DNA from: Catajapyx aquilonaris
Taxonomy: Eukaryota
Length of the DNA: 64,000 nucleotides
Direction: 5' to 3'
Assembly: GCA_000934665.2 (NCBI GenBank)
Contig: KZ538227.1
Coordinates: 1-64,000 of the forward strand
The notes below the pieces were generated by a model that was not told where the DNA came from, did no database searches, and worked only from the letters and a program-made list of their open reading frames with translations. The position numbers and the translations under genes are program-made. Below, in pieces: positions 1 through 64,000 of the stretch (its first letter is position 1; the number at the start of each line of letters is the position of its first letter).

Positions 1-2589
1 GGGGGGGGGTGGCTCCAGGGGGTTAGAAAAAATTTAAATAGTGTGGGGGAGGGAGACCAACCAAAGTCAATCACTGTGGTGAACGCCAGTGTCTCACCGG
101 TGATCCGCTTTCTAAAAAGTTTCTAATGGTGACTATTAGTTTGAAACTTGTGATTATTACATAATGTTGTCATTAACAATGAATGCATAATTTATGTGTA
201 TAGGAAACAGTATGATGCAGTAGAGGTTACCCTGACTGTTAAGGGCTTCCCAAGTGACTTCCTTGAACAGCAGGAAACCTAATATACAGGAGCACACTCT
301 ACACTTTGTATACTGTTCCTAAAGCCATATGCAGAAAGATCGACAACCTATCATATTTTATGATCAATATTATCATCGACGGATTTGCACTAATTAAACG
401 TAATTTTTATGGCAAAAACATGTTTAATCGACGTTATTTTCTCCCTACAAGTAAGTCTTCAAACACGCGACATAGGTTCCGTTTTCCACCATGCTCTCCT
501 AAACGGTGGCTATGAAGAGAGGTGGCCAAGGGGTAGGCCACTACACAAGGTCGCAAGAAACTGTGCAGATTAGCAGAGGTGGCCATGCAGGAGCAAGGCA
601 GAGGAGGGAAGGGGGAAGCGTTTAAGAGGCCGAGAAGGAAAGGAGGGGGCCAAAGGGCGCCAATGGGCTGGAGTGCCACTCCACAAGCACACATCACCGC
701 CGGGGAGGATCCGTCCTACGGTCCATGTAATGCAATTTGCTCGCTGGTTTACCGCCGCTATGAAAACCTCCTGCCTGCCTGCTTGCTTGCTTGCCCACCT
801 CTCTCCCTCTCTCTCTCTCTCGGCGCCTTCCTCATGCACATTCAGGACTGGCCAAACGTCTGCCTCAGACAGAACCTGGCACGCGTCTTACAGGCAGCGA
901 TTATGGCATGGGTACAAGCTAAAACTGTCATCTGGTCATGTTTTTCGTAAAACCATTTAATTTTTTGTGTGTGTCAACAATAGTGGCCACATACGCACCT
1001 AACTGTCGGATGGACACCCCTTGGAAGAAAGAAAGTTGGAGTGGCGCCGACGACGCCTTGGGCTGGTCATCTCGCAGGCTCCCCCCCTGAAAACACCGAG
1101 AAGTGTGCTGGAGAGAGAAGGGGGGGGGGAGATTCCAGGGCTTCTTGGGAGTCCTTCTCTCCGACGGCAAACAAGGGGAATGGGGGAAGCCCATTTCCAA
1201 TCAATAAGTGCCCAACTCTCCCCCCATCTCACCCCCCAACACACAGCCCAGGCCAGACCGTACACCAAACCTTCATTTGAATGCTGTCCTTCTCGGACCT
1301 AAGTGGATCGCTTCCCCACCAATTCGCGCAAAATATGGCTTTCCTTTTCGGTGCCTTTTCCACACTCTTCCCCACGACTAATCAATTTCTGGACTGACTG
1401 GATCATCCCTCGGATATGTTCCGGCAATCGAGCTGGAACGCGACTTATTTCTTTTATTAATTTTGAAAATAATTAAGAGCATACCATGCAAGTTTAATGA
1501 GGTTCGATATGTGAAGCTAACAGCAATGAATAAGTAATATGGCAAACCCTATAAGCAACCACACATTTTTTTTAAAAATGTGACAAAGCATGGGCTGTGG
1601 CCAATTACAAATTAAACCGACCACTTTTGAGTAACGGTGCCAGCAGTCACAAAAAGCATCATCTTCGTTACCACTTTTTATAGCGGTACTAGATCCAAGA
1701 AATGCATCTTCCTCTCGAGACGCTCAGGTGTAAGACCTGGAATTGAGTTAACCTCAATCCGGTCTTAGACCGTAGACATAAAAAGGCCCGACGCTAACTA
1801 CCACCTACCAATAATAACACAGAAGTAAAAAAAAATTGAGAGGGGGGGGGGGGNGGGGAAGAAGTGTAGATTTGAGCCTGAAGGAATGAGAAAAGTGTGA
1901 GATTTGAGCCTTTTTTAAAGGTGGCGACCATCGAATTTGATAGGGAAGCCCGCCTACTCGTGAAGCCCGTTAAATTTTTACTAGCTTAATGTGGTGTATT
2001 TGATACGGAGGAAGCAAACAGCTAGCTTGATGGCTTATAAAACGGGATCGCAGTCCAAATCGGCAGCGGTCAAACTCGCTGCTTCCGCAATTCCAACTTC
2101 AAACGTTTTTTCCCCATTCCCGTCTGACTATACTCGTATAGTGTCAGTTCCGCATCCAATACATGCGTGCGATCAACTAACGCCGCCTTGTTTCTCGGCA
2201 GAACTATGCATAAACATTGGAATGCGGTGGCTGTAGCCAAATATGCCACAAGCTCATAAATATATCGATCCTAAATCACTGGGTGCTGACAGGGAATGAG
2301 GAGGCATAATCAATTTGAAGCATTACGGACTTACAGAGTGTATATACTGCACTATCATGTAGTCTTAACACGTTCTTGGTTTTATATGCCAGAATTTATA
2401 GAGCTGCTGGTGCGATAATAGCCATGCACTTTCTGTACGAGCAGGTGTCCAAATGGTATTCTTTGTACTGCAAGCAGGGTACGCACGTGAAAATACGTCA
2501 GGAGTGAAAGTACGTTGCATAGTACGTGTGTCTAGAATCAAGCAAGCAAGTAAGCCGGCAGCAGCATGCATTTTCCGTGGGCCCAGATC

Positions 2590-2710
2590 CCCCCTCTTCT
2601 CTCTTCTCTTTCCTTCTCCCTCGTTCTCTCTCTCTCTCTCTCCCTTCGTATCCCCTCCTCTCCCCTCTTCATCCCCTCCTCCTCCTCCTCCTCTTTTCCG
2701 TTTCCCTTCG
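2590..2710. repeat. CT-rich polypyrimidine / (CT)n / (CCT)n tract
   Basis: Almost pure pyrimidine on the + strand (GAGA-type on the - strand). Confidence 0.7.
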
Positions 2711-5700
2711 CCGCCGCCTGCAGCCCTTAGTGTGCGCCCCCATGGTCTCGACCTAACGAGCACGCCGCGCTCCTCGTCTAATCACCCGCAAGCCCACCAG
2801 ACTAATTAAACTCCGCGCATATTTTACTGCCGAAAATTCGCTTCGTCTCCAGGGAATGCCGGGAGATTGCCATGCACGGGAACCATGCTTGGTCACAGCC
2901 TCTTAATGGCGCGGCCCCTGCATTTTCCCCCCAAGGGCCTGCTTCTGACACCAGCATCGCGCCGCCCACTAAACTCCCGATCAATAAAGAAAATTATCTC
3001 CCCATTTCTTTTTATCCTTCTCTTCCATCTTTCTCTGCTTGATTAACTAAATTCATCGATCATTCAATTAGTACGCCGATCAATCATAGGCGCGCCATTA
3101 CGCTCCGGGTGGCTGCCTGCTCAGCCTCAGAAATGCTGCCTGGTCTGGCCTGGCAAAGAGTAGTAGAAAGTAGTAAGTAGTAGGCCTTTTCTCACTTCCA
3201 GACCGTTCAGATAGATGCATCTATCTGTTCTACCACTCCAATCGGAAACCATCACTCTTGCCAGGCACAGACTTAGATCAAGATCTGGTTGTATCACAGA
3301 ACATCAAGTCTCAGTGTATTAATCTTGTATTGTCAATACCTACCTATATAAATTGCAGTTAATGTGAAAACCTCATATTAGCTCAATTTACACAAATCCG
3401 GACTTATCAGCTTTAGCATTGATCAGATAACTCTCAAATTAACTCGGGGTACTGATCTTTTAGTACGTTAGTGTTGTTCTAGCCAAAGTTACAAGCGTGT
3501 GGAGCCTTGGCAAGGAAAATTTTCCCCTCACATTTTCAACGAGCATGTAATATAAGCATAGAAATTTACGTGGCCAGAAGGCGTTATAATTTTGCATCTT
3601 CATCACTCCAGTGGTTTAACGTCATTAAGGCACGCACCATGGCTCATAATCATTTACTTTTGAATCCGCCCACACATTTTTACGTTTTTTAACTAATTCA
3701 AAAACTAGCGGTAGTTTTTTTGGGGTGTCCTTCCGGTCCGTCAAATTTTATGTTATTATTTTTTGTGATTTTTATGCGATATTCAGGCTTACAGTTCCCT
3801 AGAGACCATGACAGGTGCTTCATGCATATTCAAAAAAGGAACAAAGATATGGGGAATTCATAATTTCCTTCCAAATATTGCCTTCAGGAAATTTTGATTC
3901 CAGGGAGAGGAGGTTGGCTTCGTCCTCAGAATAAAATCAAGGGGCGGAAGAAGAATCGGTAGCGGACTAAACACATCAGGGCCAGCTTATCACATGCATT
4001 ATCAAGCTCCTAAAACCCCGACTGAATACCAATGACGGTTCGTTTTTAAAATCAAGATCAGCTATCGTTTTCACCATATTTGCTCAGCAGTTGTTGACTG
4101 TCTACAATGGCAACTATTATCTTACGATCAGTAGATAACATTTAGCACGCAAAATTTCCAATTATTATTTAGATTACTCTACCAATAAGTGATATGACAG
4201 CTTCAGTTATAAATGATGCACTTACTTGCTTCGGGTCCACCAATACATCAAATTATTGTATGCATATTTAATGTTTTACACATTATAGCTGTTGAGCGCA
4301 TTATTGCAACACGGTAAAAATCACACCGAATTTCCACTTAAAATAAAAATGAGCTCGTACGTTTATTATTCCATACATACGGTGCACACGATAATTAATG
4401 TGATACTAGTTTGCATTCCCGCGTTCATCGCTCGCGGCGGTCTCACAGCCCGAGCCCATTCAGTTACAATAATTTAGTGGCCCAGACTAATTACACGCCC
4501 GCCCCTAAGACGTCACACAAACGCTTGATAGCTTCTACTACTCAAAGGTGGCAAACTCAATTCCAATAATAAGAATAATAGCCCTGGATCGGGGCAACCC
4601 ACCGTTTGCCTTTTCCTCCTGCAAAAGCCTCCAGAAAAGCGTGGTCCCCCCCTCGTCTTCTTCTTCTCCTCTTTTCAAGACTGAGCGGAAGGGTAAACTC
4701 GCAGAGATGCTGTGTCTTTCAATATTTTAATAGCCTTAATACGTTCTCCCAATCCCATCATCTTAAGTCTCAAGTGTCATTCAAAATTCTCCAAGTTTAG
4801 CAAAGTGCTCGGCTGCATTAATGGCATTGTTGTGTGCCGGAGTGGGTTAATGTATCGCCTTCTCCTTCCCCCCCCCTCAACATTCTCCCCCCTCCTTCTC
4901 CTCCACCCACTACCTCCCACCTCCAACCCTCTTAGAGAAAAGGGGAGTGGAGGAGGGTGCGGCTATGGGTTAGACAGGCATTCGGGAAATTCCCAGTTTT
5001 TCAGTCGACGAAGGAAGAGGCTTCACATTTTTGGGGAAAAAGAAGGTCAATGATTACCCAACCCACACCTCAGGTAACAGTTTCTCAGGTGCCAAACACC
5101 ATCCTCATATCCCCTCCTCGACGCTTAGCAATTATCTCAACCCAAGGATTAGCCTCTAATCGCTCTTCTTAAGTTTTTCCCTACTTAGCTGGGGAGTCTT
5201 TTTCCACGGCGGCCACAAAATTTGAGCCGACAACGAGCTTCGTTATGAAGCTGGTATATGCGTCAAAAATGCAAGCCACATACAGTACAGGTACTTCATA
5301 CAACTTTGGCGATTCATAATGAGCCACCAATCCAGGATTTTTAAAAGTCATCATATCGTTTCTGCAAACATAGAAATTGATTAAATTTCACCAGAGTATG
5401 GGGTCCACACTCATCCGACACCAAAAGAACCCTCCGGATTGCCATCATCTCCACCCGGAATCTATGAACACATTTCATTTTCCGGAGGCCCACCCACACT
5501 TCGGTCCAACTCTTCCAGTGATATTCCAATCAAAAGTCGGAAGGATTTCCTTCACACCTCTTTTTGTCCCCCACCGCGACACACGGCCCTCGCACTTTTG
5601 CCTTATTCCCCAATCTTTAAAAAAAAAAACCGGGGGCCAAACCCCATCAAAACTTCTTACCCCGTTTTCAAAGGAATTATTCGACCCCGCCCCTCCCCAG

Positions 5701-6385
5701 GAATTACATCGATTATTGGGAGGCCTATTTTGAACTTTTATTGACTCGCTTACGTCTTCATATGTAAGCAGTACGTTAAGGTATTAAAAAATCTGTTTTC
5801 TTCCCTCCTCCTTCCTGCAGGTTTCTCATTTTTAGGCCTCAATAACATGCAAATGCCAGCAAAATCTCTCAGTTGAGCACGTGCATTTCTTAGAAGAAAA
5901 AAAACTCTTGTCGTTCATCCTTCCCCGGTACCTATTATGTCAGCCCTTGATGTTATCAATATTGTTAGCGTGCAGTATTGAGTGGCGGATCTAGTTCCGA
6001 TACATCTCACACAAAGGGCTCATTACAACGTTGGTCAATTTATTCAACCGATGTCTAAACCACAGTTTGTGCCGTACAAAGCGGGGGGAAAAAGAATCCT
6101 TCCGGCAGAATCCCAGGCAACAGTGCTTTTTCCCCTCTTTCACTCCAAAAAAAAACCAGAGGCCGCAGAACGAGCTGGAGCAGCGAGGCAAAGCCGCAAA
6201 ATCACACCGAGAGAGTCGCAGAGTGAGATATCGGTCGACCAAAATTAACCTCCCAAAAAATCTAGCAGTTGAATTCGTACCCGGGGTTCTTAAATAAGAA
6301 ATGGGCATAGACTCTGTAATTTCCCAGACTGATTTTGCTGGTGTATTGCATACACCGGGTGTTCGAAAATTTTGGGAACAGCAAT

Positions 6386-6420
6386 CAATTTTTGGGGGAA
6401 ATTTTCCCCCCAAAAAATTG
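6386..6420. repeat. Near-perfect 35-bp palindrome
   Basis: CAATTTTTGGGGGAAATTTTCCCCCCAAAAAATTG. Confidence 0.7.
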
Positions 6421-9333
6421 TCGCCCTTTTGCCATTTAAACGTTGGGATTTACAATCAGCGTGTAAACACACTTGGCTTTGAGCTACAAATCCCGGATCG
6501 TCGACAAAGCTGCTTATACCAGAAGGAGTGGGAGTTGGAGAATAAGAAGTAGCGAGAAAAAAAAGAGCTGGCAGGACAAAGAGGCTGGAGAAGGAAGGAA
6601 AGACTCTGAGAGAAAAAAAAATCATTTGATCTCGTGATATACGCCCTCTTCTGTGAAGTTCGGTTGAGCAATTACACCTGAAATGGTTCTTGGGGAGCAT
6701 TTCATAATTTTGTCAGTTTGAGTTTCATTAAAGTCTTGATTAAAAGTTATGCCTTAACAAACGTCCTCAACGCAGCTGGATTGCCTTTTCCCCTGCCCCA
6801 GGACGTAAATGAACCTGCCGCTGGATAAAAACAATGCAAAAGACCCCTTTTAAGTGCCGCCTCTTCATTTGACATTTCTGTCAAAGGGCGGCCATTTCTG
6901 GGCAGCCCAATATTTTTTTTTCAATTACAGATGACAATTATTTCGTAATGCTTAAGTTGAAACGTACCTAGCACAATTTCTCAGGTGTTGCCCGTGAATG
7001 TGTAGAATTTTCGTCCGAAAATTCCACACAATATTACGAACCTCTAAACCCCTGCTGAGAAGGATGAAGATGAGGTGAAGAGGTAAAAATGAAATGTCTT
7101 GGCATCCTCTCCCATAGCCACTCCCCATCTACTAAATCGAGCTCCCAAATTAAAACAATTTTAATGACCCCCTCTGATAGCGTCTTGCCATTATGAAACC
7201 ATGGAGACCACCCCCCTTTGGTTCTCACACTGTCACGAATCGCAAGAAAAAGACGCTTGGTCTTTCCTAAAGGCGGCGACTTTTCCCAACCTTAGGTGGC
7301 TTCCTTACAAGGTATAAGACGCGCAATACTCGTAAAAGGAAAGAAAATCCGGCCCTCTCTGATGGGCAACATGGTGTGTAAGAGCCTGCCTTTTCTCCCC
7401 CCCGTCTTTTTTTCGCCGCCTCTGGAGCAGTCGTCTTGGCTCTGAATCGCTTTCATTTCTCCGCCTAAATAGCCACTTGGCCGCCACCTTTCGGGGGGGC
7501 ATTTCGACGGCCGGTGATTAGCCCTCTGTCAGAAACAGGCGCCACATTCCCCCCGCACCTTTTAACATACCGGGGAGTCCACAGGAATTTTTTGGTAAAC
7601 CCTATTGCACCTGCCAATGCCAACTAATCAACTGCCATACACGACAAAAAAAGTTTCAGGCTTTTTTTTTCGTTCCCTACTGGTCCAGGAGCCGCGTTTT
7701 GTGCGCCTGCCTCCGCTTCTGAAATAAGTCATCAGGCGGAACAAGGCTGAGAAGTCAAGCGCAGGCAAGGCTCAAGCAGTGTACCCTCGAAATGTACCAG
7801 GCGAAATTATGCCTCCCAAACAATCGCCAGTTGAGTGGCTACAAACAAAGCAGGATATGAGCCCCCTTCCAAAGTGGTCCTAGCCGAAAATCACTTTTGT
7901 AGGTTTCGGGGGGGCCATATTTTTTGGGGGGAGAGGTTAAGTCAACTTGCTTTTCTCGCCCTGTCCTTCTTCCACTTGCCATTCAATTCGCTGATTGCTC
8001 AAGTCCGAAGCAGGCCAAGCGCGTACAACAGAAGCCACAAAAGGACGCCTGCGGGCCAGGCTTTGGCGGACCCAACACTCCTGTATTGCCAGGAATGCCA
8101 TGGTCTAACGTTTGCTTCATGGTGAAAGGGGTCCTTTCACATTCGAATGCATGGAACTGATTGCTTGTGGTACATAAGGCGCTAAATAGTGCTGGACATG
8201 CATGTCATTTTATGTAAACAGCACATAGATGCCACTCGCGGCTGAGCGGAGATGATGAATCACTCCGGACAATTCTCAGCCATTAACCTCAATGAATTCA
8301 ATATCTTCTTGTACACACCAGAAGAACTAAGCTCTAGTTTCCCAACATTTACCTGCAGAGTCGGTGTGAAATTTGCATAACTACATGTTTTCATTATGAA
8401 TGCAAACGAGTGCAAACAGGTCCGATGATATTCATTTTGACCCGAAGCAAGTCAGATTGCTACTTACATATTCAGGGGGAAGGCAATATGTTGCGAAATA
8501 TTAACACGACGCGTCACTAATTAAAATTGGGTAATTAGTTTCGCGCTCAAATAACTGGTTGCGTCAACTACCACCCTGTTCGGTTACACGACAACAAGTA
8601 ACTAAATGATGAAAGCAAGTGTAAATAACGCCCGAAGCGTAATAAAGTCGGCAATAAATCGAACAAAAAAGCTCCATGTTTGTAAGCCGGGTAACAAAAA
8701 AAAAGATGACAAAAGCACATAATGTGAGACGAGAACAACTAATTTCGACTGATAAGGAGACATCCGACTTTGGCAAGTTTTAAAAGCCCTTCAGGGGACT
8801 TTTCATGGTATCATTCTAACGTCGACTGTGGCTAGATAGGTCCAATTAGTCAAGTGTAAGTGAAGCCATAAAGTCATATACAAGGTTCGGAACGAGTCCG
8901 GAGCAATAAAGCGAGCTGGCTCAGTATCGGGCCAGAAGACACTATAGGAAAAGGCGATCGGAGTCTACAGATATTAATTCTCTAACCTGCACCAGTCGAT
9001 GTAATATTATACCAATGTAAATGTCAAAAAAATGTTTCGGCCAGTGTTCAATAATTTCTTGTCCATAATTATTTATATGTAAGTGAGCACATTAGGCATG
9101 ATCGAACATGTCGGCACAAATAAGGTTGTAGCGTAATGCGAAGTGTAAGGAAAGTTTAAAGGCAAGGCGAGCAAGGATCTGAGGAAGAAGGGGAGAGAGG
9201 AAAGGGATAAAAAGCAGGTCGGCGGCGCTGCTGCTCCCACCGCCGTAATGCCCTATCCTGTAATACCGTACCCTGTGGAAGTAATTAAAATTTGCATGAC
9301 TGGCTGGGGAAGGAAGGAAAGAGAAGAGGGGAA

Positions 9334-9346
9334 NNNNNNNNNNNNN
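9334..9346. other. Assembly gap (N run) adjoining poly-G; similar gaps at 1854 and 11915-11930
   Basis: N characters directly abut G/C homopolymers. Confidence 0.95.
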
Positions 9347-10187
9347 GGGGGGGGGGGGAATGTGCAGCAAGCAGCAGCCAAGCCGCGTTTTCCTTTTCCT
9401 TCCTTTGCCTCGCCTGTATTGATCGATGTGCGTTTTCTTCCTTCCTTCCTTCCTTCCTTCCTTCCGCCCAAGACCTTCTTCTTCTTCCCCCTTGTCTTAA
9501 TTAGCAGTCGAAATCTGTCGCGGACATCACGGCTAAAACGTAATATAGGCTGCGCTAATCGCACCCGTACAGCACTCTTTCCTCTCCAACTTGGATGGGG
9601 GCTTTTTTTTCTCCAAAAAGGGGGAGAATTTGTACCCGAGGGGTTGGCAAAAGGACTAGAAGGAAAGGATCGAAGGAATTAATTATTTTTGACGTTATCG
9701 AACAGACCTATGGCCCTCTTCATCCAATACTTCTGCGTCTCTTTTTTTTCTTTCGGTCCCCGACGGCGATTATATTGTCTCTGATCTGCAGACGCAGCAT
9801 TCAAACTGTCCATTTCACCATTGACACCTACACACGTGGCAACAATATTACGTCGTACTCTCACGTGCTTTTCTTCCTCAAAACCTTTCCCCGTCTTGCT
9901 TTTCCCCTCACCCATTCGGTCCACGGTCATTGCGCCAGGATTCGAGTAGCTGGGGGTAGTAGATTTATGGTTCCCTTAAATCAATTTGAAAGTTAACTGA
10001 ATGGGTTTTCCAGTTTCAGAGACGCAGACAGACAGGAAACGAGGGGATGGAGAGATTGTTATGAGAAAGGTAAGCCAGACTGTCTCTTTTATTACTCAGA
10101 GTGCTGTGTATTCGTGCTCATTGACTTGGCTGGTTTATATGCTCGTCACTAGGTGGCGACGAGAATTGTGCCTACGAAATGATCATA

Positions 10188-10286
10188 ACTTTAAACAATA
10201 AGAGTCAGCATATCACGCATACTTTAAACAATAAGCGTAACCACATCACGCATACTTCAAACAATAAGCGTAACCATATCACGCAT
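10188..10286. repeat. Minisatellite, 3 x 33 bp
   Basis: ACTTTAAACAATAAGCGTAACCACATCACGCAT-like unit at 10188, 10221 and 10254, head-to-tail with no spacers. Confidence 0.85.
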
Positions 10287-13200
10287 AAATCTTCAGTTCT
10301 CCAGGGGCAGAAACTCCCTGACAGCAGATGTCGCACTAAGCGTCATCTCATCGTTCACAAATCCATTAGCCATCTCATAGTGACAGTCCCCCATTCATCT
10401 CATCCTGTCCTGCTAAATCCTTGATATCTCTGCTCGCAGCTAATCATTCCCATATAAGTCCGGCCGTGAAAAACGGGCTAGGTTAGAGCAGAAAAGTGCC
10501 CTGCTGGCTGCTGCATCAGAAGAAATAACGTGCCGTCATTTCCGAGAGAGAAGCACTAATGAAGAAGCGCCATAAATATTTCTTTAATTGCATTTGAGCG
10601 AGGGGAAGCCCCGCAGCGACATCGCTTTTTCCTCCCTCCTCCCTCCCTCCCCCTCCCTCCAATTCCTGGAAAAGTGGACGGGCCAGGATTTCAGTGCGGT
10701 TGCTGCATCCATCGCATTTTGCCATTGCCACCTCCCGTGTCCGGCTCTCTGCTTTTGTGAGCCACATTCAGACCGTTCCCCATGCCATAAATGAGCTCCT
10801 GGACTAAGCGGCCCAGGGTGTGTATAGGAGAGGCACGACACGCCCCATACGTTTCACCGTCACTTCCATTTCTCCCCACATTCAAATTAATAATCAAACA
10901 ATTTTATCACCCTGGTTACCCACAGCCCTGCAGCCTCTCTGCATTACTTTCGGCTCACAGCTGTCCTCATATTTTTTTTTGGCTCGTATTCCCCCCCTAC
11001 TCTCTCAGAGTACTTGCCAAACATTTTCTGCACTCATACCCACAAGCCTTCCATACATTTTTCACCAACACATCCGGCAATAATGAAGTTTCCTGATGGT
11101 TTGGGCGGATATTAGGCGACATAATATTGCCAAGAAAATGTTATGGGCCGCATAATCCTGTGTTTATTCTGCTGGCATTGTGACAAATTTTTTTGTCACA
11201 CACATCCAGCGTACCATTGAGAACCTTGTAAACGAAGATAAGTTAGATATGAACCTACCTTTGAGTTCCTCAGATGTAAGATGCAGGAGACGTAGTGCAG
11301 AATAAGGAACAGAAAAAAAAATGTGGAATAGGCCTGGCATCAAGTCTATGGTGTGAGCAAGGGGAGGCTTCTTTTCCCTCCCAACTTCCCGGCCTTCACA
11401 AATGCTGCTAATCGTGGTCGAGGGCACCAGCTGGAAAGAATAGAAAGCAATTTGGAGCAGAATTTCCGATAAAATGCCGGAAAAATTATTTTCAGACTTC
11501 CCACGTGCAACACCAAGAGAAGGTGGTGGAAAAAAGAAAAAAAAAAGGTGGTGAAGAAGAAGTGAAAAAAAAGCTAGAGAGAAAAGGTAGTCTTTTCAGT
11601 TTCCGCTGTCTCCGAGTCCGTCTCTGCCTGCGGAATTCCAACAGACCCACTTTACTTCATCTACATATGTCTTCGTCAGCTGTGCTTTGTTTCTGAAAGA
11701 ACTTATTACGCATGCAAAATTCCCCATTCATATTCAAAATTTTATATCCCAGTTTACCACTAATTTATTCAGCTACATTGATCGAAGGCACTGTACTCCC
11801 TTGGTCCCGCGCGAGGCAAGAACCAACAAAATCGCATTGGCGCCCGCCACACAACCATTTTCTTCCCCAGGAAAAAGTGATTAGCTTCTCAAAATTTACC
11901 TCAGGCTTCCGCTTNNNNNNNNNNNNNNNNCCCCCCTTCCCCCCCCCCCCCCCCCGCATACCGCCATCTTCAGAAAAAAGCCTCAAGACAATCTTTAACT
12001 CTTGTTGCAAGTAAAGTACATGATTACCAAAGATAGCAACTCAATAATCTCGCATGAAGAGTAATAATAATTGTGTACGAGTTGGAACACCCTGTACAAG
12101 CATTATTCTTTGCAGGTGATTCAACAAGCGGGAAAAAGTGCACCGGCGCTTCACCAACAGTCGAAGAAGTGTAGCCAGGCGTCCACTCACACCCTGTACA
12201 GGTGAGTATCTAACCGGATCTAAAATCTGAATCCGGTTCCCCAACCCAACACAACAGCTGGTGTACACCACCACCAACCAAACTGGAAGATTCATAGTGG
12301 CCTTGGCCCCTTTTGGCAGAATATATACGAGCAATGCATGCCCGGGTGTAGTGGGCGTGTCCCATTGGTGTCTACTCCTGGCCCATTATGTAAGTACCCG
12401 GACGTAAATCAAAGAAAGAGTGTGCATCACTCGATGGACATAAATCAGACTTGGTATTACAGTCTGTCCCCAAGGACTTGTGCAAAAAAAAAAGTTAGTC
12501 CCCAGTTTAAAACTGTAATAATTTATTAGTTGCACTATCCAAGTATACACTTCAGTATTCAACATGCCCTGCTAACCACAAAAAATGCCACGTGTTAATT
12601 CGTTGTCCCGATGCGCACGTGCATGTAACGAGCTGATCAATATTCGCTCAATGAAATGATTAATAAAACGTTGAAATTGGAGGCGGTAATGATCAGAAGA
12701 GGGACTCTCTTTCTCTCTCCCTAGGCCTTTAAGTCCGGATATGGTTTCATGCCAAAGTTTGCAAGCACAGGTAACTCCCTCTCTTCCTTTTCCCCCTCAC
12801 TTCGCATCGCCATAATCGAAGATGATCGGCGTTTTCTTACTCGGGTTGACGCCCAGAATATTATCCCGGCTGATTTACCAAGCCCCTAGCATCCTGTCAG
12901 GTTTACGTTGCTTCTCTCTAAGGATGGCTCGGCTCCAAAAAATTACTCGCGATTGTACCTGAAGTAATTGGGCGGACGAGACACCCTCCTTCGAATATGC
13001 TAATAGAATCAGACTGGCGGAATGTCAGCGAGTTTTTTTTTTCAACGGCTTGAACATTTTTTTAAGTGGGAAAGAGTTGCCACATTTTATAAGGAAATGG
13101 CTTGTTTCCGTCGGTGATATTTACAGCTTTGAGTTCAGCTGTTGCGACCTCGGTTACATGATAGATCTATTGCAACAGTGGTTTTAATGAAGTGGTTCGC

Positions 13201-15278
13201 AGGCACGTACAAAAATTATAATCGTGGTGTGTGGTCATAAAATTATGCAAGGGTTTGGCAAACGACGAGCAATTAATTACATTCATGTCTCCACATTTAT
13301 TTACAGCGTAATCAGAGTAGAAAAATTGCATCCTAGGAAATGAAGAGATTTTTAAACATATATAAGGACTATGGATTGTAGTGGAATAGTCCACATTTTA
13401 TTCCAGACTATGCAAATTTTCCTGGAAAGGGTTAGGTTGTTTTACCTGCTCAGCTCCTAGTGGCAGTTCCAAAATAGGGTCACCAAAGTCTCATTCTTAG
13501 CGTTCTAGCAGCCAGTTCATGAATTACGGCAAAAGGAATATTTCAAATAACTCGTGCCTTAAAAGGCCTTGTCACAAGGTACAACCTTATTATTCCTTGT
13601 TATAACCATTATTCATTAAAACATATTTTATATCACTGTACACCACAATTACATTGCTCTTTGAAAGGGGTAGTCATAGCAGCGAAACACGCCACGCGAG
13701 CTGCTTAAAAATACACAGAAGGAAAACCTGGTTACATAAAAATTGTGGGAATTAATTTGTCTCTTGGATAAAACATCCCAAATGCATAACAGCAACTACA
13801 TCCTCTAGTACATGAAATTTATTTCACTTAAATACCCGTCAAGATGCTTCTGATGCAGATACGTGCATTTGCTTGGAAAAGTCTGTGCTTTTATGATTTA
13901 CACGTGTACTGTAGGTGATGCAACTTACTGAATACAGGTACTGCGAGCTAATTTAATCCGATGCACTTTTTTAATTCACTAGCCAATTGTGTATCGACAA
14001 GTGACACATAATTTGACTCATTTCAAGTACTTTGGTGAACTTAGTGTTAAGTTCTCTGCCAGCTAAAACAAGACACATTAATTGATGGATACGACATACA
14101 CAACTCAATATACAGTATGACATATTTTTCAGGATTCCACTTCATCCCACTGTAATATTCTGTATTTACGATTGGGATTAGAAAGCCAACTTACAGTATA
14201 TTGAGTTGGCAAGAACGTCTATCTTACTCCAATTCTAAAGCATAAATTCCTAACATTTTTGTGCATTAAAGTACCTGTCATCCCTTGCAGAAAGAGGTTC
14301 TCTTTTATCTACAGCATCCTCTAAACAAGTATTAATTTACTCTCATCACCTGAAAATTACATCCTACGCACCGCCGCCGCATTTCCCCACCACAAAATGA
14401 CACGAATCCTCACATCTAAGCAATAAGCTTCCCCCACAGCATGTCCAAAAGTCACCCCCTCTATTTTGACTCAATCACCTTAAGCACCAACCAGAGCCAC
14501 GCAAAACGAGCACCATCATGCAGAATTACACGGGGACACACACTCTCCCCCTACACATAGAGGCAAAACGGATGTGTCGTGTTTTCATCACGGCGCAAAG
14601 AAAGGCAAGAGAGAGTAGCTGGGAGCTTAAACATGCGGCCAATTAGCATCCTCGTGAAAAAGAGGAGAGCGGCGAGCGGCGAAGCTTTTCCAGCGGGACT
14701 AAACGCCCAGTTAACTATCCGCACGCGTTAGGATTTGAAATCCCTGCAAATGAGACCCGCTCGCGACCGCATGTGGCGGATTGCGAGCCCCGACACGTAA
14801 GATCGACCCACATGTCATTTGAAAGGCACTTTTGACACTCCCCGACCGCCCCAATCCCTCTCTCTCTCTCTCCCTCTCTCCCTCGCCCTGTTTCCTCCCC
14901 CTACCCTGCGCGCCTCTCCCCTTCCAACTACACGCTACTCTCTCTGCCTACCTGTTGCATTCCCGGCTACAGGAACGCTATCCCTGCTGATCCCCATTCA
15001 AGGGAGAAAATAGAGGAAAGTGGGATAAAAAAAAGGACACGAATTTTCTTTCCAAAAAGTGGTTGAATGATATGACAAATATTATGGTATGTGCAGGAAT
15101 TTGAAGTGCATTTGAATTGGTGGTGGAAATTAATAAATAAGCACGAGTATCGTCGCCTGGCGGAGATTTTCCTTTACGTGAAGGAAATGAAAAGCTCCGC
15201 CAGGCGGCGATAGATGACAGGAAAAGGCCCTGCCAGCTTCGCCTGTACATTAGGCTGACCGGTGAGCAAGAAAGTAGG

Positions 15279-15295
15279 ATGGGTAGCTCTGACAA
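15279..15295 (+). CDS. Myt1: Myt1 tentative first coding exon (MGSSDK)
   Basis: ATG followed by an AA|GTTAGG donor; phase 2 matches the next exon. No homology support. Confidence 0.3.
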
Positions 15296-18200
15296 GTTAG
15301 GATAAGTTCTGTTTCATGTTAGTTCTAAAAATAATGATAATAAATAAATAATAATAAAATAATAAAATGGACTGATGACATTTTGTTTGTTTCAGAACGA
15401 GACGACGGCTGCGAAGAGAGGAGAGTGGCGATAGTAATTATGCAGTAAGCGATAAAGAGTGAGTAAAATTATTTAAAATGCGGCACTACTAAAGGTTTTA
15501 GAGTAGATACACAAAATATGCTGAAGTTATGTTAGAATCCTTAGATGATGAGAAAAAAATGCTAAAATATTTGATAAGGGAAAAATTGGCATAAGTAATG
15601 TTAGGATGTAAGAAATAAGTTCATTTCCTTCATATTTAAACCTCTTGAAAATGTCTCGCAAATCACATGCACAATTTGATGAAGATTTGTCAAGATTATG
15701 GAGACTCTCCCCGCCCCCTTCATAAACACAATAAACACGCAAACAAGTCAACACCCCACATTAAAATTGGTAAAATTATATAACCATTCACTTGTTCAAG
15801 CAAAGTAATTGCTGTAGGACTAAAATGTTGCCCCATGGGAACTACCAAATTGTTCAGCATATTTTAATGCATAAAAACAAGTGCTAAAACCTTTTTATCT
15901 GTGAAAAAACTGCACGGGAATGTAATTAATTGTACACTGGTACAATTGAATTTTTATGGAAGGTTTCGTTAAGATAACCTGCGAAAGTCACAGTTTTTAG
16001 TTTCCAAAATAAAATGACAGGTTAAATCTTTTCATAAATAACAGAATTGTTTTCGCAATGTAATTCGTCAAAGTTTTATTTCAAAACCTATATAACACCG
16101 CAGAATAATTCATGCTGTAAAGCTATAAAATGCACAAAGTGTATGGTTTCTGTGCACTATACTGCATAAAAATTGCAAAATATATTAGGTGGGCCCTTTC
16201 AGAGAATAAATTTTGCACTATGACTTCAGCGAAAAATTATGAACCTAACTGCGCACTAATTTCCATAATTTATTATACTTCTACTCGACTTCGGAAACAT
16301 TTAATGCGACTAATACTGGCGTTTAATCAAGTACCTAAATACAGTCCAGAATTCCTTGCACACTGCACAGGCTCGTACAACGCAAGAGTAATTTGGCAGG
16401 CACTGCTATCTAGCTAAGCATCCGGGTAAGGGTCGGTTACACTACTCTGTATACAGTGCTCATGTGGTTCAGAATTTAGCTCATATCCGTATCGATGGAA
16501 ATTTCACTGACTGTGAACACATACTGATCTTCAAGTTTGGGTTGGAATCACACCATTGAAAAGGCCATTAAATGTTTGAAGGTTAGGCTACAGGAGCGAG
16601 TGGAAATGAGCGTCCAAAATATTGGCTGTACTAAAGCATGTGTCTGATAAAATTGCGCTGCATCCCATCGAACATGTCTATTTCCGACATGACTGGTTTG
16701 ATACATCGCAATTTAATTAGCAGCTACCATACTACTCGTGACAGCCCGTTCCAGAAGGCTATTACTTAAAACTGAAAAAAACAGGTAATATTATAATTCA
16801 GTAGGCGGCGAAGAAATTCTGAGAGACTCAGTTACTCGATCCGTGCGAATTCTGAGCATAAAACGACAGGGTCTCGCAGGCGAGAATGTTTCAGCGGCGC
16901 AGGCCAGTGAAGCCTGAAGCATAACCGGTGCTAGAGAAAAGCGTAAAGCGTAGCTAAGGGGGGCGAAAGGCGAAGGCAAGGGAGGTGAGCTCTGATGAAA
17001 GGAACACAATGCTTGCAGGAGCGGCTCCGAAGCGGCAGCAGGAGAAGGAGGAGAAGAGGAGGAAGGAGAAGGAGAGGGCGAAGAAGGCGGCCAACTGCAC
17101 AGGCGGAAACTCACTTCTTCCGTCACCATCGGCGGCGCAAAAACAAAGGGTCCCAAGAAGACTGGGAGCTGCTCTGAGAATGCCAAGCGGGGAGACATGA
17201 CACACGAGGAGAAGGACAAAAGCTGTTCCTCCCCTGCTCCAAAGAGAAGAAGGAAAACCTCTCCTACCAACCGCATTGCCGCAGCCACCGCCACTGTCAC
17301 CTCGGCATCCACTAGTGACACTACCACTGGTGACACTCTTCCTCCGGTGCAACCCGAACCCGAGAAGAAGCCGGTAGGTGGAAAGGCCCGAAAGGACAAG
17401 GCGTGTCCGGACAAGGGCGAGGACGACGAGGACCAAAAGTGCATTCGAGAGACAGAGGCGGCGTTGAGGAGCCTGTCCGGAAGCTGCTCCACCACCGACG
17501 AGAGATACGACAACACACCCATTGTCTGCGAGAACCTATTCGAGCAGAAGGCCAAGGCGGTCGAGGTGCATGAGGACGCTTCCAACTCCCCTTCGTCGTC
17601 TCCGGCCTCATCCTCAGAGTCAGCCTGCTCGCTCAAGGACGTCATAACTCTCAGCAGCGAGTCGTCAAAGGCCAATGAGTTAGGCAGCTCGGATTCGGGC
17701 CACAAGAAGCCGGTTGCAGCAGCCAAGAAGACAGAAGGCGACAAGAAGAATCAGCCCGAAGCAAGTAAGGAGCAGCACAAGCAGCACAAGGGCAACAGAG
17801 GGGACCACAAAGAGTTTCGTCCCGCCTACCAGCAAAGCAACAATCAGGACGGTAACGACTTGGAAAACTTGCTCAAGATCGAAAACGAGTGCGCCACTAT
17901 CCAATCGCAAGTAATTCATCCCAAGGACCTAGCCGGGTCAGTTCCGAAAGATCTGGACGGAGGTCAGAACTTGGTGGAACTAAAGGCAGTGCAGAAGCAG
18001 TTGACCCCAAGCAACAAGCAGCCGGACAAGCCAAAGGAGTGCAGTACCCAGCCGTCTGCAGTCAGCGGGTACGAGCCCGACCTGAACGAGCTGGTGGACG
18101 ACTCAACCAACGAGATGGAGATTGTGGTCAGCGAGGCCGTCAAACAGGAGAACCGGATGGACGTGATGGACGACGACGATGAGGAAGACGACGAGGAGAC

Positions 18201-21200
18201 TCAGACCCAGTACGGGGAGGAGCAGCATCACCACCACAGCATCCCGATGGAAGGAGAGGACAGCGGGCAGGACATGCCCATGGGCAACGTCTCCCAGATG
18301 AAGCCTATGGGCGAGGCTCATCCGCACCACCAGCAACAGTACGGCTCTCAGCACTACGGCATGTACCCAGAAGCTCCAGCCAAATCGGGCGACGTGTCCT
18401 TGGATGAAAAGCACGCGGCCGCTTGCCTCCTCCGACTCAAGTCATCATCCAGCCCGCAACCGCCCGGGTTCGAACAACGCTCTCCGCAACAACCACCGCA
18501 ACAGCAGCAACAGCAGCAGCAGCAACAGCAACAGGCGCCGCCCACGCAACAGGCTTTCTTCCCGATGTCTCCGCAAAAGTCTCCAGGGCACTTGACTCCC
18601 GTGGCGTCTCCGGCGTCTGGAAAGCAGTACACAATCCTTCAGCCTCCGATCTGCCGGGGAGGAAACAACCTTCAAGACGCTGGCGGAGGCGGTATACAAC
18701 AAGGGAAGTCGGTTGGGGACAAAGGCTCAGCGGGGGACTGTCGCAGTGCGCCAATGTCCCCTGCCACTCCGGGAGGGACCATCAAAGGTACACAAGTCCT
18801 CGCCTGCTGTGGAAATGACGGGTTCTGAGGTCGCTCTTTGTTACAGAACCAAGCAAATGCCCAACGCCTGGTTGCAACGGTCAAGGTCACGTCACGGGCC
18901 TCTACTCCCACCATCGCAGGTAAGGTTCGCCGCAATATATTGGAGCACACAAGGCCAGGTGTCCAGGCACACGCCACTGACGTCATCCGGAATAAGTGCG
19001 AGGCTAATAAGCCTGCGCGTCTTATACCTGTGCCCATTGGGCCTGAGTGTTTATGACGTTAGTAGTACCTGTGAAAGAGGCAAATCCTCTGTCGCAGGTA
19101 CGACCAACGCAAAAGTCAGCGAGGAGAGGGACTTTACTAGTGGGCTGGACTTGGACTGGTCGTCTGCAGCAGCTTTTCTGACATTTCCTGACAATTTTAG
19201 TGCCCAAATATTAGCTAAATTTTAACTCGAGAAAAAATTTCCTAATTAACATGCGCATTAGTGCGTTTAAAAATAAAATTTCAACTGGACCATCTATGTG
19301 ATGGAGATGTTACGGTTTTACTGACAGTTCAATGTCCTCGGTGATGTCCACAAGAATACAGGGCAAGTTCATGTGGAACAGCCCGGGGGTGTGTGCCTGT
19401 AATCCTGGCCTACGTGCAACCTAAGAACCTCCCTTGTCAGGCAGTGCGGCATGAATTCAGGCGCACAACAGTGTATTGGAATGAAACGCCTTGTCTTTAA
19501 GTGCTAACTAGACTTAGAAGCTCATGACAGGAATAGTTACTAGTTTTGCTTTTAAAAAAACTCATAATTGTAAGCTTTTCTATGCGAAAATAATCAAAAT
19601 ATTTGAACTAATCAAACGATATGGAGCCTCACAATTTGTTGTAACCCAGGGTTAATTCTAGTACCACAAAATGTCTAGTGCCTCAATCCAAGTGAAGCGT
19701 TGCCTCTTAAAACCTTTATCGAGTCCAAATGAAGTTTAAGTGAGAGAGAGGCCGAGGCAATCCTGATAAGTTGCAGTTACCCTCCTTCCCCAATATTGGG
19801 GGAATCAAAGTAATTTTAACCGTAAACATTTAGAAAGTTTGGTTAAGTAGGCAAGTCTCGCCGCTCTCATCAAATTCCTGTCCATTACCTTCCAGCTTAT
19901 CGGGATGTCCTCGGAAGGACAAGGTGACCCCGGAAAGTAAGTATCCCCGAGGGAAACGTTGCTCCCTCCGGATTTCCTTCTTGTCGTATGTTAAGACACA
20001 TTCTGCATGCTTCCCCCCAAGACGAAATCTAACGTCTGCCGATGACGTGCGAAGGGAAATGCAGGCCGTAAGTGGTGCTCGTTTCATTCCAAATTGCAGT
20101 ACTTATCTTAGAGCGTATAATGTAGTGTGCCCGGTGCCTTTGGCGTAGGAAATAGGGGCATGCACCAGAATCGGAAAGTGCTCATCTCACTCTTCCAATT
20201 CATTCGGCTTTTCCCTTCTTATACTCTCAACATGGCGCGTCCAGATTGACTGTATCCTCCGTATTTCAAAAAAATGGAGTGTAAATGTGGACTTTGACCA
20301 AAAAAAATATAAAATGGGAAAAAAATTCAAATTATTGTTCTGAAAAGCCTCAAAAAAATAAGAAAAAACCGCACGCTGATTCTGTTGTTTGTCCTCTGTG
20401 CCCGTGTAGTTCTGGCCATGCATGAGACCATTCTGAAATGCCCCACCCCGGGCTGCAACGGGCGCGGTCACGTGAACAGCAATCGCAATTCGCATCGGAG
20501 CCTGTCCGGATGTCCCATCGCCGCCGCCAACAAGCAGGCGGCCAGGGAGCACAAGCAGAAGATGGCTCTCTTCCACCAGCAACAACAGCAACAACCGGGG
20601 CCACCGCAACAACAACAACCACCGACGCAGCCTCATCCAAACCCTGCTCTTCAGCACCACCAATCACAACCAACATCACAACAACAGGGGGGTAACGCGC
20701 CCGATGCAGGTTTGTTTCCTTCCTCGGCCAATATTTCAAGGGCACAGTTTTTTGTTGTTGTTTTTTGGCCTATACACACAAAGAACGTCTTTTTTGTCTC
20801 TTTTTCTATGCTATTTTTTGATTTGTTAGCTAGTCGATTTATGTGCTCGTCTTGGTGTGCTGTGTGTCCGTGTGTGATTCCAATATGTGGGGGACTGTTG
20901 GAGGCGACGAATTCCATGTGGTATCGACTCCGAGACAAGGTCAGAATGTATTTTCTAATATTTGTACAAATACTGATGAGAATCAAATTGTAGCATAACC
21001 AACAAAGACAGGGATTATCCTGTCACTATGATACGCTTATACTATCGCAAGTAATTATCCGATTTCGCTTCTCCTGCAAAAACTCATATTCACAGAAAGC
21101 TGAATTCTGCGATATAACCGCTGGTAAGATGCAAATATTCTTCAGCATTTGATGTGAACCAATATAGCTAACAAATAGCTAAGAAGCATCATAAAATAAT

Positions 21201-24200
21201 ATTAAAAGCTGTCAGTTACACTTTTAAAATTCCGACTTCTAACCGAAAATGTCCTCGCCTTCCGGAGAAATGAAGGGGGCAAACTGCCACGAAGCTTAAC
21301 ACGGTCGCCTTCTTTGTTTCAGATCCTAGTGGCAGCAACGCTTACGTGATGCGACCAATGGGATACATGAAGACAATAGGCTCCGAAAAGCCTTCGTGCA
21401 GCTACGGAGTGGGTGCCAGCGTCAACAGGACGATGGCCACCACCACCTTCCACAGAGACTGCGACAAGTTTCCCAAGGGGGAAGAGTTCAGCCCTCGCCC
21501 AGGTCAGCCCAAACCTTGACCTCGCATAACCTGTTTGCGCTCGACTTCCGAGTTAAAGTATTCGACAAATATGCCTGTATAAGCTTACACTTATCATTAT
21601 GCGTTTAGGAAAGGGAATGCCCGGCACACCGAACCCATCCACCCCAGAGATGGAAGGCGGAAGATCAGCGGACGAGGTCAAGGTCAAGACCGAAAATTCG
21701 TCCTGTCGGTTGGGCGAGGACAGCCTGAACAGTCCGGCTGTCAGCTCGTCCTGTCGGTCCACCCCTCAGACACCGGCTGCGCCAACAATGGCCGTGGCTT
21801 CAACAGGCAACCCTGGAGGTCCAGGGAGCCAGCAGGGTCGAACCTCGCACTTTGACCCCTACCTGGGCCCGGACTCGGACTCGTCCGTGTCCAGCCTGGA
21901 CGCTCTGGCCGTCCCACGAGGCCCCGGCCCCACCTCGGCGCCCACCTCGGCCACCTCCGCACCCACATACGCAGCCATGGTTGGAGTCGAGACTACGGAC
22001 GTGGCCAGCGTCCAACAGCAGCACAAGATGGATGCGTCCATGAGGCCACAGCACTACGACTCCACTCCAGGTCCGGACACCATCTCGTCCTCGGATCACG
22101 CCCGGATGCACCATCATCAAGATGCCATCAAGGCCATGCCGGACGCATCGGATCGCATGTCCTCTTACGACCCGTCCAGACTCTACGACGTCAACGGGAA
22201 TCGCGCCTACGACATACTCACTCCAAGTAAGTTGACTCATGATAACACTCGAAAGTAGTCGCATTTGACCTGCATCGTTCCCATTTAATCACCATTAGAT
22301 CCGCGGCTGTACGAAGGCGGTTCGAACCGAGTGAGCTACGACTTGCAGCGATCCTCATACGAGTCCAACCTGAACCGGTCTGCGTACGACCCGATGCAGA
22401 ACGGACGATCCATGTACGAGGAAGGAGGGGCGGCCAGCAACCCTGGCCTGAACGGGAGGCAGCAGCAGCAGCAGCAGCAGGACCTGACCGCCCAGAGCAG
22501 AGCCGCTTACGAAGCAGCCGCTTCCTCTCTCAACACGGCTTCAGGGGTCGGAATGCTCAAGAACGATCAGCACGGACAACAGCAGATCAACGCCGGATCG
22601 CTCTACGCAAGGTACCATTTCACCACGTTTGACTTAAGGACGGACGGCTGTAACCCCTTTTTCCCAGCAGGCCGATGTATCCGTACGACTCCTCGTCCAT
22701 GGGTGCTCCAGCGTCCTTTCCTTCAGCAATAAATCTCTCAGTGAAATGCGCCAATCAGCTCAAAACAGCAGGATCCACGTCTCCGGGTGGCACAGTCATG
22801 GATCTCTCCACATCCAGCCTAACACCAACTTCGCAGGTACTTTCGGAACTATTTTGATGAAATTCATTCACACTTGTCTTATCATGAACTGCACGATAAA
22901 AACATACTGTCTACGAGCATTTGAAACTGTTTCCATTGCCAATTTTTATTTTCCTGCCAAATCGGACGTATGTCACTAATTTTTATCAGTATGGTTTACT
23001 TCTAATGCTCCAACACATTTCAACGCACATATTATCTGTCAGGTGATTCCGAGCCCGCACCCGCCGTATGTGACGGGTGCAGGTGCGCCGCACTACGGAG
23101 GAGGACAAAGGGGTTTGGGCAGCCCCCAGGCGGCCCCTAGTCCTCACCTGCGGGCCAGCCCACAGGCGCCCAGTCCACAGGGTCAGACGCTGGATCTCAG
23201 CGTCAATCGCGTCCCCGTTGCAGCTGCCAGGTACGCCCTGTATGATCATGTCTCCGAACCCCGTTGTAATGAACCGAATCTGTATTCCTGCAGCGGCAAC
23301 GGGAGCTCAATGTACTCGTCGGGACCTGTGGACCAAAACAGCGGCTATCACCAGAATCTAGACGAGCAAACAGAGCCCGTGGATTTCTCCAACACCAACG
23401 AGCCTGTCAACTTCTCGAATCGGGGAGTGGATTACTCCGGACAAGCTAACGGATACAGCCGGGAGTCGACTCCGGACAGCGGTACACACTATGCGCTGGA
23501 CAGAGTCGACGGATATAGGGATGCAGGAGGTAACTGTCATTTCAGCAACATGGCACAATTTATGAGGAAAAAAATGTTACAAATTCCGCATCTTTTCAGG
23601 GTACCAACATATTCAATCCAACTCATCGTACATGCCATCAACGACTGACTACGGCAATGGCTACTCTCATTACCCCAATTACTCGTGCGGCAATTACGGT
23701 AGTTACAACTCCCCAGTGGGCAGTGGCTACACCCCAAACGGTAACTGCAACGTCAGCTACGCGCCTCTGACACCACTGCAGCAACCCACACACAACGTGG
23801 AAGAAAAGCAGATGTCCCATCCCACCAAGGAAGATGGGTAAGTACAAACTGTCTTTGTAAGCAACGACACTTGAGCACGAATCTTTTTTTACTTTTTTTT
23901 TGTAAAGCATTGATTTGTCCCACTCATCATAAACCCCCAAAAAACCGCTTTCACCTTTCTTTCTCTCTCTTGACGTCTATTCACTGTTGATAGAACGTAG
24001 ACAGTACAATCACTGCTTGAGGCATCCCTAATGCCATCTGAGAAGTCGTGTTATCCACATTAATTACGATCTAGATTTTAGATCGTCAAAGCAATAAAAT
24101 AATTGCACAAAAATTTTTCTAAGTAAAAGGCTGAATTGCATCAAATGAATTTACTTGCAAATTGACGTAATAACTGGCAGAAGGGATGTTTCACCCCCCT

Positions 24201-27200
24201 GTAACAACTTTGTATCGTTTGGGATCAGGGGAGGGAGTCGCAAACACAACTACGGTGGATTCAGTCGTCCTGCACCTCGAGGGAGAGATGGCAAGGAGCT
24301 GATTCAGTGTCCTACCCCGGGTTGCGATGGAATGGGTCATGTCTCCGGAAACTATGCCACTCATCGAAGGTCAGTACTAGCCCTCCTTCACACACTCAAA
24401 AAAAAAATTCTGTCAGGTGGAGATAGATCTGGCCTGACCCGAGTCCAAGAGTCGTGCTTCACACGACGAGCGCTTCAACTCCAAAATCCACCACAGCCAT
24501 GCGCATACAATCGGGAAAAATATTTGATTGCTCTTGTATAGTAGCAATGTACCTGACCATACCAGCATGTTGACAAAATGAACTTTGGTGTAATTTAAGT
24601 GATGTTTACGCTGGTGTGTGTGGTGGTTACTGATACTCGAAATGTGCAGTGTACATAATTTAGATTAAGTTGGTTCGAAAACCTAAACATAACCTGCCAG
24701 TAAATCGGATAGGTAATGCGACCACATTACAACGTGTTAACGGAACTTCCTACAACAATGCTATCAGTCGGAAATAAACAATAGCTTATTTCTCACATGG
24801 TTAATAGCCTATTCTTCTGGCTATATGACTTGCATCTTGAGCTATCCTTTCTATTTTCTACCGTAGTAATAGACTACCAGCACAGTGATCTTGACAGTAG
24901 CTTTCACTATCAATATTTCTTCTAAATGCCTTCTCCGAAAATCATTAACACGAAGGGTTTTGGAATGAAGCTCTCGATTATTGCGCAATAACTATCAGCA
25001 GCACACTCTTAATATTGAAGCCTCAACAATGTCGAAACAGAAATGCAATCATGGGCAAACTATCAGCGAATAATCCGAACTCGTAAAATGTTGAAAAAAT
25101 TATATTTCGAATGCATCAACAATACAGTGCCCTCTTATCATAGCAGACTAATATTTAAGGAAATATATATGTACGAAATGAATTGGTAAAAGAGTGCTTC
25201 GGGGCTTTGTGAACTTGGAAGTTGTAACACATCCGTTTGGACAGCAAAAGAAATAATTTTAATGCAATTGGATTGCCTCGCCTCGAAGCACAGGTTTACC
25301 AATTTAATCCCTGAGTAAGGCTTGGATATGTGATTATCTGAATTATTTTCCCGCCCTTTACAAAATTAAAAACTTGAGCAAAATTGGCCGATTGGAAGAC
25401 GGGGTTGGAAGTCAGGGTATGGTGTCTTAGGGCAAAATTTATCCCCCTCCGATTGGAAGCGACAGTGAAGATGGTAAATGTACCGAGAAAAAAAGAGAAA
25501 AAAAACACTTCTTGCTAGACTTTCCTTTCGCTTTTGATTTCGCCTGTTCCGCAGATGATCCTCAGTCCAAAAGACCAACCGCCCTTCATTTCCAACCCCA
25601 TTTGGTATGAGTTACGTTTTGCAAGCATCATTGTGATAGTCTAGAGTCAGAGCACACAAACTTTTGTGTCTTTAAAGTACGCCTTGCTGCAATTTTTCCT
25701 GCTGACTGTGTCCTCTGTCATCTTCCTCTCCTTGTAGTCTGTCAGGCTGCCCGAGGGCAGATAGATCACAGATCCAGGCTCACTCTCAAGAACTGAAATG
25801 CCCCACTCCGGGCTGTGACGGTTCTGGTCATGTGACAGGAAACTATTCTTCTCATCGTAGTTTGTCCGGGTGTCCACGGGCCAACAAGCCTAAATCCAAA
25901 GCAAGAGATGGCCCGGATTCCGAGCCATTACGGTAAGGCCCTCTCTTCTTCACTCATTTCTACATACTCTACTACTACTACTACTACCTATTTAGTCCTT
26001 TAGTATATTCCGTTTTCGTCATTCTATCTATTCGACCCTCGTCTTTTTCCCCCACTTCAGAATTTTAAATCTTCACCGCACTTTTCCTAGGGCCATTGCC
26101 ACCAACAGTGATCAAAAGATGATCTCAACTTGAGTACACATCTCTTCTGATTATTGCTGGTAACAGGCTCTAGAAAACTTACCCTTAGATGGTATACATA
26201 AAAAAGACTAGATCCCGCTTCAATCGTCTCGTTCTTTCTTCTGAATGTTAGGAAATGAGGCTTTAGTTCTGCAGAATGAACCTTTGCCCAGAATATTTTC
26301 TTTCTTGATTATGAGGAGAAGAGGATTACGCATTGCAGGATGCATCTTTACTTTCAAACTAGATTTTCTTCCCACCCACTATTTGAGTTCATTCTACAAT
26401 CCTTTAAATGAGAGAACGATGTGACGTCACAGAAGCCGTGTTTTCTGAGCATGCGCAGCGGAGTGATTCGGGGACGTGATTGGAGCTGGGTGGAGATGGG
26501 CTTTAATGTGACGTCAGATCGTTCTTTCGCTTAAAGGACTGTATCTCTTAGCGTTTCCCACCAACGGTAAATCGGATGGGTCCAACTCATCCTGCATTGT
26601 CCGTTGGTTTGCCATTAGGGTAATTCCTTACTTTGTCAAACCAAGTCTTCCCCTTTGCTTTCGGCATGTCTCTGTTTATGCTCTCTCTTTAAAAGTTATA
26701 TCTGTCCATAGCAAAAGTTCTTCCAAGTCCGCGCACTTCGTATTGCACTGTCACGCGACTATAGCAGTTAGTTACCCATTTGGGTTAAAACCGCGCGAAT
26801 ATGTGAACAAAAAGGTTGGTAAAACGGCACGGTGAGAGGAGCCTCTAAAACGAACACAATCACCTACTGTCTCCTTCTGGGCACGTTGACTGAATGCAGC
26901 AGGTCCTTTTCTCTCATGAGGGTGTTTAAGATGAGATATTTAAACAAAAGGCGTTTAAGTTATGGTTCCAAGAGTATTGTCCCGGCCTGTAACAGAACCT
27001 CGCCCTCTCCTCCCATAGGTCGTTCGGAACCTGCCCGCCCTACTTTGAGACCAACGTAGCCGAGAGAGGGAGATTGGCCGAGACCTGCAAGGCACAGTCC
27101 AACCAACTCTTTATGCCTGTAAGGACCCAGAGACTAAGCTTGAGTCTATCCCCCTCCATTTGCTGCCGGAGACAGTAGGTATTGTGTTCTATTGAAAAGC

Positions 27201-29310
27201 AACGACGGGATGAGAGTCACACGGCTTCGTGGTCGAATGATGCGAGTGAGATGACACCAATTTCTTTTGCTTTGTGTACGTACGCTACAGCTCTAAATAG
27301 TGCTGGCTTGCTCTACAGAGTGTGTTGTTAAAATACCTAGGGATTTTTTTGTATTAAAGCGCCTGGGAAATGGTTCGTCCGTCCGAAAGCATGCACTCTA
27401 GTGTGTCTTTTCATTTTCTCTTGCAGCTGCCCTATTCCGGGATGTGATGGTTCAGGCCACGCAACCGGAAAATTTCTTTCTCACCGCAGGTTGGTACCTC
27501 CCAACTCTCTTTTTGATTGTTCTTTGCATCAGGTGGTGGTCGAGGGAAAGTTTGCGCATGCTGAAAACCTTTTGCCTTTGAAAAACTTGACTAAAGTTAG
27601 GGCCACGCGTTTCTTCATGCGGTGTTAAATTTGGGGTGGGTTCAGTTGTAAGGCAGTGGCTGGAAATGTTGAAAAAGACAATAATGCTACTGTTTGTAAA
27701 ACCGGCGTATATAATAAATCGCGTGTAATAGAACGTGTCTGGAGAGCGCCATGAATATTTTATATAATTATTTTTAAAGTGTGGAAAATATCGAAATCAT
27801 CAAACGCCATGTCAATAATGCATGTCTCACAATGCTGAAAAGTGAGTCAAAATATGCAGACAATTAGCATATGCATAATTTCGCTTAAGTTCATACCTGT
27901 AGCACGTCCGACCTTTCGGAAACATCTGAAAGTTGCGACCAGGACACCCGAACTTAACAATTATTTTCCTTCAGCTCTCTAAAATGCAACCAGTTTTAAT
28001 TTCATGCCAATTACTAGTTCAATTACACTTTATGTGGGAACGGCTGAAAAGAAATTGGCGTCTAAAAATTCAAAAGTGAGCCTGGCTGGCCAGTGGCTGG
28101 CATTTTTATCAGCCGTTATTGTGGCAACGCGTTAATCTTGTTGTTCGAAAATTCCGCCCAAAAATACTGGTTTACTGTGCACTAAAAAGAAAATATTAAG
28201 CATGAAATACTAAATGGGAAATGTCCCATTTAATATAATATTTAAAATACTGAAACATGTCCGCATGTCTTCAAGTACTGCATTTTACAGCTTACTGTTA
28301 GTCTGGAATAAAGCAATGAAAAGAAACCTTATTTTGTTCTGTTCTAATTTCCAGTGCATCGGGGTGTCCCATAGCAAATAGGAACAAAGTGAGGGTGTTG
28401 GAGAACAGCTCTATGGCCGAGTCTGCCCACAAGGCGTCCATGAAGAGTTACGACAGCCTCAACTGCCCCACCCCAGGCTGTGACGGCAGTGGACACATCA
28501 ACGGCTCCTTTCTCACACACAGAAGCATTTCCGGATGTCCCCTGGCCAGCCCCACCTTCAAGAAGACTAAGTTCCCTTCCGACGATATCCCGCATCTCTA
28601 CTCCAAATCTCACCCAGGTGACTATAGTTTCTCACTATTTATGTGGAAGTTGCTGAAGTCATTTCAATTGGTCCTCTTTTGGACCCGAAAGTGTAGCCTG
28701 TACGTGGTGTAATTGTGATAATGCCGAGCGATAGTACTGGATAGCTGAATGATGCAGTAGGCCACACTTACGTTCCAGGACTTGCCAATGGAGGTGGCGA
28801 AGGGATTTTCTCCCTGGAGGAAGAATTATCGGAGCTCCAGAAAGAAAATGCTCGCGTCGAGTGTCAGGCTATGAAGCTGCGATCAGACGTCAACGTCATG
28901 GAGACGCAGTTGAGGCAGGGAGACAAGGTACGTCGTTCCGTCTGGATTACTCTCTGTCAAACCCTACTGCGCCAGAAGTATGGGACGAAATTTTTCACAA
29001 GAACAAACCAACCATACGCGACCCTGCCTAAAATGTGTGTGCTTCATGCTTGCAGGATACCCAAGTGATTGCTCAACGAAACCACAATCTCAACGAGTAC
29101 TACGAAAGCCTTCGCAACAACGTCATCACCCTGTTGGAGCACGTGCGACTCCCCAGCAACCAGGAGAGGATTTGCCACGACAATTTCGACACCTACCTAA
29201 ACAAACTCCAAAGCTTGTGTACAGAGAATTACTGCGACGACAACAAGCCCCTCTACGAAACGGTCAAATCCGCTCTGCAAGACTTCACTATGTTATCCAC
29301 ACCCATCTAA
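15279..29310 (+). CDS. Myt1: MyT1/NZF-family (myelin transcription factor 1-like) CCHHC zinc-finger transcription factor, spliced gene model ~1755 aa
   Basis: Exons joined at GT-AG sites with consistent phase: 15279-15295 (tentative), 15396-15458 (tentative), 17019-18787, 18847-18919, 19896-19936, 20410-20709, 21323-21502, 21609-22226, 22299-22611, 22671-22836, 23043-23230, 23294-23529, 23600-23837, 24229-24369, 25738-25932, 27427-27489, 28355-28617, 28779-28927, 29056-29310 (5268 nt). Encodes six CP(T/I)PGCxGxGHxxxxxxxHRSxSGCP fingers, the family linker [11 protein letters not shown] and a C-terminal coiled coil. The start codon is uncertain. Confidence 0.93.
15396..15458 (+). CDS. Myt1: Myt1 tentative exon ([20 protein letters not shown])
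   Basis: Strong acceptor TTTTGTTTGTTTCAG and donor GA|GTGAGT. One frame is open, and its phase 2 end joins 17019. Confidence 0.5.
17019..18787 (+). CDS. Myt1: Myt1 large exon, acidic/Q-rich disordered N-terminal region
   Basis: Contains ORF 17197-18828. The frame is open back to the GCTTGCAG acceptor (17018), with stops just upstream. Donor AAAG|GTACAC. The 5' boundary is less certain. Confidence 0.85.
18847..18919 (+). CDS. Myt1: Myt1 exon, zinc finger 1 N-half ([21 protein letters not shown])
   Basis: TTACAG acceptor, CAG|GTAAGG donor, CCHHC motif. Confidence 0.95.
19896..19936 (+). CDS. Myt1: Myt1 exon, zinc finger 1 C-end ([14 protein letters not shown])
   Basis: TTCCAG acceptor and A|GTAAGT donor; completes HRSLSGCP. 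Confidence 0.93.
20410..20709 (+). CDS. Myt1: Myt1 exon, zinc finger 2 and polyQ tract
   Basis: [40 protein letters not shown]; donor CAG|GTTTGT. Confidence 0.95.
21323..21502 (+). CDS. Myt1: Myt1 exon (central region)
   Basis: TTTGTTTCAG acceptor, CAG|GTCAGC donor, open phase 1-1 frame. Confidence 0.85.
21609..22226 (+). CDS. Myt1: Myt1 exon (S/P/T-rich central region)
   Basis: Within ORF 21599-22258; TTTAG acceptor, A|GTAAGT donor. Confidence 0.88.
22299..22611 (+). CDS. Myt1: Myt1 exon (Tyr-repeat and polyQ region)
   Basis: In frame with ORF 22331-22732; CATTAG acceptor, AG|GTACCA donor. Confidence 0.87.
22671..22836 (+). CDS. Myt1: Myt1 exon (AINLS and VMDLS motifs)
   Basis: TTCCCAGCAG tandem acceptor, CAG|GTACTT donor; matches ORF 22675-22857. 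Confidence 0.87.
23043..23230 (+). CDS. Myt1: Myt1 exon (TLDLS motif)
   Basis: TGTCAG acceptor, CAG|GTACGC donor; start of ORF 23043-23648. Confidence 0.87.
23294..23529 (+). CDS. Myt1: Myt1 exon (EPVDFS/EPVNFS motifs)
   Basis: TTCCTGCAG acceptor, GAG|GTAACT donor. Confidence 0.85.
23600..23837 (+). CDS. Myt1: Myt1 exon (Y/N/G-rich)
   Basis: TCTTTTCAG acceptor, GG|GTAAGT donor; in frame with ORF 23632-23841. Confidence 0.87.
24229..24369 (+). CDS. Myt1: Myt1 exon, zinc finger 3 N-half ([28 protein letters not shown])
   Basis: CCHHC motif; donor AAG|GTCAGT. The acceptor is ambiguous: in-frame phase-2 AGs precede 24181, 24229 and 24265. Confidence 0.9.
25738..25932 (+). CDS. Myt1: Myt1 exon, end of finger 3 plus finger 4
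   Basis: [53 protein letters not shown]; strong pyrimidine acceptor, CG|GTAAGG donor. Absent from the ORF track. Confidence 0.95.
25969..25987. repeat. (CTA)n microsatellite
   Basis: CTACTACTACTACTACTAC just downstream of the finger 4 exon. Confidence 0.7.
26395..26543. mobile_element. MITE-like element (TA-flanked, ~37-bp imperfect terminal inverted repeats) in a Myt1 intron
   Basis: Left TACAATCCTTTAAATGAGAGAACGATGTGACGTCACA vs reverse complement of the right end TACAGTCCTTTAAGCGAAAGAACGATCTGACGTCACA. TA|CAG ends resemble Tc1/mariner. Confidence 0.7.
27427..27489 (+). CDS. Myt1: Myt1 exon, zinc finger 5 N-half ([20 protein letters not shown])
   Basis: TTCTCTTGCAG acceptor, CAG|GTTGGT donor. 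Confidence 0.95.
28355..28617 (+). CDS. Myt1: Myt1 exon, end of finger 5 plus finger 6
   Basis: [12 protein letters not shown]...[35 protein letters not shown] donor. Confidence 0.95.
28779..28927 (+). CDS. Myt1: Myt1 exon, C-terminal coiled coil
   Basis: [33 protein letters not shown] heptads; AAG|GTACGT donor. Confidence 0.92.
29056..29310 (+). CDS. Myt1: Myt1 last coding exon
   Basis: [23 protein letters not shown]...[12 protein letters not shown]...[12 protein letters not shown] resembles the MyT1-family C-terminus; TAA at 29308-29310. Confidence 0.93.
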   Translation, partial: DTQVIAQRNHNLNEYYESLRNNVITLLEHVRLPSNQERICHDNFDTYLNKLQSLCTENYCDDNKPLYETVKSALQDFTMLSTPI

Positions 29311-30916
29311 ACAACAGAAAACCCAGTTGTGTAAATAAGAATTCGCAGTTCTTTTTTTCTCTGTTTGTTTGTTTGGATTCATGGGGAGCACGGTGCGTGT
29401 CATCAGGCATTTTCGTAGTTCTCTTCTTTCCCCAAAACCATCTCCTTTCTCCAACACTCCCATGGTGCACATTTACCCTAAGGTGGCTTTACAGAAAAAA
29501 AATATATTTCCGGACAAAAAATGGCGAAAAAATTTGTTGAGACTCTCGGCCCATCATGTGAACGAGTCAGTGAAACCAACGTGTTGTTTTTGTTAATAAT
29601 AATGTTCTTTAATTTTTTGTTATTTAGATTTGTTCAAAGTGATAGTATTAGGTGTGAATATGAAGCTCAAGGAGTGTGTGAACATTAAGCCAAGAAGACC
29701 TTTCTACCAGTTTCTTCCAGATGAACAACAATAGGGGAAAGTTTATTTGTGGGAACAAGTTTTGTTTTTTGGTTAAACTGTTCGTGATTGAACACCGAGT
29801 GAATACTATTAAATTCTTTTTGCGAATTAACAAAACCCCAGTGTTTCCGTGCTCCACATAGCAAGGACTTGTTTCCCTGCATCACGTCGTTCATTTACTG
29901 TGCGTGTGTCAGGTTGGAAGTTGAATAAGAAAAAAAAATGGCTGGATTGCAAAACTTAGGTGACGATGTTTCTTCGTTGTGTACAACACATGTAAATTAC
30001 ACCCTGTTTGTTAATTGTTAAAATAATAACGGCCTGCATGGCAACTAGTCTTTTGCAATCCATCCACTTGTAAACCGGGCTGTAGGCCTGACCTGAGTGA
30101 AAAAGGTCGTGACACGTGTCATCCATCCACCCAACATCACTGTTCAATGTACATTATCCTGTAGACATTCCATTGTGTTAAGTGGACCTCTAGGCTTTAT
30201 AAGATGTTGAAGGCCACTCATTACTTTTTGAGAGGGGTTTTTAAAAATATATATGAATAATTTGGTTTCACTGAAACGATCACTGAACGGAACAAAATTT
30301 TTCATTTTGCCTTATTAGGGTGCTTTTCATATAAACGAAGTGTTGCATGCAGGTTAAAAAAACACACATCCTTTGTTTTTTTTAACGTCCATCCTGCACA
30401 CACATACACAAAAACACTGCTCAAAATTTCGTCCCGCAGTAATGAGATTAAACACACACGTACAAATTATTCCGACAGACAAGCCCCATGGGGTGAGGGA
30501 AAATATTATCTGGACGTAAAAACCTGCCCTGCATGTAACAGCTTCTCTCGGTGGGGGAGTGGGCATGTGCATTTCCAACACAATGATGGGATTTAGAACT
30601 CTCCTGACAGATGTCAACCCCTTTCCTTTGTTGTAGTTTATGCATATTGATGTCCCCCAAGGATTGAGTGGCAGTGCGCTTGCCCACCTTGTCTTACATT
30701 CTCACAGAAAAAAATAACCAAAACAAAAAAATAAACGGCGTTTTGATAAATACCAGTACTCATGATAGGATACTAATGACCTGAATATGTATTATTATTG
30801 TAAAAACAATGTTATTTTTTTCTTTTGAAGAAATAATAAAAGTAAGAACAATCATGGTGCGGTGGACACCTGTTTGAAAGCTCAAGTAGAGGAATTGTAT
30901 AGATGGAGAGAATAAA
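29311..30916 (+). other. Probable Myt1 3' UTR with AATAAA signals
   Basis: U-rich sequence after the stop; AATAAA at 30730, 30835 and 30911. The true cleavage site is unknown. Confidence 0.5.
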
Positions 30917-33223
30917 TACCAAACATAATAACGAATAATATATTAGTGTAGTTAAATATAGAAGTTACTGTACAATTAATGTATGAATGACACAGAATGC
31001 CAAATACAATCACTTCTGCTAAATGTCACTTGGTTCCATCAAAGCGTCGCATTTTTTCTTATAATTTTTTGCCAACTCACTGCTCTCACGTGGTGTGACA
31101 TTAGTGACTTCCAGTTGGTAGAAAACATTACTCGATACAGGGTCATTTGATTAGTTCTCTCTTTAAAGTGCTTTAATATATTTGAACCGTGACATCGGTT
31201 ACTCCATTTAAAATGACGTTACCAAAATCCACAGGTAATACATGCATGATGATGCCATCAATTTCATCAACAATGACATTTACATTACAGTTATGCTCTT
31301 ATGTACTGTTAGAGTTTAAATATATTACAGCACTCTATATGGCACCCTGTCGAGTGCAACGTGTACACAGAGTCAAGCAGCGATACGCACAAATTAATCC
31401 GTTATCAAATTACTGTGGTGCTTATTGTAAAATTCAAACATACTTGCAAAATTCAATATCACATTAATCTTCCTGAATCACAAAATTCACTATTATCGCA
31501 ATATTGGCATTAATGAATCCATCATTTATCACACAGGATTTATCAGAAAAACTGGTTAACTTTGAAAATTCTGGTTGGAATGCCGTCACATGTACTACGG
31601 AAATGTCTCGAAATGAGGTAGTCCTATGTTCTTTAAAATATGGAGCCCAATGATGTTACAGGCCTCAGCAATTTTAGCACTTTCAGCAGCCGTCATGGCT
31701 AACATCTCCTACACTGCGTTCTTCAAGCATCGAATCAAATGAAATTGGTCTTCATGCTGACCCTGCGGACATGTACCTACTATAGTAGGTATATAGCCTA
31801 CCTACTCTACCATTTCTATGGGATCATTCAGTGCAATGACTAGATTAATAAAAACGTGTCTAAATTAATGCCTAAAGGGTAGTGGCGGATCATTCTAAGA
31901 CCATGTGGCGAATCTTACTCACCACCACCATTGTTCCTGGTCATCTCCTCAAGATTCCTCAAATACTTGGTACCAGCCCGCAGAGAGTCAGGTAAGATTC
32001 TGGTTTGGATGTTCACAGATGTATAAAAACGGTACCAACGCACTAGTTGAACCAGGCTGAAATGTTACTCACTGTACGACTCACCCTCCTACGCAGTCAC
32101 AAATGAAGGACAACAGCTACTGTCATCTGACTTTTCCCGACCTCGTTGCTAATTTGAGCCAACTGAGGAGGAGCTTGTCAAACGCAGTACACTCACGCTT
32201 CCCATGTCCAAATTGTCAAATTCAAATGGAAGACCTTCTGGCGTTACACGTGTATTTCTAGGAAATTGCCGAAGATCCTTCACTTTCATGCGACAGTTTC
32301 GTATTGTAAAATGTGACCTGCGCTGCCTAGCAGAAATGGTGTCGTAATGCCTGAGGTGAAGTCAAAGTAGAGAAAGGATTTCGTGCGGAAATAAGTAGGT
32401 AACAACTTTTTAGTTAAGGTACTACATAATTACCGTATGTTTATTTGTTAGTACAAATTCCATAAGAAAGTAATCCTGCCGCAGCAAAATTTGGCAGAGG
32501 AAGCATGCAAAAAACGGTTCACCGCCAACTTGTACTGACTCGTGAGTCCACAAAAATTTGATAGTTTATTTTGGATTTCTTTCTTTCATCATCTTCTTCT
32601 AAATTGTCCACTGAAGGTCATTGGCACCAATGCAATACTATAATAACGCACATCACACAAACAAGCACATTGTACACAACTCACTCGCAGTGCCTTTACA
32701 CTAATAAAACAAAACAGCTCCAGAGTTCTAACATTAGCAAAATAGTCTCTCTTCTTTCTCTGTCTAATTATCTGCATACAATAAATAAACTCAGATCTCA
32801 AGAGGCACTCTTATGGCGAACACTTTTCTCGGAATAAACTTTTTTTTTCTTGGTATTTAAAAACAAACGTGTCTTCTCCTTGTACTTGGGAATGGTTAGG
32901 TTTGGAAGGTCGTCACTATAAAGTACTTCATCTGGCAACTAACTAGCTAAATCTACTTTTCAAAGCACCGGGTCTTTTTAAAAAATTGTAACGCTCGATA
33001 TGCCTCTCCCAAACAAGAAAGGAATTGATTGAAAATTGAGAATCCCTGTTTTTTGAAAAGAGATCGATTTTTTTTTACAAATTAAACCTGCACAACAATG
33101 ACCTGAATACACACTGTGGGGGGTTTCTCGATACATTCGGCGAAACTAAATTCGACGCACATTTGGTTATAAGTATTCGGCGAAGGGACAATTTGGCAAA
33201 CACATTTTTAGCGACAGTCGCTT

Positions 33224-33407
33224 CCGGTTGTTTGGACACAGTTTAATGAGAAAATCTCTGTTTAGTGAATACCTATACGTATTAAGAGATACATTTTTGC
33301 ACTGATACAACCAGACCTTCCCAAATTATTGGAAATCATCGATTATGTTCGGGTGTTCACCATACCATTGCAGAGATTTTCTCCTTAATTTGATGTGAAA
33401 TAACCGG
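33224..33407. repeat. Degenerate inverted repeat (old MITE-like) between the two converging genes
   Basis: CCGGTTGTTTGGACACAGTTTAATGAGAAAATCTCTG vs CAGAGATTTTCTCCTTAATTTGATGTGAAATAACCGG. Confidence 0.5.
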
Positions 33408-33682
33408 TTCTAATTCTCCAAACAACCTAGTCAAAGGTGTTGCCTTAAAAAAATGGACGGAAAATAACCAGAAATGTTTGTTATTCATTGTTGTCAACCA
33501 CTTTTCTGGCTCTTTTCCGGCTGGTAAATATTTTCCCGGATTCTGTGCAACAGGCCGCCGAATTTAATTCCGCCGAGTTTCGTCACGGGACGTGTAGGGT
33601 AAGAGTATACTTATATAAATGCCACATGGTAAATTCTTTTTTTTATACTGCTCTTGGGCGGTAATTGAACGTAAGTAAATGA

Positions 33683-34270
33683 CTACTTGTGAGGAGATTG
33701 AGCTCCGATGATGACGTTATGATCCTCGTTGATATGCACCTTTTGCGGGGGCTTGGTGCGAGGAGGCTGCTGACCAGACGAAGAGGAGGAACTCCTGTTG
33801 CCCAAAAGGTAGGACAGGTCGCTGCTGATCTGGCTGAGTGTCCTGTCCGATGACTGGCTGTGTGTCTGGCTGACCGATGAGGAGGAGGAGGAGGATGGGA
33901 GGTGCTGGACGCGAGGTGGTATGGCATGGTGGAGGTGAGGTGGAAGTGGGATGGATGGGGCTGGAGGAGAAGGAGTGGACGCTGCGAATTCTGGTGGTGG
34001 TGACGGTATGGGGACATCTTCCTCCAGCACTCCGCCCATTGGTATGTAGGTGTCTTCCTCCACTGTTGGAGGACACACTGGTCTCTGGATCAGGCACTTG
34101 CCCCGAATGGGTCTCGGTCCCTCCGATTCTACTTTGGCCCCTTCTTCTTCCGCTTCTTCTTCAGCACCTTCTTTCATCTCCTTATGCTGGAATTTCCTTG
34201 GACTGCTGTTGTATTTCTCGAGAGTTACGGAGCTGAAGGGAGACGGCGGGTCTGGACCCATGCAAGGCTT
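33683..34270 (-). CDS. aGPCR last exon: Pro/Ser-rich cytoplasmic tail
   Basis: ORF 33683-34261; GTTTCAG acceptor; TAG stop at 33683-33685. Confidence 0.85.
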   Translation of the reverse strand, partial: KPCMGPDPPSPFSSVTLEKYNSSPRKFQHKEMKEGAEEEAEEEGAKVESEGPRPIRGKCLIQRPVCPPTVEEDTYIPMGGVLEEDVPIPSPPPEFAASTPSPPAPSIPLPPHLHHAIPPRVQHLPSSSSSSSVSQTHSQSSDRTLSQISSDLSYLLGNRSSSSSSGQQPPRTKPPQKVHINEDHNVIIGAQSPHK

Positions 34271-37200
34271 CTGAAACGGATGTCATGGCCAGTTCAAAGC
34301 ATGTGGTCACTATCAGTGTCACTTACTTCTTTAGTCCACTCTGATGTGTCGTCTTCGTCCTGGTCAAGACTGGAAGTGGCAGCTGCCATGGACTTGGACT
34401 CAGCGCTGCCTTGGATGCTGTGCACCAAAAGGGTCTCCTGAGTGCTTGGATTGGTGCTTATCACAAACGGAACCATGCTCTGCGGAGGACTCTTCTCTTG
34501 GTAAGGAGCAGGGTGGGAGTGGGGGTGGGGAGGATGCGAGTGGGAGTGAAGAAGGCGGTGTGATTCGCGAAAGTCTCTGTTGCTTTCTGTTGCCGAACCT
34601 TCCGTGTTGCCATAGCCTGTGGAATATGAGAAAATTTTAGTTACTCTTGATAATTGAGAATCCTGGGGCATTATTGAAAGCACTCACATTTGAGGCTGTT
34701 GAGCGGTTCTGGCTCGCATTCATCAGTCTTGATTATTCTCAGTCTGGAGGCCAAGCCCCTTGGGATTGGAGTCTCACTCTTCACGGTGTACAAAAGCAGA
34801 GTGATGACTCCCTGAGAGCAGAGACAGTAATCAGCAAACGTTTCGAACTGTGTCAGGTGTTTGAAATACTCACAAGTAAGGCACATGAAATGCAGAAAAG
34901 GTACTGCGACTTTTCAGAGGGAATGTTGACGTACAATATGCTGGAAGCCGTCATTATGAGGCAGCACGTGAAAATGGCAGCCGACCTGCGCACCAACCCA
35001 ACTCTGGGAATAAGATGTGCGATTAATTATTTGCTCTGGGAAAAATGTGCGAATTCTAACCTTTTTTGGACTAGCAGATTTTGGGCAGAAGCGTTCGACT
35101 CGTGAGCCATGGCCCTCAGCTTGGCCATTGTCAGCCAGTAAATGGTCAGGAAGAAGGTCAGCAGGATGCCGGCAGAGACCAGGAAGGACACGAAAAATCC
35201 CCGATTGTCCAGCAGCAACCACCAACCGGACAGCCTCCACCTCATGGTCTTGTGGGCAAAAGCAGTGGCCGCCAGTGGCATCAGAGGAAGTGCGGTCACT
35301 ATTGAAATGATAGCCAGCTGCTTCACGTGTCTGGTCCACGGAAATTGGATCACTTCATTGTACACCAAAAGTAACTGGCTGAACTGAGACGCCATCGCCA
35401 AAAGGACAAATGCCTCCAGAAACACGCACGAGTATGGATAAAAGTTCTGTGGGGAAAATGTACTAATTAGCCACATTATGACTAAAATTATCTGGTACTG
35501 TACCTTTGGTATGAGATTCTGACCAGCACAAAGAAAGAGGGTCATGGAGCCGATGATGGAGAAGCAAAACTGTATCTTGAGGTAGAAGAGATAGTGACGA
35601 TGCATCCTCCAATGGCAGAGAAGCACCGCAACCACCAAGAGAGTCATCAGGAGGCAGCTCATGCAGCCGATCAAAACAACCGTGTCGTTGTGCAAATCAG
35701 TCTCGTTCTCTACGGGCTAACAAAACACACCCATTATGTAACACTTGAGATAATCATACAAAAATATTTGCCAATACTGACTGGTACTGTATTGGTGACT
35801 TGCAAAAGCGCATATGTTCCTGGTCCCTGGCAGTTACATCTGGTGGCATTGAGCATGGCTGTGGGGACACAAGCAGCCAACCCCCATGTCGCTGCTCCGG
35901 ATGAGGTTCGGTTGGCCCTTCCACATGTCACTCTCCAGTTGCGTTCAGGGTACTGCTTCAGGTGCTTCAGGGTCAGAATGACCTCCTCTCCACCACCTGA
36001 ACCCAAGCTCCCATCTGCACCTCCTCTCCAGACACTCACCACGTGTGAGTTCACTTCATACATTACTTCCACATCCTTCCTGAAACAAGCACAGGGGTTT
36101 CTTCGTCAGACTTGTTTCCACAAGGCAACATACAACATATATTCAAAATAATTAAGTAATATTAATTAGACGCACCCAGTTTGACCCACGTATCTTTGGG
36201 GCATCATTTCATGTAGGCTTCGATACACGACGATCACGTAACTGGAGTTGTCTCTAAACGCGGCGATTCGGCTAGAAGCCAACCTCAGGTGGATTTCGTC
36301 TTGAAACCATGACGGATAGCTACTGGAAAATGCATGTTATAACGGTGCCCAATAACGCCCAATAAACATGACTTACATGCTATGGGTCCTGGATGGCGAC
36401 ATGATGTGCTCGTAAGTGACCATAAATCTGACGGTCTCCAACACAAGTGAGACAGAGTTGGTCCTGAAGGGCTTGTCGAAAGGTTGCGCAGCAGCGAAGG
36501 TCAACGAGAATTTTTCGATGCACCATTGCATATTTGGCAGTTGCTGTCGAAACAATCGCAAATAAATGCTGGGGCAAATTGGTTCATCCTCTCGTATCTT
36601 TACCTCTCTGTTACGAATTGAGTGGTTCTGGTTCAGGATGGCTCCCAGGGCACCAAAATAGTCGTACACTGAGTCGGCAAGCTCCTTCTGCATCTTCTTC
36701 TTCATCATGTAGCGGTACACCCTTCTAAACAGCTCCAAGACTGTCTCGCCTTCTCCAGGATACATCTGAACTCGGCCCCTCAGAAACTCATCCGATTGCT
36801 TCAACACCTTTGCCGGTGTGGTTGCCGCATAGCCCTCAGTTAGCTGCTCAAACTGCAAGGCAACATACGCCTTTTGCTCAACTGTCATAATCCAGCCAAC
36901 AACTTCAGGCAGTCTGTACCCACATATTTAGACGGCCCGATCATATTTAAAAATGTGTTGTGCTGCCTCATGTTGTTGGTAGAACTATACTTACATCGTT
37001 TCGGATGTCCTTAACCTCCGGGGACAAGCAATCAGACAGATCTGGCACGTCCCATCCGACAGTGTTTCCCGTCATGTACGTGCACTTCCTGGAAGCGATC
37101 CCCTTGTATGGCTCCGGGCAATGTATCCTGGCTAGCTGGTTGACCGCGGTCATGGGCCAGGTGATGTTCCAAGCCTCCTTCTGCAGGCAGGTCTTCACCT

Positions 37201-40200
37201 GAGACAAATCGGCCACTTTGACCCACAGCCACTGCCGTCCCGAGCCCATTTTTCCTCCAGCCTCGCACGTGTAGTTCGCCGAACCCTGTGCGTAGAAAAT
37301 CCCCTGGTGATTTATAGTCTTCGCCACAGCGAGGCGCCTACTGATTGCGCGCTTTTCGTAGGCGGGAAGTGGCGCCCGTTGGGTGGCCTTCGTCAACCAC
37401 TTGGGAGCCCCCTTGGTATTAAGTCCGGGGGAAGAAAACGGGGACATTGAACCGATTCCTGATACTTATACTGGCGTGACTAGGGCTTGGCCTCTATTAC
37501 GACCCCAAAGTTCATTATATGGTGTACGCACTAATTATGAGGAGAAACCGGCAGGAAAAGGGTTGCCGTGACCTACAGGTGTAAATCATCTGTCGGAATT
37601 GGAATAACCGTGACCAATGTTTGGGGGCAACTACTGCCCTGCTTAATTAGAAAATACTGCGCAGGTCGTCAGTTCAGAAAATGTTTACCCAGAAAGTTAT
37701 CTAAAAAGAAGCAACCTGTTGGAAGCCTGCAGTGAACAATCAATATCTTTCACACATAGCGATGGCATTTCCGAGTACAAACATTTTCAAGTATGGTCTC
37801 AAATAGTGTGATCTGTTACTACACTAAATGTGGCGTGTGAATGGGTACTCGCCTGAGCATTGATTATCTTGAGTATAGAGCCCATTGGATAGAGGTCCTC
37901 GATGATCTCATTATCGCCCATTTTTGTGTCCATGTTCTTCTTCCAGGTGTATCCGTATATCTCTGCCAGATGATCATTCGATGCCTTGCACGTCACATTC
38001 ACGCTGCCTCCCTGTCCATTCGAAAGAATATTCAGCATTATCCATGGGTCATTAATTTGAGTTGCATGTTCCAAGAGCAGCTATCCAATAATTTTCCTCT
38101 GAACTGCTTATTTGTTCTCGTCGCTTACATTGAAACAGCTATGTCAGTTTGAATAAGCCAACCGATCTCTAAATTACAGTGGATGGAATTTTCTTCCCAC
38201 TGCTAACTTAGCAGTACTAGTGTTGGCAGTGGTACTTCTAAGTTAGCAGTAACTAGCAGTGGGACGAAAATTCCACCCAGTAACTTTTCGATTGAAATAT
38301 CCCACTGGATGGTATGAAACGCCAATGATGGGCTACAAACAATGTTAAGGTATTCAAAAATATGAGTTCATGCAACCTATGAGATTTTTGACAACATCTA
38401 AAGCATCTCTCCACGGCAGTTTGCTAACTACTAATCAGACACCTGTTGTGGAAGCACCAATCAAGTTGAATGTTTCACTAGAAGATACCAGATGTTGCTG
38501 AATTTTTGCTTTCTTCCTGAAGCCAATTTCTCACATGGAAACACTAATATATAAACTCTTCATACTGTAATTAACCTTACCTTTGGCACCGTGGCCGACA
38601 AGGGCGTCAAGCAAACAGTGGGCAGCGACTGCACCTCCACATAGATGTCCCTGCACTGCAGCTGCAAGAAGTCGCTGACCTGGCAGACAAAGACCCCTTG
38701 ATCCGTCATAGTGGCCTTTGGCACCACCAGCACCTCCGATAACTGATCCTTACTGTTCTTCGGCAGCCTTATTTGCAGAATATCCCTGTCCAGCAACAAA
38801 ACAAAGGAGAACAAGCGATCAAAGCCTGACTCTCTTCCTCAGCAGGTTCCCTGTCTGGACCAAGCCGCTCAGATGGCGTCCACTTCCTCTCCCGTCCCAA
38901 ACTATCGATTTTCCCCACAGCCACTATACACCCGACCCTACCCAACCCTCCCATCCAACCCCCCAGCCCCATCCCCAAAAACCCACGTCCTTTTTCCCCG
39001 ACTGCTGCCTACGACGCGCAAGAATGTCATTGATCTGTTCCCGCCGCCAAATATGCCCTTACATGCCGGACATCCTTGTAGGGACAAAAAGGACATTGTC
39101 CGAGGCTCGCCGGACAGTAATCGTCTAGAACTTGTTGCGTTCCGTCAGTCCAACAAAACCTCAAAATTTTTGGGGGGAGACAAATCTACCCCTGTACATA
39201 AGTTGGGTCCTAACACATCTTAAGGTCCGAGTGTAATCGGACAGAACTTGTTGCGTTCCGACAATGGAGCCCATGGGACCATCCAAAATGTCGGGGTCTG
39301 CTCCATTTGGCACGGTATGCAACCCCCTAGAAAGGTGATGCCACTTCCCATTTCCAAGGGCTAATTGCATCGGTACGACACTCCTACCGTGAACACCGTC
39401 TTCCATTTGGAGAATATTGTCTCCCAGCAAGCAGCCAGGAGAGAGAGAGTGGTTTTCGCATGGGTTCAGAATATGGCGGACATTAGGCGCAGACGACCGC
39501 GATATTGCGAGGGGGTGGTTCTTTGACGGAACCAAATCAACGTTTAGCACGGCGTTCGGAAGCACCCAGAAACAGTGAAAAAAAGTATTTCACCCCACAG
39601 CAGAAAAGGCTGGAAAAATGGGGCCATAAAGTGCCTTGCATTAACCTAATCTCCACATTAGTGTTCACTAAGTTGAGCTTCCAGAGTAGAAAGTAGGGTT
39701 AGTTCCACAAAATAATCAGCGTCATCAGCTATATTTTGAAAATATTACTATACACCAGGGAGGCTTTTTGTATTCCATGTGAATTAATGAAGAACTGACT
39801 CATTGCATAACTTGTCAATATCAAAAACATAATACTGAACTGGAGGCTAAAAATTGCGGCGATTGATATAAGCTCGTTAACGTACAGGCAATTTACCTCA
39901 CTAGGTTATGATGGATCAAGTAAAAAAAACCGCGGCCCAACTTGTTTTCAGCAAAATTATTAGTCCAACCACATGAAAGACACGGGCGCTAATTACTGGC
40001 GGAAATGCCAAGCTCATATTCGGTGAAATTAAAGTACGCGTTCAAATTTCCATCCCGAACTATGACGTGGTATCATTTACGTACGTATGAGAAGTGATCA
40101 AAAATTTACGCAATAGTAGCTCACAGTAATTAAATCACTTTCACACATTAGCGCCCGATTAAATGTAAAACAAAACACAGATTCCACTTACAGTATACGC

Positions 40201-43200
40201 CATCTGCCTTTGAAGGCTTTAGATCAGCAATGATCTTGTTCCGAAGTATCCTAGAGTCGACAAATGTAATTAGGTAGAGTGGAGGTTACCCGTCTTACCT
40301 AAGACCTTTAGACTTGTCAATGGGCTTGCCATCTTTGAACCAGCGGAACTGAATGTAGTCGGACCCTGTGGCCACACAAGTCAGGGAAAATTCTTCGCCT
40401 TGCTTCAGAGGGAATTCGCGATTCACCTTCACACTCTGAAAAAGAGAACGCAACAAAGTTACATAGCCATTAACCTAAAGACTAAGGACCAGTTTTATCA
40501 AAGCAAATAAATAAAATCTCTAATAATTACTTATTACTAAAAATTTTGCCTAATTTGCTTTGGCTCTTATCTCCTGCAATTTTTCTTAAATGGGGTAAAC
40601 ACACTTTAGCGTTACAATTAGGCTCCTATCCTTATCCGACATTTTTCTCTGCCGAGAGTAGCAGAACAAATATCTGCCATGAAAACTAAAATATGACCGT
40701 AAAGATGACGAAAAAGTGTTCCTGCTTTTGCACAAGCTCAGCATCCAAGGTGGCGGATCAAGATAAGTTTCAATCTCTGACTTCTCCGCTTCCACCGCCT
40801 GCCTTCTTCAGATTTTCCGGCTTCTAATGCCCCTCTCCCCCCATAACACTTCTCACCCTCACAAATCAACACTATCGCCCATCACTACAGTATTATCCTG
40901 TAGATTAATATTCCACATACCAATTCATAATGCTATGTACAGTCACGTGTGTTAGGCATCAATCATACGTATATATGTAGGCAGATCGAAGTTTTAGCAT
41001 AATACTTGCCATATTTTTATAAACACAAATACCTCAATAATTTGTTACTAGAGCATATATGAAATACCTCTCTAAGCGTCTAGTTCAAATATCGGCCTTT
41101 ATGTGGCGTTGCAGTGCTCTTGCCCCAAAGGCAGGTATCCCAAATAGTTCCGGTGCAAGGCCACCAATGGCATTAACGCTCTGAAGTCTCTTCAATTACC
41201 GTGCAGCCCGAGGATGCAATTTCATCATCTATATACCCAAAATTGCATTTTTCGGCTGACCTTGTTACCATCAATGTGATTCATGTTGAGATTAATCCGG
41301 GCACATCTTGCGTAATAACGAAATCAAGGTAGTAGGAAACACGAGGCACAAAAACGCAGGCAGTTATGCAATATCGCTCTGTCGCTCCATAAATTAAAAA
41401 CATGCTTTTGGTAGTACAAAGCGTGAAATGAGAGAATAATTTGCATTAATATTAATCCAGCATTATTTTGCAGAATTTAATTCCCTGTGTATTATTTCCA
41501 CTGCGGTAAATCAATAAATAAAGCTACCACGATATCAGCGTTGCGCAATTATTTAGGCCAGAAGTTGGAGAGAGTTATGGTGAGTACAGAGAGGATAGGG
41601 TTTTGCCTATAACAACCTTATGTAATTTGGAAGCAGTCCCAAGTGATAGCACGAGCTTTTTGATTACATCTAGAGGGTTTCTGAATAAGAGTGGTTTAAT
41701 TTCCCATTATAATTTACAATATGTGCCAAAAGTAATGCAAAGTGCATAATATGTTCTGCAGGTATGGTCTGGAAGAAAATTGTTTTCTTGTGTTGTTGCT
41801 TGTTGGTTAGGCATATCCCTGAATCATACTTTAAACAAAAACTGAAAATAACCAATTCCCTTGCGCACCTTCCATCAAACACCCGTGTCTGCACAAGCTC
41901 CAAAAAATTGCCAGAATTCCCTCCTCACAACTGAAAAGGTCACTCACACTGGACAAACGGAAAAAAAACTCAATACATTTCCACCAAGCTGCCCTGCGCA
42001 CATCCCTCTGAATAGGCAGCAGTAACTTGAAAAACACCTACATAAAAAAGCAACTTAAGATGCTTTACTGCCTCGCTTTGCTGCGCTTAAAAAGAAGCAA
42101 AGACGCATAATATTCAAGGCCACTCCTCAGGTGGGCAAAATGCAATTAGAATATTGAAATTTAAGCACTGCCCTAACAATATGTCCAAGTCATTAAAAAG
42201 TCTGTCAAGGTGTTTCAGTTCAGCACTAGAGAGGAGTCTATTGTGTGCGAGATAAACACATTAAAAATTCTGCGCCAGTACTAAACTATAATGTAATGAG
42301 CAATTGGTATGTTACGAGCATATTTCACTGCTCGACTATTATTTTAACCCTTAATGTTTCTCATCCATTTATGAAGTAACGATATCATTCCTGCCTTAAC
42401 AGAGTTAGCAGGTTTGAATCAAGTCCCTGCTACTTCAGAACTGCCTCCTTTATTCCAGTGGGAGAGACTCGAGCACCGTTCCTCTTAGGTAAGATCAATA
42501 CGATACCGTTTAATCTCTTCCAAGTATCTCCGTTTTTCATCTGGTGGGAATAGCCCCAAACGGAAACTCCTCCTAAACTCCAATTATGTGCATAAATCAA
42601 GCAAAAGTTGCAACTAGCCTAACCGCACCTTCCTAATTCGCCATTGCACGTTTAGCCCTCCTAACAAAGTGACATACTCTTGAAAACCCAGGTACATGTA
42701 ATTACACCCTCATTAAGCCTGAAGCTCGGGAGTGACGTGGGTCTGTAACAGGTGTGTAACCGGAAGCTAGTGTTCTTGTGTACAAACCCTGTCATCCTAA
42801 CCTGCTATGGATCCCAAGAGCCTCTCTTGCCCTCCGGGTCGGCATAACACGCAGGCGCTAAATCCCACGTTGCCCTCGAATAAATCCTGTTTGAACCTAC
42901 AATAGCCTACTTCAACAACTTCCAACGAGTACACTCTTCTGTGTTGAAGTTGCTATTAATCCAGGCACATTCATGATTAGGGTATGCATAAAGCAGGTTA
43001 ATGATATGATCGAGAGCTTTATATAATTTGCGCCTCTATAAAGGAATGCTAACCACATTACGATACAGCATTGTGAAATACAGCTCGTGTAAAAAAAAAT
43101 ATGACACGTAACCGCGCGTAACACTGTGTTAACAAAAGCGGAGTTGCAAATAGCGAAGAATTAAATTATTGCAAATTACTATAGTCTTTCTGGGCTAACG

Positions 43201-46200
43201 GGGTTTTTCCCATATGAAGACACACATATGGCTCATTTTTTTCGTTTTTTTTCGTTTCAACCTAGCGAAAACACATACTCATAACATAATTATACTGCAA
43301 TTTTTTACGACTTGTCTACTAGCAATAAATGTAAACACTCCCTTGCATGCACCTCGATGAGAATATGTGCTCAAACATGTGTTGCATTCTCAAGCGCTGA
43401 ACTGAGTGGAATATAAGCCATTCAGAAATTCCTCACCTCAATATAGAGAGGCCTCTGAATGTCGAGTGTCATCTTGAGGCCCAAGGTGAAATTCCCCAGC
43501 TGCTTATGGTACTGCAGATCCGTGAAAGCCTTGGTCGAATTGTGCTCCTCCTTCTGGTCTCCAAAGAAGTGGTACATCACTTCCGACCCCTCCCTGTCAA
43601 ATTCACCAAACGAATACATCAGCCATGTCCAAAAATATGGAAAAATAAGACCTACCTGACTGACAAAATGGCAAAATGGTCGATGACATCCACCTCGTAG
43701 GAACGGTAGTACTCTTTAAGCTGCAATACACAAAGGCAATGGTGCAATTTGGCGTATGATCCTGTACCAGTGTAAAAGGCCCTGGGTAACAGAACCAACA
43801 AGCGCAGCCTCGGCGTGTCCACAAACATCTCAGAGGCCCCTTATCTGCGGCCAATCCCCTGGCGCCAATCCCATTTGCAGCTTTTACTAATGAATTAACG
43901 GCCGCAAAGTTAACGTTACGACCCCACCGCCCTGGCTAAATCCCTTCTCTTGACGCAACCCATGGCTGCATCAGACATTCTCCGGCCGTCATCCTTCCTT
44001 CCGCACACCTATTGCCAGCAACCGCACACGCCTTGTTACGACGCCCTAGTTATTACGTGACGTCGTTTTCTGTGCATAATGCAGTCATTTCGTAGGAAGA
44101 GGAAAATGCGAAATCTGGGCAGGAAAACTAGGCCTAATATTGATTTAGCCTGTGTGATATTGACCTTGATAGTACTTTTAGGGAACATTGTGAGTGACAA
44201 ATGATGAGGAGGAAGTATGCCCATTCAGGAATCTGAGAGGTCTATTGGAAAAATTTGGGGGTCTTGGTTATGCAAGGGACGTGGGAGGTGTGATGCAATC
44301 GATCTGATGAACCAGATGGCACAAAACGGAATTGCATGCTGAGACCCCCTCGTGTGTATGTGTGAGTGCGTGTGGAATCCATGTCCAGCCTTGTACTGCA
44401 CTCTCCAATAAAAACTGTGTAATCAACGTGGAATACTTTCATTTTCTAAGGAGGTTGCTCCTTATGCAGCAAGTTCCAACAATGAAACCTTTCATTAGTT
44501 CATCGTACAAGTTGTCAAATCCTATAGGAAATTCCAACATCGGAAATTCATATAGCCTACACAGTATGTAATATTCCGGAAAACAGTCGGAAGAAGAGCG
44601 TTCAACTTGAATGCTCAAAATTACCAACCCCGCAACAACAGCAGGAAAAATCAAAGCTGATCAAAACTCTCGCGGTATCATCATAAACCGAGACTATCAT
44701 TCAAATAGGCCATATCAAAAACCCAAACCTGACTGAATGAACTGATGTGGAATATCTATGGTATATTATTTTGTGGAATTATAGTGGATGTCATATACTG
44801 TAATTAGGTAATGCAGTGTGTGCCATTTTTTCACTATAGGCTAATTATGCTTATGCAGTTACCTTTTGCACCTATTTTTTTTTAGATGTAATCCGAAATA
44901 TTACAGTATACTTAATACTGCACATTAAAAACGACTAACCACTGCTGGCATTTAAGTTGGAACATACTTACATATTGCAATTAATTTTACTTCCTGTTTC
45001 ATCACGACTCTTCGTTCCTATGAAAATGTGATGGTGTTAATGATGTTATTACCTCACACCACCGCACCGGCCTAACAATGGACATCAGATTATCTAATTC
45101 CGCTGGGACTGATGGATCCCATATAATTGGGGACGTAGCTAACTCAGAGAACACAATTTCAGACTAATTTTAATCTGAATCAGAACTTCGCACATTTCAT
45201 TGCCTAATGAACCCCGATTTCATGAGATCCAATAATCCGCCTCAGAGGGAACTGCTAATCGTCATGTCCAAATTGCTCTACAATTCTATTTAGGAGGATA
45301 TGTGACGAGCTTGTATGCATTATTATAATATTTTATGACGCAGTTTACTACGTATATCATCGTATGTGCATATTTACCTATAATTTTAAATCAATTTACA
45401 TCACTTATGCGACGAGTAATATCGAAATGAACATTTAGCACCATATTAACGTCAACTCCCGCAATGGCAAACCTAGCACAAATTTCATTGGACTTTTTCA
45501 CTTTTTCACATCAAAGTCCCTAGCGAAACTAATCCTTGCCCTTAGGAGACTCAAGCTTAGAGAGAGAAGCTCTGTTGTTCATTATCCCAACCCAACCAGT
45601 GCAGTTGTCGAGTGTATAGATGACCCATGAGAAAAATACGCGTCGGGTACAAGAGAGAAAATCAATTTGGTTTATCATCTGGAGAGAAAGGATCAGCCTG
45701 AGTGTAATTAAACGCCACGAGGCCATCATTATTTAAATAAGGTGTAAAAGCTGCGCAAAATGTCGCGCTTGAAAGATATGGTCGGATCGTGGCCGTCAAA
45801 CGCCCCGAGCTCATTAATTACGGCCAGAAAAGTCGTCAATGGAGGCATTTAATGACACTCTCCACCGTCTATGCCAGCCGTGTCACCGACTACTAACTTT
45901 CTAGAAGACGCCTATGAAACAGGCCTGCTCGTTCCCCAGATTAGTTCACACATATAGTTATTATGAGAGATATTCATTTAAGCAGACGAGAATATTGGTT
46001 GTAAACTCCGCCCAGCCTGCAATATGGTGTTTAAAAACCAAGCACATTAACCATTTATCTGCCCCCCGTGAATTTAAGTGGAGAACGGCTGGGGGCTATA
46101 GGGTTCGCCTAATGTGGACAGTCCTGTGCCTTTACCCTTCAGGCGGAAGATGGCAGTGTGACATCACGCACATGGCTATAAAAAATACACGGCTTGCCCA

Positions 46201-49200
46201 AAACCAGCAAAATCCGCGTTACAGAATTAATTGACGGCCCTTGACGACGCCATTTTCTGTAACACCTGAAGTGCCGAAAGTTTTCAAGATTTTTTTTTGG
46301 AGGCTTGCTCCCATCAGGTCGCATTAGGTGGGAGATGCAAATGGATGAAGTGGAAGTGAGAGCATGATACGTCTGCAGGGGCTTGGGTTTGGTTGTAAAC
46401 CTAAGCTACTTGGGATTAAACCCAGGAGGCGCAGCTGGAATGCTCTACCCCTCCGTCCCCCCTCTTGGCTATATAGATCAACCAAGGGAGGCAAAGTTGC
46501 GAGCTTTGGCAGCGGATCGTAATGCAGGGATTAAGGAAGAGTTTTCATGCTTTATGACTCGGCTGCCAAAAGAGGTGCTTCAGACTGCCTTATTGTCGAA
46601 GGTGCTTCTGAATTCTTGATATGTCTTGTGTGTGCAGGAAATTATTTGAAACAAATTTGAAGCAATTTATTGGACCAACCGTATACAGCAATTCGCATGC
46701 AGTTTTCATTATTGATAACCAGGGGGATGAACTATCGGAGAAGCAGGTTATTGGCTGTCGACAATGCCAGTGTTTTTGTCAACATATCAAGGGAGTGTTT
46801 CTGGCTTGGCGGTGTCGAGGGAGGATTGGAGCACACCTGGGACATAGTTAGGGATGCCATTTTGTGGTTTGTCATTCAAGTCGACAGTTCTGAGAAGCTG
46901 TTTTATTCTGTTGGTTTCGATCCAGGGTGCATCCTGTAGGATCGCGGCCAAATCATTTTTGTAGCTTTACTGCCAAAAAGGTCGTGGCTCAAACTGTCAG
47001 AATACTTTCGACCAGCTGCTCCAGACAGCTTCACTGACACACTGACAACTCCGAATAGTCGTAAAAAAGGGTGGGGTAGGGAACAGTCAGCGATGATCGA
47101 ATATCAATAGTCCCCTTGCATTTCTCAGTTGATACTTTCTGGAACATACAGCGTGGTTTCTCCAGCTTTTACCTTAATTGCTGCCAATAGAATACTATCT
47201 TAAACAGCAGTTTTTTCTGATTTTGTTGGTTTTTATGAACAAATTAATATCCAACACAATAATAAAAAGTCAGTTAAAATGTCTGAATAATTGCGCATAA
47301 CCAGAATTTATTGGCTCACATGCGACTGCAATGGCCCCGATTTGCTCACATAAGGCTCATGCAATAATAATTCCATTCCAATATTAGCAACCGTTTTGGC
47401 TCCTGCACGTAGCTTGACGATATCGTTCGTCAGATGATATCCAGCATCCCCAAACCCTTGACGTGTATTCTGTGCCTGCCTGAGAATCTCCAGCAGAGAC
47501 TGTAAATGGGAGGGAGCCTGGTCCTCACCCCTCCTATTTTCAACATTGATTTTGCTGTTCGATACTGTGAATTGTGATGAACATTTCCCGCGCTTTGCCT
47601 CTAGTTTGCTTTTCCGCCTCTGGCAAGCCCGCATTGGTATTACGCTGTTGATAAATCATATTACGCGGCTCAAGCCACATTGCTTTTTTGTCTCAAAAAA
47701 GGAGGGGAAGAATATTAATTATCGTGGTTCCCGATTACCCTCGTCCCATTTAGTCCGTGGACATGTATCATGCGCATTGATCACTTTCATCTAAGGGCAG
47801 AAGTTCATTGCGCACTCTTGGGACATCAGCGTAGCAGATTTACATCACTGACGGTTGCACCATATACTGAATGTATCGACCAAAAAAATCTCTATTGGTA
47901 AGCAGCACTGTTCACTAATGAGGATGCGCTAAAATTGGAGATAAATATTTTTGTAGAGTACCAACTGAATCCACTAGCTCTCTGGAGCATACAGGGTTTA
48001 TTTTATCTCGTAACAGAACATCAAATGATAACTAACTTTTTACACACGTTAACGCAAACTTTTGAAGTTGCAATATGTGGCCGTATAGCTTGTCACGCAT
48101 TTACATGTGGAAACATATTCAACAGCAAATGTATACCATAAAGCACTGCTTTCAAAAGTCACGGGTCAAGAGAGATAAGAGGATATAGTTGTGGATTTAA
48201 ATAATACATAACCAGCAACCAGTTTAATTATTAGGCTATATATTTCCATGAGGTTCGAGTACCTCTTCAGGGGGCGCAGTTCTTCAATCTCGTCATCCTA
48301 TAGTGCAACCTTTTAAGAGGGGTCGTATAACCTTAAAACGATAATTCTTCTGGACCTGACTTGCGTTCACAGGTAAGTGAAGTTTGCAAGCAAGCCCCCC
48401 CCCCTCTGATATAATTATGTGGCTTTCTGAAACTGGAGGGAGGAAACCCCCAAACGCAGAAGCACTTAACCATTATCACCACAGTACTGTCATCAGGGAA
48501 TCGACGCTCACATCCCCTTACAGGCATTTTTGGTGCACATCGTCACTACACTGTTACATTGTTGAGATTTTCGTCATGAAAAAACCCCCACTTGGCGCAA
48601 GTAATCAATACAGGTCCGTAGGATCTTGTTACACCTCCGTGTAAGTTATTTAGCGAACATCCGGAAGACATAACTCCAACAACGGCAGGAAATCGACCTG
48701 TCCTGAGCCGCGAAGCAATCAGGCATTCCGGACACGTCGGTGACCATTATAGAGGCGGATTGAGGACGATGACAGTTTGTGGATGGGAAAAGAAGCCACT
48801 TTGTCTGCCTCAGACTCAAACTTCGGTCCAGATCTCCCTTCCTTCATTTCTCTCAGTCCTGAGAGACAGAGAGAGACCCTCTTCTCATCTGCCTTCATTA
48901 CCTCTCACCCTCATGTTGGCAAAGGCCGCAGATTCCATTTGGGTAATTCCCCGGCGTGTCCACTACACACTCCGCAGCTTTCACTTACTGGCTCTATCCC
49001 ACCGTGCCCTAATCCCTCTTACTTCCTACTTTTTTTTTCAAAAAAAAAAATCCGAATTCAGACCCAGAGCACTTTGAACTTTTTCTGCACCAAAATCAAA
49101 GGTATCGCACATCATGCATCGACTGATGAAGACCCATCAAATCTCGAGCACTTAGAATGATGTATGAAGTGCATGTAGAGTGCCCTAGAAATTCGTACTT

Positions 49201-52200
49201 GGAAATATTTTGCACAATTCCTGAACAGTGATGGTGCAAATATTTCTCTTATCCTCCTGAGACCCCTGGTACAGTATACTGTACCTTTGTTTTTTCCAGC
49301 ACCTTCTGACTAACTCAAGCGCGTAAAAAAACAAAAACAAAGGTACAGTATACTGTACTCCGGGTCTCAGGAGAAGCTATGGCGTACACAAAACGTGTGG
49401 AAGTGAAGCACAATACCTTTTGAGAAATGAGATGCAAAACTGGAACTGTGGTGTTGGAAGCATTCGGTGGGATTGGAGGCGGCAGAGGCGACGGCTGGAA
49501 CTCGTGGGTTGGTTCCATCGATGCGTTGATCACCTTGATAAAACCCTCATAGCGCACTTTATGGGCTGAAAAACAAAAAAGAGGGGGGCATTCCCATTGT
49601 TACTTTGCATTTTCGATTTCGGCAAAAGCCACTATTCACACCGCTAATATTACAGTCTCTAATAATGGATGAATCGGGCGCATCAAAAGAATCGAAGCTA
49701 GATCATCTATCCAATATAGATTTAGTGGCCGACCAATAAAATTCCACAGCCTGAAAAAATGGGCCGTTAACCGCATACCTAGAGCTGCAGAATGGCGGCA
49801 GTTGCAGGGTGGCCCAGTCGACTCCAGAGTCTTGCGAGGACAAGCTGCAAAGACATGTGGGAAGTAATTAGTAAGCCAGAACATCCTCCGGATCACGTGG
49901 ATCGTTCCAGAACACAATGTAAAATGCAAAATCATGCTAATCTATGCAGCATGCATGATGGTGGCGAGTCCCCCCCTGCGATGAGCAAAAGACTATTTGG
50001 CCTGAGCGAAATGAAAATTCGATGAAGCGCTGATGGCAACCCTAATTGGTTCGGCTGCTATGCCAGAAAAAAAAAGAGTGGGGGTATGCAATAACCAGCG
50101 TCACAAGTTAAATAATAACAGCCGAATATTGCCGCAAGTGTAGCATCCATTATTCGCAACCCTAAAGGCCAAGCTGTAAACAAGTTTTGCTCAATATTCA
50201 TATATGTGTCCAGATAATACTGTATTTATACGAAAGTTACAAATGCAGGAGTGATAAATGCTGGTTGGTCACCGAAGAATCACGGTGCATCAGCGAAATG
50301 GACTATGTGAGGGATTTGAAACGCAAATCTCCGGAGACGTGCATTTCTTGAAGCATAAAAGACCAAGTGGGAGAGAATAGCTGGGACGTAGTGGGCTGGC
50401 AACGAAAAAAAAAGCCAAGGAGTTAGAGAAGGGGAAGAAGAAGAAGAAAAAAAGAGAAGCTAGGAACGGCAGGAGGATGCTTGTGGAATTCCATTTCCAG
50501 GAAGGGAAACAAGGGAATTCCTGTCCCGACCTCAGGCCGCCGATCGAAATCTAGGCAGGAATTTGGCCCGCCTGTGACGTCATGGGCTCAAAACCCCTTC
50601 TCCTTCGGGACTAACATATAGGCCTGTGAGCAGCGACCGTGTCGTGTCGATGTGCTGCAGTGTTTACTGACGGATTTCAGCCGTGCACCGAGTGTGCTTT
50701 CGGCTCAAGTGCCTTCACGGATCCCTTTCCGATCCTAGACATTCCGGACCAATTACCTCTGCCGCTGATTGAACTCGGAAGCACCTGTTTGGAGACGGTC
50801 TTTTGTGTTCAGGGATTTGGGCGAGGGCACGTTGTTTCAAGTATTTTGTTGGTATACTGCACAGTGCGTCGGAGGCACGCTGTTGTCAAGGAAGGGCCTC
50901 GTTATTGGTAAAGACACCCGTAAAATAGGAGGCTATATGCGGTGGATATTAGCTTCCTCAGGACTCACCTAAATATCGTAAACTACATGTATTCCTACAA
51001 CCAATATTAAGTGCACAAAGTGGTCTCAAACAAAAACATGGATTCTGATTTGCATATATCATCAGAAGCAACAGTTCCGCTTACAACCTTCAGCGTTAAT
51101 CCTTGCAATATTGACCAGCCAGGCAACAGCTTGTGTCGGTCAGTAGCATGCATACTAAAATAGCAAAAATTCTGCACACTGGACATTTTATGCTGTCTGT
51201 CCTAACCATGGTCCTAATTTTTAGACCAGACTAGCGAACATGTCGGAAATCGTGACACATCTTACGCTTGGACTATGCCGGATTCCTGACGGCTGACCAT
51301 AACAGCAAAAATCCCCAAAACAACCCTCCGGACATTAAGCAGCCGAATTTCCCAACACCCATCACACGCATGACGACAGGAAAAGTCCGACGAGCAAGCT
51401 AATTAATATGCAAATGAGTGGCGCCATACAAAAGTCGTAACTCGCGAAATTCCCGCTCATTTCAGCCCCATTCATGCAAGTCGCTTCCACTTGCAGCTCC
51501 AATCGTTGGGGCCTGCTGGGGGAACAGTCATGAGAGGATAGGCTATGGGGATAGGGTAGGAGGGGGGAAAAACCGGTCCAATCTCACGTTTTACATGCAT
51601 AAACCCGGGTCTAATCTGAGGACCGACCGGGCATGGTCTCGTTATTACTGCTTCCCAATGGGACACTTTTCAATTTGCGATCCGGCTTCTACAGCCCCTC
51701 AATACGGCGCATGGCCCTCAAGTGCATAACTGTTCACCTGTATGCTACTCAGGTGGAGTGTTTGTGCTTTCCAACTTTTGGGACAAGTGGTGCCTGGTCC
51801 ATGAAAGGGCCACATTGTTTGCGCCTGTTGGCATGCCTGTTATTGTTGGACTATACAGAGGCACCAGCATCCCCGGACATGAATCAACATATGTCTTACA
51901 GTACAGTGTGCTGGTAGCAAAGTGTGGTAAGGCTGCTTCAATATTGCGGTACATCTGCATCTTTGGTTTCAGCGCAGTTTCGCGAGTGGGTTTGTGTGCG
52001 CGGCGGTTTGGTTTTTGTTTGCCCGGGGTGTGTGCTCATCCGTTGGAATTATTTCTCCCGGGATGAACGGGACACTGGATCGGGGTGAAACCGGATTAAG
52101 CTCACCTTTGATGTGGCTCTCTTCTATTTCGCATGTTGGGCCCTTGTAACCTGGTGGGCAACTGCACCTAAGAGCCTTTTCTCCAACGTACCTGTTGGAT

Positions 52201-55200
52201 AAATGGAAAAAAGCAAAACCCAAGTTTAGTTTATGGCCCAGAGGTTAGTGTATCTGGCATATGAAATCACATGCACAGTGACACACCCAGGAGCTCATAA
52301 GCCAGAAAACACTCCGCAGTTAAATTATCCATATCCAAATGGGGACACCAGCTTGGACATACAGGACATAAAAGGGACAATGAGTAATTCAGCATGTCTC
52401 TCGAGATAAGAAGCAGCAGCCCCTGGTAAACAGAAAAGTCTGACAGATGCGTTGGTCGTGTGAGATGAGGATAAATTTTCTTCCGTGGTCGGCAAGGAGC
52501 GTTAACAAATGCTCCGTCAACCGCACGTCTTCAGGCACACAAAGCAGGAGAGGAGAAATGAGCCTAGTCATTAGTTTCATCACTCAGTGTGCCCTAACTC
52601 CTAGCCCCTAGCTAGCTAGCTCGGCACAAAGCATGCCCGCATAAGCTCAACATTCGGGATTAAAGGGAGATACGCATCACCGACTATGGTTTGTTTTCCT
52701 CCAACGCACATGCCGATAACTGCATTCCAACTTGATGTTAAACATCATGTAAAGGATAAGATGAAAGGAGGATGCCACACAGGAAAATTTGTCTGCGTCA
52801 GTCATGCTGTGAGAAACCATCCAAGTTATAACTCCAAAAATGACCTTTAGCAACATATCCGGACACCGATTTAATTATGTAAATATTGTAAAGAATCAGC
52901 ACCATTATCAGCTGAATTCGCAGCAGATGGGACCAGTAGGCGTCGAGATTCTAGCAGGAAATGTCTAGTGTAGAGGCAAACGCACGGGGTGAGGAGTATA
53001 TAAGGAAGGAATAACGGGGCAACTTGGCCCAATGATCCCTACAAATGCGTGCAAAACAATCCCTTGATGAACCCATTTGCGGCCAAGTGTGGACCCGAGT
53101 ACGCTTATCTACACGGAAAGCTACGAAGCTACTCCGCATCATCAATATTGGAAAGGACGAGAGTTTCCTAGGTCCTTGAAACTAGTGCTGCTTTTCCTCT
53201 GGAAACTAACGGGGCCTAGAATCCGCCTATAGCAGCACTCGTTACAGTCCTGAACTAACTTCCACTCGTTGTTGTTGAAGTACGCAAGGGTTATCCAATA
53301 TCAACGGAATTGACGTACGGGATGGGCAGCCCATAATGTGAGGTTCAATCTCTCAGCCTATTTTCCAAACCTCAATTTCAGCTCAGCTCATCAAGAGTTG
53401 CATTATTTAAGATTTTTTTTGGAAAATTGTGTTTGACTGTATTAAAACTCAAATCAACTGCCAACAGGTTCTTTCTACACACAAAAACCCCAACCTCGCA
53501 TCTCACATTAAATTTTCTGCTGCTCTCTTTGTGACTGTGCATGGCTGTGATCCTTCAAATGCATCATTAATGTGTTCTCGGGAGGAACCTCGAGGGAAAG
53601 GAGCTTTTGGTGGAATCGGCGCAAGTTTGCAATGTTCCTCTCTAAGCTTGAATACAGCATACTCCGTTAGTAGGAAGGCTGAGGCAAACATCTAATACTT
53701 TAAGCTCGGTACATATGCATATGCTGACGATGAACATCAAGTAGAATCCGCACCATGTTTTAATAATTACTAAAAATTTCCGCTTATGTAGCCCTGACAG
53801 CATTGTAATAATTTAATAATTTCACTCCTAACTTTCAGCTGGATGATCGTTTTTTTAAAGTTTTACGACTTTTACTGGGTATAATATTCATTGTGCCATA
53901 TAAGGTCACTTTCGCAAAAGTTGCACAGATCGTCGAATAGTGGAATTGGAAAAGTTAGTCCTTGTCCGTAGGCACTTGGTGCAATTTGGAAAACTTCAGA
54001 ATCGAGCCGCAGGCATTTTTGATCTCTGAAGATACAGGCACATTTTGTACAGTTCCTCTCAGATCTCATGATATCCTTTGTCTTGAAACATCCTTCAGAT
54101 AATATTACGATCAGAGGACTGGTGACATCGCTTCTGTTCTGCAGGCTGTAATCAGCCACAACAGGCCACTGCAGCCAATCATCGACCATATTGCTGTGCA
54201 GTCGTCCTTAAAGTTAACCCTTTCTACAACACAAGCTCCGTGTTCATGAGGGTAATTACCGGCCAACAATTAATCATGACCGTACAGTGAATCTTTTATT
54301 GCCTCTTTCACATCTCGCAAAAAAACCGGCATAGTCCAAAACTGCAGAGCTGGGGGGTCGCTGAAAAAATAATTGCCGCGAGATAAAAATCCTTGCAAAA
54401 ACCTGGCCCACTCACAATTTCGCAAATTGCTTTGCCCTTTCCCCCAAAAAGAAAGTTCGAGCCGAGGAAGCCCCAGAAAAAGGAAATCAGATCCCGGGTA
54501 CTCAAAGTGGGCTGGTGGAGCTGCAAACTTTGTTCAGTCAATATAATTGCTTGCATATAGCTTTCCGGGGATATACGTTTACATGTTATAGCCGCAGCCT
54601 GAAGGCAATTCGCTGATTGGTTGGCAAGAGAGTGAACCTCTGGAGGAATTAGTGTCGGCGGAAACTTTCCTCCAGATTCAATTTCGCCTGCGTTTTTCAC
54701 ACGACCGGCAGATATAAGTTTGGAGGACATGTTTGCCAAATCAGCGAGTTACTTTGGGGGGGGGGGGGGGTTCCCACACACTTCATTTCGATTCGTTCAA
54801 TCTGGGTCGCATATTGCACAAAAATTAAATCTCCATTTGACGGCATCGCATTACTATTTCCTGCCATCCCAGAGCATTATTGAATCACTGCATTATTGCG
54901 TTACTGAATTATTGCATAATCACCTGCACTGCGGAAAAAAGCGACACATTTCATTACCTTAATTATTCCCAATGCTCGTTTGTTGCGGTATATTGCTTTT
55001 TGGAGATAATATGTGTGGAATTCAATGAGACTCACACCCTTCTCTCTAATGATTGAAATTTTTTTGCAGTTGTTCCTTCAACTCCATGAAAGATTTATAC
55101 TTATTTTAACTTCGTACAAGGCACGATAAATTTCAACCTGCAAAATGTTGATAAAAATGCTAAGTATGCTTAAAGTGTAAACTCTATCTCATTATCTCAT

Positions 55201-58200
55201 AGTTTCAGCTGCTGTAATTCAGCATGAAAAATGGAACCGAACAAAAACCCATTGCAGAAAAGTTAATGTTGCGGTTTGAATACAGCACGATGCTTGCATA
55301 CGATGTGTATGAATAGCCAGACAAATACACCAGCATCACTCATTAATCAGATTTTTTGCACAATCCATCCCAAAAAATGACTGGTCGGAAAAAAAAGCAA
55401 ATATCTAAATGTACATTCCCCCCACTCTAGTTGCAAATATATCGGACATGGATAGCCGAATTTAATATGCAATCCATCAACAGCTTGCTGGAATCCGCTG
55501 TAAATATCATCACTATGCACCGCGTTGTTTGTGTCAGTCATAGCCGCCTGCATTAATTACACGAGGTGATAATTAAATGGCGACAACACAACGTTTGCGG
55601 TTTAGTGGCACTGCTAAACAAAAAGCTGTCGGGTGAGTTCAGACGCAACAAAAGGATTTTCTGCAAAGGGTTTTTTTTGCACCTGCGTACATAGGACGTT
55701 TCGAGGGGGGGTGTTTCACGCAAGATTGGACGCGCGGAAAATTTAGAGAGGAAATTTGTCAGGCTGGGACTGCCGTAAACAATGTGGCAATGACGCAATT
55801 GACATTAATCGCCCCCGGAGAGAGCCTTCCGGGGACGCTTTTGTGACCAGTTGATCACCACTCGTTTTCCTGATTCCTCCAAATGGAAAACGCGACTAGA
55901 GCCCGGGTCGACAGAATTTTACCCCAGTCATTTTGTGGGGTCATGGTTTGAGGGGTAAACGCTTTTGTGATGGTCAACACAACTTGGTCCAGGAATTTGG
56001 GCTCATCCGTTTTCGGCCACTGTGCTCTCTTTTGCGTATACGGAATGGCCATGGAGTCAAGAGACCATAAAGTGGTTGCGTAGGATTGCATTTTATTTTG
56101 TTACAGTATTTTATATTAAAATAATATCATAAAGCCCTAATTGCAGAGTATGATAATTAACAGCGTGCTCTAATGTTAATTTTAGTCGTAACATTATTCG
56201 ACCCAAAAGGCCAGCAAGATGTAAATATGTAGGCCTATAAAAAACGGTAAATGTGTTTTTTTAACAGTAAATATGTGCATATTGAGAATGCCCAGTCTCT
56301 GGGAAAACAGTCAGCCCACTAAATTCCCCTCGAGTGCTTAAAGCACTGTAGCTTATATTTTATTCAAAATTGTAATCGAGTGGCAAAGCAGTTTTAAATA
56401 TTGCCTGCAGAAATAGGCCGAGCTTTATATGCGAAAGGCCAGAAGCACAGCCATATGCAATTATTTTGTGGGCAAGGTACATGCTAGTAAAAATTAATAC
56501 ATAATGTAGCTAAAAATTCATATCAGGTTGATTATATCTTGCGGCTTATGACTTTAAAGTGCAATCGTCACAAAGTGGCATGATTGCATACAATATGATA
56601 CGATGAGCTTTACGCTAGAATTAGCAGATGAGCCTGCAGCTTTTGTTGAAAAATTAACAAGATACAAGCAATTACTAATAGTAGAGGCCAATCATGAAAA
56701 CCTTAACAGCCCAGCTCTGTAGCAATTAGAATACGGATTAAGTAATGGATAATCCGCGTAACAATTTACAGTATAATATCATCTCCCTGCCTTACAAAAT
56801 AATAATAGATGCTTGGTCCAATGCTATCTGGCAAATGTGTACACCACATTGCTACTTTAATTAACTTGAGGTTATGCAGGTTACACAGGTGTAAAAACAT
56901 GATAGTTTAATGGTTTAATGTAGCAATTATGCGGCACATTATTGCTCTAACATTATTTGTCTCCAAATATATCAGGTTATTGCACTTTGGTCATTTCTCG
57001 AGGGTCATAAATACGCTTGTAAACAAACAGCTCACATTTAGTACACTACGTTACGTACCTAAAATAGAGACAAAGCAAACTGTCTCGAGTCTATAGACAA
57101 TATTAAATTCTCTCGATTCTGCCTTACACGATTGGCATATACCTACAATTGCCCCGACCTTTATTAAAATTCTGGGCCTAACTATGACAAAGGAAATGTT
57201 CCGAGTCAAAAAAGGAAAGTCAAGGCCCATTAATTGTGCGGTACCACCCTGTAAAAAAATTCTTTTACTGCATCCGGTGCAGGAGTGAAAGATGAATTAT
57301 GGAGGTGTAAAGGAGCGGTTACGATCTACCAGATGGTTTGAGCTGCAAAAGTTAGTTGTAGCTTTAGCCAGACGTTTCCCCCTGCACACATGAGCGTGCA
57401 ACAACTTGGCATAAATGCCTTTTATTTTCTTCCTGAAGCCTGCTTCTACCAATGAAATTGTCTTCCTGCTTACGCTTCGTACCAGACGATGAGCAATTTA
57501 ATTGCCTCCCATCTCGCGTATAAATCACTCTGAAATGTTGTACTTTGGGATTAAAATAGGTGGAGCTCTCAAGGACTCTCGAGGGCCCGTACATTCCATC
57601 AACCGTATTCCGTCATCAGCAACAACTTTGTAAACTTCCTCGGTAGTTACTCCAAGTGGATGAAAAATCCTGATCATTAAAAAAAATCAGGACAACGTAT
57701 TATTGCAAGTGCAGCACATCATAGGTAAAGGTGAGCAAAAAATGGTCGCAGTATATGGAAATAAGGCGGCAACGAGATAAGCGACCTATATTAATTAGCC
57801 CAATCGGTTTCATTAGGCCAGTAATGAAGGAATGGAAGTGCGTCCCTGGAACTTATAAAGGCTTTAATTTAGCCTGGCTGCCATGCTCATTAGCATCTAA
57901 TATCCGCGGACCTTTCGCCAATATTTCTGCTCGCGGATTGCATTTCAAGTGAGACTCTCAGGCGAGTCAGGCCCTCCCCACAATTGCCTTCACCCTCCAT
58001 TTTTATCAATTTTTATACCGTCATTACCACCTCCTGGCCCAGCTGCGATTCCGCCTACTTGCCTTTGCTTTTTCTTCGCTTTTTCATTCGGGCCTGATTC
58101 GTTTTTGGCCGAATTATTACGTGTTTTTGTGGGTCGAATCAAAGGAGCATGCTCTTTCTATAAAAATAATCAAGCTTTAAACTGAAAAACACCCTAATGA

Positions 58201-61200
58201 CCTTTCTACTCTTGCAATGTCCAAAATGGCGCAGTAACAATGTCAATATGGCTGTCCACCATAATGATATAAAAACTCTCTGCACCAATATGATACCACG
58301 AAACTTACTTCATTATATAAATTTGGTTTTATATTTAATTGAACCATGAATCCAAATGACAACACCAGTAATTAACTACAATAAATGGCACCATACAAAT
58401 ATTTTAAATTGCATAAATGTTATTTTGCTAATATTTGACGCGCCAATATTTGGCAAATACCCCACACACATATCCGCTCTAGCAGCTAACCTAACCAACA
58501 TAAATATTCTATTTAAAGTTAGATATTTTCAGAATATAGGGAGTATTGCAATTGAACAGTCACCTTTATTTCTCAAAATTTTGGTGTAGTTTAACTCACT
58601 GATGATGATTATTAATCAGTTACTATTTAAATATTACTTTTAGAGGTTAAAAACTAGTTGTTGATATTCGGTTGAGTGAAACCTCTTTAAGCCCTCAATT
58701 TTGGACCAGTTTATGCACTATTTGTTCTGGTACAGTACTTTTCTAAAACGCCTTTCATGCTTCGCGATACACTCATAAAAGAACAGGCGCATATTTACTT
58801 CGCCAACAGAATACAAACAATACATAGCCCAATTACAGCTTTGAAACGTTTTTTTACTGTTTTTATCTCTTCAGCAATAATTACCGGATTCATTATTTCA
58901 TAAAAGAGGGTTATTAAGCCTTGTTTATGGCGTACATGCATCTCATTTTGGTAGTGGAAATATACAGTGAGACTAATCAGTCAGTCTCTGCAGAGAGCGG
59001 GTTGAATGATAGCCTAATTAAGAGGCTTGTACGGCATAAGGCTCAGACACGATATAATACACGTCAGTAATTCACAGGGTTTCTGGAGAAGCGAGCTTTC
59101 TCCTCGGTACCAGCAATAAATTAATTCCCGCAGAAGCACAGACTACATACAGAAATTCTGATTAGAGCCAAATTAGCTACTAGAAGCCTTCAAGCTAAGA
59201 CGCCGATCGATGGCCTTGAACTGTAAATAATAAACACGATGAAAGATTACGTCCGTGATTATGGATGGGTAAAAATTTCCACTACTTCCAAAAATTTGCA
59301 TTCAATTCTAGTTGGAACATCATGGGGGGAAGCTGAAAAGAAATCCAGTAAATCTCATCGTAATGCACATCCAATTCGGCTTTTCGAAGTGTGGTCAAGG
59401 GGTTAAGACGCCATCTGTGATTTAAGCACGTAAAAAGTTTTTTTTTCGCCGCCTTAAGGGGTTCCTTTAAACACGGAGGCCTTTACACAAGCGTCAGGAG
59501 AAATGTGCTTCGAGTACATATTTCAAACCAAGGAGCGCGGGAAAAAAATGCAATAAATCCGGGAAGGAAGGAATAAAGAAAGCTAAAGTTTGGTATGTTC
59601 TGGCTGGGTGCGTTCTGACAGCCGAAGAACCCAAAATCTGGAATTGAATTTTGCGCAGGCCACTTTTCAACTCCGCCGTTTTCTTGGTCCTCTTCTTCGC
59701 CTGCCTCGTAAATCAAACACCAAGCCACTGCAAATCTTGCTTGCTCCGGAAAAAAATGCGGAGGAAAAAAATTGTAGCAACTCTCAGATAAAAAAATATT
59801 TTACTTGCCGATTAACCTATTCATAAAAAAGCAATAACTGGCTTGAGACAAATGTTTTTACCGACAGTTGTTTCTCCTGCTGGGAGATATACGTGGCTTA
59901 TATATGATAGAAACACTAAAAACTGTCGGCCTTCTAACATTAATTAAATATGCCCCACATTTTTTACTTTTAATATCTTTAAGAAATGCCTACGTAATGA
60001 CAAACTGGCACATAAATTCATTAGCACTTATTTGAATGCTTTAGTCCATCACACTATTTCATTATTTAGAAATTGGATATCAGTCTAGAGCCATCGTCAG
60101 TGTCGGAAGTGTCCCCGTCGTATAGGAGCAAAAGAATAACACGTTCGTCTCCAATTCCATTTCGGAATCCTAACTGCCACAATGTGTCTCAACAACTGCT
60201 TCGAGCCCGCGGCGAAATAAAACGAATCTGCGGGGATTGGCTTTCTTAAAAGAATAAAGAAGAAAAGAGAAGCTGGCCTATACACTCGCTCAAAAACTCA
60301 TCAGAAAATGTGAATCGCTCTTGCACTTGGCAAAATCCTTTGCCATCACGTCTTATGTTAATCCGGGAGCTAGATTTAAAATGGTAAAATGCGGCATAAA
60401 AAAGAATAAAAGCTGTTTTCGTGTTACGAGCCAGAAATTCAAAGACTGTAAAATGTACATTAAGGAAGTTTAAGACTTGCATACTTTCAGAAACAATGTC
60501 ATTTGAATTCTACTTCTCTGATGAAAAGAGCACGGTTACATGCATCTAAATGCCATTAGTGTTATTGCATGTACGATTCATTACAGATTTATTACCTAGA
60601 TTTTGAATGTCAGTACAGTACGGAATCTGTAGGTCTACTAATCAACTTAAAATGTACATTTTCAAAGTATTCCATGCTACTGAGGGAAAAACTGTATGCA
60701 AACTACAGCAACGATACGGTACGTAAGAACTAATATTGAATATTTCTTATTGTAGAGAATGCATCATAGTATCATGCATTACTCTCTCGCATGCATCTAA
60801 ACAAAAATTCACAAAATGAAATTCCCGAACAAGTCTCAAACAAGGAGGTAAATTTTTCATAATGCAAATTCATAAAAAAATACTGCATCGTACTTAACTT
60901 ACAAGATACCTATACGTTATGCGAGACTGTCCCTAATTTGCTTTCAGATACTGTACAGCCCGCCCTTAGTCAAAGGAAACGTGCACGAACTTCACTGACA
61001 TGTAACATTTGCTAATAATCGTGCTAATTTGCTAATGGGACAGCTACGTACAAGTAACAACATGAATCTCTCGGGGGGGGGGGGTGTAAAGTGCCTGCAG
61101 CATATTATGCAGAAGACTAATGTACATTTATGGAAGATGATGCTATAAGCTTACAGCAAATCTGAAGGCCTCTGTAATATAATCTTCCTCTCTGTTAGAC

Positions 61201-63923
61201 CTTGCATTAGACTATTAGAGGTTCGCAATGTCTGCATATAGCTATATTGCAATGTGGTCCTCCAGCTTGCACTCAAATTGCGGCTGTTGACAAACTCTCC
61301 TTTCAGTTTCACTATTGCAAGTACTCCGTAGGCTAATCAAAGCTGTGGTGCAACGTGCATTCAGTAAAGCAACACTACTTCATGTTTCAGCTATATAATT
61401 ACGCAATTCGAGAGGCTCTTGTCAACACCATCTATATGTAAGAAGCTGTTTACGTGTTTTCCTTACTTGTTGATGCCCATATAATCAGCATGAGGTATAA
61501 TTTCGCAATGCATGTAGTTTATTACTCGTCAGGTACCAGCAACAGCATTTCAAAACCACACCATCAATGCTAACGAAAAACATGTTATTTTTAGCTACAA
61601 TCAGCTATATTTCCCCCGCAATTTCTCGGCATGCTGTCAACAGCACAATAATGTACACTGCATTACTCAATAAGCCACCCAAATTGCTTAGTTTCTAACG
61701 ACTCTCAGAATTCTAGTCTGTTTACATCTGAAATTCCCTCATGGGAGCAACTTTTCCTCGATGAAATTGCAGCTATTGACATCTCCATTGCATTTATCGT
61801 TATGGAGGTATTCAGCAAGCTTAATGATCAACAGGTACAATCATGGATCATTGTCAAAAAAAAGACTTGTATTTGCCGTATCGCGTGTAATGAATTCGCT
61901 TCATTGGCCATTGGGGCTGGTAGTCTATAATTTTCATCCGAATTACTTGGGTCCCACTTGCCATAAACATGGACCCATAGCAACAGCCTGATTCTCTCTC
62001 AGGCGTGATAAAATCATCTGTCTCCAGACCACCTTCCAACTTATTCAACCCACTCGTCATCAATCAAGTCCTAATTGCTATTCAGGGAACCTGCTTTGTA
62101 GGCTTCCAATGTCACAAGAAGCCGAATGGAGCGGCGTATCGTCCTGATTAACTTATCTGTTGGCAAATGTACTTATGTGAAATTTACAAAGAAAAAAAAT
62201 AGCAATAAGACGAAAGAGGAGTGACATTGTGGTGGCAAGAGTGGAAGCCTGGATGCTTTATCAGCGTCGGATTTGTGCGAATGTCAGCGAGGGATCTGGT
62301 GGTTTAAGATGATATCAAGTCTCAGGAGTGTCACGCTACAAAGAAAACTTATTTTGGCGAGCGTGTTCCTCGTGAATGTAGGCCGGTGGAGTGTTTGAGG
62401 AAGTTGCAAAGCGAGAAGGTTTCTTGCTCGTATATGGAAATGCCTGATAGATCAGATCAGACATTTATATCCCCTCTGGTTAGAGCGGATTCTTTTACTA
62501 ATTATTTTGCCATTTAGTGATATCGTGCAATCCCATTTGTAATAAATCAGCATTAGAGCGTACAGTACAATGTCCGAAAGTATATACGCTCACTTCTTGC
62601 GCATGAAGCATACCGTCAGCCCAATGTTTGCCACAAAGTGAATTTGAAGTTTTGAAAATTATCGAAATTGATGCACCTCATTCATGTTTCAGAAATGAAA
62701 TAATTGCTCCTCTTTGTTGCTTTTATACTCCTATCACGACTCTCATTATTACAGAAGTGACATGCTTCTGTGCCAGTTTAAAGCAACGTCCCTCACTGTG
62801 TACATCTCATTAAGTGTTTCAAAACACTGGCCTCTACATTTTTGTAAATGTCCGGCAATACGCGTCAGTCACAACGCTCTCTAAACAAAGAGGCGCGCTG
62901 GAGTTTTCGCTACCCTGGTTTGCTGAAGGAAAATGAAGCCAGCTAAATGGCAGTGAAAGAGGAAATTAGCCAACTAATGCGGAGTGTAGTCCCAGATTTT
63001 AAAAGTGTTTGCCCGGCATTTCCATTACAGCTGGCGAAAAATTCCGAGAGAAAAAGGGAGCGACGGAGCTATAGTGCAGCTGGGGATGGAACACCGAATG
63101 CGTATACTCACATGCAGGTCCCTCCGTTCTTGCACTTGGTGATGTTTTTCTCCGGATTACAACTCGGCCCGTATTGGCACTTCTCACCCAAAAAGTTCTC
63201 CAGGCAGGAACATTCGTAACGCCTGTGAGTGAACAAGTTACTGGGTTCATCACTCTACGTCCAGGATTGGAAGAGAGAGAAAAACTTGATGCAAATGCAC
63301 TGTAATATCAGTTTCCGATATGGACATCAATCACGCTCTCTGTAACAACGGTACCAAATTTTTTAAAATCATTTTGCACCACCTGTTTCAAAATTGATCC
63401 TAGTCCCAGAAATTGCACAGATTGTGAGTCCATGTTTTGTAATAACATTTACATATAATTAAAAGCGATCTGTTGAAGATACTGTAGAATTGGTTTTAAT
63501 AGTCCCAAGAGAAATGCGAGTATACTGATCGTATGATCCCATAATGTTATGCTTTCAATTCTACAACATGCGTTGTACACTATACAGAAACTGATATTGA
63601 TGCAGCATCGCAAAGGAGACAAATACTCACGAGAAATCTGAGCTGGCAAAGCAGTGTCCAGCTGCGGAGCATCCGATAACGCTGCAGTTGGTCAGACTGT
63701 GATGGTGGTAAGTGTCCACATCGACTATCTGGTAGGTGATGTTGAATCCGTACACGTCCAGGAAGGAATATGAGGAGCGGAAGTGGTTCTCCAGGCCCCT
63801 CGCTTCGAACTTCAGAAGCATATATGGATTCGGGGATGCCATATAGGCCAGTATGTTGTACTGCTCCGGTATCTTCAACTCCTTCTCTCCCATTCCGGTG
63901 TGATAATCCGCCCATTCCTTCAT
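33683..63923 (-). CDS. Adhesion GPCR (CUB-EGF-EGF-SEA-Ig-Ig-HormR-GAIN/GPS-7TM), 5'-partial, ~1436 aa visible
   Basis: 21 phase-consistent exons (5'->3'): 63923-63631, 63222-63112, 52191-52106, 49844-49779, 49565-49417, 43720-43656, 43593-43437, 40435-40299, 38785-38581, 38011-37853, 37285-36995, 36852-36604, 36543-36377, 36322-36176, 36079-35782, 35716-35504, 35446-35061, 35003-34874, 34811-34688, 34616-34327, 34270-33683 (4311 nt). Motifs recognised: EGF Cys spacing, Ig C...W...C, HormR (W..T......CP....G..SR.C.....W..PD.S.C), GPS C-W-C-CxC and seven hydrophobic helices. The signal peptide lies outside the window. Confidence 0.9.
34327..34616 (-). CDS. aGPCR exon: cytoplasmic tail
   Basis: ORF 34294-34683; TTCCACAG acceptor, GAA|GTAAGT donor. 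Confidence 0.85.
34688..34811 (-). CDS. aGPCR exon: end of TM7 and start of C-tail
   Basis: GVITLLLYTVKSE...; CTCTCAG acceptor, T|GTGAGT donor. Confidence 0.88.
34874..35003 (-). CDS. aGPCR exon: TM6 and start of TM7
   Basis: VGLVRRSAAIFTCCLIMTASSILYVNIPSEKSQYLFCISCALL; CTT|GTGAGT donor. Confidence 0.9.
35061..35446 (-). CDS. aGPCR exon: TM3-TM5
   Basis: Part of ORF 35027-35695; TTTTCCCCACAG acceptor, AG|GTTAGA donor. Confidence 0.9.
35504..35716 (-). CDS. aGPCR exon: TM1-TM2
   Basis: VVLIGCMSCLLMTLLVVAVLL and LKIQFCFSIIGSMTLFLCA hydrophobic helices. Confidence 0.9.
35782..36079 (-). CDS. aGPCR exon: GAIN B plus GPS (VNSHVVS...LTLKH...C...W...C...TRCNCQGPGTYALL)
   Basis: ORF 35734-36072; GPS cysteine/tryptophan pattern. 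Confidence 0.92.
36176..36322 (-). CDS. aGPCR exon: GAIN subdomain B (YVIVVYRSLHEMMP)
   Basis: TTTTCCAG acceptor, GG|GTGCGT donor; resembles the GAIN VxxxYxxLxxxL motif. Confidence 0.88.
36377..36543 (-). CDS. aGPCR exon: GAIN
   Basis: TTTCGACAG acceptor, AT|GTAAGT donor. Confidence 0.85.
36604..36852 (-). CDS. aGPCR exon: GAIN subdomain A helices
   Basis: Part of ORF 36373-36888; TTGCAG acceptor, GAG|GTAAAG donor. Confidence 0.88.
36995..37285 (-). CDS. aGPCR exon: end of Ig2 plus hormone-receptor (HormR) domain
   Basis: GSANYTC...WNITWPMTAVNQLARIHCPEPYKGIASRKC...WDVPDLSDC; GAT|GTAAGT donor. Confidence 0.93.
37853..38011 (-). CDS. aGPCR exon: Ig domain 2 (VNVTC...YTWKK...GSILKIINAQ), ending at a GC donor
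   Basis: ORF 37799-38074; donor CAG|GCGAGT. Confidence 0.9.
38175..38282. mobile_element. Short foldback/MITE-like element in an aGPCR intron
   Basis: GGAATTTTCTTCCCACTGCTA ... TAGCAGTGGGACGAAAATTCC inverted repeat, TA at both ends, and a nested ACTGCTAACTTAG/CTAAGTTAGCAGT pair. Confidence 0.6.
38581..38785 (-). CDS. aGPCR exon: Ig domain 1 C-half (DQGVFVCQV)
   Basis: ORF 38560-38814; DxGxFxC motif; AAG|GTAAGG donor. Confidence 0.93.
40299..40435 (-). CDS. aGPCR exon: Ig domain 1 N-half (GEEFSLTCVATGSDYIQFRWFKDGKPI)
   Basis: I-set Ig motif LTC...WFKDG; AG|GTAAGA donor. Confidence 0.93.
43437..43593 (-). CDS. aGPCR exon: SEA-like C-half (EGSEVMYHFF...QLGNFTL)
   Basis: ORF 43422-43619; GAG|GTGAGG donor. 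Confidence 0.85.
43656..43720 (-). CDS. aGPCR exon: SEA-like (LKEYYRSYEVDVIDHFAILSVR)
   Basis: TATTGCAG acceptor, CAG|GTAGGT donor. Confidence 0.8.
49254..49373. repeat. 41-bp inverted repeat (hairpin/MITE remnant) with a 16-bp palindrome in each arm
   Basis: CTCCTGAGACCCCTGGTACAGTATACTGTACCTTTGTTTTT ... AAAAACAAAGGTACAGTATACTGTACTCCGGGTCTCAGGAG (3 mismatches). Confidence 0.75.
49417..49565 (-). CDS. aGPCR exon: start of SEA-like domain with Pro-rich insert
   Basis: TTTTTGTTTTTCAG acceptor, AAG|GTATTG donor; phase 1->0 bridges the flanking exons. Confidence 0.8.
49779..49844 (-). CDS. aGPCR small symmetric Cys exon (CPRKTLESTGPPCNCRHSAAL)
   Basis: TCTTTGCAG acceptor, TAG|GTATGC donor, phase 1-1, 66 nt. 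Confidence 0.6.
   Translation of the reverse strand, partial: LVLARLWSRLGHPATAAILQL
52106..52191 (-). CDS. aGPCR exon: EGF2 C-half (LRCSCPPGYKGPTCE)
   Basis: EGF signature CxCxxGYxGxxC; AAG|GTGAGC donor. Confidence 0.92.
63112..63222 (-). CDS. aGPCR exon: EGF1 end / EGF2 start (RYECSCLENFLGEKCQYGPSCNPEKNITKCKNGGTC)
   Basis: CACTCACAG acceptor, AT|GTGAGT donor; EGF Cys pattern. Confidence 0.92.
63631..63923 (-). CDS. aGPCR exon: CUB-like C-half (YMLLKFEA...YGFNITY) plus start of EGF-like 1
   Basis: ORF 63627-63938; TTTCAG acceptor, TC|GTGAGT donor; GFNITY is a CUB-terminal type motif. Confidence 0.85.
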
Positions 63924-64000
63924 CTGAAACATGTACAAAAAAAACCTATAGAAAATCTGGATAAGTCCTGTTTATGTCTTTTAATATTGTCACACTGATC

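Follow-up and report, generated by a model that had tools for sequence, protein, structure and literature searches.

Two described adhesion GPCR layouts resemble the one reported here: ADGRF5 carries a SEA domain and then Ig domains before GAIN and 7TM, while ADGRG6 is built from CUB, pentraxin, SEA, HormR, and GAIN domains. A review names the CxCxHL|T motif, W6.53, and G6.50/G7.50 as features of cleavage and activation, states that the cleavage motif is not obligatory for the class, and describes uncleavable receptors (G5, D1) that still signal via the Stachel. The window, which is the whole 64,000-nucleotide stretch of the Catajapyx aquilonaris contig analyzed here, contains all but the first coding exon of a genuine gene for a cell-surface receptor, whose domains run signal peptide-CUB-EGF-EGF-Cys linker-SEA-Ig-Ig-HormR-GAIN-7TM-long tail.

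Gene structure and transcript evidence

The open reading frame encodes 1537 aa and comprises 21 minus-strand exons in the window and one exon located 1.3 kb past the window edge. The features are:

Contig C407 65529-65224 (L002:2529-2224), minus strand: first coding exon, aa 1-102; putative signal peptide, N-terminal half of CUB (Pfam CUB, E 8.8e-4)
63924..64000, minus strand: end of first intron; the coding exon before it is outside the window
63631..63923, minus strand: exon 1 in the window, aa 103-199; rest of CUB, EGF1 start
63112..63222, minus strand: exon 2, aa 200-236; EGF1 end, EGF2 start
52106..52191, minus strand: exon 3, aa 237-265; EGF2 end (Pfam EGF_Teneurin, E 3.3e-5); contig joint to 49844
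49779..49844, minus strand: exon 4, aa 266-287; cysteine-rich linker; acceptor in contig joint; top exon-scan candidate
49417..49565, minus strand: exon 5, aa 288-337; SEA start with proline-rich insert
43656..43720, minus strand: exon 6, aa 338-358; SEA; top scorer against the SEA profile among 482 splicings; absent from RNA contigs
43437..43593, minus strand: exon 7, aa 359-411; SEA end
40299..40435, minus strand: exon 8, aa 412-456; Ig1 (Pfam I-set, E 6.6e-6)
38581..38785, minus strand: exon 9, aa 457-525; Ig1 end, Ig2 start; contig joint
37853..38011, minus strand: exon 10, aa 526-578; Ig2; GC donor
36995..37285, minus strand: exon 11, aa 579-675; Ig2 end and HormR (Pfam HRM, E 2.1e-6, above cut-off)
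36176..36852, minus strand: exons 12-14 (36852-36604, 36543-36377, 36319-36176), aa 676-861; GAIN; contig joints
35782..36079, minus strand: exon 15, aa 862-961; GAIN end, non-canonical GPS, Stachel-like last strand
34688..35716, minus strand: exons 16-19 (35716-35504, 35446-35061, 35003-34874, 34811-34688), aa 962-1245; TM1-TM7 (seven hydrophobic segments), helix 8; contig joints
33683..34616, minus strand: exons 20-21 (34616-34327, 34270-33683), aa 1246-1537; low-complexity tail, stop codon
32600..33682, minus strand: 3′ untranslated region, >1 kb; one gapless contig 32600-34270

Joined in frame from 63923 to 33683, the exons in the window encode 1435 aa, the only stop being at the end, and they are flanked by AG acceptors throughout and by GT donors except for one GC. 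AATAAA occurs at 32570 and 32445. The preliminary description, made from the letters of the window, had proposed 21 exons spliced in frame over 30 kb and a tail of ~320 aa; the former is borne out, and the tail after TM7 measures about 325 aa. Extension beyond 64000, which it had recommended, located the one upstream coding exon, whose hydrophobic leader was called a signal peptide by inspection only. The probability that 21 segments of such lengths are all open by chance is 1e-24, a crude figure; the end-to-end alignment with orthologues (for the Anabrus protein, 32% identity, 1460 columns, 719 bits) is stronger support for the gene. Exon 63631..63923 has a single match in the genome, and the gene is single-copy.

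Spliced contigs from one public run of unrecorded kind lack precisely 10 of the 20 introns and establish two boundaries, donor 35782 and acceptor 36319. Checking the junctions thus succeeded for half of them, the other 10 being absent among the joints listed, and none of the contigs listed links the EGF exons to the 7TM. A 19-exon model was dropped after a contig added exon 49844-49779 and the SEA-region profile added exon 43720-43656. Splicing of the latter scores 51.0 bits against the orthologue SEA profile, with the other 481 of 482 candidates at 40.2 or less. The 21-exon model outscores its predecessor against the orthologues compared, rising from 684 to 719 bits with the Anabrus protein.

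Domain architecture

Every domain named in the preliminary description (CUB, EGFs, SEA, Ig-Ig, HormR, GAIN, and 7TM) was recovered, with SEA recovered by fold only. Exon-by-exon Pfam searches gave no SEA, GAIN, GPS, or 7tm_2 match. Structures were predicted for two orthologues rather than for the protein of the window (pLDDT 77.5 and 90.0), and their folds correspond to CUB, SEA, both Ig domains, HormR-GAIN, and a 7TM of the adhesion type, the EGFs being assigned from Pfam. Matches include the TSG-6 CUB, MUC16 SEA, BAI3 GAIN, and ADGRL3 7TM. The CUB match reaches Z 13.6 (rmsd 2.1, 109 aligned), the SEA segment Z 11.9 against MUC16 (rmsd 2.7, 98 aligned), HormR-GAIN Z 23.6 against BAI3 (rmsd 3.6, 300 aligned), and the 7TM, modeled as a clean fold with helix 8, Z 25.2 against ADGRL3 (rmsd 2.4, 233 aligned). 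Foldseek with the ectodomain model returned Ig-type chains only; CUB and SEA surfaced only in a wide search. When CUB-EGF-EGF of the Cimex orthologue was modeled in complex with its Ig-Ig-HormR-GAIN part, with the alignment not used, the score was 0.00 twice, which speaks neither for nor against contact.

The family profile matches HormR-GAIN-7TM of ADGRL3 in the PDB in one stretch (E 1.8e-48), the HormR encoded by exon 11 matches those of latrophilin-1 and BAI3, and TM1-5 of the window’s protein lies nearest to 7tm_2 clusters (0.90). As in class B2 receptors, GAIN immediately precedes the 7TM (by orthologue profile and fold, with the window’s protein aligning end to end), the 7TM has the class-B2 fold, and the ectodomain is long, modular, adhesive, and headed by a putative signal peptide. 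The gene product is almost certainly a GAIN-7TM receptor of a CUB-EGF-EGF-SEA-Ig-Ig family. SEA self-cleavage was rejected as a family trait, as Gly-Ser at the usual turn occurs in the window’s protein alone among 45 rows.

Distribution of the family

Eight insect orders (with Drosophila mauritiana, simulans, and sechellia among the species) and two molluscs have co-linear orthologues, and two chelicerates have partial ones. Insects, fruit flies among them, thus share the family with spiders and molluscs, which agrees with the suggestion of an uncharacterised invertebrate family; its wide distribution, with Drosophila and molluscs, had gone unnoticed in the preliminary description. Orthologues are labeled ‘uncharacterized’ or ‘BAI1-like’ in databases, and of 329 stored proteins, counting isoforms and near-copies, 130 reach 1100 aa or more and can be aligned to CUB as well as to 7TM. 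Identity to 11 orthologues is 34-40% for CUB, 38-59% for the EGFs (inflated by cysteines), 13-39% for the 7TM, and 4-17% for the tail.

A word-based search with TM1-5 found zero relatives among 2175 candidates; an exhaustive search found 57. Both family searches of the C. aquilonaris genome missed the receptor gene. Homologue searches scoring 8000 candidates each listed no named crustacean relative and, like the cluster look-ups, did not return a D. melanogaster protein by name; the D. melanogaster orthologue may be CG31714. The literature searched, which included few subscription papers, describes no characterised receptor with the CUB-EGF-EGF-SEA-Ig-Ig-HormR-GAIN combination, in line with the earlier surmise, and the sequence files of PMC12716839 might list a member. 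The best reading is an ancient, undescribed protostome adhesion-GPCR subfamily.

Loss of the GPS cleavage motif and of 7TM signature residues

The residue alignment comprises 45 rows (43 arthropod), and its numbering rests on low-identity alignment. The CxCxHL|T/S cleavage motif occurs in none of the 45 rows, Limulus being gapped there, and the window’s protein has G-P-G where H-L-T is expected. Thus, the GAIN domain of the preliminary description is present, but it carries a GPS of a non-cleavable type, a point missed there, and the receptor is very probably not self-cleaved. Position +1 after the GPS is Gly in 40/43 arthropod rows and T/S in 1/43; in the TxFxxLM agonist core, F/Y occupies +3 in 39/43 and Leu +6 in 23/43. 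Some of the Stachel pocket and a Stachel-like strand are therefore still present (aromatic +3, Leu +6, W45.51, G7.50).

Within the arthropod 7TM (n = 43), W6.53, C3.29, C45.50 (5 gaps), W3.46, P5.42, and H2.50 are each found in 0 rows and E3.50 and G6.50 in 1 each, while W45.51 (42/43), G7.50 (39/43), and P4.53 are kept. Canonical paralogues of the C. aquilonaris genome carry W6.53, C3.29, and G6.50 in 7/7 and H2.50 in 5/7. W6.53 and G6.50 are both absent from the two molluscs. With H2.50, C3.29, E3.50, and C45.50 retained and a 7tm_2 score of 84 bits, the Haliotis member indicates that the family’s 7TM was fairly ordinary at the outset. Pfam 7tm_2 fails on insect members because W6.53 and the TM3/ECL2 cysteines are missing, and the loss of the self-cleavage site and most switch residues seems to explain why the family is absent from published receptor lists. 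The loss of most class-B2 signature residues had escaped the preliminary description. Near aa 1485-1500, the low-complexity tail holds one conserved motif, a helix in the fold model, in 34/45 rows; it is missing from both chelicerates and both molluscs of this alignment.

Proposed mechanism

The lost cleavage site and switch residues suggest that the receptor may signal unusually, and for an atypical output in arthropods we judge the chances even. From its GPS lacking H-L-T/S, we infer that the receptor would stay in one piece. The CUB-EGF-EGF distal tip, being the best conserved part, may bind a conserved cell-surface or matrix ligand, and SEA-Ig-Ig-HormR-GAIN would keep the tip off the membrane and relay binding or force. 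The arthropod 7TM would have given up the Stachel-W6.53-G6.50 switch, and its output could be weak or nil through heterotrimeric G proteins and run mainly via a partner of the conserved tail helix. As a whole, this explanation (an old protostome subfamily, uncleaved, with a CUB-EGF-EGF ligand tip and atypical arthropod signaling) is somewhat favored. Its fullest version is tentative, a little short of an even chance: an unrecognised subfamily as old as the arthropod-mollusc split, including a sixth D. melanogaster adhesion GPCR, whose arthropod members would be uncleaved, G-protein-independent ‘pseudo-GPCRs’ with aromatics in place of the TM3-ECL2 disulfide, a decayed switch, tail-helix signaling, and a fixed CUB-EGF-EGF tip.

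Alternatively, the receptor may be uncleaved and ordinarily G-protein-coupled, with the last GAIN strand activating without dissociation and other residues standing in for W6.53 and the disulfide. The retained Stachel-like core, W45.51, P4.53, and G7.50, the clean modeled 7TM fold with helix 8, the near-canonical 7TM of a mollusc member, and the precedent of G5 and D1 all speak for it; however, W6.53 is found in 0/43 arthropod rows and neither mollusc, arthropods have lost the H2.50/E3.50 polar pair as well as the cysteines of TM3 and ECL2, and the stem branch is long (1.8 changes per column). We lean against this alternative while regarding it as a serious one.

Placement among adhesion GPCR families

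The family is distinct from this genome’s own Cirl-like gene and from its Flamingo-like gene (contig C3097, labeled by inspection). The preliminary description called for a 7TM+GAIN phylogeny; a 7TM tree was built, and in the best tree the family does not group with Cirl. The tree contains no vertebrate ADGR sequences, hence no ADGRF rows, and joins molluscs to arthropods at only 74/13 with deep forks open, so naming a sister subfamily from it was abandoned. The undescribed subfamily may stand on its own or have diverged far from one already named, and either placement is compatible with these data.

That the family, rather than forming its own subfamily, corresponds in protostomes to vertebrate ADGRF (F5/GPR116 type) or ADGRG6 is unlikely. 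The vertebrate layouts share its domain order, and among named proteins the Drosophila orthologue looks most like ADGRF5/F3 clusters (0.88, from language-model features and a lead only). On the other hand, ADGRL3 and ADGRD1 lead the PDB matches, no ADGRF chain is among the 49 Haliotis matches or the best 60 of the family profile, the GAIN fold is less similar to GPR110 (Z 20.1) and Gpr126 (Z 19.6) than to BAI3 (23.6), ten proteins gave zero ADGRF3_N or Ig_ADGRF3 Pfam matches at E 0.5, and the pentraxin domain is absent.

A latrophilin or BAI offshoot that evolved fast is less likely still. The automatic names ‘BAI1-like’ and ‘ADGRB3’ and the top PDB matches, ADGRL3 and BAI3, point that way, and a tree forced to group the family with the genome’s Cirl-like gene is not rejected (p-AU 0.245). 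However, HormR-GAIN structures in the PDB are mostly of L and B receptors, which biases the matches, the genome has separate Cirl-like and Flamingo-like genes, and in the members scanned Pfam finds neither lectin, olfactomedin, or thrombospondin domains nor leucine-rich repeats, cadherin repeats, or LamG domains; in the model, other domains account fully for the ectodomain and leave no room for thrombospondin type 1 repeats.

Two genes, an upstream secreted CUB-EGF protein and a shorter receptor, are very improbable: introns of 10.9 and 5.7 kb are bridged by none of the contigs listed, older Drosophila annotations divide the locus, and there are numerous short CUB-only records, but the 10.9-kb intron interrupts EGF2, no second signal peptide lies ahead of SEA or Ig1, and full-length insect and mollusc orthologues carry the distal CUB/EGF exons on one chain, which places these exons in the same gene.

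Significance and comparison with known receptors

A 2026 review counts five adhesion GPCRs in the fly. A D. melanogaster member would be the sixth, changing the inventory, in a family spanning molluscs to flies; as the fly is a main in vivo model for these receptors, it would be testable at once by fly genetics. The mollusc member retains the majority of 7TM signature residues, chelicerates fewer, and insects hardly any, a natural series for the long-standing question of how such receptors function without cleavage or the Stachel switch. GPCR surveys using 7tm_2/GPS profiles or known fly receptors overlook the whole lineage; the Apolygus survey gives three B2 receptors, and the orthologue KAF6206427.1 is not among them.

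ADGRF5/GPR116 (and ADGRF1/F3) share SEA-Ig before GAIN-7TM, with a look-alike score of 0.88. Unlike them, the new family adds CUB-EGF-EGF, lacks H-L-T, and has a long tail with its own motif, and its 7TM is not specially close to ADGRF among the best 60 profile and 49 Haliotis matches. ADGRG6/GPR126 shares an N-terminal CUB, SEA, HormR, and GAIN, with a profile match to its GAIN-7TM at E 1.7e-19, whereas the family has EGF-EGF and a short Cys linker in place of pentraxin, two extra Ig domains, and an uncleavable GPS, and its predicted ectodomain as a whole fails to superpose (rmsd 25.7). ADGRL3/latrophilin and Drosophila Cirl provide the best sequence and fold match, through a HormR-GAIN-7TM core, but the family lacks their lectin/olfactomedin domain, cleavage triad, and W6.53, and a separate Cirl-like gene is in the genome. 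ADGRB receptors (BAI1-3), the source of the automatic names, share the HormR-GAIN fold (Z 23.6 to BAI3), and B2 and B3 GAIN crystal structures are reported to be uncleaved; the family differs in lacking thrombospondin repeats and in having entirely different distal domains. Finally, Drosophila Remoulade/CG15744, of the ADGRA type, likewise has Ig, HormR, and an irregular GPS, which a review describes as presumably not self-cleaving; the review links the receptor to Rac1 signaling. Remoulade has leucine-rich repeats where the new family has CUB-EGF-EGF-SEA, and it is already in surveys, detected as family 2.

Gene structure and genomic context

The receptor gene was modeled on the minus strand of contig C407 (bases 1-64000) of a 286-Mb eukaryotic genome. 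A 19-exon model was dropped when exon joints in contigs of one public run and a SEA-region profile built from orthologues each added one exon, the latter being the top of 482 splicings (51.0 bits versus 40.2 for the next); the contig joints also shifted two exon boundaries. The final model within the window contains 21 exons encoding 1435 aa with one terminal stop, the same exon count as in the preliminary description, and extension past position 64000 recovered a further coding exon for a total of 1537 aa. In-frame splicing had been claimed throughout; 10 of the 20 window introns are confirmed by joints in contigs of the run, whose kind is unrecorded but whose contigs skip GT-AG introns, and the other 10 are based on splice signals, frame, and homology. 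The gene is single-copy by search: queried with either its HormR exon or its CUB exon, the genome gave one match, at this locus. The gene is real, and its first interpretation as an adhesion GPCR with a hybrid ectodomain is correct.

Features of the locus
33683-63923, minus strand: adhesion GPCR gene within the window
65529-65224, minus strand, outside the window: exon encoding the initial half of the CUB domain, preceded by a hydrophobic leader
49844-49779, minus strand: exon added by contig joints
43720-43656, minus strand: exon added by the SEA-region profile
37852: GC-AG intron, following exon 10
49417-49565: proline-rich insert within the SEA domain, absent from nine aligned orthologues
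49254-49373: intronic inverted repeat of 41 nt, similar to a small mobile element
about 38226-38279: short intronic repeat, deeply covered and rich in loose ends in public run X1
about 16999-28712, plus strand: zinc-finger gene convergent on the receptor gene, with three C2HC fingers above the Pfam cut-off

The convergent gene encodes a transcription factor of the Myt1/ST18 type.

Domain architecture and predicted folds

Pfam searches of single exons matched EGF, Ig, and HRM domains, and did not find SEA, GAIN, GPS, or 7tm_2 on single exons of this gene. Structures were predicted for two orthologues, from Cimex and Schistocerca, standing in for the spliced protein of the window. The Cimex ectodomain model (729 aa, pLDDT 90.0, pTM 0.80) matches the TSG-6 CUB domain (Z 13.6, rmsd 2.1, 109 aligned residues) and the MUC16 SEA domain (Z 11.9, rmsd 2.7, 98 aligned), as well as Ig domains and the BAI3 HormR-GAIN region. 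The Schistocerca model, which spans the Ig domains to the tail (pLDDT 77.5), contains seven helices plus helix 8; its 7TM matches that of ADGRL3 (Z 25.2, rmsd 2.4, 233 aligned), and its HormR-GAIN region that of BAI3 (Z 23.6, rmsd 3.6, 300 aligned). In addition, a 60-sequence family profile gave one continuous match (E 1.8e-48) to ADGRL3 that begins at HormR and reaches into the tail. Taken together with the Pfam matches, the orthologue folds and the family profile bear out the CUB-EGF-EGF-SEA-Ig-Ig-HormR-GAIN architecture proposed from the sequence.

Distribution of the family

An exhaustive homologue search with a TM1-5 query returned 57 proteins; from 8000 scored candidates each, two alignment searches retrieved 105 and 239. 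Insect members were named from Orthoptera, Phasmida, Ephemeroptera, Hemiptera, Hymenoptera, Coleoptera, Lepidoptera, and Diptera; the chelicerate members (Limulus, Stegodyphus) are partial proteins, and the mollusc members (Mya, Haliotis) are full-length. Among 329 stored proteins, isoforms included, 130 reach 1100 aa or more and can be aligned with the model over its CUB as well as its 7TM. Most members are labeled "uncharacterized" at source, while others carry BAI1, ADGRB1/B3, ADGRG4, CELSR2-like, or unrelated labels. A honeybee SNP panel names Apis LOC410154 "C-type lectin 2" (PMC11942514); its protein (P0085) has no C-type lectin match.

Orthologues of 1945-1948 aa occur in Drosophila mauritiana, simulans, and sechellia (98.6-98.9% identity to the mauritiana protein). 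The D. mauritiana orthologue (P0144) contains long low-complexity inserts in the GAIN domain and in the second inner and second outer loops, and in earlier annotations of D. simulans and D. sechellia the locus is broken up into at least three genes. The two alignment searches, at 8000 scored candidates each, did not return a D. melanogaster protein. The orthologue there may be CG31714, a fly gene whose product carries EGF, Ig, and hormone-receptor domains. CG31714 has been entered as "unknown" under signal transduction (PMC2826315), included in a GPCR list (PMC5473139), and found enriched in two clock-neuron groups (PMC5325595).

Relationship to other adhesion GPCRs

Family scans of the same genome recovered 22 canonical GPS and 58 7tm_2 matches, none of them on C407; Cirl-like and Flamingo-like genes, labeled by inspection, are present. 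A GPS+7TM tree was built from 20 family rows and 15 paralogues of this genome, several of them partial exon chains, with no vertebrate sequence. A 100/100 branch of length 1.8 separates the 18 arthropod members from the other rows. Among these members the window's protein groups as the sister of the insect ones, a position that suggests a non-insect pancrustacean origin; the Danaus member has the longest branch in the tree. Mollusc members attach to the arthropod members at 74/13 only, despite ectodomains that are plainly co-linear with the model. A tree constrained to unite the family with the Cirl-like gene was not rejected (p-AU 0.245). Language-model features place ADGRF5/F3 as the nearest named clusters (0.88), which is a lead only, and sequence matches to solved structures favor ADGRL3 and ADGRD1 rather than ADGRF5/F3.

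Elsewhere in the genome, canonical adhesion GPCRs form tandem arrays on contigs C609, C771, C1063, and C541 (loci L007-L024), where 5, 4, 4, and 2, respectively, of the 22 GPS matches lie. Five sampled array copies cluster together at 93/99, and the arrays are a lineage-specific expansion. A tandem pair of other adhesion GPCR-like genes (L057, G000:C3244:8500-18499) has a Thr/Pro-rich stalk, a divergent 7TM, a pentraxin- or LamG-like stretch seen by inspection, and a GPS that also lacks H-L-T; this pair is possibly a second uncleaved, overlooked family.

Lost and retained signature residues

Adhesion GPCRs are described with a CxCxHL|T cleavage motif, a TxFxxLM tethered agonist (Stachel), and activation via W6.53 and G6.50/G7.50 (PMC13197933). 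An alignment of 45 rows was examined, comprising 43 arthropod rows (the model, 39 named arthropods, and three unnamed proteins) and two molluscs. The cleavage motif occurs in none of the 45 rows, with Limulus gapped at the site, and the +1 residue is Gly in 40 of 43 arthropod rows and both molluscs. W6.53, W3.46, P5.42, H2.50, C3.29, and C45.50 are absent from the aligned column in all 43 arthropod rows (45.50 being gapped in five), and one row each has E3.50 and G6.50. The TM3 cysteine position holds Tyr or Phe in 29/43 and the ECL2 cysteine position Trp in 35/43; a Cys lies within three columns of 3.29 in six rows, mostly Lepidoptera, and near 45.50 in one. Lepidopteran members (P0157, P0159, P0160, P0163) have almost no second outer loop and carry a cysteine close to the upper end of TM3. 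The Haliotis member contains H2.50, C3.29, E3.50, and C45.50, and lacks W6.53.

As the 7TM signature residues are lost, the family largely escapes 7tm_2: only two of 17 members (both chelicerates) reached the cut-off in one Pfam scan and none of nine insects in another, and the D. mauritiana protein matches none of 7tm_2, GPS, and GAIN at E 0.5.

Identity to 11 orthologues, molluscs included, is 34-40% for CUB, 38-59% for the EGFs, and 13-39% for the 7TM; by this measure the CUB-EGF-EGF tip is the best conserved part of the protein. Within an otherwise unconserved tail, 34 of the 45 rows share a motif of some 14 residues that is predicted to be helical; it is absent from both chelicerates and both molluscs. 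A C-terminus resembling a class I PDZ-binding motif occurs in 11/45 rows, both chelicerates among them; the window's protein lacks it.

Proposed mechanism

Together these results show a GAIN-7TM receptor with a CUB-EGF-EGF-SEA-Ig-Ig-HormR ectodomain, for which transcription and splicing are seen over at least part of the gene. Judged by established adhesion GPCR biochemistry, it very probably functions without self-cleavage. Conservation suggests that the tip may bind a conserved ligand and that the rest of the ectodomain would pass on binding or force. The main rival reading is that the receptor is uncleaved and otherwise signals through G proteins in the ordinary Stachel-dependent manner: a review offers precedents (PMC13197933), and residues kept in arthropod rows, F/Y at +3 (39/43), W45.51 (42/43), and G7.50 (39/43), speak for it. 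A more speculative proposal, which we consider evenly balanced, is that arthropod members leave the standard switch unused and would act mainly via a tail-helix partner, on the model of Remoulade, an uncleavable fly receptor tied to Rac1 (PMC13197933).

Comparison with known systems

The gene belongs to a known class, and its novelty is limited because all of its individual domains are familiar in adhesion GPCRs; the subfamily-level variant appears undescribed so far. The earlier suggestion of an uncharacterized family holds against the literature searched, consisting largely of papers outside subscription, where the layout was not found and an earlier mention is possible. It is not described in the accessible portions of PMC12716839 (sequence supplements aside), PMC10084454, PMC6341585, PMC2246102, or PMC6408891. 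Amphioxus receptors are reported with CUB and I-set domains, the order CUB-EGF-EGF-SEA-Ig-Ig not being given in the accessible text (PMC2246102). A genome-wide Apolygus survey reports three B2 receptors, and its main text, as far as accessible, does not mention the orthologue KAF6206427.1 (PMC8660763). Five fly adhesion GPCRs have been listed, Remoulade, Flamingo, Cirl, Mayo, and Ketchup (PMC13197933), and the family described here likely includes a sixth, which, along with the graded decay of its activation motifs, is what makes it stand out.
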